A stretch of 64,000 bases of DNA from Paragordius varius (Eukaryota; Animalia; Nematomorpha): positions 3,100,001-3,164,000 of the forward strand of contig OZ176058.1 in assembly GCA_964247055.1 (NCBI GenBank). Reading direction: 5' to 3'. How positions within the stretch are numbered: the first letter of the stretch is position 1; every line of letters begins with the position of its first letter. The notes under the pieces were generated by a model. That model did not search any database. It was not told the DNA's origin and saw nothing but the letters and a program-made list of their open reading frames with translations. Positions 1 through 64,000 of this stretch are shown here, piece after piece. Made by a program: the position numbers and the translations under genes.

Positions 1-1171
1 TAATATATTAAACTATGAAAGTTGCAATGAGATAACATATTTTTAATTTGTTAGTTCCAGAGTTTATTTATATGTCGTTGAAAGTTAATTAATATCTGAT
101 TATAAAATCAAAAATTATTTAAATTCTGTCATAAGGCATTCAAAAACTTTTATGCCTAATCAATTTTATTATATACCACATCACTCAGTCAAAAACATTT
201 TTTCAAACAAATGCATGTTTAATTGTTTGAATGAAAAATAGTGCGTTGGGTTGGAAAAATGTGGCGTTCGGCTGAAAAAATGTTTGCTTGGTTGTCTTAG
301 ATTGAAGTGTTGCATTTGGAAAAAGAGTTGCTTTTAACGCAATAATGTGAATTAGAAATATTGTTAGTTGCCTTGTTTACAAATATTATAGAAATATATA
401 GTCATTAGACAGAGCCCTTAATTTAGACAATTAGGTCTATGGAAAAAAAACAAAAATTGAATATTTTAAATAATACCGATGTTGGATATTCATATATTTG
501 TAGACTTTAGGTTCGTTATATATAAAATGCTAAGATAAACTTTCCCTAAAATATTTAGGACTTAATATATTTATTGTTTTTTTAAAAATTTAAGAAATTA
601 TTAAATATATAATGGCAAAATGTTTTTTGACAGCGATTGATATTTTATTTTTATATTTTACAGGATAATTTAATAGCTTTCTTTAAAAAAATGGATTAAA
701 GTTAGATAATCATATTTTAATTTTCTAATTATTATTTTAAGTTGGAACAAAAACTTTATAATATTCTTTCAAGCAATAAAAGGTTTATTAAATGTATTGC
801 GATAACAAAATTTAATACACTTTTAAATTCAGAAAGGTATTATAATTATTTTATAAAAAATAAGTGAGTATGAAGTGAGAGTTTGAATTTTAATGTCGGT
901 AGTAGCTCGCTAATTCCTTAAATAAATTTGTCAGTTTAAAATTTAAAATAACTCCCCTTTCTTTTCTTGTATTTCCTTTAATTTAATACACTTTATATTT
1001 ACCATTACGACATAAATCCCCTTTTGCTTTAACTTTTCAAAAAAAATTATCAAGAAATTTTATCTTAAAATCGACCCATATAAATTTTTTTTTTAACACT
1101 CAACTTCTGGGGTAGTTTTATATTCAGCGCGATTTGAAATTCAGAATCTTAAAAAATATTTATGCAATTAG

Positions 1172-1776
1172 CACTTCGATTTAAATTGGTATATACATAT
1201 TATTTTTATATTAATATTTTTGAATTAATTTTTTTATAAAAATACTGAAAGAAACGGTCCCAATTTAATATGCTTCTTTCATATTAAATATTATATAAAT
1301 AGGCTGAAATGACCAAATAAAATTTATTTTAAAAAAGTTCCATATCAAATTACTTCGTCGGTATTTTTTTTGTATAATATCGTAATAATTTGATTCTAAG
1401 GCTAAAATTAAATTAATTATTTATTAAAATTTAACATAATATAAATAAAATATGGTATATTTTGTATTATTTTATATTAAGCTTATGACACAAGTCATGT
1501 TGGCTAAATTATTGTAAGATTTTTACCTCTGAAAAAAAGAATATATATTGCATTATTTTATATTGTGGCGGACACATGTCATGTGGCTAAATTTATACTT
1601 TGGGTTTTAGCTCTGAATAAGTAATATCAAGTAAATTTGAATATTTTTTTATATTTTGGTTAATTAATGTTAAATAGGGGCAAACTTTTACAATGGTTTC
1701 AATTCCTTCCATATTTTTCAAAATATTTAATTTAAACAGGCTTAAGGTATTCAACTAACAAATTTGGATCGATAGA
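1172..1776. mobile_element. Degenerate copy of TTAA-flanked MITE family C (piggyBac-like)
   Basis: Starts CACTTCGATTTAAATTGG and ends ...AAATTTGGATCGATAG; internal blocks (gaaggaaacggtcccaattt, aaaaaagttccatatcaaattacttcg) are shared with the copy at 14986-15512. Confidence 0.6.
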
Positions 1777-2739
1777 CTAAAATGAATGTGTTGTAATTAA
1801 GTCTTCCAAATTTAAAAATATACCTTCTTTAGTCATTTAGCCGCCAAAAAATTAAAATTTTAAATTTTCACTCTTATTTTCGCCATTTTTTAATATTATT
1901 GGGAAATACAACAGCTAATAAATATATATTTTGGTTAGAAAATGAATTACTTTACTTTAAAAGCTTTTAGGCTATATTTTACCAGAAAAGACTTGATTCA
2001 TTTTGATATTGCTCGTTTCATCGTGTTTCGAACCCAATTTTAAACTCCAAAAGTCCAAAACTGTAAAAATAGCTTTTTCCCTAATACATGGGAATAATGT
2101 TTGAAAATTTTCAAAACATATTGACAGTATTTATTTTCTTTGGCTTTCAGACAAGCTTGTATTTGGTAAATTATATAATTAGAAAATATTATAGTATCTA
2201 CTTAAGTCGGTTAATTTCCCTGGGTTTAAGTAATGAGATTTTAAATACTCGGGTTTTCTGCAGTTACTTATGCGAAAGCTGGAGATTAAACCATAAGATG
2301 GTATTTGGAATATAACTGATTAGTTAAATGAGAATATTTCTTTTTGAATGGGACCCATAGTCATTATGCTATTTGGCTTTTAAACCATAGACAGCTTTTT
2401 TTCTAATACCCCTGACATGAAACATCAGGGTTACTCTCCAAAGCGCCAAATCTGAACCAAAGATATATAGATATTCTTTGAAATTCTCCTAAAATAATAG
2501 TATGCCAATAAAATCATTATTTCAGTTTAAAATTGAATAATACTATGAGCTTACAATTGAAAGAAAGTTATAATATAAGCTTTATTTAAAGGTTTATATT
2601 ATCAATTTTTAATTGAAACTAATTGATAAAACATATCTTATTAAAACTAAATAATATTAAAATCATGCATAAATTACAAAAGACACAATGAATATAATAA
2701 AATAACATATGATTTCTATTTTTAACCGTCTTATCTCAT

Positions 2740-5700
2740 ATGGTAGTTTCAAGTGATGCAAAAATTATTGAAGGGTTGAAACTGATCGAAGAGGCAGAAA
2801 AACAGTTTTATATTTATTAAAATACATTTTAAGATTAAAAAAGAATTTGTTTAAATGGTCAGCCGATTACGATACAGCAGCAGAATATTTCAATAAGGCT
2901 GGTATATTTTTGGTTTTTTTATAATTTATTCGTTTTATTGATAATAATAATATAAATACACTTTTATCACAATTAGCTATATGCTTCCAAAATGCTCAAG
3001 CTTATGAAGAATGCAAAAATGCTTACAACAAGGCTGCAATGTGTTATCTAAAGATACATTCGTAATAAATTTTCTTCTATTTAATTTGATACGTTTCCAT
3101 TTGAATTTTTTAAATTTCATTTATAAAGTTTAATTTTTTAAACTTTTCATATTTATTGCATGCTGATATATCACTTAGGATTTTGCACTCTTATTGCAAT
3201 ATACATGAATGATTATAATCTTTTTTATACATTTAAATATTTAAAAGCCCATTTTTTATATATTATATTTGATTTGATTTCAATGTATTTATTTAAAAAA
3301 TTATATTCATTTACTTTCAAATATTATTTTAAAATATATCGTTGCATAATTTTCCCAATTAAATCTATCATTATTCAATTATAACTATACTTAAATTTTT
3401 TTCTATTTTTTTATAGGGCTTCCTCAGCTGCCAGGTATATTGTTAAATTTTTTATACATTTTGGCAAAAAATAAAATTATAGAATATTTTTTAGTGTTAT
3501 TATAATTATATATTTACCTTTTGGTTGTTTGAAAAAATATTGTTTTAAAAGTCATTTTAAACATTTGAGTCTATTGATTAAAAAAATATTTATAGAATTT
3601 AACATTTATCATACATATCAATCGCCTTGTTAGTCATCTTATATATTTTTTAAAAATTTATATATATTAGATTTTATAGCAATAAAAGTACTTTTTTAGC
3701 ATAAAGTATTCAGAAAACGCATATCCACTATACTATAAAAATAAATTAATGAAAAATATATTTCAAATTAGTATTATAAAATTAGTACAATTGCAATAAA
3801 TACTTGTATTATGCAGTTAAAAAGTAAAACTATAAGGATTTTTTTTACAATATATGCTTTTTAAACCCTTGATTTTTCCTATATAAATTATTTCATTACA
3901 ATTGTTAAATATATAATTGATTGTGTCATTTTACATGTCTATTTCAACTTTGCAATTAAAACAATGAGTTTTGATAAAAATGAAGTTTAAATATCTACAT
4001 CGTTGTTTTGAAAAATAGGGTTTTATATTTTGTCGCTGTATATTAATATTTAGCGCTAAATTTTTTATAGAGAATAAATTATTTAGTAAAACAATAATAT
4101 TTTTAATAAACTAAATTTTCAAAATGTCCCTTTAATGTTAGATGTTATGAGAATATAGCTGGAGTCCATAAAGAACTGGGCGAATGGTTGCAATGTTATA
4201 ACGCCATAGTAAAAGCCAGTGATATTTTTGTTCAGGAAGGAAGTCCTAGGACCGCAATCTCTTGTCTCACCAAAGGTTCCAAGTAAGTTAAAATTTTGAA
4301 AATTCTTATATCAATTATTTTTTGTTTGTTTTCGGGATTTAAATTAGAAGTTTTAAATTTTTTTGATAGATGAGTTTTTTTAAGAAGTTGAAATATGAAT
4401 AAGTTTGGTTTGAATTTTAAATACAATAATTTTATTGTATTAAGATAAATCATTAAATAAATAGTGATAATTAAATATTTAATGATTTTTTAATACGTAA
4501 CATATCGTTTTGTGTCGAGAAATAAGAAAAATAAATGTAAATTGGTTGAACAATTTTAATTAATCAAATTCAGTATAATATACCTTTAACAATTCGAATT
4601 CCTTCTTCAACAATTCAAATTTACCCTAATTCATATACACCCTCAAATTTATATGTTTTTTAATATTACCTATATTTTTAAAAAATTAAATTATGTTTTA
4701 AATTAAAAAAATATTGAAAAAATAATAACTATGCCATAATGATATATTTTCTGTTTATAATGAGTTATATTAGTTCGGAAACACATAATTAATTTTTAGG
4801 GTGAATTTGAATTGTTCGAGGGTGAATTTGAATTGTTCATGGGTGAATATGAATTGGTCAAGGGTAAATTTGAACTTGAAATGGTATATATAGGGAAAAA
4901 TCATTGATTAAAAAATTGGTCTTTATAAAAAAATAATTATTATAAAAAACGGTTGGAAAAAATAGAGTGTCTAGTTAATTATTAATTTTCGTTTCTTTCC
5001 AATATCTGGTTTAAATTAATATTTTATATATTATATTATGTTTATAGGAATTCAAAATACATTTTTTTAAATTTTATTAACTTTATTTACAGTTTTAGAA
5101 TTAAAACAGAACATGAGTATTTTTTTATAATATAGATTCCACATTTGATTTTACCTATGTCATTACATAAAATTAAGTGTCCTATCAATATTATTCATAT
5201 TATGCAAATTTCGAAATATCATTTATTCCTTTTGCAAATTAAAACAATAAATTATTTCCAAATAATTAACTATTAAAAATTATGATTCTCCTATAAAAAA
5301 TTACCCTACACTATTTAGGTTTTGTTTTGAAAAAAATATAATACTATTTTAGAATGCTAGAAAAAGCTGGTGTTTCTTCTACGAATACTCAAAATTCATC
5401 AAAAAATGTAATTCCAAATAATAATAATACTCCCAACGAAAATGGCGAATCAAATCCATTAGCTTTAAGTGCAGACTTGTTGATTAAATCGTCTGATGTT
5501 GTGGCTGGGGAAGCAGACGATAGCACATCTCAACAGCTGATTGAAATTTATGCAAAAATTGCCGTAATTTACGTTAAACTTGGCAGGTTTTATATTATTA
5601 TATAAATATATGTTTTTGGATAAGTTTTAACAAATATTTTATTTGAGAGCAAAAATTTTTATAAAATAATCCCTTTTATTGAGAAATATCTAATAATAGT

Positions 5701-8700
5701 TAAAAATAATATTATTTAAAAAAAATATTTTTTTATTTTTTTGCGTTTTGCTTGTAAATTTGATTTTTTAAGGTTTTTAAATTTATTTTTTTGGGAGTAG
5801 AATTATTATTTTATAATTTTTACGTACAAAAAAGGTATATAAGCGAGGCGAAATAATATATTTATTTACACTTCTTAACCTTTTGGGGTAGTATTTATTC
5901 CAACGCAATTTCATAACATAATTAACTTATAATATAAAAAACATTTTCGGCAGCCTTACAGAAAAAATATTTTGAATATTACATCTAATAGGACCTTAAA
6001 TCAATAAAAAATTATAATTTACTTAATTTTTTGAGTTAATATCGAGATTAAAACAGTTTCCCCAAATAGGAAATTATATTTTCATTATATAAAAATATGC
6101 CACTCGTTAGTACCACAAGTGTCATGTTTTAACTTTAATAGCCATTCTCTATTCTTTTATTATTTCATTTAAAAATTAGTTGCGTTGGCCTAAACTTTCT
6201 CACGAGTGTTTGTGGAGTATTTTATTTCAATGTTCCCTTACTTTGTAGCCAATTTAATGATGTATTATTTCTTTGACAATGATGCTGATTGGTGCTAATG
6301 TGCCACGAGTTTCTATAGGTTAGCAGCATATTATTCAAAGTCTTACGACTATTAAACACAGACATAATTATCAATTAAATTCATGATTTTAAAATATAAC
6401 ATTACCCTTTCAACTAAGCCATTCGTCTAATGATTTGCGCTCGTACATGCTTAATATTTCAATAAGCCATCTTTTCTCAGAACCTATAGCTTTAAAATCA
6501 GCAATATCCGATATTAACATGCTTGTAAATCCATATATCTTAAATCATTTTTTCAATTGATACTGTTAATTATCTCCGTTTCTACCTATCTCGAGGAAGA
6601 CGCGTCTATTAAATTTAACCGACCATTATATATCATTCATATTACCCGCAGTATCCAAATGAAAAGTCTATCCCCAATTTTAACATTGAAATTCCATTTA
6701 TACACCGGATTTTCAGCGCGATATTTGCCCATTTCTTTTGATGATAGCTCTGGAACAAATGATTTGCTACCTATGGATTTCCAAGAATGTCAATATATGA
6801 TAAGCTAGGTACTTTAAAGCATATAATTCTCTAGAAAAGATGACAAATTGAAATATCAAACATGTAACGGTTGCGCGCCATACAATCCAAGAAAACGAAT
6901 GGATAATTTATATCTAAAACAAGATTTCGCTTGACACTATGTCTGCCCAGGTATTACCGACAAAAGGCTTTTAAAATAATGTGAGCCTTTATCTCTACTG
7001 TGGTACAGTGAATTTAAGACAGCTTTCATTGTTTTTAAAATAGATATAATTGTTTCTCCAGCTAAAAATATTTTCCTATTATCAATATCAACCATTTTCA
7101 GACCTTATAAACCTTCTGAGACATAAGTGTTGTTATACGTGACAAAACTATAAGTGTGGCCGTATTCTTCAATCGAAATTCTTTCGTGCCAATTAATAGA
7201 GTTTCGAATCACTAAAAAATGCTAATGAATTTATTATGTATTTTTTTACAGGTTATTTTAATAGTTTACTCGAAATAGGAAATTTTATTTTTTTTATCTA
7301 ATATAAAATAATAAAATCAACTAAATGTAAAATGATTTAAATTTAATTTTTTTCATTTTTGATATACAAATAAGCTGTACTTGGTTTAGTTCATAATTAA
7401 GTTTTTAAGGAGGTGTTAAAAAATTGGATATTTAAATGTTTTTGGTATGCATAATTTTAATAAAAAAATACTTTATTGAGAAAATGCAAAAAAGTTTAAA
7501 ATGAGGCTTTATATACAATTTGTCTTTTATTAATTTTTTTGATCATACATCTTATAGACTAAAAAATTATATTTTTTGATATTTTATATTAATATATTGA
7601 GATATCGAAAAATCGCTTTGTCGTATAAAACTACCCCAAATAGTAATAAAGTGTTAAGTTAAAATTAATTATAACTTAAAAAATATTTTATATGGAATAA
7701 AAGCAAATCAAAATTATCATTATTTTGCAAATTATTAATATAATAATGAAATTCCTAACTAAAAATATTTAATATCGATTGAGAGTGATATTTTTACCCT
7801 CAAATACATAATTTTTTTAATAATAATGTTTTGATATGTAAATAAGATATTTTTTTATAGTATTCAGTATTCAAGATTTATTCAGTTTTATATTTAAAAT
7901 CTTCTAAAAATAAAAAATATAGATTTTTCGATGCCGTTTTTTACCTGAACAAGCAAATGGAAATTTTAATTCAAACGCACAAAAGTGTTTACGAAATAGG
8001 TAATTCTAAATTTTTTTTATAAATTTTTATTTAAAATATAATTGGATGTTAAGGTTTTTATAAAAAACTTTATTATCCAACCTTAAATAAAAATATTATA
8101 TTTTGTTTTTTATTATATGTAATACAGTATACGGACAAAACGTGAAAATATAATGTTAAATATTTTTCAAAAGGACTTTGTATTTTTTATACTTAATTTT
8201 TTACATATAACTCATTGTTTTAAATTGTATAATTTAGGAAATAGTAATGTAATTTACAATTATAATTAAATAATTTATATAAGAAAAAACAAGGATTATT
8301 AAAGTATTATGATTGTCTTATAGAAATAAATATTTGCTTTATATTTCAACGTTTGTCCGTATAATTTCAATTTTTACTATATCTTAGTATTTGGTTGACT
8401 TAATTTTGTGTTTTATACATACCATTTTTGATAAAAAAACAAAAGTTTTACGCAAATCTTAATTTCAATAAAAATATATATGAATATTTAATTAAAAAAA
8501 ATATATTTTTGTTAAAATAATTTTTGTGGCTTTTATAAAAGTTGCAAAATTTGATCATAAAAAATACTATTACAATCAAAGTTTTTCTTCAATTTTTTTG
8601 AGGATTAAATTATTTTATTTTTTTATTTGCATATTTTAAATAAAAACCACTTTTTTAATTTAAAATATTATTTTATATTTTAGTTAAGGCTCTAATATTT

Positions 8701-11700
8701 ACTTTAATTTCAGAAAAATATAATAATATCTTATAAAGTTATATTTGGTAAATAGCATTCGATATTTTTGATTTTAGAATTTTATAACTTTTATATTCAA
8801 CAAACTGAGGTATTTTTAATCTAACACTTTAATTTTCAAACATTTTTGAATACATATAACATATTTAATGTTAGAAATAACATATTGAATAAGTGATCTG
8901 ATTAAAGTTTACCATTTGTATTTATCTGTATATTTTGATATTTATTAAATATAAAAAAATGAATATGATTTTAGATATCTCAAATTTAGTTTTTTAGAAA
9001 ATTTTTAATTAAATATGTGAAATAAGTATTTTATTATGTTAGTCATATTTATTTTTATTTTATTAGGTCGATGCGCTTTAAATTTAATCATAGTTCATTT
9101 AGCAAGACAGGATTCAGTTTCTGCTACTCAGGCTTTGAATACCACTTGCAGGTTAAAAAAATTAATTTATAAATTTTAAACATTATAAATTTTTTATTTG
9201 AAAATGTGACTTTTTCTTAATAAAAATGAAATCATATAAACCCTAAAAATGAAATACTAAAAAAACGTAAAAACAAAAAAATATTTTTTCAAAAGACAGC
9301 CAAACTTTTTAAAATCTTATTTTTTTCCATATAACCTAAATGTTTACGATATATAGAATATCGCTAGTTAAGTTATATATGAAATTATTTTGTTTTTTTT
9401 TTCGTTATATTAGGTGTTTAAAAATGATATTTAAATAGATTTTTTAAAGATTGATTCATTTTATGAATTTGGTTTTTATAAGGTTTTATAAGTAAAAATT
9501 TTTTATATATAAAATTGTCTATTCGTTTCTAAATTTAATTTCTTTGCTGCAAACGAAACTTAACTAACAAATTTTAGAGATAACCCTTTTAATTTTATTT
9601 TTTTATAATACTCTTCGTCTTTATTGGGTTACGAAACATGGAATAAGGATTTAAATTTTATTGAAATAATAATTAAATAATAGAAAAATCATGGTTAAAG
9701 TCTGGTCGTCTTTTAAAAATATTTATCTTGTAGTTTTTACTTTTTGTATCTTATAATTTTTATTAAATAGTATATATGAGAATTTGATAAATATTTTTTT
9801 TAGTAAATTCCAATTTTTCAGGTTTAAGAAATTAATTTCTTGTATTATAAAATTAATGATCCAATATATTTATTATAGCAATGATGAATTCGCCACCTCT
9901 GCTATTTGCCGAACATGTGTTCAACTCATACAAGCTTTTGAGGGGGATAATTACGATAATATGAAAGATTTAAAAACTAATAATAATCATATCAAGAATT
10001 TGGATAATGATGTAGTTTTACCAAAATTTTATTTTTTTTGCTTTTATCACCTCTACTTATTCATTGTTTTACGCGACCCTATGGGGTAAATTGACCCCAG
10101 AGTTTAAAATAGCATGCAAATTACTGTTTTGAAGTTGTTTTGAGTTAAAACTCAATTTAATCAAAATTTCTTACACTATATAAGAAAATTATTTTTACAT
10201 TTTTTATAGTTGTTGTATGATACCAAATTTAAATAACTTAAAAAGACAAAAAATAGCTTGTATTAAAATCAAATTCTAAAGTTAATTCTTTCATCATCGT
10301 TCTTGATCTGGGTTCTCAATAATGAGTGTCTGATATATTCTTTTCTCATGTATTCCGGTTGTAGGCGTCTTCAATATCAATGTTTCTTTCCTTTATTATT
10401 TATATTTATTAAAAATAATATCCAGCCCTGTTGTATTTACTTTTTTAAAAAAATAAAGTTAAAAAATTGGCGGTGAAAATGTTCGTATCGTAGATTTTTT
10501 ACTAATTTACACTTTTCAAAAAAAATTGCATCGTAAGCCTTCAATTTTTTAATTTGGCCCAATGCTAAAAAAAAATAGATAATTAAATTTTCAAAGTGGG
10601 ATATAAAACTACCTATCTCAAAAGGTCATGAATTGTTAATTTTTGAATATAATGAGCTATATTAATTTCATTACTTTTTTTAAATTTTAAAACTTTTCCA
10701 ATTTTATATTTTATTAATAATAATTAACACTATTACCGTTTAAAGTAGTTTTATATCCCAGAGCCATTTGAAATTTTAATATCTTGAAAAGTATTTATGT
10801 ATTATTAAGTCAAATTTAAATATATGCTTTCTTTAATCTTTTAAGCGCATTAAAGAATCAATTTTTTTTTAAAAAAATGTATAATTCTAAAAAAGTCCTC
10901 ATCTTAAACTTTTTTGCCGCCTTAATGTAACAGTCAAATAAATGTATATTATGGTTAGAAAATATAATGTAATTAATTAACAAAACTTTCAGGCTCATAG
11001 TTAACCAGCAAAACTTGATATATTTTGATTTTAATATCAGCTGTGTGTTTCAATCGTGTTTTGGAGCTGTCTCAATTTTAAGCTCTAGAAATCACAAAAA
11101 TGTCAAAAATATAAGTTTTTTTAATACATGAGAACAATGTTTGATAATTAAATTTTAATTAAAATAACTTTCAAAACTAAAGTATTTTTATACAATTTAG
11201 TTTTTACACCCTAAATGTAAACTAGACAAAAAAGTGAAAGAAAATGTATTTAAGTATTAAAATAAGATACTTATTTGGATAATGATATAATTTTATTATT
11301 ATTTTTCAACAATTTATGAATTTAATTTAATTCTAACTATTCATATTTTTTATATATGTTTTATTACATGAAATTAAATGTTTTAACATTGTTTATAAAA
11401 AAATATATTACATTGTAATTTTAGAGTTTTATTATTTAAAAATTTATGTGAAAATTTGAATAAGGGTATAATTTTTATAATGAATTACATAATATTTTTA
11501 TTATATTCAGAATTGTTTCTCATCTTCTATGCTACTAAATATTAAAAGAATTATTTTCACTCTATTATAATATATTAATTTTTTATATTGTTCATAATAT
11601 ATATATATATATATATATAAATGGTTTATTTAAGTTAGAAAATTCATTTACAAAAACGATATTTTAACATAAGTAATTCGTTTAAAAAATTATATTTTTA

Positions 11701-14700
11701 TTGATTTATTAGAATTTGTATATTTTTAGATTTTATTCTTTTTTTCCGGTAAAAATTAAATTATACAGTCAAAACTTTTAAACTAACTAAAAGGCAATAT
11801 AATAAAAATAGAATCATCCTTTTTAATGCCTGATTTTTTATGTAAATTTTCGTTCCGGGTGTAGGATTGATTAAGGGTTTAAAAGTATGGTTTTTGAAAA
11901 AATATTTGTCTTTTAGTTTTTACAATATGTTTCTCTTTATAATTTCAAGTTTTACTGTAATAACATAAATTACATAAATCTATTTTTAGTACCTAATCTT
12001 GGCGCGTAAACTGGAAACGTCTGGAGAATCTTTGAGTTTACCAGCCTCAACAAACAACAAAACAAATATTGATAATATTAATAAAAATGATAATTCAAAT
12101 AAAAATATTAACCAAAACAATGTTGAACAAAGGGCGGTGGCGGGTAAAAAATCCCCCAAAAAGTCCTCCTATGTCGGAACAATCGATACAGAATCATCTG
12201 GTCCATGGGCTCAGGGCCTGACGGGGACAGTTATAACCCCTCCGATTGATACAAAGTATGATGAAATTTGATAAATTTGATTTGGCGTGATCTCTTAAAA
12301 TATTTAAATTGCCAAAATATTTAATCATAAAAAAACGTGAAAAAAGCATTATTCTTATGATTTCACCAATATTTAAACTAAAAAAATTTAAATTTAACTA
12401 AATAAGTTTTTAAACACATTAAATATAAAAAAGACAAATATTTTTGGGCATGAAACTATCCTCGATTTTTTTACAATAAAAATTGAAATTATTAGGATAA
12501 AAGTAAAAATATAAAGTCAAATATTTTTTTAAAAGACAACCATACCTTTTCAAACCTTTATTTTTCTTTTATAATTTTAATTACAATTAAATATATAATT
12601 ATGTTATCAATATACTTTTTAATTTTATACTTTTCAGTTTTTAACAATGAGCATATTTTAAAAAATTAAGTTTAAAAAAATATAGGGTCTGTTTAAAAAC
12701 ATCTATCTTTATATTTTTGCGTTTTGTCCGTATATTTTATTTTTTATTCGAAATTTTTTTGTATAAGTTTTAATTAAAAATTAAGTAGTTATTTTTTGAA
12801 TTTAATGAAAAATGCTGAGTTTAGTTGAAAAAATATCATTTTCCTGAATAAACTAATAAATTTTTTGAGATACAGTATAAATATAAATTATACGGAGAAA
12901 ACGTAAATATATAAAAACAATTTTTTTTTCAAAGACCGATGTACTTAAAGTTAGTTGATCTTTCAATAACTCATTGTTTTATACTGTTAATGTGTAAAAT
13001 AGACATGTTTTTACAATATCAAAAAATAACTTCAATATAAAAATTTAAGGTTAAAAAAGTATGATTGTCTATTGAAAAAATTTGGTTCTCATTTAACGTT
13101 TTTTTCTACATAAATTTTAATTTTAGTTTTCAAGAGTTGTCACTTCATCGAAAACAATCGATAACTGAAAGTCACCTGAAAGAAATTTTGAAGGATAAAC
13201 ATATTATAGAAACGAATTTGTCTGACCCCAAAGTAAATTCAACAGAGGATTCCGTAGAAAAAAGTATAGTAAAAGAAAAATTGCATAAAAATAAATTTAT
13301 ATATATTTTTATAATGACTTAAACTTGATATTTCTAACACAAACTATTTAATAACATTTTTAATTTATAAAAAAATAAGCTTATTAACTATATCCATCTT
13401 CATTTATTCCCTAAACGATCACTTTTTCAAAAAGATTTAAAAATATGGTTGTTTAAAAATATTTTTCCTTATATGTTGACATTTTTATTAATATAATTTG
13501 ATTTTTATTTTAAAATAAAATTATAAAGCCAAAATATAGTTATAACCAATATTTATATAATCTACCATATATTTTTAATTTGTTTAATATAGCCTCTTAG
13601 TTTGCAAAATCAAGAGTTAAATTATAATTCTATTTTTGGTTTGTTTTTATCTAAAAAATTTGAAAATTTTTATATGGTATAAATAAATTTTAAACTCTTT
13701 TTTAATGTTTATGATTATAATTGGTATTTCGCAATAATAAATTTATATGATTCATGGCTATCAATAAATAATTCTTTAAATTAGTCTAAATATCAATAAG
13801 AAATATATACTTTTTATCAAAAATATACTTTTTTTATTATTTATAATGGGAATATTCAGCGCAATTGAATAAATTTATTAAAGCAAATTTTTTCGATTAC
13901 TACAGTTAATCTTTGTCAAACGTAAAAAATAAACTTAATAAATAAACTAAAAATTCAAGAATAAAAAAATTTAATAAGAAATGAAATTAAAACATATGTT
14001 TGTAATATTATTTAGAAAAAGGTTGATGATGTTATTTATATTGTTGAAACTTTCTTTCTGTTCATTATATTTTGTTCTTTGTGGTTATTTTAGCAGTAAA
14101 ATTAAAATATAACTAAAAGCTTTATATTTTATAAACAGTTTTATTTTTATTTTTATATTCCCTATAAATTTTGTTGTAATTATTTAATTTTTATTTTTTT
14201 AAAAAAAATTATGATTTTGTGTTTAATTTATTGAAATATATTTATGTCACTAATTTTAAATAAACTTTTAATAGTTTTTATGTATATATATCTTATACTT
14301 ATTTTTGTGGCCTTGCTTCAATAATTTGGTTAGTAAAAATAATATTTTATGAATTTTTTCTAAAAGTATTGGCAAATGTTAACTCAACCCATATATTTAA
14401 CGATTCAAAGTTTAGTAGCGGTTTAGTCGAAATAAGGAAATATTTCAAAACTATCTAAACTTCTTATTAATTACAAAAAATTTATTATAAAAAAATTATA
14501 ATAATTATTAGATAATTTAAGAATTTATTGTGGTTGTTAAGCTTTTTATGGGTTTTTTTGAAACGCAAAACTTTTTTTATAATTTTAATTAAATCGACGA
14601 TATTAATATTATTTATGATTTTGTTAATTTTATTTAGTGACTCAAAAGACATTTTTTTTCAATTTTTATATTGTTAATCAATTTTTTAACTGTAATTATG

Positions 14701-17427
14701 AATTTTAATACTCTTATATTTATTTTTTATATAATTTTTTTTACATGTTTTTTATCAGTTATTGAGAAAGAAATATTGTATGGTAAACCAAGAAAACGTA
14801 AAGAAAGTTTAACCAATACCGGGGAACATATCATAGAATTCGAAAGTCTGTCTGAAGAAAATAAGGATATAGAAAGTCCCAAGAATACACCTCAAAGTAA
14901 TTTATAAATTGCTAAAGTTGTTTTAAATTATATAGAATAAGTTAAAAATTAAAGACAACTATTTTTTATTTTATTTTTCGGTTAACACTTCGATTCAAAT
15001 TGGGGTATCTAACCCCAGACCAAATTGAAATTAATATTTTTAAAAAACAACTGAAGGAAATGGTCCCAATTTAAATTTATGCTTCTATCCAAACAAACAT
15101 TTTAAAAATAAGCTAAAATATCCAAATAAAATTTTTTTTTAAAAAAAAAGTTCCATGTCAAACTACTTCAACTCCAATTTTATTTTACATTTTTGCAAAA
15201 TATCGTGTTCATTTTATTTTTAGGTTAAGTTAAAGCTAATTTTTTATTTAAATTACATTTATCAGTGATAGAAATAATGTATTTTGTAATATTTTTCAAT
15301 TTAGCCGAGCACACATATTACGTTGACTAAAATTTTACATTACATTAAAATAAATTATATCAAGTAATTTTGAATAATAATTTTTATATATTTCATTTTA
15401 TTAATGTTATACAATTGCAAAATGCCACAGCTTAAATTCCTTTCATATTTTATAAAGTATTTAATTTTAAACAGACCTGGGCTACCCAAATACCCCAATT
15501 TGAATCGAAGGATTAAAACTGTGATCCAAGTGTTAATACAGTAAAAATTGATATTATACGGACAAAATGAAAAATATAGAGAAATTTTTGTTTCCAAAAG
15601 ACAACCATATTTTTTTTAAATCCTTAAAAATTGTATAAATACAATTGTTAAATACATAATTGATTGTGTTACCAATACATGTCTTATTTTTACTTTGCGA
15701 TTCTCAACAGTGAGTTATAAGAAAAAATATCAAGATTAAAAATGAATATCTTTTAGAAAAAATATTTGTATTTATATTTTTACGTTTTGTCCGTATAATT
15801 TCAATTATTAATGTAGTAATAATTTGCGTTGAAACATTAATATCACTTATTATATTTTTATTTTATATATCTTTCATTTATATAAAAAAATTTCCTCAAA
15901 AGGTGTAATTATAACGATAAAAAATAAAATTTGAAATTTCCAAATTAATTTTTTAATTTTTTTCTAACTTCAGGTTTATAAACATAAAATGATGAAATTA
16001 TATTTTTATTGAGTCCAAGTTTTTGATTATAAATAATATACCATTTAGAGCACCCTTAAACAATTCAAATTCACCCTAATAAATTATGTGTTTTTCAGGG
16101 AAATGAAATTTTAAATTAATATAATACTGAGAAAAAAATAATATGCCATAAGAATATATTTCTTATTAATGTGGCTCTATTAGCCCGAAAACACAATTTA
16201 TTTTTAGGGTGAATTTAAATTGTTCAAGGAAGAATTGTTCGATATTGTAAATGGTATATATATAATTTTGATAATTTTATAAAAAAATATGAATTTTTTA
16301 AAATAATTTATTTTATAGATTTTACAATTAGTTTTATATAAACCATTTGCATTTCAAGAGTGTCCTTCAACACCTTAAGTTGGTCCTTGAACAATTTAAG
16401 TCGGTCCTTTAACTTTTTTGTTTTTAACTTTTATCAATCAATTCATGTATCATTCAACTATTTACTCATTTTTTACCTATTTTCATTTTTTAACATAAGT
16501 TTTGAATGAAACAACTTTTAATTATTTAAAACTGTATATCTTTTATTTCCTAAGATTTTTTTTAAATTTATTTTTTGGGTTATTAATTACAATCTTGCAT
16601 TAAAAACATTTAAGGGTTAATAATTTTATTAAATTGGGAAAATTTAGTTTGAAACAACAAAGTGGTTTTTGTATATTTTTTTATATTAAATATATAATAA
16701 ATTATTAATAAAATTAGAATAAATAATAAAATAAATAAATACATAAAAATTATGATCAAATTTACATTTAAAAATTTTATGGATCAACTTGAAATGTTCA
16801 AGGACTAATTAAAGTGTTTAAGCTTGAATGCAAAAGGTATATAAACCCGTTAAAAAAATATCAATAGTCTATATAAAAAACAAGGTTTTTTTCCTTAAGT
16901 TCAAATTATAAAGACCAAATGTTTTAATTAAATGACTATTTTTTATTAACGTTTTGGATTGCAGATAAAGCAAAAATGAATATAGTTTTTATAGAAAAAA
17001 TACAGGTTTGAAAAAGTATAGCCGTGTTTTGAAAAAGATTTTTTGTCTTTATGAATTTTATTTTTGTCTAATAGTTTGAATTTGCTAAATTTTTCTTTAT
17101 TAATCCGTTTAACACAATGTGTTGATTCTTTATAAAAACGAATAATTTTCTATGCTAAACATATTGTTTGGATTTAAAATTTAATTTATTAACATTTCAT
17201 TAGATGTTTCGAACATGGATATTAATAATCAAAAAGTGCAAAATACTCCCATTAAACCCAAAGCCAAAACCAAAAAACAACCCATTAGTATACCCAATGA
17301 AGATTTACAAATTGTTGATATTACACCGCACGCTTCACCCTTGAAACAGGAAAATAAATTTGATTTTACGCCTAATGATACGGATCCTAAATTTATTGAA
17401 AACGATAATGAATTTGATTTAAGATAA
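2740..17427 (+). CDS. NAPG: Gamma-soluble NSF attachment protein (gamma-SNAP) with long low-complexity C-terminal expansion, ~556 aa, 13 exons
   Basis: Exons 2740-2804, 2834-2901, 2977-3061, 3417-3434, 4142-4282, 5353-5586, 7923-7999, 9067-9151, 9879-10011, 11990-12255, 13127-13263, 14759-14896, 17204-17427; all introns GT-AG with compatible phases. Translation MVVSSDAKIIEGLKLIEEAEKQLKKNLFKWSADYDTAAEYFNKAAICFQNAQ... follows the gamma-SNAP pattern (KINEGLEHLAKAEKYLKTGFLKWKPDYDSAASEY), continues through ...HIKNLDND|YLILARKL (cf. FKYMDNDYAKLGLSL) and ends ENDNEFDLR*. Exons 11-13 rest on phase compatibility and the SNAP-like tail rather than homology. Confidence 0.9.
6255..7080 (-). mobile_element. 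Decayed Ty3/Gypsy-type LTR retrotransposon integrase fragment (in NAPG intron 6)
   Basis: Frameshifted minus-strand peptides occur in integrase order: KAVLNSLYHS, TVTCLIFQ (HHCC-like), YIDILGNP, YGFTSMLISD, TNGLVERV, MLLTYRNSWHISTNQ. These match Gypsy-like consensus HIDILGP, FGIPxxIISD, TNGLVER, LLAYRNTPHSST. Many stops; no LTR recognised. Confidence 0.6.
8125..8379. mobile_element. MITE family B (TA|CAGT termini, Tc1/pogo-like)
   Basis: TA|CAGTATACGGACAAAACG ... CGTTTGTCCGTATAATTTCAATTTTTACTA; matches the family B terminal inverted repeat. Confidence 0.7.
10735..11245. mobile_element. MITE family D, ~510 bp (core GTAGTTTTATATCC)
   Basis: Shares internal sequence (cctcatcttaaacttttttgccgcc; tttttgtctagtttacatt) in reverse orientation with 41240-41761; related ends at ~1097, ~5879, ~7640, ~10610 and ~36240. 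Confidence 0.5.
14986..15512. mobile_element. MITE family C, piggyBac-like non-autonomous element, 527 bp
   Basis: TTAA at 14982-14985 and 15513-15516; terminal inverted repeat (C/T)(A/C)CTTCGATTCAAATTGGGGTA at both ends; no coding capacity. Confidence 0.85.
15539..15813. mobile_element. MITE family B
   Basis: TA|CAGTAAAAATTGATATTATACGGACAAAATG ... CGTTTTGTCCGTATAATTTCAATT; sits directly beside the family C copy. Confidence 0.75.
16041..16254. mobile_element. MITE family A (CCATTT...AAATGG termini, internal 21-bp repeats)
   Basis: tata|CCATTT ... AACAATTCAAATTCACCCT ... AGGGTGAATTTAAATTGTT ... GTAAATGG|tata. Confidence 0.75.
16343..16837. mobile_element. MITE family A' (sister of A; AAGTTGGTCCTTGAACA repeats)
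   Basis: CCATTTGCATTTCAAGAGTGTCCTT ... TTGAATGCAAAAGG; same termini as 49971-50242. Confidence 0.65.
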
Positions 17428-18870
17428 AATTTATTATGTAAAATTTTTGTATAGCTAGATTTACTATGTATAGTCAATTTTAATGCTTAACTTTTTCTGT
17501 ATCGCATATGCATATATCATCTCTTTAAAGTGTTGAATTACACTAAAATTAATTTATAGGCATGAAACATAAATAAACAAATATTTTATTGAAGTATGCA
17601 ACCAAGCTTTTTTAAATTTTTTTATTGAACATAATTTTTATGTAAAAAGTAAAAAACAAATATTTTCTAAAGTATACAACCAAGCTTTTTTAAAATTTTA
17701 TTTTTTTATTGTAATTTTTCCTAGTACATAATTAAATTTTAACCAATTTACGACCCGATTGTTTTGTTTATAAAATTTAGTTTTTAGGTTGTTATTATAC
17801 TTATACTTTAAAAAGTAATTAATATCCATTTGAATGCAAAAATATTTATCTATATATGTGTAATCAATCTTTACATATTTATAATTTTATTTATTCATTA
17901 TTTGTTTTAAATCCGAAATTTAGACAGCCTAACCTATTAATTTAAAAAGATAGTAAATTACTTTATTATCATATAATAAAACCAAAAAGTTTAAAATATC
18001 AAAGATATGTTGCCCATTTGCAATAATTTAAATTTATTATAGCGGGCAAAAGTTTTAATTTAACTAGTCAAATATATTCCAAACTGATTGCGTTTTCTCT
18101 GAATAAGACCATATTTAACAACATTCCATGCACTTTTTTATATTTTTTTTATTTTTATATACAATAAAAATTGTAATTATACGGACCCAAGACTAATATT
18201 TTTTTCTAAAAACAACCATACTTTTTAAATCTTGATTTTTTGAATAAACTCATCTTTTATGCAAAGTATAAAATATATAAATTGGTAACCAATCAATTTA
18301 GTAAATTATAATAATTATTAAATGATTTTTATAGGATAACTTAAGGTTTAAAATATGAGTTTGTTTTTTTAAATAAAAAATTGTCTTATATTTTACAATT
18401 TGTCCGTATAATTTCAGTTTTTACTATATATATATATATATATATATATTAAATGTCAATGCCAAATATAGTCACTTACATAAATAGCTTTTGAATAATA
18501 TATGTGACTCTATCATTTTTATGTATACTTATATGTGTTTTATATATGTGCAATAAATCTGTATATTATATTTTTTTATGATTGATAAATTAAAAAAAAT
18601 ATAATATAAACCTAAAAATTAACTACCAAATTTTTTTAAAAATAAACCTAATTGTGGAAAGAATACCACCTATATCCGCAAAAACTGAATATTTTATTGT
18701 AAAGTAAAAGTTGAAATTATATATAAACAAAATCAAAAGACATATTATTTTTTCAAACAGACAACCATACTTAAACTTTATTTTTATAAATAACTTATCG
18801 TTTGGGTTGCGAAAAGCTTTTTATTGTTTTTACTCTCGACACACAGTATAATCATACATTTCTAGAATGA

Positions 18871-18997
18871 TTAATTATTGTCAAATAGCATATCCAACAA
18901 AGGGCAGTATTATTGGCTTATAGTTATTTTTTCACATTTTAATATTATTAGCCAATAATAATTCTCTTTGCTGCATATGCTATTTGGCAATAATTAA
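18871..18997. repeat. Intergenic hairpin, ~47-bp arms
   Basis: ttaattattgtcaaatagcatatccaacaaagggcagtattattggct is the near reverse complement of agccaataatattctctttgctgcatatgctatttggcaataattaa; loop about 30 nt. Confidence 0.85.
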
Positions 18998-20322
18998 TAA
19001 CTTTATAGCAATGTAAACTCACTCATACTGTAATTTAAATTATAATTATAGATTTATGTGTAAATTTCAAAGTTTTTGAAAATATGGTTGCCTTTTCGAA
19101 AATAATTTTTTACTATTGTATATACCCATTTATTCTGTATATGCATCAGGACGCCATTAAAATATTTCCAAAAAGGGACCTATCTAAAAACTGTAGAAGA
19201 TTAGAATGAGCTCATATGTTTCTTAGCTTGGTATATTTTTAAAAGTTAGGGGGTGTTACATTATAAGGGTTTTTATCCCTCATCTGGGTTGATTTGTATA
19301 AGAAATAACCTTAAAAAATATTTATAAAGATTATAGTTCAAAATTATTTTATACATTTTTTTACTCCTCATGAATATGATTTTAATTAATAGAAATAATA
19401 AACCATTTTGTTTAACCTCAAGTGGTTAATAGGGGTGTATATAATTAATAAAAAAATAATATTTCAAAAATATGTATTTATCTCTTAGATTGTACATTTT
19501 AAAAAAACTCAAATATAAAATACGCGACATTTTTCTTGTCAAACTGAACCGTTTGTAATTTTATTATTCTTCAAAGGTTTAAACTTAATAAAATATTTTA
19601 TTTTTTGTACCTTTTTAAATAAAAATTCCCCGAAATCGAAAAAGTTTACAGTCAGTTATGACTATTATGGTTTTCAAGATTTTTCAATCATAAGTTTTGA
19701 AACTTTAAAGTCTTTTACACAACAAATTTTTTATTTGCTTTTTTTTCTTATAGACTAATTGACTGCTTGAACAGGTGCTATATATGACAAAATTTGAAAA
19801 GTTGTTTCTAAAGTTCAATGTCAATATAATTATCACCTTTTTTAACACATCCAAAAAAATTTATCATATAATATTTTAATGAACTAGTCATTTAAGCCTT
19901 TTCTATGAGAGATAAGACTAATATTAAAAAATTTAGGCAATTTAGTTTTGTGAAAACTTTGCATAAAATTGAATAAATTTGCTGTCACAAAATAAGATTT
20001 TTTTTATGTGAATGAAATAGGTCAAATTTCAGTTTTACGTTTAAAAGGATATTATAAAATAATATTAAGATTTCAATATTATCTTTTCTAAAATATGAAT
20101 ATATCACACTATTTATATAATTATAGTATTATCACTCATCAAAAAATGTTGCATTTTGGACAATGTTTAAGCATTAATATGATATATTTTAAATAAAATT
20201 TAATAATGATATTTGAAATGCTGTACAATATATTTAAAATTTGTCCGGAAAAATTTTTTTCATCATTCTATAAAATAAATTATCAGTTTTAAATTGATTT
20301 TAGTAATATAAAATTATTAATT

Positions 20323-23300
20323 ATGAATTTCTTCCAAACATTTTCCTTTCTATATATATTCCTTGCTGTTAATTATGCATATATATCTGCCTTCGTTTTG
20401 AATAAGAATCAATATATCAATACGCCTTCTCTTGACACCTCGTTGGAATCAAAGAAAGAATTAAAAGTATTAATGCCGCCATCGGAATCAGCTGATTCAG
20501 AACAAATCAATAATGGATCATTTAGCTTAAGTCACATAATATTAAAACGACAAGATCGTGTTCGTTATAGCAACCACAGAGGTGTGAAAAATCAGAATAG
20601 AAATCACAGTAGAACTTATAATTATAAAAACGGAATAAACTTTCGAAACAGTAGTATTAAGAGAGGTAAGCACCAAGGTAAACATGGAAAAAAACTGGGA
20701 AAATATCATTGGGGCGCCTTATATAATGCTAATAATAAGCATTTTAGAGCAAATGACAAAATTGAAAAGTCTACGGTCCTATGTGCCCCTCTCACCGAAA
20801 AAACAGATTCAGAAAACACTTTAAAAGTTGACACAACTGTCGCAAATCAAATCAATGATAATTCCATCATTCAAGGGAGTGTTGATACAATAACTGATTC
20901 ATTTGCACATAGTGTAACTATCTTGCCTGCCCCAAATACAGTACAAACTTCCACACTTCAAACTTCAGAGCCAGATTTGACTATTGAAAGTACTGGAAAT
21001 ATTGCAAGAATTACCGAAAACGCAAAATCTATAACAGTTATAAATAATGTTGTTTTAACGACTGATGTGCCGCCTATATACGATTATTACGATAGTACGG
21101 AACCGATTAACAGTATTCCAAGTACAACAACGGTTCAAGAAGTTCCCTTAGAAAATAAAGGTAAAATTTATAGTTTTTTATTAATTATATAATTTGGTAA
21201 AACTGATAAATTGCTGTAATAAATGGAATTTTGCACCAAAAAATATGTGATAGTTATTAAAAATAATAATTAAACGTTTCTCCGAAAATTTGCAAACTTT
21301 AATCTTAAAAGCATCATAATTAATTTTTTAACATTAATGTGAAGCAATTTATAGTTATACGTTATAATGTGGATAAATTAAATGATTTATCTCAAGGGTG
21401 TTCAACACAAATGGCTGACCGCAATACGAAAATTCGCGGGCAGCATTTCAAAAACATATGGGTATTAACAAATATTTTATTAAATTTTAAACATAACACT
21501 GTGCAAAAAATAACAGAAAGAGTTTTTTCCATATATAACAATTCATTTGCCGCAAAATTTTTTATTTCTTGACGACCTAATTTTTGGAATATTAAGAGAA
21601 ATTTGAAATCGAGTAAAAAGTGTAAATTGAGCATAATTTAAAAAATAATGATAAAAGTTTAGATATTTAGATCCATAATCATTTTATCAGATACTTAAAA
21701 ATTATAAGCCTAAAATCATAGTTAGTTTTATAAAAACTTAGATCGAAAAATCGTGTTTTTCTTTAACGTAACTAATACCCCATTTTTTTACTAATTTATA
21801 TTAAAATAATTTTTTCAATTATTTATTAGCTGAACTCACTATTAAAATCTTAACTATATATTTTATACAGTAAAAAAAACTTATATTTCATACAATAAAA
21901 ATAACTTATACATCAATATAAAATTATTGTTTTTAGTTTTCTTTTTTCGTTATCCGGTTTATGATTGTATAATAAATTTACAGTTTTATTTTAGAGCGGT
22001 AATTACAGTAAAAATTGAATATATACGAAAAGATAAAAATATAAAGACAAATACTTTTTTCTAAAAGATAACCATACTAATTAAATCTTGATTTAATTAA
22101 ATATATCTTATTGTTTTTGAAAGTATAAAATAGAGATATATATTGGTAACACAATCAATTACATATATTACGATTGCTATTGAAAGATTTTAATAGGATA
22201 AATTAAGGTTTGAAAAAGTATGGTTGAGTAAAAAAAATTGTCTTTATATTTTTACGTTTTGTCAGTATAGTTTTAATAATTACTGTATCTGTATAAATTG
22301 TAATTTATACAAATTTAAACGCAGTAGAAAATCAACCGAAAAACCGTAAAAATTCCAGTAAAATATAAATTTGTGGAAAATCTGTTACAGGGGTTAAACG
22401 GATATTTTGTTGGTCTTCCCCTACTTTTAAATCCTGTACATATATTTATATACTTAATAATTCCCGATCATATAAGATTTTAAAAAACAGTAAATTTATT
22501 ATCTCATAAACCAGATGACAAAAAAAGAAAACATAAAAAGCAATATTTTTATAGTTTTATTTTGTTTAAAATTATATGAATGTTAAGATTTTATTAGTGA
22601 GTTAAGCTAGTAAATAATTTAAGAATATTAATATAATATTATAAAAAAAGTGGTCTGTAGAAAAAAGACCGATTTTTTATGAGTTTTTGTAAAACTTTTA
22701 ACTATATGATTTTGGGTATAAATATAAATAATAAAATATATCTTAATACAAGTTTTTCATTAGTTTTTAGTTATCCTTAATTTTCAATTTTCTAATTTTG
22801 ATAATCTCTCAATATTTCAAAAACTAGTTCGACCATAACTCAAAATTTATGCGGCAATAAATTCGCTAATTATAAGCTATCTCATGAAAAAAATATTTTG
22901 TTAAAAAAATTACCTTATTTGCACACAATGTAAGACTGTAAAAGCTACTATATTTTTAACATTTATCGATAATTCATTGCTAAGTAAAGATTATTATAAT
23001 TTGTTTAAAAAATAATTTTACCTGGATTTTGTAAAATTTTGTATTTAAAATATCTCGCGGGTTGTAGAAATATTTTATGTGGACTGTGTGTTGGTTACCC
23101 CTGCTTAACCTACAGGAACATATTTAGAAAAAGTGTTCTATCATGCTTAATTAAGGGATTTTCGTACCTTTTTATATTTATGAGTGGACTCCATAACTAT
23201 TTTTTGGTATAAAAATCTATTTTAACGAAATTTTTTCGAATACATATATCGACTTATACGTATATCGTTTCAATATGAATATAAACTTTTAATTGTAACT

Positions 23301-26300
23301 CAACAAGAACCAGCACTTTCTACAACAGAGGCACTGAGTAGTACACCAGAAATACCACTTAACTTTGCCTTTAACTTGCAAACTATTGTTTCAACTTTGT
23401 CTTCAAATACTGAGGTGGCTAGATCGCCAGATAACACGAGTCCCCTATATCAAGATTATGCGGATGTGTCAAATTACGATTATGATTACAATAGTAACAC
23501 TATTTCGCCTAATTCCAATTCTTTGCCAAGTACTGTTAGTAGTCCAGTAAAACCGATCACTTTGACAGAAGAAATTACGCAAACTTTGAGGTACAGTAAT
23601 TGAAATTATACACAAGAGTAAAAACGCAAAAATATAAAGACAGCCATATTTTTTGCTCAAAAAACCGCTATAAAATATTTTTGAATATAACTTGTTGTTT
23701 AAAATGACAATGTAGGTAGGCAATAGAGGTGTGTAACACAATGAATTATATATATAATTACAATTGTAATTAAAAATTACGGTTTAAAAATGAGGGTTAT
23801 CTTTTAAATAAAAATTTGATTTCAATTATTACCGCAATTAGTGGTACATCGCTTGGCATAGAAAACCCATCTACTCCTAATTCTGAGCGTTTAAACTCAA
23901 ATGGTCAAAGCGATGTAACTTCCTCAAGCCGCCCAGCTTTAGATTATTACGATGATTATGGGGATAACATAGCGATATCTACGATTTCTGGTATCTATCA
24001 AACGTTTTGATAATTTATTGTTAAGTTTTGAGCGTAAAAGCTACACCCTTTTAAACTATTATATGCCATTTACAATTCAATTTCACCCTTAAACAATAAT
24101 TCACCCTCGAACAATTCAAATTCACCCTTGAACAAATTAAATTCACCCTCAAATAAAATAAATGTTTTTTAAGATCAAAAATTACTTATATTTTATATAT
24201 TTTTTAAAATAAAAATTTTGTTTTAAATTAAAATAATACTGAAAAAATAATAAACTATACCACAACCATATATTTCATATTAATAATGAGTTATATTAGT
24301 TCAAAAACAGATAATTTATTTTTAGGGTGAATTTGAATTCAAGAGTGATTTTGAATTGTTCGAGGGTAAATTTGAACTGTAAATGGTATAAATAAGGCTT
24401 AGCTAATCATATTGGTAAAATATGTATATTAAACTGTAAAAAATGAAAGCATAAAAACTAAGAGAATATATTTTTAAAAGACAAACTTTTTTAACCATTA
24501 CATATTTCAATAAACACTCTATAATTACGATTTCGAATGTGAAACGTGTTCATTTTAAATTATGCGATTATAAACGATACTTCATAATCAATTTTATGGT
24601 TGTTTTAAAAAAAGATTTGTCATTTAAAGTTTGGTTGTTTAAATTTAATTTTAACTTATTCATAATTAAAAAGGATTATGAAATGATCCAAATATTGATT
24701 ATCTTATATTTTTGGTGATTTTACAATTCATAAATTAAATTTCAAAAATACTATTAACAAATTATTAGAATCAACTAATACTTTTTCAACAATTATGCTT
24801 TTATTACAACTGAATGAATATATTGGATTTTAATTTGACATAACGTCGATCTCATAATCTCTGTATAATACAAAATATAGCATCAATACATGGAAATGAA
24901 AATAGACCAGCATTCTTAACTACAAACGAAACAACTCAAATCCCAGATTATTATGATGAAACAATTAACGGCGGTCTTATAACGCTATCTAGTACCAGTA
25001 TAGCGCCAAGTTAATTTTATTTTTTAGTGAAAATTGAATTTATACGGACGAAACGTAACTATATAAAGACAAATATTTCATCTAAAAGACAACCATACTT
25101 TTATTAACCTTAATTTTTCTTATATAAGTTTGGTTACAATCGTAAAATATAGAATTGATTGTTTTAGTAATTTATATATCTATTTCAGACTTTGTCATTT
25201 AAAACAATGAGTTATATATCTAGGTTTAAAGAGTAAGGTTGTATTTTAGAAAAAAATATGTTTTTAGATTTTTACGTTTTGTCCGTATAATATCACTGTA
25301 TTTTTGGTAAAAATTAATTTAGGTTAACAAAATTGGCCATTTTTTAATAAATTTTTAATAGTTTGTATTTATATATTTTTTCGGCCGGAAAAATCGAATT
25401 TAGTAAAAATTAATATTGCACAGACAAAAAAATTTAAAGACAATTTTTTCAAAAAAGACACCCATATTTTTGATATCTTGATTTTTTTATAAAAAACATT
25501 CTTTAGTATTGCAAAATATGGTAGAATCATATATTGGTAACAATTATGTTTTTTACAATTTTTAGTAATTGATTTTACAGAAATAATTGAGGTTTAAAAA
25601 GTAACATTGTCTTTTGCACAAAATATTTGTCTTTTTATTTTTACGTTTTGTCCGTATAACTTCAATTTTTACTGTTAGTTACTAAATTAACCTTCCGATT
25701 CAACTAATTTTTATTTAACAGTATTATAAAATATATAAATAATCAAGATTGAAAAAGTATGGATTTAATTAAAAATATCAGTCTTTTAACTTTTACTTTT
25801 TTTTCGTAGCAGATACTAATCGGGTCCAAAATATAGAGACAACGTCGCCTCAAACTCAAGTCGAAAACCTCACCCCCGATTATTATTATGAATATGATGA
25901 AGTTGTAACTCAACAAACCACATTGGCGCCGCCCATTAACGTTTTGAATGCTGGTAAATATTTCTTTGATATTTTGGGTCTAAAATAACTAAGTATAATA
26001 GAATGGTTCCTTGCATTTGTTTTAGGAACCTTTTCATGTAAATTGAATAATGGCTGTTTACATTAAAGATTAAAATTATACAGCAAAAATAGTTTTTGAC
26101 AATCATACTTTTTTAAAACTCTTTGACACATAAAATAATTATTTTGTAATTAAGTGTATTATTAATTTACATCCTTAGTTAAAAAAGTAAGTTTAAAAAA
26201 ATTTGGGTATCTTTCAAAAAATATATTTTATGATTTACGTTTCTGTTATTTTATCGTAAATTGTATCTTTAAAGCTTTAATAATGTTAAAACTATTATAT

Positions 26301-29300
26301 AGGCCAGTTAACCTCCCAATCTATTTCATATATGGATTGTAAAATCTTCGAAAGCGCTTATCATATTTTGATAAAGATTATCTTTTCATTTTTAACAACT
26401 TCATAGAGAACCTATTGCTATTTATATTTAAATTTTTTTGAAAACTTTTTTGATCAAATATATAGTAAAAATACTTTTTTTCGCAATTTAATAGACGGAT
26501 TTAAAACAACGTCAGTGGATTTATCAGGAACTGAAACAACACCAGCTAGGTCAGTTTTTACTGATTCAGCTTTCCAAGATTATTATTACGATGCTGATAT
26601 TTCGACTAACCGACCTACAATAATTACTTTCAGTGAAATACCTTCTGCTATTCGAGTTTTGGGCGACTCTGGGCTTTCTACCTCTCAGACCGAAAATACT
26701 TGTAAGATTTTATAAAATTTGTAAAATATTTTAGGGTATTTGTATTTTATCATTTATATAATATGATCATTTAATTTTGGACAATATTTATTTAAAATAG
26801 ATAAAATGATAAATTTTATTTTATAAGTTTGTGACACTTTTATATTTATTTTAAACTTTTATTGATGTTTTAATACATCAAAATTAAAATCATCTAAACA
26901 AAACGTGAAATTAAAAGTCAAATTTTTAGAAACACAACCATACTTTTTAAACCTTGATTTTCCCACATAAATTACAGTTTTGAATATGAGTTATATTACG
27001 TTTCTATATATTTTGCAGTTGGAGTTTTAAAAAATAAAAATCTTAAAATATAATCTTTTAAGAATATTACTTTTCTTTGAGTTTTAAGTTTTTTGGGTGA
27101 AAATTTTTTTTAGCCCCTGCGGATATAAAAACAATAAGCATTGCATTTGTCCCAGCAATTGAAACCTCTTTACCATCGAATACTGAAACAACTTCCATAA
27201 TACAATTTCAGGTATGTTTATGCATATTTGACGTTACAATATACCATTTACAGTTGAAATTCACCCTTGAACAATTCAAATTCACCCTCGAACAATTCAA
27301 ATTCACCCTTGAACAATTCAAATTCACCTTTGAACAATTCAAATTCACCCTAAAAATAAATTATGTATATTCGAACTAATACAACTCATTATTAATATGA
27401 AATATATGTTTATGTTATAGTTTATTATTTTACAGTATTATTTTAATTTAAAACCAAATCTATATTTTTTAAAAATATATGAAAATATTGGTAATTTTTA
27501 ATCTTAAAAAACATATATTTTATTTGAGGGAATTGTTTGAGGGTGGATTTGAATTGTTCAAGGGTGAATTTAAATTGTTCAAGAGTGAATTTGAATTGTT
27601 TAAGGGTGAAATTGAATTGTAAATGGTATATATAAATAAATTTCAAGCTAAACACGAAAAGTAAGATTAATATTTATATCAACTAAATTTTTGTAACTTA
27701 AACTTATATATGGTTTTGGATTTCAATTAGGATTTACCATTAGTAAAAATTTAGATTAGGTTTAAAATTTTAAGGACCATATAGAAAAATTTAGATTTAT
27801 ACGATTTATGAAAAGATGGGGAAAAAAAATAAGTTATAATTTATAATTTTAATACAAAATTTTATTCTATTTCATAAAAATTTGAAGATAAACAATATTT
27901 TTAGACAAAAGAACTCCCCTTCTCTCCAAGACCGGGGGCAATTGAACGAATCAGATTTAATGGGGGTCGAAAACATAAAAAACCCAAAGAAAAATCTGGT
28001 TATAAACCCACAAAAGGCGATTTCAAAAGTAGACAAAAACCTAAACCCTATGATAGATCTAATGGCATTTCAAATAATCGCATAAGTTATGGTAAACCGA
28101 GATTACCCTCAAAACCGAAAATGATTAATGATCTATATCCATCTCAAACAAAGGTGGACTTGATTTTCTGTCTAACAAAACCTTAAATACAATGTCCAAA
28201 ATATTTTAGTATAGTAACCCTCAAACATTAGAATAATATATAAAAAATAAAATTATAATTTGGTACTTATTATCACCATTTTCTAACCATTTATTTGGTT
28301 TTAAAATTTTAAGATAATTGGACCAAATTCAATATTATGGCGCATTTGCGATAAAACAGGTATTTATAAAAAAATAATTTTTATTTTATCTGAAATATTG
28401 TTCATCTCCTTCTATACATTTCGCCCATCTATATGAATGCCATGCTACAAAAAAAATTCGCTTTTTTCAGCAGACCATTGGCTAAACTTTTTATGACTTC
28501 AAAATTTTTAAAGTGCTGCTACGAGCACCATAAATGCGAAGAGGTATTAGTCTGGCGCTAGGTCAGAAAACTACAGAAAATGCAAGGGAAGTTCCCGAAG
28601 CGATTTTCCGTTCTGTATGAGACTGTCATGTGATAAAATCACTTTGCCATTCCGGTGGTTATTTTAATAAAGCAGTTGTTCAATTAATTTGTTGGCAATA
28701 GCTTTGTGCATTAACGGTTTTCCTGGGAGTTTATACTACAAAATACGGTTCTGGTCCCATCTGACAATGAGCACGGTTTTTTTGCCGAAGCCATTTTTAG
28801 TGTTGATAAACCGAGTTGGCTACGTATAACATTTTTTTTCGCTTTAATTATACAAAAAAGTCAATTTTTTACCACCCGTCGTCACAAATCAATGAGAATA
28901 TGATTTCCTTCCTAAACATTGAAGCCGGATTTTAACAGTAACTTTGTGATTTTTCATTTTTGTTAATGTAAATTGTGTGGGACCCATTTATCGAGTTTAT
29001 TGGTTTCCTCTACACTCCTTAAAGTTTGCTGGTCGTTTATGTAAAAAATATATAATAGTCTGCAAGTTGCCATTGACTTAGAGTTGGGTAATCATCCAAT
29101 AACTCTTAAATTAATAGTTTTTGCATCGTTGTGTAGTTAAAATAAAAAGACTATAAAATAGATGATAAGTCTTTTTGTTTTAACTACTCAACTGGGGTCT
29201 TTTCTTTTACACACATTAATATTTATTTTTGACACTATGTTTTCTGTGTTTAATCCATATGATTTTACCATCAAACAATAACTTTTTAACGTCCATTTTC

Positions 29301-32300
29301 TTTTGATAAAATAAGTAAAACAATGCTTGTCACAAATGTTCTTTTTTGGGTATGAAATTTGTTTGTGATTAAAATTTAATTGTAGTTTTTGTCTGTCGGT
29401 TAATGTCAAATGAAAAAAGATGTCAGATTATAATAGTCTGCGTAGTTTTTGCTAGTATTATATAATTAAACCGATAACAACTTACATCTGGTAGGGCTTC
29501 AAGATTGCGCACACAATCAAATTATGAAAGATTTTATCTTAAAATTATCTATATATTAAACCATCATTTAAATCCATTCTTAATTATAATTTCTTGTGAT
29601 TATAATAGCCTACAGTTAATCCCAATTATAGACAAAAGTATGTGAAACCTGCAGTGGAGAAGAAAAAACCAAGGCCGAAACCCAAACAACTTAACAAGGG
29701 TATATTATATTTCACTTATACAGTAAAAACTGTTATAATACAGACACAACATAAAAAGTAATGTACAAATATTAAAGACATCCATAACCTGATGTTAGTG
29801 ATATCCCTCATCGTTTTGACTTAAATAAGGAATATAGATGTAAAATGATAAGCTATATATATTTATTTTAATTTGGTTTATAAGGGGAAAATGATTAGGT
29901 ATAGCTGTTTGAAAAAAATATTTCTCTTTATGTTTAACACTTATAAAACATATTCATTTTAGTCCTTCGATTCAAATTGGGGTAGTTGAATTCCCCAGGC
30001 TTGTTTGAAAATTAATTTCTCTAAAAAATATGTGAGGAATCATCACCATGGCAAATTGCACTATATAAACATGGATAAACCTAAATATAAAAAAAATTTC
30101 ATTTAAAAATGCTTGATATTACTTAATTTATAAAACCCAAAGGTAAAAATTTGGTTAACGTGACATGTGAATAGTAAAATTGAAAAATAATACAAAATAA
30201 ACCGCTTTTTTTATTTCTATCAATGTTAGATGTAATTAAATTTAAAATTAGTTTTAATTATACCCTTAAAATGAATACGATATTTTGCAAAAATTTTGCA
30301 AATTCAAAATGGCGCTGAAGTAGTTTGACATGGAGCTATTTTTTCAAAACAAAATTTTATTTAGATATTTTGGCATATTTATATATATTAGGATAGAAGC
30401 ATAATTTTAAATTAAGACCGTTTCCTTTGGTAGTTTTTAAAATTCCTAACTCAAATTTAGTCTGGGGTATTTAGATACCCCAATTTGAATCGAAATGTTA
30501 AACTTAGTAAGTATAATACCAATTTATACTATATATTTTAATTTATAAATATAAAATTCCCTTTTAATTTAAATTATATAAAAATAATTACCATAAAAAG
30601 ATAAAATGGGTATTTTAATTAACCTATTATATGATAAATTGAATAGTTTAAAAAATTGCAATAGAAAAAGTTTAATTTCAATTTTTATAGCCAAAAAATT
30701 TATTTACACTTCAGGTTTTTATCGCTAAAAAGTGTTTCAATTTGATTATTTTACACCTAAATAACCATATATCCCAATTTTTTAAGTGTGAAGAAAAACG
30801 CTAAAAATTTAAACATAAGCCAAAAAATTTCATGTATGCAACTTATATTTAAATATTAAATAAACTGTATTATTCAAATAAGATGAATCAATAATATTTA
30901 TATAGATAGAGTGTAATAACAACAATATTATAAGTTTTGAAAGACCGCTTTTGTCAAACCATAATATTTTAAAAGTTATCGTTTTGAACTGAATAAGTTA
31001 CTATTACTAATCACCAATAATGCTCTTTGATAGCAATAATTAATGAGAAACAGGCAATATATGTACTAATACCATTTGCACTTCAAGAGTATACTTGAAA
31101 ACTTCAAGTTGGTCCCTACACATTTCAATTTGTTGGTCTTTATATAATTCAATTTGGTCGTTCGAATTTTAAATTGGTTTTTAACTTTCATCGATCAAAA
31201 TGTAATATATTCATATATTTTATCATATTTAACCTATTTTCTTGATATAACCCAACTTGTAAATTATATCAACTTTTGATCATTCAGAAACCATATATTT
31301 TTATAATTTAAAAATTTCTTTTTATAGTTTAACATGTAATCGTAAAAAATATAGATAGGTTTTTGGGGTTATTTATTACTTTCCGTAGAAAACATTAATA
31401 AATAAATTATATTATAATTACGAAACAAAAAAGTCGTTTTGAAGAAAAATAATTTATAAATTAATGTTTAATACATCAAGAAAATTAGGGAAATACATAT
31501 ATAAATACATTTAAAATGATAAAACCCAAACTTAAAACGTTTAGGGATTATAAAGATTTTATGTGGTTGGAATCTTACCGACGTAATCAAGGTTTAAAGC
31601 TAAAAATATCTGTTTGATTTTTTACTTTTTAAAATATTAAATTTTTACTGTTTATTACAAATAGTATACATACATTATTTTCAGAAAAGAAGTATAAACC
31701 TAAATCTTCAGGGTCGCGTTTACCCATAAACATTCAACGGAATCGATATTATCAAAATATTCGCAAGATGCAACAAAATAGGAAACAGAACAAAAATGAT
31801 AATAGTTATAAAAGTAATCAACCTTCAAACAATGAGCAAAGACCTAACTCCTACAATAGCAATCGGTTTTCTCAAAATAGTGGTTTAAAACAAAATAATT
31901 ACGGTTTCCGAAAAGCTCCAAATAGAAGACCTCATACAAGCGGAAAATCTTATGGAAACAATGTAAGCCAACCAAAACATAAAACATTTTATGTTAAATA
32001 CGTTCCCATAAACACAAAAACCAACAATTTTGCATCACAAAGTCGAACTCAAACTCAAACTCAAAATGATTCGCCCAACAGTCTTCCATACTATTTAAGA
32101 AATCGGGTTCAAGATTCTGACCGTAGACCTCAAAATCACGAGTCGAAAATCACTAGTAATTATGATAATTATGTTGTCCCTAGTCAACAGAATGATAAAA
32201 ACTATGAAATACCGCCTTCGCGTTATGAAAATATTGGAAAATCTTGGGACAAACAACAAAAGTTCCAAGCAAAACCTTCGTCTTCAGATTGTGAAGGTCA

Positions 32301-32310
32301 ACTCAAATGA
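20323..32310 (+). CDS. Uncharacterised secreted low-complexity (mucin-like) protein, ~854 aa, 9 exons
   Basis: Exons 20323-21160, 23308-23590, 23842-23990, 24881-25009, 25810-25953, 26495-26701, 27114-27211, 29609-29699, 31685-32310; GT-AG introns with compatible phases. Hydrophobic N-terminus MNFFQTFSFLYIFLAVNYAYISA resembles a signal peptide. Exons are GC-richer than flanks and share S/T/P composition and D-Y-Y motifs. The exon 2/3 junction has an alternative phase-1 solution and the 3' end could splice further. Confidence 0.75.
22006..22285. mobile_element. MITE family B, 280 bp
   Basis: TA|CAGTAAAAATTGAAT ... TTACTG|TA with ~90-bp imperfect TIRs. Confidence 0.85.
24066..24386. mobile_element. 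MITE family A
   Basis: CCATTTACAATTC ... 21-bp repeats ... GTAAATGG|ta. Confidence 0.8.
25025..25674. mobile_element. Two adjacent family B MITEs (25025-25298, ~25401-25674)
   Basis: Each carries the TATACGGAC(A/G)AAACG / CGTTTTGTCCGTATA inverted cores and ends in ACTG. Confidence 0.7.
27244..27626. mobile_element. MITE family A with expanded 21-bp repeats
   Basis: ta|CCATTTACAG ... (AACAATTCAAATTCACCCTTG)n ... mirrored repeats ... GTAAATGG|ta; explains the spurious ORF 27443-27655. Confidence 0.85.
28388..28930 (-). mobile_element. Decayed mariner (Mos1-like) transposase fragment
   Basis: Minus-strand peptides IVTTGGKK(L)TFL, KTVLIVRWDQ, PGKTVNAQSYCQQI, KVILSHD, DLAP-D*YLFAFM, HGIH, RWAKCIEGDEQYF are colinear with Mos1-type IVTGDEKW, KTMLCVWWDQ, GETVNAARYQQQL, VIFLHDN, SPDLAPSDYHLFASM, RWEKCVASDGKYF. 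Many stops and frameshifts. Confidence 0.8.
29963..30497. mobile_element. MITE family C (piggyBac-like)
   Basis: TCCTTCGATTCAAATTGGGGTA ... CCCCAATTTGAATCGAAATG|TTAA. Confidence 0.8.
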
Positions 32311-34588
32311 TTGCACAATGTTCGCTTTTTTATTATAATACAGTTATACTTTAAAACATAAAAGGTTTATTGTGCTTATATGGAAACCCGTATTTTTTAC
32401 ATTGTTTCTTTATTTACTAATTATCGGTTTGGATTGTTAAGTTTAAATATGTGCATTGGTAACACACTTAATTTCATAATCAATTTTACTCATATAGATG
32501 CAAATAGAAAAATAGTCGTTTTTATTGGAAAAAATTGTGTTTATTTAATTAAATATTTATTTTATTCACAATATTGTATTGCAGTACTTATGTTTCAATA
32601 GGTTTTATTTATTCAAAATACATATTTGGAATTGTGCAGTTATTTTATGTATTTTATAACAATTATTAAATTATTTTATAGTTTTAGGGCAAAACAAAAA
32701 TAAATATATATTATTTTATGCGAATACTACGGGTTTATAATTTAGCCAAAATTTAATTATAAAACTTGAAATGAATGTTTCTAGAGTCACAATTAGAATG
32801 GCTCAAAACATTTTCAAAGTATACAGTTGATATAAAAAATATTAATTTGCTGCAAAAATGTTAAAATTAAATTAATATTTTATATATCATAATACACATT
32901 AATTTGCCTGTGGTATTAATGATTTTAATATTTTATTGGTTAACAAATGTTTTTGAAAAAAAATCTGAAACCTCCCCAAAAAGGCTACACAATGCATTTT
33001 TAAATTTGACCCAATATTTTAAAGGCTATATGTAAATTTTAGATGGCGTTAGAGTAGATACTACCTTAAAGGGTAATGATTTGTATTACCATTTATAATG
33101 TAAAATTATCCGATTAATTATTGGATATATGGAGAAAACAAATGTTCATTTCTAAAAATATCATTAGAATATAAATATTTACAAGCAATAAATAATTAAT
33201 GTTTAAAATTTATTAGGCTCCGAAAAAGTTGTAAATTTTTTGACCCCAGTTGAAATGGTTTTTTTATAATAAATCCAAAAATGCCGGGATTTTCACGAAT
33301 TTTTACATTTATTAGTTTTAAAGTGCGGATTCTGATATATTTACGATTATAACAAATAGCATATACCAAAATCAATAATTAATGAATTTTATTAATCTAT
33401 TAAATTGTAACTAAGGGCGGGATAAATCACTTTTGTGTTAGTCAAGTGTGATAAGTTGATCAAGTGTACTTAAGTCAGCAAGTGTACACTTGAAGATCAA
33501 TGATAAAAAACATTTAAGTCAAGTCTTTTGCTTAAAATGTAACATTTTTTGCAACCCAATTTAAATTATACGGAAATTCTGAGCATTTTCAGCCATAATT
33601 TATGAAATAAGGCACAAAACAATAAATCATTACAATATGCATTAATTGAAGTTTTTATTTTAAACTCAGTAACACGTATCTTAATAGATATTATATAGAT
33701 TTTTTCAAATATTGGGACCTGTACTAAAATTTTTAAATTAATGAGATCTTTCGCCTTTAAAACACTTCTATTATTTTACCACACTACTCATTTTGTTAGG
33801 AGTCCATTTGCAAATATAATGGGAGGATGTTTGCACAATATAACAATATTATTTTTAATCGAATATCAATACATTTAAAAGATTTATAATAAAATATACT
33901 CTTTACATGTTTTTATGGTGAAGTAACCTTTTGCGTTTATTATTTTATGTAAAACGAAGTTATAAAAATTTTAAACAAGATTAATATTAAATTATTAATT
34001 TTTATTTTCAAGAATCAAATTTTTTTGCGGGTTCACCGAATGGATAAATATAACATATATTTATATGCGTTCTTCTTAAGTATTAGCAAAGTTATATAAA
34101 AATTTGTCCTCTTTTGTATCCATCCAATTTGAATAGGTTAATTAGCCAAAAATTATCAAATAAACAGTTTATAGCTTTAAGAAAGGATTAAATTAAGCCT
34201 AAATTACATACATAATTTGTTTCCAAAATAATTTTATCCATATTTTTAAATGTGTCAAGTGTGCCCTACACACTTGCCAAATCTCTGTTTTACCTGATCA
34301 TATGATTTTTAATTATCCACCAGAATCAAGTTTTATATTGCTCAACTTATTTTTATCACATGTCAAGCCATGACTTGAAAAAGCTAATTAAAAAACTATC
34401 ACTCCACCCTAATGGTCTAATTAATTGCCAAAATATACATTTATTTGCCTATTGTATTAGGGCTGCACAAAAATATGAAGAAATGGGGGTAAAGAGACAG
34501 GGATTTATTACAATATTAAATAGTTTTTTAAATCATGCACCAAAAAAATTAAAGCATATTAAATTTAATGCTAACAATATTTTTCAAA

Positions 34589-35139
34589 CACTTCGATTCA
34601 AATTGGGATATTTAAATACCCCAGACTAAATTTGAATTAGGATTTTTAAAAAACTACTGAAGGAAACGGTCCGAATTTAAATTTATGCTTCTATCCCAAT
34701 AAAAATTATTGAAATATGCCAAAATATCTAAGTAAAATTTTGTTTTGAAAAAAAAGTTCCATGTCCAATTATTTCGACGCCATTTTTATTTTACAAAATT
34801 TTTTGCAAAATACGTCTTCATTTAATTTTAAGAGTAAATTTACTAATTTTTTATTTAAATTACATCTAACATTGATAGAAATAGAAAAAGCCGTTTTTTA
34901 TATTATTTTTCTATTTTACTATTGCTCATATGTCATGTTGTCTAAATTTTGACCTTTCGGTTTTAGGTTAAAATAAGTAATATCAAATATTTTTAATTAT
35001 ATTTTTTTATATATTTGGATTTATTAATATTATATAAGTGCAAAATTTTGCCATGGTTTCGATTCCTTCCATATTTCTTAAAGAATTTAATTTTAAGCAG
35101 GCCTGGAGTATTTAACATACCCCAATTTGAATCGAAGGA
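34589..35139. mobile_element. MITE family C (piggyBac-like)
   Basis: CACTTCGATTCAAATTGGG ... CCCCAATTTGAATCGAAGGA|TTAA. Confidence 0.8.
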
Positions 35140-35573
35140 TTAATATGAATGTGTTGTATACAAGTGTTAAATTACCTTTGGGTAAACTATTTTCAGACCA
35201 TATATAAATTTTCACAGTTAAAAAGCTACAGAGATGTCAAATTTATACGATCCTCCTAACACACCTTTTCATTTTTTGTCCTAGTTTACATTTTGGGATT
35301 TCATATCCTAGATCTCAATTTCAAAAAACTACGTTTTAAAGTTATTTTAGTTAAAATGGATCATCATCCTTGTTTTCATGTATTACATAAAAACCTTATA
35401 TATTTTACAGTTTTGTGACTTAAAATTGGGACAGCTCCGATCGAAAAACAGTTGATATTAAAATCAAAACATAAGTTTTTGCTGGTAAAATGTAGCATTT
35501 TCTCACCCAATATGCATTGCATTTATTTTGTTTCATTAACTATTAACACTTGGATACAACACATGCATTTTAA

Positions 35574-36104
35574 TCCCTCAATTATTGGGGTAGTTGGATA
35601 CTCGAGGCCTGTTTAAAATTAAATAATTCATATAGTATGAAATGAATTGGAATTCTGGAAAAAATTTGACATTTATTACATTTATTAACACTAATATATA
35701 AATTCATTTAAAAATACTTGATACTACTTATTTTTACCTAAAACCTTAAGGTAAAAATTTGGTCAGCATGACATGTGTGCATTAGCTAAATTTAAAAAAA
35801 TATAAAAAATGAACCATTTTTTCTTTGTTTATTAATGATGTGTTTAAATAAAAAATTAGCTTTCATTATAGCTTTGAAATCAAATAAGCACTATAATTTG
35901 TAAAAATGTTGTAAAATAATATGGCGTCGAAGTAGTTTGACATGGAACTTTTTTTTAAAACAAATTTAGATATTTCAGCTTATTTATATAATTTTGATTA
36001 AGATAGAAGCATAAATTTTTGGGACCATTTCTTTCAGCGTTTTTTAAAAATATAGATTTCAATATAGTCTGGGCTATTTAGACACCCCAATCTGAATCGA
36101 AGCG
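35574..36104. mobile_element. MITE family C (piggyBac-like), opposite orientation to the 34589 copy
   Basis: TTAA|TCCCTCAATTATTGGGGTA ... CCCCAATCTGAATCGAAGCG|TTAA; internal sequence is the reverse complement of 34589-35139. Confidence 0.75.
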
Positions 36105-36404
36105 TTAAAAAATTTATAAAAAATGGAAAAGTTTTTTTACTTTTTAGGAAAATTGAATAAAGTGCCCAAAGAACTTATTGGGATATTTTTGTAATGTGGG
36201 TTAATAACTCAAATACTTTTCAATATTTTAAGCTCTGGGACATAAAACTACCTCAAAACAGACTTTAAATGAAAACACTATTTTACTCTATACGAACACG
36301 TGGATAGAATTTAAGAAGATAATTTTGTACAATACATTTTGTAATTTCAGTATAATAATCTGAATTTTTACACCACCAAATATAATAATAATTTTTTTAA
36401 ATTT

Positions 36405-36649
36405 ACATTTAAAATCAAAATTATACGGACAAAATGTAAAAATATGAAGACAAATTTTCTAATTGGCAACCATAATATTTAATTTTGCTTTATTTTAATA
36501 TAACTTATTGTTTAAATGGCAAAACGTAAAACAGAAATATATAAAATAGCTTATATAATAAAAATCAAGGTTTACAAAATATGGTTGTCTTTAAGATAGA
36601 AATTATCTTTACATTTTTACATTTTGTCCGTATAGTTTCAATTTTACTG
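36405..36649. mobile_element. MITE family B, ending ~120 bp upstream of the DHX9-like start codon
   Basis: TTATACGGACAAAATG ... ATTTTGTCCGTATAGTTTCAATTTTACTG. Confidence 0.7.
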
Positions 36650-36769
36650 TTTTTTTTACAAGCCTGTTACTTTTTCATATTCGCTTTTTTTTCGCCATGC
36701 TGTTCAACTTTTGAACCACCATTGTCTATTTAAAAATTTGAATGAAAAATACAATAACGAAAATTTGAT

Positions 36770-39700
36770 ATGGCTGATATTAAAAATTATCTTTATACGT
36801 GGTGTTGTAAGAGAGGGAGTGTTTTATCTTATGAGTACAGTAATGTAGGTCTTAAATCTCCTCACTTTATTTGTCAAGTATTACAATATTTAACAAATAT
36901 AATAGGCCACTATTTCTACGATAGATTATGTAGCTCAAGGTGGAGCCAGCAGTAAAAAGGAGGCCCAGACCTTAGCCGCCAAAAATTTTGTTAAATATCT
37001 GATGGATCATAATTTTATGCCCAAAATAAATGAAGCGCCCCTTCGATCAAATTCTACCACCATAAGTTTTTTTTTTATTTTTAATTATTAATATAGAACA
37101 AGCCAATAATTTAGCGAATGGGAGGACAGAGAACATTGCTGACCAAGATATAACAAAACAAAAGCTTAATGAAGTAATTATTTTATTTGTTTTATAAAAA
37201 AGCATAATATTTTATTTTTTTAATGGATTTATCCACACCTTTTCTTAATCTTTTTTAAATGAAATATTGGGTTACATAATAGGAAATGGAGATATAATTT
37301 GTCAATAAATTAATAATCAATTTTAATGTATATAGGAAAATCAACTTTAAAAGTATATTCCTAAAATGCGCTTTAGCTTAATTTCATTTTTTATACGGGC
37401 AAAGTTTTTTTATATTTTAGTTTAATTTAACAGTTTATTTTTATATATATAGATTGATCATATTGTTTATAAGGTATATTATGGACTTTGGTTCTTTTAT
37501 TATAAGTTTTTTACAGAAGTGTATTTAGTATACAATTCACTATTGAATATCAAGCTTTTTATTTTAATATTTTTTACCGAGTTTATAATATCTATCTTTT
37601 GTGTATATTGGTGAAATCTATATATGTATAAAATGGAAAGTGATGGCTTTGTGATCTGTTTCCAAAATGGTTTACCTATTCAAATTTTAATATCGAAAAA
37701 ATATGATCATTAATAAATGTTTCCACAATAGCTTCGTCCTTTTTTTTGAATTAGGCCCCCAGTTTGGGCTTACTCCGTGTTAAAAACGGTTTTTTTTGAA
37801 AATTTTCCGGAAAACGTGTTGGACCATTCAATTTAATCTATTTTTTTTACTTATTTTTGTTTGCGCCGAACATAGTCGGCTCGCTTTTTTAATTTAGGCC
37901 CTCTTTTTACCCGCTCCTCATTGAAATTGCCCTCCTTTTCAAAAAAACTCCACAAAAATAGTTTTTGAATCTATTTTTCGCTCAAGATCTGAGACCGTAA
38001 AAATTCTAATGAGTATTCCCAATATTCTCTGTTAAAAGGCAAATTAGTCATGCGTTTTTTTATATTGGCTTTTGGGTAAGGAGATACCCGCTAAAAACTG
38101 ACCCGTCATATTGAAATAGCGTGATTTTGGGGTTAAATTTCGGAAAACCTATCAGGCCATGTTAGCTCAATAAATGCTTAATATATTACCCTTAACTAGG
38201 CAAAAAAATAATTCGAGCGTTTTTTCAAATTAGCCGTTAATTAGGCTCTGCACGCCCTTAAAAATGCGCCACCATAGAATGATTTTTTAGTTTTGAGCAA
38301 TTTTTTTAAAAGCAATGAGACCATATGGAATCAACCATGATTTTCTCCGTAAAAAGGCAAAAATTAATCAAGCGCTGTTTTTTTGTATCAGAGGGGCGCC
38401 ACCATATCAAAATTGCGTTGTTTAGGAGTTAATCAAATTATCACGCCATATAAGTTTAATGAGGGCCTGAATTAATACATGTAAAAAGGAAAAAATTTAA
38501 GTCGAGCGGTTACTTTAAATAAGACGTCAATTAGGTCCTACACGCCCTAAAAAATGCGTAATCATTGATTTAATATTTAGTTTTGAAGCCATTCTTCCAA
38601 AAACAATTCGAACATATGGAATGAATGATGATTACAGGTATTCCCCTATAAAGGCAAAAATTTTCGTCGAACGTTTTTTTATTAGCCTCTGGGCAGGGGA
38701 CTACCCGCCTACAACTGCGCCACCATATCGATACAGCGTGCCTTTGAGCTTAAATTTCAGAAAACCTATCAGGCCATATGAGTTCAATAGCTGCTTAAAA
38801 TCTTACCCGTAACAAGGCAAAAATTTATGTTGTCCGGTTTATAAAACTACTCTCTAATTAGGCTCTTGCCCTGAAAAATGTGCCACCGAATAACTTTTTA
38901 GTTTTGAGGCATTTTTTCGCAGTCGCGATTCCAGGTATTACCTGAATTAAGGCAAAAATTTTAATCGAGCGTTTTTGTTTCGCTTTTGGTTAGGGGGATA
39001 CTCGCATAAAAAGGCGTAACCATATCGATACAGCATGCCTTTAGAGCCAAATTTTAGAAAATATATGAGTAATAGAAACATATGGATTCCATGATAATTC
39101 CAGACACCCGCCAAAAACTGCGCCATTATATAGAAATCGCATTGTTTTGGAGCTAATTTACAGAAAATTTATATAGCCAGAATATAAAACTAGGTAAAAA
39201 AAGGTCAGGTGTTTTTATTTGCCGTTAACTTGGGGCTTTTATTCCCTAAAAATACGCCATCATATAACGATTATATAGTGTTGAGGTTTTTTCCGAATAA
39301 CCTATGAGAAGATGGTATCAAAGATGATTCCAAATATGTGCTCTATAAAGCAAAGAATTTAACTCAGCGCTTTTTCCATATAAGTTTTTATAAGTGTAGG
39401 GGTCTACCACTCTAAAACTGAGACCTTAAGCAGATTTTAAAAAATTTAAAAACCATACAGTTCAGTTAAATACATTTCCTGGGAATCCCTATATCATTTT
39501 TTCCTTTAAAAGGGGACCACAAATCATTTACTTTTTATAACCCTCGATCTGTGTGAACACACTCTCAAAATAAATACTTTTAAACCATGATTTCGTTAAA
39601 TGAAAATCTTAAAATGACTCCAATGATAGTTGAATTTAACTTTAATAAGAGACAGTTTAAATACGGTCAATTTTGACTAAACAATATTTGAGCCTATGCA

Positions 39701-42700
39701 AAAACCCGTAAAAGATAATTAATTTATCTCCAATACTCCTATTTATTGCAAATTATTAAGGATAATTATTGGTTAGATTACGTCACAGCGAAGCCTTATA
39801 GTTATAGTGCATTTTAAAGAAATTAATCCCATACATGGCTTTTCCAAAAACCATATATATGCATCTTGATCAAAATTCAATCATTAGCAGATTTAATTTA
39901 TCCTGGAATAGCTGTGTCACGTGTATATGTGTTCACACATAGATATATGGTTATCATGAAAGTCTGTTCTTTTTTTCAAATATGGCAGTAATAATTAATG
40001 TTTGAATATCCACAATATATAATTATTTGGATGATATATTGCCCAAAAATGTCTATCTCTGTTTTAATTCAAAACTTGGGGATAAACAACATTGTTTGTT
40101 AGTCCCTTATTGGTAAGTACAAAAAGGCTTTCAGGATTGCTACGCGTGAACACGCAACATATAATAATTGCCCGTGTGAAAAGCATTCTTTAGAAAATTG
40201 AAATGGGACTACTTATGGAATCATAGGAATGCGAGGAATAAAAACATTCTTACCTTCAAACGGTCCCACTAATATAGTAGCTTCTATTATTTTACAATCT
40301 AAAAGTTTTCAACTATGAGTCGTGTGTGCCATTGCGCAAAATCTTGGCTGATTAATATTGCGTAACACATCCACATAGATAGGTAGTTGAATCAGGAGAT
40401 GCAGTTAATTATCCAACCGAATTCTTAAATTCTTCCTATGATCCATCAGGACCACCCCATTTAATGATTCTAAAGGTAGTATTTTCAATAATATCGTTAC
40501 GCAATATCGCAATGACAATAAATAAGGCTCAGGGCCAAACTTTAAACGATTGCGGATTAGATTTATCTACAGATTACTTTTCACACAGGCAATTATTATA
40601 TGTTGCGTGTTCACGCGTAAGTAATCCTAAGAGCCTTTTTGTACTTACAAATAAGGGACTAACAAACAATGTTGTTTATCCCCAAGTTTGAATTAAAACA
40701 GAGATATTATACATTTTATATATTGAAATATGAGTTTGCTTTTTAAACTAATTTATCAACCCTGTTTACGACATATGTTTTTTTATTAACTTTCTCAGAT
40801 CAAATTGTGTAAAATCGAAAAATCTCAAGACATCATATGTATAAAAATGAAACAATATTTTAATAAAATTATACAATACAGTAGCGTATGACATAAAACA
40901 ATATTATTCCATAAAAAGAATTTTTTAAAAAAAACAAAGGGATATTATGGATGTGTATTTACATTTAGGCTTGAATGTTATATGCCATACGCTACTGTTT
41001 ATGTACGTTTGTTTCGGCCAATTGGTGTATACCATAGTCAGTGATAAAAAAAATCAAATTATGTTAATAATAAACAAAATTAATGTTGTGAGATTGGAAA
41101 ATGTTGAATAATTTTCACCATTTGTTGTTTTTATCTATATGCTACTGTGTTTCCGATCACAAATAATCTAAATTGGCCAACATTAATGTGTGCATACTGT
41201 ATCTCTATTTTTAAAATTTTTTGACCCCTGATTTACTATTTACTTTTTTGTCCTAGTTTACATTTTGGGGTAGTTTTATATCCTAAAGCTTAATTTTGTT
41301 AACTAATTACAGGTTTGATATTTTAGTCAAAATCTAATGGTCAAATATTGTCTGTGTTATAAATAAAAATGGCTTTATTTTTAACAATTTTGTGACTTTT
41401 AAAGTTTAAAGAGGAGAGCTAAAAACACGCATCTGAAATTAAAATCAGAAAACTTTAAGTTTTGTAATTTCTTGGTAAAGCTTTTTAAAGTTAAATATAT
41501 ATATTTTTTAACCATAATATACATATATTGGCCTGTGACATTACCGATTTAAAAAAAATTAAAAAAAAAATGGCGGCAAAAAAGTTTGATATGAGGATTT
41601 TTTACAATTTACATTTTTTAAATATTTTTTTCTCACCTAAAAGGTTAAATAAAGCATATTATTATATTCGATTTTATATCTTAAAATCTTTTTAAGATGT
41701 TTTAATTTCAAATCGCTCTCTGATATAAAACTACTCCAAAAGGTAATGAATGAATTCTTAAATTTTATAAATTTATCTTTTGTGTAAAAAAACCAAATGT
41801 AGTTTAATGAAATTGATCAAAGCGCTTCACTGCATGGGAATTGGAAGCTAGAAAATGCAAAAAGTCGACTTCACCATTTTTTGCAAATCAATCGTTTGAG
41901 TTCGGAATATCGGTACAAAGTTATTGGGACCACACCGCAAACCAAGTTTGATTTTATGCTTATTTTTAACAATTATTAATAACCAACAACTCTCTATACA
42001 GTGGATTCAATTAAAGAATATTTGTAGTAAAGAAATTGATATTAGGGGTTAAATGAATATTAATTAAAATAAAAAAATGAATATTAGTGAAAATAAAAAA
42101 ATTAATATTAGGGGTAAAAAAATGAATATAGTCAAAATAAAAAAACATAGGGCTATGGTGCACGAGTAAGCATTACCCCATAAATACCCATTAAATAATA
42201 ATTATTTTTTAATATTAGTGAAAGAAAAAAAAAGGGAATTTATTGAGTATGTATTCTTTCCTTTTATTATAGTAAATAGTAAAAAATAATTATTATTTAA
42301 TAGGTATGGGGTAATGCTTAAACCATGGCCCTTTGTTTTTTGTTTTTTTATTTTCACTAATATACATTTTTTTTACTCCTAATATATACCATTTACAGTT
42401 CAAATTCACCCTTCTTGAACAATTCAAATTCACCCTAAAAATAAATTATGTGTTTTCGAACTAATATAACTAATTATTAATATGAAATATATCTTTATGG
42501 CATAGTTTATTATTTTTTCAGTGTTATTTTAATTTAAAACAAAATTTTTATTTTTTAAAAATATATTAAAATATAGGTAAATTTTGATCTCAAAAAACAT
42601 ATATTTTTATTGAGGGTGAATTTGAATTGTTTAAGGGTGATTTTAATTGTTTAAGGGTGAATATGAATTGTAAATGGTATATAAATTTCTTTACTGCAAA

Positions 42701-45700
42701 TATTCTTTTATTTAATTTACTTAGTCTTATGCGGCCCTCTAAAATTTTTAAAGGTTTCCGAAAATTTAGAAAAAAGCTAATAATTACAACATTTGTAAAA
42801 CTTGGAATTTTTATTATTTCCTTTAATTTGTTTGTTAATAATAATTTATAGAGAATTATATTTATTTATTTTGTTTAAATAATCACACAAATAAACTGTT
42901 TGACAAAGGATATTTTAAGGCTGTTAAATATTGTTTAATTGGACTTTGTATAATCTAGTATAATGAAAGTATTCTTAACAATAAATTTTCATTCATTAAA
43001 TTTTTTATAGACAAAGGATTCAAATTTTTGATTGAAGTTAAACTTTTGGAAATAAATCATGTATTTATCAATATTTTTTTTCGTTAAATGGGTATAAATA
43101 TTTGGTAAAGAATGGAAAAAACAAGAGCTCTCTGGTGTAATTTTTATACTTTTATTGATGAATATGATATTGTTAATACCATAGAACTCTTGTTTTTTCC
43201 ACATTCTTTACCAAATATTTATACCACCCCCCATTTAACGAAAAAAAATAAATTTTTGATAAAATAAATACATGATTGTATTTTAGGAATTTTAAATGTC
43301 ATTACCAGGCCATTTGTTGATACCCTTATTCTAAACTAATGATTTAATATATTGTAATAACATACATTAAATAAAAAACTTTATTTTTTTGAAATCATTT
43401 TTAAGTTAATTACCTACATATTCCAAAAATTGGGAATCCACTAACCTGAAATACGCATAAAGATTCTAACCTTATCACTTAAATAAATTTTTAAAACATT
43501 TTCTTATACGCTTTCCCAATATTTTTACCCTTGAACAAATCAAATTCACCCTAAAATAGTTATGTGTTTTCGGGATAATATAGCTCATTATTGATATGAA
43601 ATATATTTTTTTCGACATATTTTATTATTTTTTCATCATTATGTTAATTTTAAACAGAATTTCATATTTAAAATATATTATAAAAAAAAGTAATCTTAAA
43701 AAACACGTTAGTATCAAGTAATTGATTTTAGGGTAAATTTGAATTGTGTAAGGGTGATTTTGAACTGTAAATGGTATTTCTTATAAGCACAACAAACACT
43801 AATACATAATCTTAAATATTTTTTTTCATATGACAAGGTAGGCTAAAATTACCGTTTTGCCTGTATAATTTATTTTTTACTCTATATACGAATCTATTAT
43901 AAACCGAAAAACGAAATTTATTACATAAATTCTAATCTTACTGTAAAACAGAGCATACTCACATAATAAGTTTTGTCCGTGTAATTTAAATTTGTATATG
44001 AGAATGCCTACAACTAAATAATCGTACGTATTAATACAAAGTTTAAAACGAAATTTATTACATGAACTTAAACTTAATCTTACTGTAAAACAGAGCATAC
44101 TCACATAATAAGTTTTGTCTGTATAATTCCAATATTCAGTGTATATGTTAATCCTTACAACTAAATAATCATACTTATTAATACAAAGTTTAAAACTAAT
44201 CTTTGTCTTAATATACCTTTTAGGGCATACATTGCTGAGATGAGTTTTCACGTCGTTAATAAAGATGACAATCCTATCATGATTAGCGCATCCGAGTATG
44301 GAAAAACTAAAATTGCAGCCTCAAAAGCGTGTGCCCTTATGCTTTTGCGACAATTATTTCATTTGGGTCTGGTTGAATCTTATGATCCGACTCAAAAACT
44401 ACTTGGAACAACTGCTGGGAGTAAAAAAAAGAAATTTGGGAAAAAAAGAGGAAAAGATGGAGGATTTAGTAGAGACACCCCAAAGCGTATTAAACCAGAA
44501 ACAGTATCTAAGTGGATTGTAAGTTTTTTTTAAAATTATTTGAAGTATAAAATCTATAGATACTTTTTTTAAGCAAAAATTTAAAACTTTTATTGTTTAT
44601 AGATAACATATAAAAATTATCTTTGGGATTCTTGTCTTTACACAAAATATTTAATTGTAAGTGTTAGAGTTTTGCCTTGAATGATAAATCATACAAATAT
44701 TTTTATAGTAAATATTTAAGGCGCGGGTAGGGAAAATGATCATTTAAATTTATAATTTCTGTAAAAAATATACAGTAAAAGGTTTTAGAGTGATTTTTTA
44801 GTTTTAGAACTTAAAATAAAGGATTGATTTTTAAATTACATGTTTTATTTATTTTTTTTCTTGCAAATAAAATTTTATTTCGAGATTTGGTTTGATTTTT
44901 CTGTTTTATTAAACATCCAAAGAAACTGAAATTAAATTGTAGCTTGTAATTTTTGCTTTAACTTTTAAATTATAAGGCAATTTTTTACATTTAAAAAAAT
45001 ATATAAGCTTTATAAATAAGACGGATTTTATAACTTTACTTACTCTATATTTTTATATTAAATGACACATTTTTAATTTTTTTTTTGAAAAAACAGATTA
45101 TTAAATTTATATTTTGAATTTTTTAAGATGGACCCCCCTTGCAATGTTAATTTGAATCCTGAAATCAATGTTCAATTTGACGAAGCTTTGAAAATGCTAC
45201 AACTTATACCTTTAGACATTGTAAAAAAATTTATTTTACTAAAATATTTTATTTATATAAATTATTTTTAAAAGATTATATTAATAGATAAATAAAAATT
45301 TGTTTGATTTTTATATTAATTTAATTAATTTCATTACAAATGCGAAAATATGTTATGAAATTTAATTAAAATTGCCAATTGTTTTTGTTTTTTAAATTTT
45401 CAATTATACCATATATTTTTTTATTAGATAATTAAATTGTTAGAATATTGTATCAAAATTTTAGCATTTTTTATAAAATTATTTTTTTGAGCCATTTTAT
45501 AACAATGTTTATAAAATTTAACTGTACATTTTTTTCGTTTTAAATCAGGGATTTCGGGCCGCATTCTAACTATAAATAAAATTTAAATAAAATTTGCTAG
45601 ATTTCAAACATAAAAATGTAAAATGCAAACGCAATATAGCAATTTTTTCTAGCTTATTGTCAATAGGATATATTAATTTACAAAAATTGTTCATGAATTT

Positions 45701-48700
45701 TAGATTTCAAATAAAAAAAATTACATTTTTTGCAAAATATGGATTTCAATTTTTTTTATCTGCCCTTGATATAAAAATTTCCGAAAGCTCTGTTTTGAAC
45801 GCCTTTGTTGTAACCTATTAATTTGTATCATAACATTTTCAATTATTTTTATAAAAAAATGTTAAATTTTTATCATTTGTTAGCATTAATTTTGGCTATT
45901 GTGTTCATATATATTTCAAAATAATTATATTTGCAAAATATTTTTGACTTTTTATTTTTCGTATAATATTAGTGATACTTTAATCACTTATGAAAAAATA
46001 TTAAAAAAAATTTATAATTTTTTACACAGTAAATGCTGCCATTTTAAAATCTATAGTTATTGTTGGTTTTAAAAATACCGTTTGATTAGTTATTTTTTAC
46101 CTTAAAAGAGTTTATTATAGTAACATTGTCAATTATTAAAAAAATATTAAAAATTTTCACTTCTCACAACAAATAAATTTTATTGTTTCAATTTTTCATA
46201 TTTTATAATCCTTATTTTGCAAAAAACCGAATTTTTAAATTTTAAATTCTATATAATTTTAGAAAAACCGAATTTTTAATTTTTGAATTACTATATTATA
46301 CATTTTAGATACCTAAAGAGCCAAGTCTCAATGTTAAAAGTTATTCACAAATACTGGAAAAAATTGATTTTAGTATTCCGTCGGATATAAACTTATTAAA
46401 ACCTGTTCCACGTAATTATATATTTATCTAAATATGATATTTTATCAAATTTAAATTAAATTGATAATAATAAAATATTCATTTATAAACATTATATATA
46501 CTATTTACTGTTCAAATTAACCCTTGAATATATCAATTTCACCCTTGAACACAATTTTAAATTCACCTTAAATATTTTAAAATTTCTATATTTACAGTTT
46601 TACAGTAAAACTTGAAATTATACGGACAAAACATAAAAATATAAAAGCAATTTTTTTCTAAAAGACAACTAAACTTTTTAAATCTTTTATTATAATATAA
46701 CTCATTATTTTATACAACAAAGTATAATATAGAGATGTATATTGGTAACACAACAAAATTATATTATTGTGAATAAATAATTTATATGAGAAAAATTTAA
46801 ATTTAAAAAAGTATGGTTGTCTTTTAGATAAAAAAATTGTCTTTATATTTTTACGTTAATCGTTTCACAAAAAAATTTATAAATACTGTTCTTTTAATTT
46901 TTTATTTATCATTTTAGATATTTTTTACCCTAACTGGCAACTTCATATAATTTAGATCGTAATCAATTAAAAAGATTAAAAACATAGAAAGAAATTCGTT
47001 TATTGTTTTTATAATTAGTAATTTTATTGCATTATTTATTTAATAGTTTTATGGACACCACCTATGAAGGATTGGAACACATGGGCTTGTAAAGAAATTT
47101 TGCCTCCTATTGTAATTTTTATCTTTTTTAAAAAAAATCTGAATTTTATACTTTTTTTAAACTCTAAACTTATAATAAATCTTACAGAAAATATTTTTTA
47201 ATTGACCTAGTACATATGATTTAGTTATTTATACAATTTTATTTTTTTGCAGGAATTAAATATAATATATTTTAGTTTTAGATGCATTATTTTAAAATAA
47301 TTATACTTGGGATTTTTGTTAGAACAAAACACCTGAAGGTTTTTAATTTTTTAAAATTATCGGAATTAAATGATAAACATAAAAATTATAAACTATGCCA
47401 AAAAATTTTATTAATTAATTTTTAAACCATAAAATATATTTTTAAGATGAAAATTTTGGTTTGGGGTTAAATTTTCCTATATAAATTTTTTTGCTGCTTT
47501 AGAATTTGGAAGAATATAATGATCACCTTTTAAAAGATTGGAATGCAAAAATTGACGAAAATTCAGAATTTACCAAGGTTTTAGATTTATTTTAGGAATT
47601 TTCGTATTATATATATGTAAAAATAAATCTAAAAGATTAATATTTTTTATATAAATTAAACTTTTTAAGTGTTTTTTTGGAAGTCAGAAAAATTATAATT
47701 ATAAATAATGAATTTATTACTAATTAACATCTTTATTGGTAATTAGCTATCCTAAAATATTGGTTTAAAAAAATGGATATAAAAATATGTTTTTGTCTAT
47801 TTTTATAAAACATTTTTGTGTTTTACATATTTTTTTATATAATCCCCCTAAAATAAAACTCTACATTTTTTATGGCAGGTTAAGAAATAAAAATATAAAT
47901 TTATAAACACTATTAATGTTAATGAAACATATATAAAATTGTACATAAATCGTTTAGTCTTTAAAAAAATATAAATGAAAAATGTATAATTTTTACGTAT
48001 TTGTGAAATCTTTCCAAATTAATACTGTATTGAAATTATACGATAAAACGTTAAATATAACATATATATTTTTTCAAAAGGCAATTATACTTTTTAAACC
48101 TTTTTTTTTCCTTATAAATTATATCGGTTTTTACCACATGTTTTTTTAGTTTCATATCTCATTAAATATTAATTTATACTTAATACTTTAAATTTTAGTT
48201 TATATTTCAATTTTTTTTGCGTTTGACAAAGATCTAGTAATAATCGAAAATTCACAATAAATTCATATAATTTTAGCTGAATTATAATTGCAATAAAATA
48301 AAAATATTGTTATCTTTATATTTTTTTTACGTTTTGTCCGTTTAATTTTAGTTCTTACTGTAGTGTCTACATGTTATGTTTAATGATAGATTTTTGAAGA
48401 ACGTAAAAATATGCCGATATACGCGCATAAAGATGAGATTTTAACCGCAATTACAAATCATGCAGTCGTTTTTGTCAAAGGACCCCCCAAAATCGGAAAA
48501 AGCACACAAGTTTAAATCATTAAATATTAACACTTTTTATATATAATAAAAGCGATTTTATATTTTATAGCTTAAACATCATACATAATTTTGAAATTGA
48601 AATTTTTTTATTTATAAGTTTTGAAAAATTTTTTTATACTTTTAAGCGTATATATATTTATTATTCTCTTCAAGGTTAGTTTATATAATAAGCACTTTCT

Positions 48701-51700
48701 TACTTGCTGATATAATTTGGAAAAGAAACTAATTTTGATATAGAAAACGCTTTATATTTTTGAGTGATAGTTATTTAAACTATTGAGCAATTCAACTGTA
48801 CATAATTATTTTTAGGTTGGTTTTTGAATATGCCTTTTAAAATTTCCTTTGAGGGCATATATCAATAATACTTGCAAAATTTTGCTCAGAGGTTTTAATT
48901 AGTTTCTAACATTCCCTTTTATTATGTTTACCATTAAAATGTTCTAGACCAGGGGTGTTCAACACGCTTTTTTTAGTCTACAAAAATGCTCTTAAAAATG
49001 TTAAAAAAATAAAAAATTGAATTTTTTCAATTAAAAATTTTACGATTATTTAAATAATATTATTATCCAAAAATAATAATAGAATTTTTAAATTGAAACA
49101 AAATTTTTTGATTGAACACCCCTTACTCTAGACCAAATAAACAATAAATTACATTTTAAATGTAGATATATATTAATTGCACCTAAACAAAATTTTGCAT
49201 TTTTACGATCTCAATTCCCTAATACAGATATTCCGATATATCATAATCTCAAAAGCGGTTTTTACCTTTAATAGGATTTTTTCATTATATTATCAAACAG
49301 ACCATTTTCTCTTTAAAAAAATGTATTTTTATTATAATCATATAATTAATTTTTAATACAAAAATTATATTGTTTTTAATATGGTAAAAATTGAAAACCA
49401 CACAAACTAAATGTAATTATTTTTTACTAATTTTTTTCTCAAAGATACCTCAATACATTATTGAGCAACCATTTAATGGTGATTTGATATTTGAAATCTT
49501 TTTGATTTATAAACTACCAAAAAAGTTTTATATGAAAAGTTTGCTCAAGGAAATCCATCTTCTTAATACGTATATATTTGCATTTCATAGCTTATAAAAC
49601 GATTTTTCTTTTGTAAAATATACTTCTTATTATATTTGCATTAAATTATATATAATATATACAGATACCTCAATACATTATTGAACAAGGAATTAGCCAA
49701 GGGCGTGGTTCCCAAAGCTGTGTTTGCGTAGTTAGCGGACAAAGTGTGCCTCCACTTTTGGCGCGAGATTTAACCGCTAAAGTTTTAGCGGATAGAATCC
49801 AGAGCGAACAACAGAATTCTCAAAAGACCGCTGTCATTGCCGGTTTCCAAAACTTTTGGGGTGAAACTGATATCGTCGCCACGAATGAGGTGGCGGATAA
49901 TTCAGTAAGAATTGTTTAAAACTATCGAAAGAAAAAAATTTTTTTTTATTTTAATTACATATAGTTTATACCATTTGCAAGAGTGTTCTTGAACACTTCT
50001 AGTTGGTCCTTGAACAATTATTGGTCCTTTAACAGTTCAAGTTGGTCCTTGAACAATTCAAGTTGGTCCTTAAAATTATAAATTTTGATTTAACCATAAT
50101 TTTTGCATTTGTTTTTTTATTTTATCATTTATAACCTAATTTTCTTGATTTATTAAAAACAATACAAAAAAGTCAAAGGACCAACTTGAAGTGTTCAAGG
50201 ATTAACTTGAAATGTTCAAGGACACTCTTGAAGTGCAAATGGTATATATAAATGGTACAAAAACGCTTGTATTTGATGATTTTTTATAAATTAAAGATAT
50301 TTTTAATATTTTAAACTATTATTAAACATTTTTTTGCCGTTTATATTAACTATATTTTTTGATTCATGTTTTGCCAACAAAATATTTATATTAAATTCTG
50401 ATTTCGTTTTAATATAACTCATAGTTTAAAATTGCAAAATATAAAGTAGAGATGTAAATTGGTAATATAACCAATTATATATTTTACAATTGGTATTTAA
50501 ATGATTTAAATAGGAAAAAGCAAGTTTTAAAAAATGTACAGTGGTTTTTTGAAAAATATTACGTTTTGTCCGTATAATTTCGATTTATATATATATTTAT
50601 ATATATTTTATAGGTATTGGCCACTGATAGAGGAATCTTACCAAGACCATTTGGAAGCGCTTTATACTGCAATATGGGTATGTTGTTTAAATTTTTTTGA
50701 AAACATTTTTTTGGATATTTTTAATATAAAAAAAATTGATTACTAGGATAGTTTTTTTAGATTTATATCAAAAAAGTGTATTTAAAGCTAATTTTTTTAA
50801 CTTTATAGAAAAATATTATATATTTTACTGGAAAAAATAATTATTAATTTAATTTTGTTTTATTAAAGGGTTAGTAAGTAAATTTGTATGTTACTTGTAA
50901 TATTAAGGTCATTATGGAGTCCCACAGGGTTTATTTGATAAAATTTGGATTAATTTGCAAATTTAATGTAAAGATAATAATTTTTGCCAAATAATTTTTT
51001 TTATATTTAAATTTTAAAGACGTAAAGTAAAAACTAAAGTACAAAATTATTTTTAAATCTTAATTTTTTTTTAAATTTAACAAATTTAAAATCTATAATT
51101 ATATCAAATTTATATCTCTAATTCATACTTTGTATTTTAAAATAATTCTTTTATTCAGATAACATGTTTAATAAAGTATTAATTGTTTTTATTCTTAAAT
51201 ATTTACGGTAAATTATTTAATTGTACTTAATTCATAAGTAAAACTATATTAAATGTACACAATATCAAAACTATTTACAATATTATCCTGGCAATAGATT
51301 TTTTTAATTATAAATAAATTTCAATTTTTAATGCAATTATTTTTTGATTGTAGAATATTTTTTACAACGCATACTGCGGTATGGCCTTAAAGGAATTAGC
51401 CATCTCATCATTGATGAAGTTTACGAAAGAGATTCTTTGGTAACATCACTTTTTTAGTTTTTTGTTTTGAACTCAATTTTATAAAAATTAAAATTTCAAT
51501 TTTATTTGGTTATTTTAGTAAACTTTTTTTACTTAAATAAAAATTAGAAATTATTCTGTTATTATAATTATGGATGGTTTTGTTTTTAATATACCATTTA
51601 CAATTCAAATTCACCCTTGAACAATTTAAATACCCTTAAACAATTAAATTTACCCTAAAAATTAATTATGTGTTTTCGGGCGCTAATCTAACTCATCATT

Positions 51701-54700
51701 AATATGAAATATATCTTTATGGCATAGTTTATTATTTTGTCAGTAATTTTTTATAAACAAAATTTCATCTTTTAAAAATATAAAAATTTTTAATTTTAAA
51801 AACATTTAATTTATTTAAGGGTGAATTTGAAGCGTAAATGGTATATTAATTTATATTGAAAAGTTGTTTTGTTCCTATAAAAAAATGACTTCTTTTTTTT
51901 ACTTTTTGTTTTAAATATTTTATAATATTATTTTTAAATTTCGTGTTAATTAAAAAAATTAAAATAATTCAATTTTATACATTTTACGTTTTTGTGTCTG
52001 TATGATATCTGATTTTTTACAATTTTTATACTAAGAATTATTTTAAATAATATACCTTTTTTCCATAATTTTTTTTATAATTTTATTCTTACTCTAAAGC
52101 TTTGTTTATATAATTTTGCTGCTTTTTAGACCGAATTTACATATTTTTTATAGTTTTCCAATTTAAAATTTTTTAATTTTTTTTGACATTGTTAGACCGA
52201 ATTTATATTGATGCTTTTACGTGATTGCGTTCAAGTTTATAATCCACACTTTAAACTCATTATTCTGAGTTCTGATTCTTGCATATCCGACATTGAAGAT
52301 TATTTTGTTAATCAAGACAGAAAAATTATTGATATTTTCTCAAAAAAAGATCACTCTATTAATTCAATTGTTTCTCTTGATGGTACAAGCGAAGATATTG
52401 ATGAAGATATAAATGAAAAAACGGATTTTATTGGTTTAAAAAGTAAGTCTTACTTAAAAAACGAATTTTTAAAGGTGTTTTGGATATAATATTATTTTTA
52501 ATTATGAAAAAACTGAAACCATTGATTTTAAAAGTAAGTTTTACTTAAAAAACGAATTATAAAGGTATTTTAGATATAATATTATTTTTAATTATGAAAA
52601 AACTGATTCCATTGATATAAAAACTAAGTTTTACTTAAAAAACGAATTTTTAAAGGTGTTTTTTAGATTTAATATTTTAACTAATTTCAAGTATTTATAT
52701 AGAGTAAAAACTGAAATTACACGGACAAAAAGTAAAAATATAAAGACAGATATTATTTTATTTCAAAAGACAATTATACTTTTTTAAACATTAATTTTTC
52801 TCATACAAATTATAAAATTACGATTGTAATATATATATATATATATATATACATATATATCAATTCCACACTTTTAATGAGTTAAATTAAAAAAAGCAAG
52901 ATTTAAAAAGTATGGGGTTATCTTTTAGAAAAATATTTGTCTTTATATCTGCACATTTTGTCCGTATAATCACAGTTTTTATCGTTAATTTTAATATTTT
53001 TTCAAAAGATTTTTTTATAATAATCGATCGCCCAAGCGGATCCGAAATATATAATATTATTTTTAATTTTTTATATTATTCGCATATTAGTCAAAATAAA
53101 ATATTCATATATTTTATTAAAATGATTATATTGTCATAAAGTATATACTATAATTTTATACTTTTTATCTTGCTTAGTTTTTTAAAAAAAAAGTTTTAAA
53201 CATTTTTTTCTTTTAGAATAACTAACTAATAAACAAAATATTTTGAAAACTATTTTATTCCTTTATTTTTTATAATCTATATGCTTACAATTGTGAAATG
53301 GATAATAAATTACTTTTAATGTTTTGTAAACATATTAAGGTTAAAAAGTATGGTTTTCTATATCAAGTAAAAATATATGTACCATTAATCAAAATTATTC
53401 ACCCACGAACAATTTAATTTTACCCTAAAATTGTAGTTTTTAAAAATCAAAAAATTAACATGTATTTTAGATATTTTTATTGAAATGAAACTTTGTTTTA
53501 AATTAACTTAATATCGAGAAAAAAAATGAATAATATCTGCCACAAATATATTTTACATTAATAATGAGTTTATTAGCTCGACAAAAAATAACTTATATAT
53601 TTTAGGGTAAATGAATTTGAAAAGTATTTTATAGTTGAAAAACACATAACTCATATTTTAGGGTGACTGAATTTGAACAGTATTTAATAGTTAATTTGAG
53701 GTCTGGAGTTTATAGTATAATAAATTGTCATAATTTAACTTATTTTTCTAAAGAATTATTTTTTATTAATAATAGAAACAACCGGGGAAACATTATTTTT
53801 GGATGATTGTATAGAGTTAACGCATTTCGATTACAATGGAATTGTTGGAACCGCTTACGGTAGAATGCGAAGACGCAAAAAAGCCAAACTTAGAAGGAAT
53901 TTACCTCCTAGTTTACATAATTTGAATTATACTGGTATTTATTTTTGATATTTAGATTTTAAATTCAGAAAATTTATTAAAATTTAACAAAAATTATTAT
54001 TGAATGAAATGAAACTTAAAACTAAATACAGTCATGTATCCTTTATTATATCAAAAATTTAGGTATAATAATTTCAGAAATTATATAGTAACAATCAGTT
54101 TTTTACAAATCAATAATTAAAATTGTAAATTTTCCAATCAAATGCAACAACATACACATTCTTAAATTGATTCATATAGCCTTAAAAAATCATTTTCTAA
54201 AGCAGCTATTTTAAAGAAATAAAAATGTTAATATTTCTTTGATAACTTTTTTAAAAAAACGACCCCATTTCTATGCTCTATAGTACAAACATTTTTTTTT
54301 TTTAGGTTTTCATATCTCATTCAAAATTATTGGTTAAATTGATTTCTCATTTAAAATACAATCATGTATCCTTTATTTTATCAAAAATTTATTTTTATTT
54401 TTATTTTTCGTTAAATGGGCCTATAAATATTTGGTAAAGAATGGAAAAAAACAAGAGCTCTATATAGTAATTCTTTTAATTTTATTAATGAATATGATAT
54501 GGTTAATACCATAGAGCTCTTGTTTTTTTCCATTCTTTACTAGATATTTATACTCCCATTTAACGAAAAAAATATATTTTAAATAAAATAAAGGATACAT
54601 GACTTTAATTTAAATGAGAAAACTTAATTAATAATTTTAAATGAGAAATAAAAACTAAAAAAAACATATTTGCTTTTATAAAGCATAAAAATGGGGTGGT

Positions 54701-57700
54701 TTTTAAAAAAAGTTATCAAAGAATTTGTCAAAAATTTTATCCGCACATGTTTCTTTAAAATAGCTGCTTTAGAAAATAATTTTTTATAATGCAATATAAA
54801 TCAATTTAAGATTAAATGTGTATGTTGTTGCATTCGATTGAAGCATTTACAATGTTAATATATAGAATTGTAATAAACTGATTTTTACTATATATAATAT
54901 TCTGAAATTATTTTACCTAAATTTTTGATAAAATAAAGGATACATGACTGTAATTTAAATGAGAAATGAAACTTGACTAATATGAAAAATGAAAAAAAAT
55001 GTTTGTACTATATATGAAAATTTGTTTGTTTTTTAAAAAAGTTATCAAAGAAACTTTTAACTTTTTATATTTCTTTTTAAGAGCTGCTCTAGAAAATAAT
55101 TTTTTATAATGCAATATGAATCAATATAAGATTGAATGTGTGTGTTGTTGCATTTGATTGAAAAATTTACAAAATTAAATATAATTTTAGTATTGTAAAA
55201 AACTGATTTTTTACCCTATATAATATTTTGAAATTATTATATCTAATTATTTTCAGTGGATCCTGATGAAACTAAAGCTCCCTTCTGTGATTTTTCTATT
55301 GTTGGAGAACAAGAACTAGAAAATCAAAAACGAGGACATTCAAAGATTTATAAACCTTTGACACGTTACGTTTGTTCTCAAATGTCGCTAAAGAATGACA
55401 TTTCTTTCGAATTGATTTATGTAAGAACAAACCTTTTTATAATAAAATCATTGGGTAAAAAAAAGTTTGTGGTTTTTTTTGAAAAAAAACCGCTTTTAGA
55501 AACTAAAAACTTGAACATTATAATAATTTTATAATTTCCTGATTATTTTTAATTATACATATATATACCATTTATAGTCAAATTCATTCTTGACCAATTT
55601 GAATTCACCCTAAAAAACAATTATCTGTTTTCGAATTAATATAAAATATATTTTTATGGCATAGTTTATTATCTTGTCGGTATTATTTTAATTTTAAACA
55701 AAATTTTATCTTTTAAAAATATATTGAAATAAAGGTAATTTATAATTATAAATAACACTTAATTTTTTTAGGGTGAATTGAATTATAAATAGTATATATA
55801 TTGTTTACAAGAAATTTATTAGATTTCAAATATAAAACTGTAAAATGCAAATTCAATATAGCAATTTTTTCTGGTTCTTAACAAAATTGATAGACTTATA
55901 TAAAATACCTATTTAGGAAATATTACTTTTATTTAGATTTTGTGAGCATTTTTTATAAAATATGAATTTTCAAATTTTTCGCGGGCCGCACATAAGCTGC
56001 TTGTTGGTGACTCTTGATTTAAGTAAAAACCTTAACTTTTTAATACGGTTCTTTTTTATACAACGTTTATTCATTTTTAAAATATTTTTTATAACATAAT
56101 ATTATTTATAGAGTGTTTAATAATGGTGATTCATTAAAAACGTAAAGCTTGTATTGTTTTTTATACTTCTCTATATATAATTCTTTATTTAAATAACTTA
56201 AAAAAATTGAATTACGGACAAAACCTAAAAATATAAAGACAATAATCTTATCTAAAAGACAACCATACTTTCTAAAACCTTAATTTTTCCCATATAAGCT
56301 ATTTATTTACAATTGATTGTGTTAGTAATATATATCACTATTTTACAATTTTCCGTTTAAAACAATGAGTTATTTTGAAAAAAATCAAGATATAAAAAGT
56401 AATGGTTTTCGTTTAGAAAATATATTTGTCTTTATATTTTACGTTTTGTTAGTATAATTTTAGTTTTTACTGTAATCAGTATAAAATCTTAAGCAAAAAT
56501 TGGGTATTTTTATCAAAATATATTTTTAGATAAAAAATATGAAAAGTGGGGCGGGAAATTTTAAATGGTCAACTAATGGTGAAATTAAAATTTGATTTAT
56601 TTTTATTTTTAAAATGTCCTACTTAAAATATGTAAAAAAATATTTTTAAATTTTTTTATTCATTTAATTGAATTCCGTGACTTTTATACTTTTTTAAATT
56701 TTTGCCAAATATTTTTCCTGTAATAGGTAATAGGCTTTACCAATATATTTATAATACGGTAAAAATCATTAAAATTATACAAACAAAACGTAAAAAAACT
56801 AAAAGACTACTTTTTCCATAAGTGTGATATACCCTTAATTTAGCTGAAATTTAAAAAAATATTTATTAACTTTTGTCCTTACATTTAAATTTTTTGATAA
56901 ATTTAAAAAGAAATTATACGGACAAAACTTTATAATTAAAAGAATAAAATTTTTTTCTAAAAGCCAACCATAATATATAAAAATTAAAGTTTTTAATGAT
57001 ATAATTTATTGTTTCAAATTGTAAAGTATGAATATTAATGTACCATTTGCTATTCAAAAGTGTCCTTGATCACTTTAAGTAGTTGGTCATTTAACTCTTA
57101 TGTTTTCTTTTTATATTTTAACTCGTAATTAAAAAGTAAATAAGTTTTATGGGTTACTATTAACAATGTTTCATTGGAAACATTTAAAAGTTAATAATTT
57201 TGCTAAATTGGGAAAAAATTAATAAACAAAAAAGTTGTTTTTGAATATGAATAAATAATTATTAAAAAGATAAAATTAGGTTTTTAAAAATTAAAAAAAA
57301 TGCAAAAATTTATGGTTAAATCAAAATTTATAATATTTTAAGCACCAACTTGAAATCAAGGCATTCTTAAAATGTTCAAAGACAAACTTGAAATGCTAAT
57401 GGTATAACACAAACCTAAAATAAAATATGGTCTTTTGGAAAAAAAATATTTGCCTTTATATTTTTACCTTTTGTGTCTGTAACTTAATTTATTTTACAAT
57501 TTTTAGAGCATTATAGATTATATAGTGAGTAGCAAGGAATATGGGACCATACTTATATTTTTACCTAATGTCACTTATATTCAGTCATTAGAAAAATATT
57601 TGTTGGATATAATTGGTAGAATGTCAAGTAAATATCTATATCTTTCATTTTGCTTTTTTTAGACAGAGAATTTTATATATAATTCTCAAGAAATTAGTAA

Positions 57701-60700
57701 AAAAAAACTCAATATTCCACAAAATTTTTAACATCATAAATAGAAATACAGTCGAACTTTTTTTGTGCGAAAAAAATCGCGACAAAGTTTATTATAACTG
57801 TTTTTTGACTAATTCACATTCATTAGATTTAATTTTAAAATATTTTAAATATAAATTTACAAGTATTCAATTATAATATAATTTGGACAGAAAATGCGTG
57901 TTTTTTTTAAAAAAGTTTTGACTGTATTTATGCTGTTAAAATTTTAGGTGTTTTCACATTTTTTAAGTTAACTTATATTTTTATGCCAAAAAAGCAAATT
58001 GATTGATTATGTTTATACTTTTCATTCCAAAATCCAAATCCCAAGTTTTTTTAACAAAAAAAGTTTTTTTTTAAAAAAAATGATTTTAATTTTAACCTAC
58101 GATTATTAATTACTTTTTAAATTTTAATTATATACTATTTATGAGATCGGTTTTTAACAATTTACATGTAATAAAAAATTTATTTATACTTTTAATTCCG
58201 GAATCCAAATCCCAAATTTTTCGAAAACATAAACACGTTTTTTCTAAAAAATGATTTTAATTTAGGATTATTAATTTACTTTTCATATTATAATTATATC
58301 CTAAATATTTATAATATCGGTTTTTAACGATTTGAAAAAATATATTTATACTTGTAATTTCAAAATCCATATCCCAGAGTGTTTTAAAACATAAATTTTT
58401 TTTAAAAAAATGATTTTAATTTTAACCTATTACGATTATTAAATACTTTTCATATTATAAATATATCCTAAATATTTATGATATCGGTTTTTAACATAAG
58501 TGTTAAAAATTATTTATACTTGTAATTTCAGAATCCATATCCCAGTTTTTTAACATAAAACTTATTTATAAAAAAATGATTTTAATTTACGATTAATTAT
58601 TACTTTATATATTATAAATATATCCTAAGTATTTATGATATCGGTTTTTAACTCTAGGAATATAATAAAAAATCTATTTATAATTTTCATTCCAGAATCC
58701 ATATTCAAATTTTACTTTCTTTTAATTCATTTATACGCTATTTAATAACCTAAGATTTAATTAATTTAAAAAAATATCTCAACAAATTTTATTTCCATAA
58801 TTAATAACTTTAACCTTAAAATATTAACAAAATGTTGTTTAAATATCTTTCTTTAACAAAAATCATGAAATATATTTGAAGAAAATAGTAGCAATAATGT
58901 TATTGAAAGCGAAAATGATGGAAATAATGAAGATAGCAAAATCACTACGGAATCAATCAATAATGAGAATGGAAATGCAAATAGAAAAAAAAGAAATTTT
59001 ACTTTTTATAAACTTCATGAATGGACCCCTTTTGCTGATTGGGAAAAAATGTCATCTACTAATCAAAACGACGACACTCCGGATAAATCACAAAAGGTAT
59101 TTTAAATGCAGATTTTCCAATCCGATTTACAGTAAAACTTTTTATTTTTATTGAGATAAGTCCTACCTCTTTATTTTTCAAATTACTTATTCTGATTTTA
59201 TGTTTTAATAAAAATGTACCTTTTAAGCGCTTTTTTGAAATTATACTTTTAATAAATGCAATAATTAATTTAAAAATTTAAGAATAAGTAATTTACATGC
59301 TAAAAATATGTATTTCTTAAATTTTTAACCAGTCAAAAATAGGTGTTGAGTTTTAGTTTGAAAAAAAACTCATTTTTAATTAAAAAAAGTGCTTATTTAT
59401 TTTATTTTTTACGTTTGACAAAAATCTAAATATTATAATAAATTTATATAATTTTAGTTGAATTATAATTGCATATTTATAATGGAATTAATCAACATTT
59501 TTTCCACATATTTATTATAGATTATCTTAGCAACAAGTATTGGTGAAAGATTAACATTGTGTGACGACAATCCATTGTACATTATAAACACTTGTAAGGT
59601 GGAAAAGGGCGGCATTTATGTGACAAAAAGCGACAATACAACAATCAAAAACAACAAACTCATTGTCATAACTTCAAAATCTAATGTGGATTTAAGGTCG
59701 ACCTTATTGAACTCGTCAAGCAAAGGAGGTGGCTCTTGTTTTAATCTTATATCTCGGGAATGTTATGAAAGGTATTGGTATTTTTTTATGGTTTCAGTTC
59801 CCTGAAAAACTTAAAAATACGGATGAAATAACATAAAGAAATATCTTTTTTTTATCACTTACTCATGGTTTTAAAGTGTTAAATATGAGATTGTTAACAA
59901 AATACTAGATACATTTTGCAATCGTAATTAAATTAATAATTTAATCAAGGAATGATATATATATCTTTTACCTTAAAAAACCTAATTATATATACAGAAA
60001 AATTGAATTTATACGGGGAAAATGTAAAAATATAAGCATTTTTTTTAAAAAAGACAATGATACTTTTTTAATCCTTAATTTATCCTATAAAAAAAATTTA
60101 CATTTTTATATTATACTTTGTAGGTTACAACAATGAGTTATATTATATTTAAAAAATCAAGATCATAGAAGTATGTTTGACTTTTATGTTAAAAAAAATA
60201 TTTGTCTTTATATTTTCACGTTTTGTCCCCGTATAATTTCAAAATTTACTGTAATTTATAGATTACCGAATTATACAATTTATCCGACCAACAACCTTCC
60301 ACGCATACTCCTTATAGCTCTAATTTTAGCTCAAACTCAAAACGCAAAAATTGAATTGCAATATCAGTAAGTTTATATATATACATAGTTGCATGAAATT
60401 TTAGTTTTTTTCGTATAAAATTATACGAATTAAAATTGATTGTTCGATAGAGGCAAAATAAATTTTAGATTAATAATATTCATACATTTATGAAAACGGT
60501 TTTTATGCCTATAAATTTGTATACGGTATATAATTTCCTCATGGCATTAAAAAGGGGAAAAAATAACTTTAGATCAATAATATTCATACATTTATGCTAT
60601 TGATAGGAAATTACTTAGACCCGATTTATACCAACTCAAAACGAGCTTAAGTTTTCTCTTACAAATGGGAGCTTTTGAGTTTATTGGTCTTAATAATCTG

Positions 60701-62237
60701 AATGTGAATACCACTTCCATAGATCAATTATTTGCAAATAACATCAAAGTAAGTGCGTTAGGTCGAATCCTGGCTTATTTGCCAGACATGGGCGATCTTA
60801 AAATGGGCAAAATGATTATTGCATCCTCTATTTTTGGGTATATATATAGTAATTTTGTTTAAAAACTTTAATATATTATATATGCAATTATAATTTAGCT
60901 AAAATATAATTAAAATTATATTAGGATTAAATGAAGTTAAAACTAAAAAAACACTTTTTTGGTCTTTTAAGATAACTATATACATGAATTTTTATTGTAA
61001 TGACATAACATATTTTTATATATATATATATATATAACATAAATTTAGTTCAAAAACTTAAAATTATATTAGAGAAAAAACGAAGTAAAAACTAAAAGAA
61101 CACTTTTTTGGTCTTACAATAATCAACCATATACATAATTTTGATTGCAATGACATAACATATTTTTTGGGATATATATATATATATATATATATAGATT
61201 ATTTTAGTTTAAACACATGGAAACTACATTAGAGATAAAACAAAGTAAAAACTTAAAGAACCCTTTTTTGATCTTTTTAGATAACTATATACATAAATTT
61301 GTTATAATGACATGATATATTTTTTTGGTTTCAGATCATTATATTTTTTAATTTTGATTGATTAACTATATCAAATATTCCTATATAAATATATATATAT
61401 ATATATTTATAAAGTCTGCAAATTTTGCATTGTTTCAAAATAAGTTGATAAAATAAAATATTGAGACGCTGTAAAAATTTAGAATCGTTTTTTAGATTTA
61501 CCTTTTTCCTGTTTCAATTTTATTATAAAGTCTTTATTGGTATTTTCTTAATTTTCAAGAATGTATAAAAAGTAAATTAAATGATGTCGTTATTTGTCAA
61601 ATTAAGTTTAATTTTTTAAAAAAAACAAAAAAAATCTTCTGCTAAAAAAATTATACATAAAATTTCAATAAATTGTTTTTAGTTTTACGTTTTATCCTTG
61701 GTATATTTCCAATTTTTATTGTAATATAATATTAAATTTTTGTTTTTAATGAATTTTATCATAATTTTAATTTATATATGTATTTTATTATTTATCCTTG
61801 GTATAATAACTTTTATTATATATGCAATTATAATTCAGATTAAATTATATAAATTTATTATGATATTTTGATTACTAAAAGTAATCATTGTCAAACGTAA
61901 AAAATAAAATTAAAATATAAACTAATTTTTTTTACTTCAGCATAAACAATATCCAATAGTAAATTTTATTATGTTATAGAATACTAAATTTTTATTGATA
62001 AAAATTTCAAATTTTATAAGTATTTTACAATTATAAACTTTTTTTTATTTAATTTAGCGTTAGCCATTTAATGACAACCCTTGTTAGCTTACACGTGAAT
62101 CCTGACATTTTTGACAATGCCATCGTGATTAGAAAAACACTTTTGCGACACCTTAAAACTATTTGTGTCACCAATAATCGAAACAGTGATTTATTGGCTA
62201 TATTGATTTACAACAATCAATATATTTTATCTCTAGG
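36770..62237 (+). CDS. DHX9: DHX9/Maleless (RNA helicase A)-family protein, 3'-partial, with degenerate helicase motifs (candidate pseudo-helicase); >=1096 aa, >=22 exons
   Basis: Exons 36770-36877, 36906-37065, 37097-37173, 41803-41945, 44224-44518, 45128-45220, 46309-46411, 47047-47111, 47503-47577, 48390-48509, 49665-49904, 50614-50677, 51354-51439, 52196-52442, 53776-53934, 55257-55420, 57507-57615, 58882-59096, 59521-59771, 60262-60366, 60607-60837, 62058-62237; all phases compatible, no internal stop. dsRBD1 MADIKNYLYTWCCKR...SSKKEAQTLAAKNFVKYL; linker SASLHGNWKLENAKSRL; dsRBD2 ...ACALMLLRQLFHLGLVESY; MTAD-like WTPPMKDWNTW; ILPRPFGS; FLDDCIELTHF; HA2 SALGRILAYLP and NRNSDLLAIL. These are DHX9-type rather than DHX36/YTHDC2-type. 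Orthologue versus paralogue is unresolved. Confidence 0.9.
38000..39430. repeat. Degenerate GC-richer satellite: alternating ~130-165-bp A/B subunits forming ~300-bp dimers (DHX9-like intron 3)
   Basis: Anchor AAGGCAAAAATT recurs at ~38035, 38198, 38353, 38485, 38651, 38815, 38950, 39197, 39348. A subunits carry CGCCACCATATCG...GAAAACCTATCAGGCCAT; B subunits carry AATTAGGCTC...CCCTAAAAAATGCG...TTTTAGTTTTGAG. Confidence 0.75.
40383..40691 (+). mobile_element. Helitron Rep/Hel Pif1-like helicase C-terminal relic, internally deleted
   Basis: Open frame VVESGDAVNYPTEFLNSSYDPSGPPHLMILKV...IISLRN|IAMTINKAQGQTL...FSHRQLLYVACSRV...TNNVVYPQV matches Helitron helicase motifs (DAVNYPTEFLNSL..SGLPPH, AMTINKSQGQ, FSHGQLYVACSRV). 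The segment between LRN and AMTINK is missing. Confidence 0.85.
41240..41761. mobile_element. MITE family D
   Basis: TTTTGGGGTAGTTTTATATCC ... GATATAAAACTACTCCAAAAGG; reverse-orientation relative of 10735-11245. Confidence 0.55.
42111..42379. mobile_element. Palindromic MITE, PIF/Harbinger-like
   Basis: TTA|GGGGTAAAAAAATG ... CATTTTTTTTACTCC|TAA; internal arms TAAGCATTACCCCATA / TATGGGGTAATGCTTA also pair. Confidence 0.55.
42389..42677. mobile_element. MITE family A
   Basis: tata|CCATTTACAGTTCAAATTCACCCT ... GTAAATGG|tata. Confidence 0.8.
43056..43277. mobile_element. Short hairpin copy of the foldback element at 54029-54950
   Basis: AATCATGTAT...CGTTAAATGG...GGTAAAGAATGGAAAAAACAAGAG / CTCTTGTTTTTTCC...CTTTACC...CCATTTAACG...ATACATGATT; same central hairpin as 54360-54605. 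Confidence 0.75.
43909..44195. repeat. Tandem duplication, two ~140-bp units, just upstream of DHX9-like exon 5
   Basis: aaaacgaaatttattaca...cttactgtaaaacagagcatactcacataataagttttgtc...acaactaaataatc...attaatacaaagttt occurs twice. Confidence 0.85.
48950..49125. mobile_element. hAT (Buster/Charlie-type) MITE
   Basis: CAGGGGTGTTCAACAC ... TTGAACACCCCTTA flanked by the near-identical 8-mers TTCTAGAC and CTCTAGAC (nnnTAnnn target). The same left end recurs at ~21392. Confidence 0.75.
49971..50242. mobile_element. MITE family A'
   Basis: tata|CCATTTGCAAGAGTG ... (TTGGTCCTTGAACA) repeats ... CTCTTGAAGTGCAAATGG|tata. Confidence 0.8.
51594..51841. mobile_element. MITE family A
   Basis: tata|CCATTTACAATTCAAATTCACCCTTG ... 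GTAAATGG|tata. Confidence 0.8.
52411..52680 (+). repeat. Three ~90-bp tandem units spanning the end of DHX9-like exon 14 and its donor site
   Basis: atgaaaaaac(g/t)g...att(g/t)...aaaa(g/c)taagt(c/t)ttacttaaaaaacgaatt...aaaggt...atataatattatttttaatt starts at 52413, 52504 and 52594. Confidence 0.85.
54029..54950. mobile_element. Foldback-type element, ~920-bp near-palindrome with TA|CAGT termini
   Basis: TA|CAGTCATGTATCCTTTATT ... AATAAAGGATACATGACTG|TA. Each arm holds a ~330-bp unit plus a repeat of the terminal motif; a further partial unit runs 54951-55245. Confidence 0.8.
56200..56472. mobile_element. MITE family B
   Basis: TTGAATTACGGACAAAACC ... TTTTAGTTTTTACTG|TA. Confidence 0.75.
58012..58710. 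repeat. Tandem repeat, ~165-bp unit, 4+ copies (DHX9-like intron 17)
   Basis: tttatactt...aatcca(a/t)atccc...aaaaaatgattttaattt...cgattatt...atcggtttttaac recurs at ~58012, 58183, 58345, 58513, 58678. Confidence 0.85.
59995..60251. mobile_element. MITE family B ending 10 nt before the exon 20 acceptor
   Basis: TA|CAGAAAAATTGAATTTATACGG ... CCGTATAATTTCAAAATTTACTG|TA. Confidence 0.75.
60915..61325. repeat. Tandem repeat, ~155-bp unit x3, with embedded (TA)n
   Basis: aagtaaaaact...aacacttttttggtctt...aac(t/c)atatacat...aatgacataacatattttt recurs three times; the unit resembles a decayed family B TIR. Confidence 0.75.
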
Positions 62238-62264
62238 GTATTAAATTTCTTTTTTGATATTCAA

Positions 62265-62628
62265 CCATTTACAATTCAAATTCACCCTTGAACAATTCGA
62301 ATTCACCCTTGAACAATTGAAATTCACCCTTGAACAATTATTCACCCTAAAACAATTTAAATTTACCCTTAAACAATTCAAATTCACCCTTGAACAATAT
62401 AAGTTCACCTTAAAAATAAATTATGTGTTTTCGGGCAGCTAATTTAATTTAACATTAATATAAAATATATTCTTATAGCATAATTTATTATTTTTTCAGT
62501 ATTATTTTGATTTTAAAAAAAATTCATTTCATAAAATATAAAAAATATCGGTAATTGCTAATTTTAAAGATCACATAATTTATTTTAGGGTGAATTTGAA
62601 TTGTTCAAGGCTCAATTTGAACTGTAAA
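62265..62628. mobile_element. MITE family A with ~6 21-bp repeats on the left arm
   Basis: CCATTTACAATTCAAATTCACCCTTG(AACAATT..AATTCACCCTTG)n; right end degenerate; explains the spurious ORF 62254-62442. Confidence 0.75.
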
Positions 62629-63375
62629 TCGTGTAATTCCAATTATTTATAAGCCATTTTTTTCAATCAAAATTAATTATCTTTTTTCAAAAAATGTTTT
62701 TTTATCTATGAGGTTTAGTAATAATTTAAAACTATTAACCATGAATTGTAAGTTTGATTGAAAAAAAAATTAAAAATTATTTGAACTGATTTCCTTTTAT
62801 ATAAAAAAACTTGTCTAATTTTCTATGCCTTTTATGGTAATTAATTAGAATTAGCCTGACTATCTTAATTATTTTTTATTGTGAATAAAAAAACGCTTTT
62901 ATATGAAATTTGTCCAAAAAATTATTTAGTGTTATATCTTTTTACAGTATAGAATTGATTTAAGCGCTTGATTTATTTGTTTTTTGGACCCGTATTTTTT
63001 TAAATATTAACCATTTACAATTCAAATTCACCCTAAAATAAATTATGAAATTCGATACAACTCATGATTAAAATTAAATAAATTTTAATGGCAAAGTTTA
63101 TTATTTTTACAGTATCTTAATTACATACAAAATTTCTTTTTTAAAAATATAAAAAAATATAGGTAATATTTAATCAAAAACACATAATTTATTTTAGGGG
63201 GAATTTGAATCGTTTGAAGGTGAATTTGAATTGTTTAAGGGGGAATTTGAACTGCAGTGTCATAAAAATTGAAAATTTAAAGCGACAAAAGGTAAAAACA
63301 TAAAGACCAATATTTGTTACAAAAATCCGTAATACTTTTTTAATTATTTCATTGTTTTAAATTAGAAAATATGTA

Positions 63376-63646
63376 CAGTAAAAATTGAAATTATACGGAC
63401 AAAACGTAAAAATATAAAGACAAATATTTTTTTCTAAAAGACAACCATACTTTTTGAATCTTAATGTATCCCATATAAGCTATTTCAATTGTAAAATAAA
63501 AAATTGATTGTGTTAGTAATATATCTCTATTTCAGACTTTGCCATTTAATTGAAATAAATTAAAATTTAAAAAGTATGGTTGTCTTTTGAAAAAAAAATA
63601 TTGGTCTTTATTTTATATTTTGTCACTATAATTTTAGTTTTTACTA
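63376..63646. mobile_element. MITE family B, near-consensus left TIR
   Basis: TA|CAGTAAAAATTGAAATTATACGGACAAAACGTAAAAATATAAAGACAAATATTTTTTTCTAAAAGACAACCATACTTTTT ... TTTTAGTTTTTACTA|TA. Confidence 0.85.
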
Positions 63647-64000
63647 TAATAAAGATATAAATTGGATGCAATTACTAATTTTACAGTTAAATATACATAA
63701 TATATATGTATATATGTATATATGAATTTAGGTTTAAAATGGTTGCTTTTGAAAAAAATATTTGTCTTTATGTTTTTACGTTTTTTCTGAGTAATTATTT
63801 TAAATAACCGTATTTTAAACTATTTGACTAGTTATTTTTTAACTTTAAATATATCTATCCTTAGAAAATATACAATTTTTTTTATTTCAAGAGTTTTTAT
63901 CTAATGATTTTTATAATATATGATATTCACAAAATTATATATTTTTATTAACAAATTTTATAATTTTTTACATTTTTTAAAAAATTACAAATTTTTATAT

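What the first reader, a model, noticed from the sequence alone, without database searches (positions are those of the whole stretch)
36770..62237. Intact DHX9/Maleless-family gene whose helicase engine is dismantled: candidate dsRNA-binding pseudo-helicase
Seen: 22 exons splice into an uninterrupted >=1096-aa frame over 25 kb, with well-conserved dsRBD1, linker, dsRBD2, MTAD-like and HA2 segments. The catalytic motifs are changed. Motif I is GPPKIGKS (family GATGCGKT), Ia QPRRISA is unrecognisable, II is DEVY (DEIH), III is SSD (SAT), IV is FLPN (FLPG), V is TSIGERL (TNIAETS) and VI is LRSTLLNS (QRKGRAGR). Established: the motif II His, motif III and motif VI Gln/Arg residues couple NTP hydrolysis to unwinding in DEAH/RHA helicases. 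Drosophila Bgcn is a precedent for a dead DExH protein used as an RNA-regulatory scaffold, but it belongs to the YTHDC2 group and lacks dsRBDs. Inference: a selected, non-catalytic DHX9 that clamps or senses dsRNA, plausibly the abundant MITE hairpin RNA of this genome, or acts as an adaptor or dominant-negative partner. I know of no described dead DHX9, but could not search.
Basis: partly seen in the sequence, partly recalled or inferred. Interest (0 to 1): 0.9.

Follow-up and report, generated by a model that had tools for sequence, protein, structure and literature searches.

The report
Fast-evolving DHX9 copy without catalytic motifs
A horsehair-worm genome carries a second copy of the RNA helicase DHX9/Maleless that keeps an open 22-exon reading frame, both double-stranded-RNA-binding domains and the helicase fold but has lost most residues needed to burn ATP and unwind RNA, so it is probably a non-enzymatic RNA-binding relative of DHX9, though whether it is expressed is unproven.

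Summary
I rebuilt a 22-exon, 3,302-nt, 1,100-codon frame (36770-62237, + strand) with no stop and GT-AG at all 21 introns. It runs on past the window.

- **Family and origin.** The best reference is a Gordionus (Nematomorpha) DHX9-like protein, P0003. The window gene is its sister (SH-aLRT 99) on a branch about 5 times longer.
- **What is kept.** Profiles of canonical DHX9 match every domain (28-82 bits per matched stretch; shuffles 3 or less). Core hydrophobic positions stay hydrophobic in 90% (RecA1) and 70% (RecA2) of columns.
- **What is lost.** Only 40-47% of invariant RecA residues survive. The motif II His, motif III, most of motif V and both motif VI arginine fingers are gone.
Walker A (GPPKIGKS) and the Walker B Asp-Glu are intact, so nucleotide binding may persist. 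HA2 is eroded, not well conserved.
- **Not a long-dead pseudogene.** Simulated neutral change of 2% per site leaves the frame open in under 1% of runs. No canonical-motif exon exists in any frame.
- **Untested.** Transcription, orthologues, dN/dS, structure and dsRNA clamping.

Verdict: a probable DHX9-type pseudo-helicase, a new variant of a known kind, of moderate interest. The same scan flagged the other DHX9-like gene of this genome as a pseudo-helicase, along with several other candidate pseudo-enzyme paralogues.

The parts
36770..36877 (+). Exon 1: start codon and first half of dsRBD1 (aa 1-36). An in-frame stop lies just upstream, at 36755-36757.
36906..37065 (+). Exon 2: second half of dsRBD1 with SKKEAQ (region 3). 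It follows a 28-nt intron.
   Evidence: (Pfam dsrm, 20 bits)
37097..37173 (+). Exon 3: linker. It follows a 31-nt intron and is needed to keep the frame between exons 2 and 4.
41803..41945 (+). Exon 4: first half of dsRBD2 (HGNWKLENAKSRL).
44224..44518 (+). Exon 5: second half of dsRBD2 plus a Lys-rich linker. An alternative donor lies at 44503.
   Evidence: (33 bits to human DHX9 and fly MLE chains)
45128..45220 (+). Exon 6: linker.
46309..46411 (+). Exon 7: linker. An alternative donor lies at 46372.
47047..47111 (+). Exon 8: MTAD-like Trp motif DWNTW (canonical NWNPW).
47503..47577 (+). Exon 9: segment before RecA1.
48390..48509 (+). Exon 10: motif I GPPKIGKS. The P-loop pattern is kept.
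49665..49904 (+). Exon 11: motifs Ia and Ib degenerate, with an 8-residue insert in Ia. GC is 0.45.
50614..50677 (+). Exon 12: LPRPFGS block and start of motif Ic.
51354..51439 (+). Exon 13: motif II IDEVYERD. Asp-Glu are kept and His is replaced by Tyr.
52196..52442 (+). Exon 14: motif III SSD. The GRxxPV element is lost. The donor is uncertain (52369, 52382 or 52442). The last candidate lies in the first copy of a 90-nt tandem repeat.
53776..53934 (+). Exon 15: LFLDDCIELTHF block plus an insert shared with P0003. Alternative ends exist.
55257..55420 (+). Exon 16: start of RecA2 (NDISFELI).
57507..57627 (+). Exon 17: motif IV LIFLPN (canonical FLPG).
58882..59096 (+). Exon 18: N/E/S-rich insert and a degenerate LHSxxP..Q..VF block. 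The acceptor is uncertain.
59521..59771 (+). Exon 19: motif V TSIGERL and motif VI LRSTLLNS. Both arginine fingers are lost.
60262..60366 (+). Exon 20: end of RecA2. The PE..R.PL.E element is degenerate.
60607..60837 (+). Exon 21: HA2 (LGRILAYLP...GKMIIASSIFG).
62058..62237 (+). Exon 22: HA2 continued (NRNSDLLAIL matches canonical NRFSDHVALL). The frame is still open at the donor and the gene continues beyond the window.
   Evidence: scan note s1-316141

Best explanation
**What it is.** This is a lineage-specific duplicate of the DHX9/Maleless gene in a gordiid horsehair worm (Nematomorpha). It has been kept as a translated gene while selection on catalysis was released.

**What it keeps.**
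- Both N-terminal dsRBDs, the Trp-rich MTAD-like motif, and the hydrophobic cores of RecA1, RecA2 and HA2.
- A P-loop and the Walker B Asp-Glu.

**What it has lost.**
- The DEIH histidine and the SAT motif.
- The RNA-backbone contacts of motifs Ia, Ib, IV and V.
- Both arginine fingers of motif VI.

**Most likely mode of action (inferred).** It is an RNA-binding pseudo-helicase. It may still bind a nucleotide but cannot couple hydrolysis to translocation. It would then act as a static binder or scaffold on structured RNA, or as a partner or competitor of the more canonical paralogue.

**Shown:** gene structure, homology, motif states, faster evolution, and past selection for an open frame.
**Inferred:** loss of ATPase and unwinding activity, RNA binding, expression.
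For: - **Open frame.** 22 exons, 1,100 codons, no stop, all introns GT-AG. The other two frames hold 63 and 125 stops.
- **Neutral decay excluded for any long period.** P(no stop) is 0.10 at 1% and 0.008 at 2% substitutions per site.
- **Composition.** Exon GC is 0.347 and intron GC 0.211. GC1, GC2 and GC3 are 0.41, 0.34 and 0.29.
- **Tree.** Sister to Gordionus XP_065312800.1 (P0003) with SH-aLRT 99. End branch 6.69 against 1.36, with a median of 0.44.
- **Shared derived features with P0003.** The FD[YF][ND]G insert, EY in motif Ic, PRPFGS, and TKI..ASKACAL.
- **Profile matches from canonical DHX9s.** dsRBD1 65 bits, dsRBD2 82, RecA1 66+51, RecA2 32+28, HA2 34. Shuffles score 3 or less.
- **Fold retention.** Always-hydrophobic columns stay hydrophobic in 90% of RecA1 and 70% of RecA2, against 34% expected from composition (p 1e-19 and 5e-9).
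- **Functional residues lost.** Invariant polar, Gly and Pro columns are kept in only 51% and 38%, against 77% and 71% in P0003.
- **Relative rates.** 2.5-5 times more unique changes than P0003 in RecA1 and RecA2 (p 1e-5 to 1e-9). About 2 times more in the dsRBDs.
- **No alternative exons.** No canonical motif in any of the six frames.
- **Polymorphism hint.** Three differences between a contig of run X1 and exon 13 are all synonymous.
- **Transcription hint.** Runs X9 and X10 hold 25-30% of exon-19 words, yet were not holders of a 4.2-kb, mostly intronic stretch. That pattern fits RNA libraries.
Against: - No read evidence of transcription or splicing. RNA runs X4 and X6 are tiny and show nothing.
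- No protein from this locus is in the protein collections.
- No orthologue was found in another species, so there is no dN/dS estimate.
- The 3' third of the gene lies outside the window and was not seen.
- The acceleration also touches the dsRBDs.
- dsRBD2 lacks the region-2 His and one region-3 Lys (PMC6451107).
- Very recent loss of function, under about 1% neutral change, cannot be excluded.
- The three synonymous differences are a very small sample and may come from another copy, since that contig's depth is about twice single-copy.
- The branch length of 6.69 is saturated and imprecise.
Confidence: 0.6

Rival explanations
1. It is a young or dying pseudogene. The duplicate lost function, is no longer expressed or needed, and its frame simply has not been hit yet. 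Alternatively only a short dsRBD-only product matters and the helicase exons are relics.
For: - No transcript evidence.
- Not in any protein collection.
- Very long branch.
- Catalytic motifs are erased and low-complexity inserts are present.
- Introns are swollen by transposons, against a compact paralogue (scan notes).
- RecA2 and HA2 are heavily eroded.
- Glossina proteins P0001 and P0013 show that MLE-type dsRBD2 repeats can exist without a helicase.
Against: - 1,100 codons are open across 22 exons, and every splice site is canonical.
- The simulation allows less than about 1-2% neutral change, while the protein differs from its paralogue at 64% of aligned sites.
- Hydrophobic cores are retained far above chance.
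- GC3 exceeds intron GC.
Confidence: 0.2
2. It is still an active, very divergent ATPase or helicase. Other residues take over the roles of the lost arginine fingers and the motif II His.
For: - Walker A fits GxxxxGK[ST]. The GPP start resembles the AAA+ Walker A GPPGTGKT (own knowledge).
- Walker B Asp-Glu, Q420/Q423, ERD after motif II, and T713, I715 and E717 of motif V are kept.
Against: - Both motif VI arginines, the Gln of motif VI, the motif II His, motif III and most RNA-contact motifs are replaced together.
- In DEAH/RHA helicases these residues are needed for hydrolysis and for coupling it to unwinding (established knowledge of Prp2, Prp22 and Prp43 mutants, not tested here).
Confidence: 0.1
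3. The gene model is wrong. The real mRNA uses other exons, or the blocks belong to more than one transcript.
For: Six junctions have more than one in-frame choice. Copies of splice sites lie beside exons 11 and 14.
Against: - The blocks are colinear with P0003 over about 950 of its residues, with one hit per block.
- Unique, consensus-like sites join most exons.
- No canonical motif is found in any frame.
- All alternatives keep the same motif-bearing cores.
Confidence: 0.07

Closest known systems
DHX9 (RNA helicase A) / Drosophila Maleless, canonical
   Same: The domain order is dsRBD1, linker, dsRBD2, Trp motif, RecA1, RecA2, HA2. It sits inside the DHX9 clade. The dsRBD2 exon matches solved human DHX9 and fly MLE chains.
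   Different: Motifs Ia, Ib, III, IV, V and VI and the motif II His are replaced. RecA1 and RecA2 carry inserts. The branch is about 15 times the family median. The C-terminal OB fold and tail were not seen.
Gordionus sp. m RMFG-2023 'ATP-dependent RNA helicase A-like' (XP_065312800.1, P0003)
   Same: It is the sister sequence, 36% identical over 855 columns. It shares lineage-specific inserts and substitutions.
   Different: P0003 keeps GCGKT, DEIH, TNIAETS and most invariant residues (78% and 69%), and has a 570-residue tail. It deviates itself at motif Ia (TEPRR), motif III (SGS) and motif VI (QRMDSAGR).
Drosophila Bgcn
   Same: A DExH-family protein with degenerate ATP-binding and helicase motifs that serves as an RNA-regulatory partner.
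   Different: It belongs to the YTHDC2 group and has no dsRBDs. It is unrelated by descent within the RHA group.
MUT-15 (C. elegans) and Utp25 (yeast), DEAD-box-like pseudohelicases
   Same: The helicase folds are kept as scaffolds without ATPase activity. MUT-15 still binds RNA (bioRxiv 10.64898/2026.09.04.749402; PMC9539457).
   Different: They are DEAD-box, not DEAH/RHA. They have no dsRBDs. MUT-15's ATP-binding motifs are degenerate, whereas here Walker A and Walker B Asp-Glu persist.
Brr2 C-terminal helicase cassette; ADAR3 and ADAD1 (own knowledge)
   Same: Brr2's cassette is a nucleotide-binding but inactive helicase module that acts as a regulatory platform. ADAR3 and ADAD1 are dead-enzyme paralogues that keep their dsRBDs and bind or compete for dsRNA.
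   Different: These are different families and are analogies of mechanism only.
Glossina DRBM proteins (UniRef A0A1A9Z0E1 and A0A1A9VZU2; P0001, P0013)
   Same: Best hits of the dsRBD2 exon (68.5 bits). They consist of repeats resembling MLE dsRBD2 (three matched stretches in P0001, two in P0013).
   Different: They have no helicase part at all and come from an unrelated lineage.

Membership tests
DHX9/MLE subfamily of DEAH/RHA helicases | Two N-terminal dsRBDs | tested here: met
   Profiles built from canonical DHX9s score 65 bits (dsRBD1) and 82 bits (dsRBD2), with shuffles at 3 or less. PDB matches to DHX9 and MLE dsRBD2.
DHX9/MLE subfamily of DEAH/RHA helicases | Trp-rich MTAD-like motif (NWNPW) before the core | tested here: met
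   DWNTW at 47064-47096.
DHX9/MLE subfamily of DEAH/RHA helicases | RecA1 and RecA2 homologous to the family core | tested here: met
   RecA1 scores 66+51 bits and RecA2 32+28 bits. Hydrophobic columns are retained in 90% and 70%.
DHX9/MLE subfamily of DEAH/RHA helicases | Catalytic motifs: I GxxGxGKT, II DEIH, III SAT, V TNIAETS, VI QRxGRAGR | tested here: not met
   Motif I fits only the general P-loop. II is DEVY, III is SSD, V is TSIGERL, VI is LRSTLLNS.
DHX9/MLE subfamily of DEAH/RHA helicases | HA2 and OB-fold C-terminal module, and a Gly-rich tail | tested here: inconclusive
   The first part of HA2 is present at 34 bits. The rest lies beyond the window.
DHX9/MLE subfamily of DEAH/RHA helicases | Placement inside the DHX9 clade | tested here: met
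   Sister to the Gordionus DHX9-like protein with SH-aLRT 99, inside Ecdysozoa. Long-branch artefact is possible, but shared inserts agree.
Pseudo-enzyme (pseudo-helicase) | Intact, selected coding frame with catalytic residues replaced | tested here: met
   Shown only for the 1,100 codons inside the window.
Pseudo-enzyme (pseudo-helicase) | Expressed protein | tested here: inconclusive
   No reads in RNA runs X4 and X6.
Pseudo-enzyme (pseudo-helicase) | No ATPase or unwinding activity | not testable with these tools
   Needs purified protein.
Pseudogene | Stops, frameshifts or broken splice sites | tested here: not met
   None in 22 exons and 21 introns.

The most novel reading that the evidence does not exclude
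The protein is a nucleotide-bound but non-hydrolysing DHX9 paralogue. It sits as a static clamp on the long hairpins that thousands of MITE copies place in the introns of this genome. There it either shields them or opposes the unwinding paralogue. This would be a dead-enzyme regulator of repeat-derived dsRNA, comparable to ADAR3 opposing the active ADARs. A further possibility is that this animal has no fully canonical DHX9 at all, since the other copy also lacks one motif VI arginine.
Probability: 0.12. Interest if true: 0.75.

Novelty: new variant of a known kind. Interest (0 to 1): 0.5.

Why it matters
DHX9/MLE is a well-studied helicase in which the dsRBDs and the motor work together. A natural copy that keeps the dsRBDs, the fold and perhaps nucleotide binding, but not the motor, would separate binding from unwinding. 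It would add a DEAH/RHA-type example with dsRBDs to the few known pseudo-helicases, which in the literature searched here are DEAD-box-like (MUT-15, Utp25) or bacterial (PriA).

The genome is 64% repeats, mostly DNA transposons, if the window belongs to Gordionus montsenyensis or a close relative (10.1101/2023.06.26.546503). The link to repeat-derived dsRNA is therefore a testable idea.

The value is limited for now. There is no evidence of expression, no orthologue and no biochemistry. The same scan flags many similar candidate pseudo-enzyme paralogues in this fast-evolving genome.

Tried and rejected
- **Single exons against PDB and Pfam.** Only the dsRBD exons score. The helicase exons are too short and divergent alone. 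Whole-domain profiles were needed.
- **An extra exon at 61531-61605.** I had inserted it between exons 21 and 22. I rejected it because its GC is 0.19 and the alignment shows exon 22 follows exon 21 directly.
- **Search for the window's own protein or an orthologue.**
  - An exhaustive HMMER search with the dsRBD2 exon gave only canonical DHX9 fragments, P0003 and Glossina proteins.
  - Two word-index searches with P0003 and one with exon 19 gave nothing from this locus.
  - The look-up of P0003's contig failed.
- **dN/dS from 'organism B' (run X3).** Its contigs are identical to the window at low depth, so there is no divergence to use.
- **RNA runs X4 and X6.** No reads on the locus.
- **Further exons in 62238-64000.** None found.
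- **Copies of splice-junction contexts** with up to 6 mismatches. None beyond those already seen.
- **The search of earlier findings by sequence.** Blank.
- **Structure prediction and fold search.** Not run.
Full report
**Material.** The window is very AT-rich, with GC of 0.18-0.33 per 2 kb. Open stretches on the + strand between 36.7 and 62.3 kb read like pieces of DHX9/Maleless.

**Finding a reference.** Single exons gave little. Only the second half of dsRBD2 (44225-44503) matched solved human DHX9 and fly MLE chains, at 33 bits. The motif Ia, motif V-VI and HA2 exons matched nothing. Pfam recognised only a weak dsrm in exon 2.

An exhaustive HMMER search with the dsRBD2 exon returned 33 proteins. 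One was full length: P0003, 1,608 aa. It is XP_065312800.1, 'ATP-dependent RNA helicase A-like', from the horsehair worm Gordionus sp. m RMFG-2023. Scan notes say this genome holds another DHX9-like gene with a tail of about 570 residues rich in Q, N, Y and G. That is P0003's architecture. The window therefore comes from this species or a close relative, and P0003 stands for the other paralogue.

**Gene model.** tblastn and local alignments to P0003 gave one colinear hit per block. Listing all frame-compatible GT/AG pairs gave a unique or near-unique junction at most steps.
- I first inserted an exon at 61531-61605. The multiple alignment showed that 62058-62237 is the direct continuation of exon 21, with NRNSDLLAIL against canonical NRFSDHVALL. 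The inserted exon also has a GC of 0.19, so I dropped it.
- The final model has 22 exons, 3,302 nt and 1,100 codons with no stop. All 21 introns are GT-AG.
- Two introns at the 5' end are tiny, 28 and 31 nt. This fits a scan note on 21-27-nt introns elsewhere in the genome.
- Six junctions have in-frame alternatives.
- The frame is still open at 62237. No further exon is detectable up to 64000. A scan note places more of 'the helicase' 5.4 kb beyond the window.

**Motifs.** Window sequence against canonical:

| Motif | Window | Canonical |
|---|---|---|
| I | GPPKIGKS | GATGCGKT |
| Ia | VSGQSVPPLLARDLTA | TQPRRISA |
| Ib | GFQNFW plus a 20-residue insert | GYSVRF |
| II | DEVY | DEIH |
| III | SSD | SAT |
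| IV | FLPN | FLPG |
| V | TSIGERL | TNIAETS |
| VI | DLRSTLLNSSS | EQRKGRAGR |

However, GPPKIGKS still fits GxxxxGK[ST]. The Walker B Asp-Glu, the TQ.PQ element and the ERD after motif II are also kept. Nucleotide binding may therefore survive, while the arginine fingers needed for hydrolysis are gone.

No canonical motif occurs in any of the six frames of the window. Alternative 'good' exons are thus excluded.

**Homology and fold.** Profiles built only from canonical DHX9s match every domain of the spliced protein: dsRBD1 65 bits, dsRBD2 82, RecA1 66+51, RecA2 32+28, HA2 34. The best of 200 shuffles scores 3 or less.

Columns nearly invariant in 25 canonical sequences are kept as follows:

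| Domain | Window gene | P0003 |
|---|---|---|
| dsRBD1 | 83% | 92% |
| dsRBD2 | 76% | 88% |
| RecA1 | 47% | 78% |
| RecA2 | 40% | 69% |

Columns that are always hydrophobic stay hydrophobic in 90% of RecA1 and 70% of RecA2. Composition alone predicts 34%. Invariant polar, Gly and Pro columns fare much worse. This is the pattern of a fold that is kept while active-site constraint is lost.

**Evolution.** In a maximum-likelihood tree of 28 DHX9s, the window gene is sister to P0003 with SH-aLRT 99. Its end branch is 6.69, against 1.36 for P0003 and a median of 0.44. The value is saturated and the position could be helped by long-branch attraction. Shared inserts and substitutions support the pairing.

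Relative-rate counts with five outgroups show 2.5-5 times more unique changes than P0003 in RecA1 and RecA2 (p 1e-5 to 1e-9). In the dsRBDs the excess is about twofold. The acceleration is therefore general, but strongest in the motor.

**Gene or pseudogene?**
- Mutating the spliced sequence with the intron base spectrum leaves it free of stops in 10% of runs at 1% change per site. At 2% the figure is 0.8%, and at 5% it is zero. The protein differs from its paralogue at 64% of aligned sites. Nearly all of that divergence must have arisen under selection for an open frame.
- Exon GC is 0.347 and intron GC 0.211. GC falls from 0.41 to 0.34 to 0.29 across codon positions.
- A contig of run X1 differs from exon 13 at three places, all synonymous. 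This is suggestive only.

**Transcription.** Direct evidence is lacking. RNA runs X4 and X6 are tiny and empty. 'Organism B' (X3) proved identical to the window, so no dN/dS was possible.

Runs X9 and X10 come from a different sample of the genome study. They hold 25-30% of exon-19 words, yet were not holders of a 4.2-kb, mostly intronic stretch. That pattern is expected of RNA libraries.

No protein from this locus and no orthologue was found.

**RNA-binding domains.** MLE binds RNA through an NKKxxxK motif in each dsRBD and through the region-2 residue His196 in dsRBD2 (PMC6451107).
- dsRBD1 reads SKKEAQT.
- dsRBD2 reads TKIAASK, the same as P0003, so one Lys is replaced by Ile in both paralogues.
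- The region-2 His is replaced only in the window gene.

dsRNA binding is likely but may be weakened.

**Context.** Introns hold very abundant MITEs.
- Word depth in X1 reaches 1.5-2.8 million, against about 180 for single-copy sequence.
- The copy at 49960-50260 folds into a long hairpin of -104 kcal/mol, z = -12.

This shows that hairpin RNA is plentiful. It does not link hairpins to this protein.

**Literature.** I found no dead DHX9. Pseudo-helicases are a known kind: MUT-15, Utp25 and Deinococcus PriA.

**Verdict.** The most likely reading is a DHX9-derived pseudo-helicase kept by selection (0.6). A recent relic (0.2), a still-active divergent enzyme (0.1) and a wrong model (0.07) remain as rivals. 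It is a new variant of a known kind, of moderate interest, resting so far on sequence alone.

Noticed in passing
window 49443-49475 versus 49663-49695: A copy of the 3' splice site and first 8 codons of exon 11 (IPQYIIEQ, with one synonymous change) lies 220 nt upstream in intron 10. If spliced in up to the GT at 49570, it would add 125 nt and shift the frame, so it may be a decoy or poison exon. A scan note describes a similar 'ladder' further down the gene.
   Followed up: partly
window 52413-52676: There are 2.9 tandem copies of a 90-nt unit at 86% identity. Its consensus unit contains the AAA|GTAAGT sequence of the candidate donor of exon 14 at 52442, which lies in the first copy. I did not check whether the later copies keep that site.
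   Followed up: partly
window 49975-50242 and 51586-51849: Hairpin-forming MITEs lie in introns 11 and 13. The first has arms of 42-68 nt and an RNA fold of -104 kcal/mol, z = -12. Word depth in run X1 is roughly 8,000 and 15,000 times single-copy depth.
   Followed up: partly
window 38000-40700, especially 40383-40688 (+): A GC-richer insertion in intron 3 carries a degenerate PIF1/Helitron-type helicase C-terminus (Pfam Herpes_Helicase 26 bits, UvrD_C_2 19 bits, both below cut-off).
   Followed up: partly
window 36878-36905 and 37066-37096: Two very short introns (28 and 31 nt) sit at the 5' end of a gene whose other introns are 240-4,629 nt.
   Followed up: partly
window 51385, 51394, 51409 (exon 13) and 51444, 51470, 51473 (intron 13): Contigs of run X1 differ from the window here. 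The three exonic differences are all third-position and synonymous. The exonic contig has about twice single-copy depth, so it may come from a second copy or a collapsed haplotype.
   Followed up: partly
P0003 (Gordionus XP_065312800.1), not in the window: The more canonical paralogue itself deviates at motif Ia (TEPRR), Ib (GYTTPF), Ic (TTEY), III (SGS) and VI (QRMDSAGR, with one arginine finger lost). This lineage may have no fully canonical DHX9.
   Followed up: partly
P0001 and P0013 (Glossina pallidipes and G. brevipalpis DRBM proteins): These tsetse proteins of about 400 aa consist of repeats resembling MLE dsRBD2 (three matched stretches in P0001, two in P0013) and have no helicase. They were the best hits of the window's dsRBD2 exon.
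   Followed up: no
P0004 and P0019: Two proteins have DHX9-like dsRBDs at the N-terminus. By eye their C-terminal halves look like a DZF/ILF3-type domain, but I did not check this.
   Followed up: no

Follow-up and report, generated by a model that had tools for sequence, protein, structure and literature searches.

Does the RNA helicase gene in this part of the Paragordius varius genome still encode a motor? The initial annotation of the window (the whole 64,000-nt stretch of DNA analysed, to which all positions below refer) singled out an exon in which anchors on both sides of helicase motif VI align but the Q, G, R, G and R of the motif, at 59692-59715, are all substituted, and it read this state as catalytic death. 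The gene is of the DHX9/Maleless (MLE) type. DHX9/MLE is regarded as an enzyme that cannot work without NTP; DHX9 mutants with a dead ATPase are the standard loss-of-function controls, the human protein is a target for drugs by way of its ATPase, and mutagenesis of SF2 helicases has shown that loss of a single element abolishes or cripples activity. We consider it probable that the gene, called C9 here to distinguish it from a second copy, C5, is an intact and selected DHX9 paralogue whose ATPase is predicted to be dead.

The translation at 59521-59771 on the forward strand is, letter for letter, the one given in the initial annotation. It forms exon 21 of a gene of ~31 exons and 1,373 codons, which starts with an ATG at 36770 and ends at ~72.9 kb, ~9 kb beyond the end of the window (Table 1). 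The model was built with a protein-to-genome spliced aligner, the Gordionus protein guiding the C5 model and the C5 model then guiding that of C9; the joined C9 protein was used for local alignment, HMM, tree and counts, while database searches were run exon by exon. All modelled introns are GT-AG. Exon 21 is bordered by ...tattatag/ATT on its 5' side and AAG/gtattggt on its 3' side, and both flanking introns occupy the same positions in C5. Homology support is strong for exons 12-24, which make up the helicase core; four micro-exons in poorly conserved linkers (38014-38030, 40527-40601, 44505-44518 and 45288-45351) are doubtful, and the C-terminus and 3' end of the model are uncertain. The introns of the gene carry repeats and a transposon-like fragment, and farther downstream one exon start is duplicated in tandem (70198-70281 and 70398-70511). 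The host genome measures 110.6 Mb in 44 contigs, at ~22% GC.

Table 1. Exons and helicase motifs of the C9 gene, in window positions.
Feature	Position	Strand	Description
Exons 1-2	36770-36877 + 36906-37065	+	28-nt intron between them; start codon, predicted dsRBD1
Exons 5 and 6	41803-41945 + 44224-44420	+	predicted dsRBD2; 54-61% identity to C5 copy and Gordionus
Exon 12	48390-48509	+	motif I at 48480-48506, G-P-P-K-I-G-K-S-T
Exon 13	49665-49904	+	motif Ia TQPRR gone; insert precedes motif Ib
Exon 15	51354-51439	+	motif II at 51413-51424, D-E-V-Y for D-E-I-H
Exon 16	52196-52306	+	motif III at 52268-52276, S-S-D for S-A-T; 3' limit provisional
Exon 19	57507-57622	+	start of RecA2, motif IV region (ILIFLP)
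Exon 20	58985-59096	+	RecA2 between motifs IV and V; LHEW where family has LHSQ..F
Exon 21	59521-59771	+	251 nt, phase 0 in, phase 2 out; RecA2, motif V to just beyond motif VI
Motif V	59533-59547	+	T-S-I-G-E against family T-N-I-A-E; partly retained
Motif VI remnant	59692-59715	+	L-R-S-T-L-L-N-S where family has Q-R-x-G-R-A-G-R
Exon 22	60262-60366	+	start of winged-helix/HA2; completes split Arg codon of ...YER
Exon 23	60607-60837	+	HA2 part (…LGRILAYLP…GKMII)
Exon 24	62058-62237	+	last exon within the window
Exons 25-31	64214-72839 (window-equivalent)	+	beyond the window end

For the register of motif VI the initial annotation had proposed a check by profile HMM. Pfam Helicase_C gave no match at E<=10 to exon 21 alone, nor to its C5 counterpart; because single exons offer Pfam too little length and too much divergence, we trained a family-specific HMM on RecA2 of 72 canonical family members. 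It aligned exon 21 end to end and scored the locally joined C9 RecA2 at 79 bits, with posteriors that are high at SKSNVDLR and CFNLISR and moderate (3-8) within the loop. A MAFFT alignment with nine full-length relatives returned identical anchors, phmmer against the PDB paired exon 21 residues 1-84 with DHX9 561-636 (the exon alone reaching only E = 0.86), and tblastn with canonical Lingula and other segments gave one real match in the whole 74 kb, exon 21 itself, at E 5.5e-6. The anchors IILATSIGE, YIINTCKVEK, SKSN and CFNLISRECYER are thus the same in four independent alignments, and the family motif falls on the codons first described, 59692-59715. The Ala of the motif is replaced as well, and of its conserved residues only the first Arg is retained. 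The remnant is followed by S-S-K-G-G-G-S, which includes a two-residue insertion, and in any register the 13 residues between the first Arg and the CFNL anchor contain no Arg and a single Lys. Since motif VI is canonical in 118 of the 127 relatives found by an exhaustive search of representative proteins with a two-exon profile, the state in C9 is, judged from these alignments, far outside family variation.

The loss is not peculiar to C9, which qualifies its reading as the death of one gene: a second copy is alike, and a related genus stands half-way. A search of the host genome located this second DHX9-type gene on contig C5 at ~9,034,500-9,024,000 on the minus strand. Like C9, it has DEVY and SSD, no TQPRR and a motif VI without fingers, and 14 of its intron positions are exactly those of C9; a retrocopy origin of C9 was ruled out on these shared introns. 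Unlike C9, the C5 copy is compact (~10 kb against >36 kb), its motif VI is still followed by RPGFCFHL, and its motif V reads TNIGE. The helicase cores of the two copies are 49% identical. Block by block, identity peaks in the dsRBD and C-terminal parts, at 61-85%, and is close to its lowest in the exon with motifs V-VI, at 42-47%; exons 22-30, which cover HA2/OB and the C-terminal part, reach 47-85% per block, and the HA2/OB module is present in C9. Pfam searches with the C-terminal exons taken singly gave no matches. Exon 2 matched the C-terminal half of Pfam dsrm (E 0.0011, 20 bits), a score that stays below the 23-bit cut-off because only half of the domain lies on that exon.

The nearest relative outside the species is an ATP-dependent RNA helicase A-like protein of Gordionus sp. 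(XP_065312800/XP_065312799), whose N-terminus is very similar to that of C9; in spliced alignment C9 is colinear with both C5 and the Gordionus protein, the core included. In Gordionus the first Gly-Arg of motif VI is already gone (QRMDSAGR) and SGS stands for SAT, but, unlike C9, it still has motif I in canonical form, TEPRR and DEIH, and in motif VI the Gln and the final Gly-Arg. RecA2 profile scores fall from 233 bits in Gordionus to 154 in C5 and to the 79 of C9. The maximum-likelihood tree gave (Gordionus,(C9,C5)) with SH-aLRT 100 at both nodes, a terminal branch of 1.14 for C9 against 0.40 for C5 (~3x) and a long common stem of 1.3, lengths that come from three rows of skewed composition, and it placed C9 within the animal DHX9 clade, with 98% support for a set of 15 arthropod, nematode and hairworm rows that includes it. 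The grouping is backed independently of the tree because the sequences have derived residues in common and the two copies share 14 introns exactly. No close orthologue of C9 was found among the 127 profile matches (best E 7e-13), in which Gordionus supplied the only hairworm protein, and a comparison of exon 21 with other species by shared five-residue words, a weakly informative measure, gave no candidate. On sequence evidence, C9 is a member of the DHX9/MLE family by descent.

The remaining catalytic motifs were compared across the same proteins. Motif I is GxTGxGK[ST]T in canonical members, GPTGCGKTT in Gordionus, GLPGIGKTT in C5 and GPPKIGKST in C9; motif Ia is TQPRR, then TEPRR in Gordionus, and absent from C5 and C9; motif II is DEIH in canonical members and Gordionus and DEVY in both C5 and C9; motif III changes from SAT to SGS in Gordionus and to SSD in the two copies; and motif VI runs from QRxGRAGR through QRMDSAGR to M-R-Y-S-L-A-S-H in C5 and L-R-S-T-L-L-N-S in C9. 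C9 therefore retains the Walker A pattern GxxxxGK[ST], with the family TG replaced, and the Walker B Asp-Glu, with the His of DExH changed to Tyr; SAT is lost, the motif Ia region is expanded and has no TQPRR, and motif VI lacks the Gln and the pair of arginine fingers found in active DEAH/RHA helicases. An alignment of 34 canonical sequences has 79 columns in which 90% or more of the residues agree; the family residue survives at 66 of them in Gordionus, 47 in C5 and 41 in C9, and most of the losses are common to C5 and C9. In DEAH/RHA structures motif VI sits at the beta and gamma phosphates, its Gln is needed for hydrolysis and a conserved Arg touches the gamma phosphate (PMC5473145), so that a loss of ATP hydrolysis is a reasonable inference; the changes of DEIH to DEVY and SAT to SSD and the loss of TQPRR elsewhere in the gene agree with it. 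The initial reading of catalytic death holds up in this form, as a prediction about hydrolysis and its coupling, both likely lost; nucleotide binding is not necessarily lost with them, because Walker A and the Walker B Asp-Glu survive.

Could a canonical motif VI instead be hidden by an assembly error, a frameshift or a mutually exclusive exon? The tandem exon-start duplicate shows that exon duplication does happen in this gene, and the initial annotation had named an alternatively spliced exon carrying QRxGRAGR as the finding that would overturn its reading. Searches for QRxGRxGR, [QH]RxGR and GRxGR patterns in six frames of the 74 kb of the locus found none, and tblastn over the same 74 kb found no second copy of exon 21, so the DNA itself rules out both a motif displaced by a frameshift and a mutually exclusive exon. 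Skipping of exon 21 would shift the frame, because it is 251 nt long, and the independent C5 locus has the same loss; we regard a hidden motif as extremely improbable. Neutral drift in a decaying, unprocessed duplicate would be another way to ruin motif VI, and C9 does have the longest branch of the tree, the lowest profile score and a bloated gene of >36 kb whose introns hold repeats and a transposon-like fragment. Its reading frame of 1,373 codons, however, is free of stops, where the other two frames contain 91 and 145, and free of frameshifts across ~31 exons, although its introns average 7.9 stops per 100 codons; the spliced aligner shuns stops by construction, which makes this clean frame weaker evidence than the other measures. 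Every modelled intron keeps GT-AG, and coding GC is 34% against 21% in the introns. Between C9 and C5, pN is well under pS both over the whole gene (0.32 and 0.74) and in exon 21 alone (0.33 and 0.67), given as Nei-Gojobori proportions, the only usable measure at a saturated dS. Moreover, among 46 invariant residues still present in C5, C9 keeps 38 (83%), whereas identity in other columns is 44% (Fisher p 3e-7). These patterns argue for purifying selection on the C9 fold that went on after the duplication, and the loss in motif VI is older than that duplication, being common to the compact C5 copy; that C9 is a pseudogene is very unlikely. What the gene displays, a fold under selection with its catalytic residues lost, is one mark of a pseudo-helicase.

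A protein of this kind might nevertheless still be an ATPase if some other residue stood in for the fingers: the retained Arg at the start of motif VI, the Lys in the loop, or an Arg that a partner donates in trans. The Walker A GxxxxGKS and Walker B Asp-Glu are intact, and the first Arg is present in C9, in C5 and in all relatives. Against this, the hydrolysis Gln and both finger arginines are missing together, and the DExH His, SAT and TQPRR are replaced too, whereas in the DEAH enzymes studied one lost element alone is enough to abolish or cripple activity (PMC5473145). We therefore think residual ATPase activity unlikely.

We favour the reading of C9 as an intact paralogue with a dead ATPase, in which exon 21 would be spliced in constitutively. 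Of the two DHX9/Maleless copies C9 is the one that evolves faster, and most of the stepwise decay of the ATPase site in hairworms would have preceded the duplication. The first step, seen in Gordionus, would be the loss of the first Gly-Arg of motif VI; in the second, motif VI would have been stripped of its Gln and of both arginine fingers in the common ancestor of C5 and C9, where the DExH His, SAT and TQPRR would have gone as well; and in the third, after the duplication, the C9 copy would have diverged further. C9 has kept the Walker A lysine, the Walker B Asp-Glu and the hydrophobic core of both RecA domains, together with two predicted dsRBDs and the HA2/OB and C-terminal parts. Gone are residues for hydrolysis and coupling (in motif VI the Gln and arginines, in motif II the His of DExH, and SAT) and for RNA tracking (TQPRR and part of motif V). 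The C9 protein is thus most likely unable to hydrolyse ATP or to translocate on RNA, although it may retain nucleotide binding; because its catalytic residues are lost while the predicted dsRBDs, HA2/OB and domain cores are kept, it most likely serves as a dsRNA-binding, protein-recruiting scaffold. The conservation profile, high in the dsRBDs and C-terminal part and low across motifs V-VI, fits a scaffold as well.

We found no canonical DHX9 elsewhere in the host genome. With the canonical Lingula motif V-VI segment as query, the best match in the genome was the C5 copy (5e-20), followed only by other DExH genes, and the dsRBD-bearing parts of the Gordionus protein matched the C5 and C9 loci only. 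Four other DExH/DEAH genes of this genome retain QRxGRAGR, by which a genome-wide, AT-driven compositional loss of Arg/Gly motifs was ruled out. It is a tentative proposal, toward which we lean somewhat less than halfway, that an ATPase-competent DHX9 is entirely missing from this hairworm lineage, in which both copies would have become motor-dead, possibly nucleotide-binding proteins by stepwise decay. If so, the core organismal role of DHX9 could be filled in an animal without unwinding, and nothing would keep the C9 duplicate from taking on a specialised part as a second scaffold that binds dsRNA.

Literature searches that combined DHX9 with hairworm or Nematomorpha returned no paper. The case would be one of a natural lineage that keeps, duplicates and selects a DHX9 gene after its hydrolysis residues are lost, with an intermediate in a related genus. 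C9, C5 and the Gordionus protein could then be used as a natural separation-of-function series, setting the roles of DHX9 that need the motor apart from those that rest on RNA binding and scaffolding.

Among known systems, C9 shares the domain order of DHX9/RNA helicase A/Maleless (dsRBD1 and dsRBD2, both as predicted, RecA1, RecA2, HA2/OB, C-terminal tail). It differs from canonical DHX9 by replacements in motifs Ia, II (His), III and VI and by an altered motif V, and core identity is ~30%. A planthopper MLE-like paralogue, Laodelphax striatellus RZF33238, has undergone an independent and partial decay (DEIQ, SGN, QRLAIAGR); unlike C9, this protein retains the Gln and the closing Gly-Arg of motif VI, and in the tree it is unrelated to C9. 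Drosophila Bgcn, derived from YTHDC2, and yeast Utp25 are known pseudo-helicases: their ATPase motifs no longer work although the helicase fold persists, and they serve as adaptors that bind RNA or protein (PMC5832417, PMC5703642, PMC9539457). Flies also possess live helicases with functions related to that of Bgcn, whereas the hairworm genome is without a live DHX9. Because the defining catalytic features are missing from its sequence, C9 is to be grouped with pseudo-helicases such as Bgcn and Utp25, its own parent family, DHX9, being different from theirs.

The two DHX9-type paralogues of this genome, the gene of this window (the C9 copy) and its compact relative on contig C5, both carry a very short first intron, of 28 nt in the C9 copy vs 22 nt in the C5 copy, which lies at the identical position and in the same phase (phase-0). 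Near the other end of the C9 copy, the start of exon 29 (RIRIKMDSHLLAKLILLRGAFDKMIN[I/V]V) is present twice in tandem, and only the second of these runs on as the exon.

The introns of the C9 copy contain dispersed arrays, on both strands, of a 21-nt satellite (unit ACAATTCAAATTCACCCTTGA), whose in-frame translation gives FKFTLEQ-type repeats; since the modelled last exon enters one such array, the C-terminus of the gene model is uncertain. Tandem repeats with longer units lie immediately downstream of exons 16 and 23. Pfam matches to Herpes_Helicase (E 3e-6) and UvrD_C_2 (E 1e-3) give one open frame the signature of an SF1 helicase C-terminus. It looks like a fragment of a Pif1/Helitron-type transposon lying within an intron of the DHX9-like gene; one doubtful micro-exon of the gene model is part of this frame, taken in by the spliced aligner.

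Coordinates of features in and near the DHX9-type paralogues (L005, sequence running past the window end)
Feature	Location	Strand	Remark
Intron 1, C9 copy	window 36878-36905
Intron 1, C5 copy	c5rc 5591-5612
SF1-helicase-like open frame	window 40383-40688	+	within GC-richer stretch 38-41 kb
21-nt satellite arrays	window 49988-50071, 62271-62415, 63198-63251; L005 ~8839-8938
Tandem repeat, 90 nt unit	window 52413-52676		2.9 copies
Tandem repeat, 160 nt unit	window 60867-61324		3 copies
Exon 29 start, two copies	L005:6198-6281 and 6398-6511		window-equivalent 70198-70281 and 70398-70511

Motif decay is also found in relatives. The MLE-like protein of the planthopper Laodelphax striatellus (RZF33238, P0054), which sits on a long branch in the tree, has DEIQ, SGN and QRLAIAGR, an independent and partial decay of the same motifs. 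The annotated DHX9 of Gordionus sp. (XP_065312800, P0005) retains canonical motifs I, Ia and II, with SGS in place of SAT and a motif VI, QRMDSAGR, already without the first Gly-Arg; it may be a weakened, perhaps still active enzyme.
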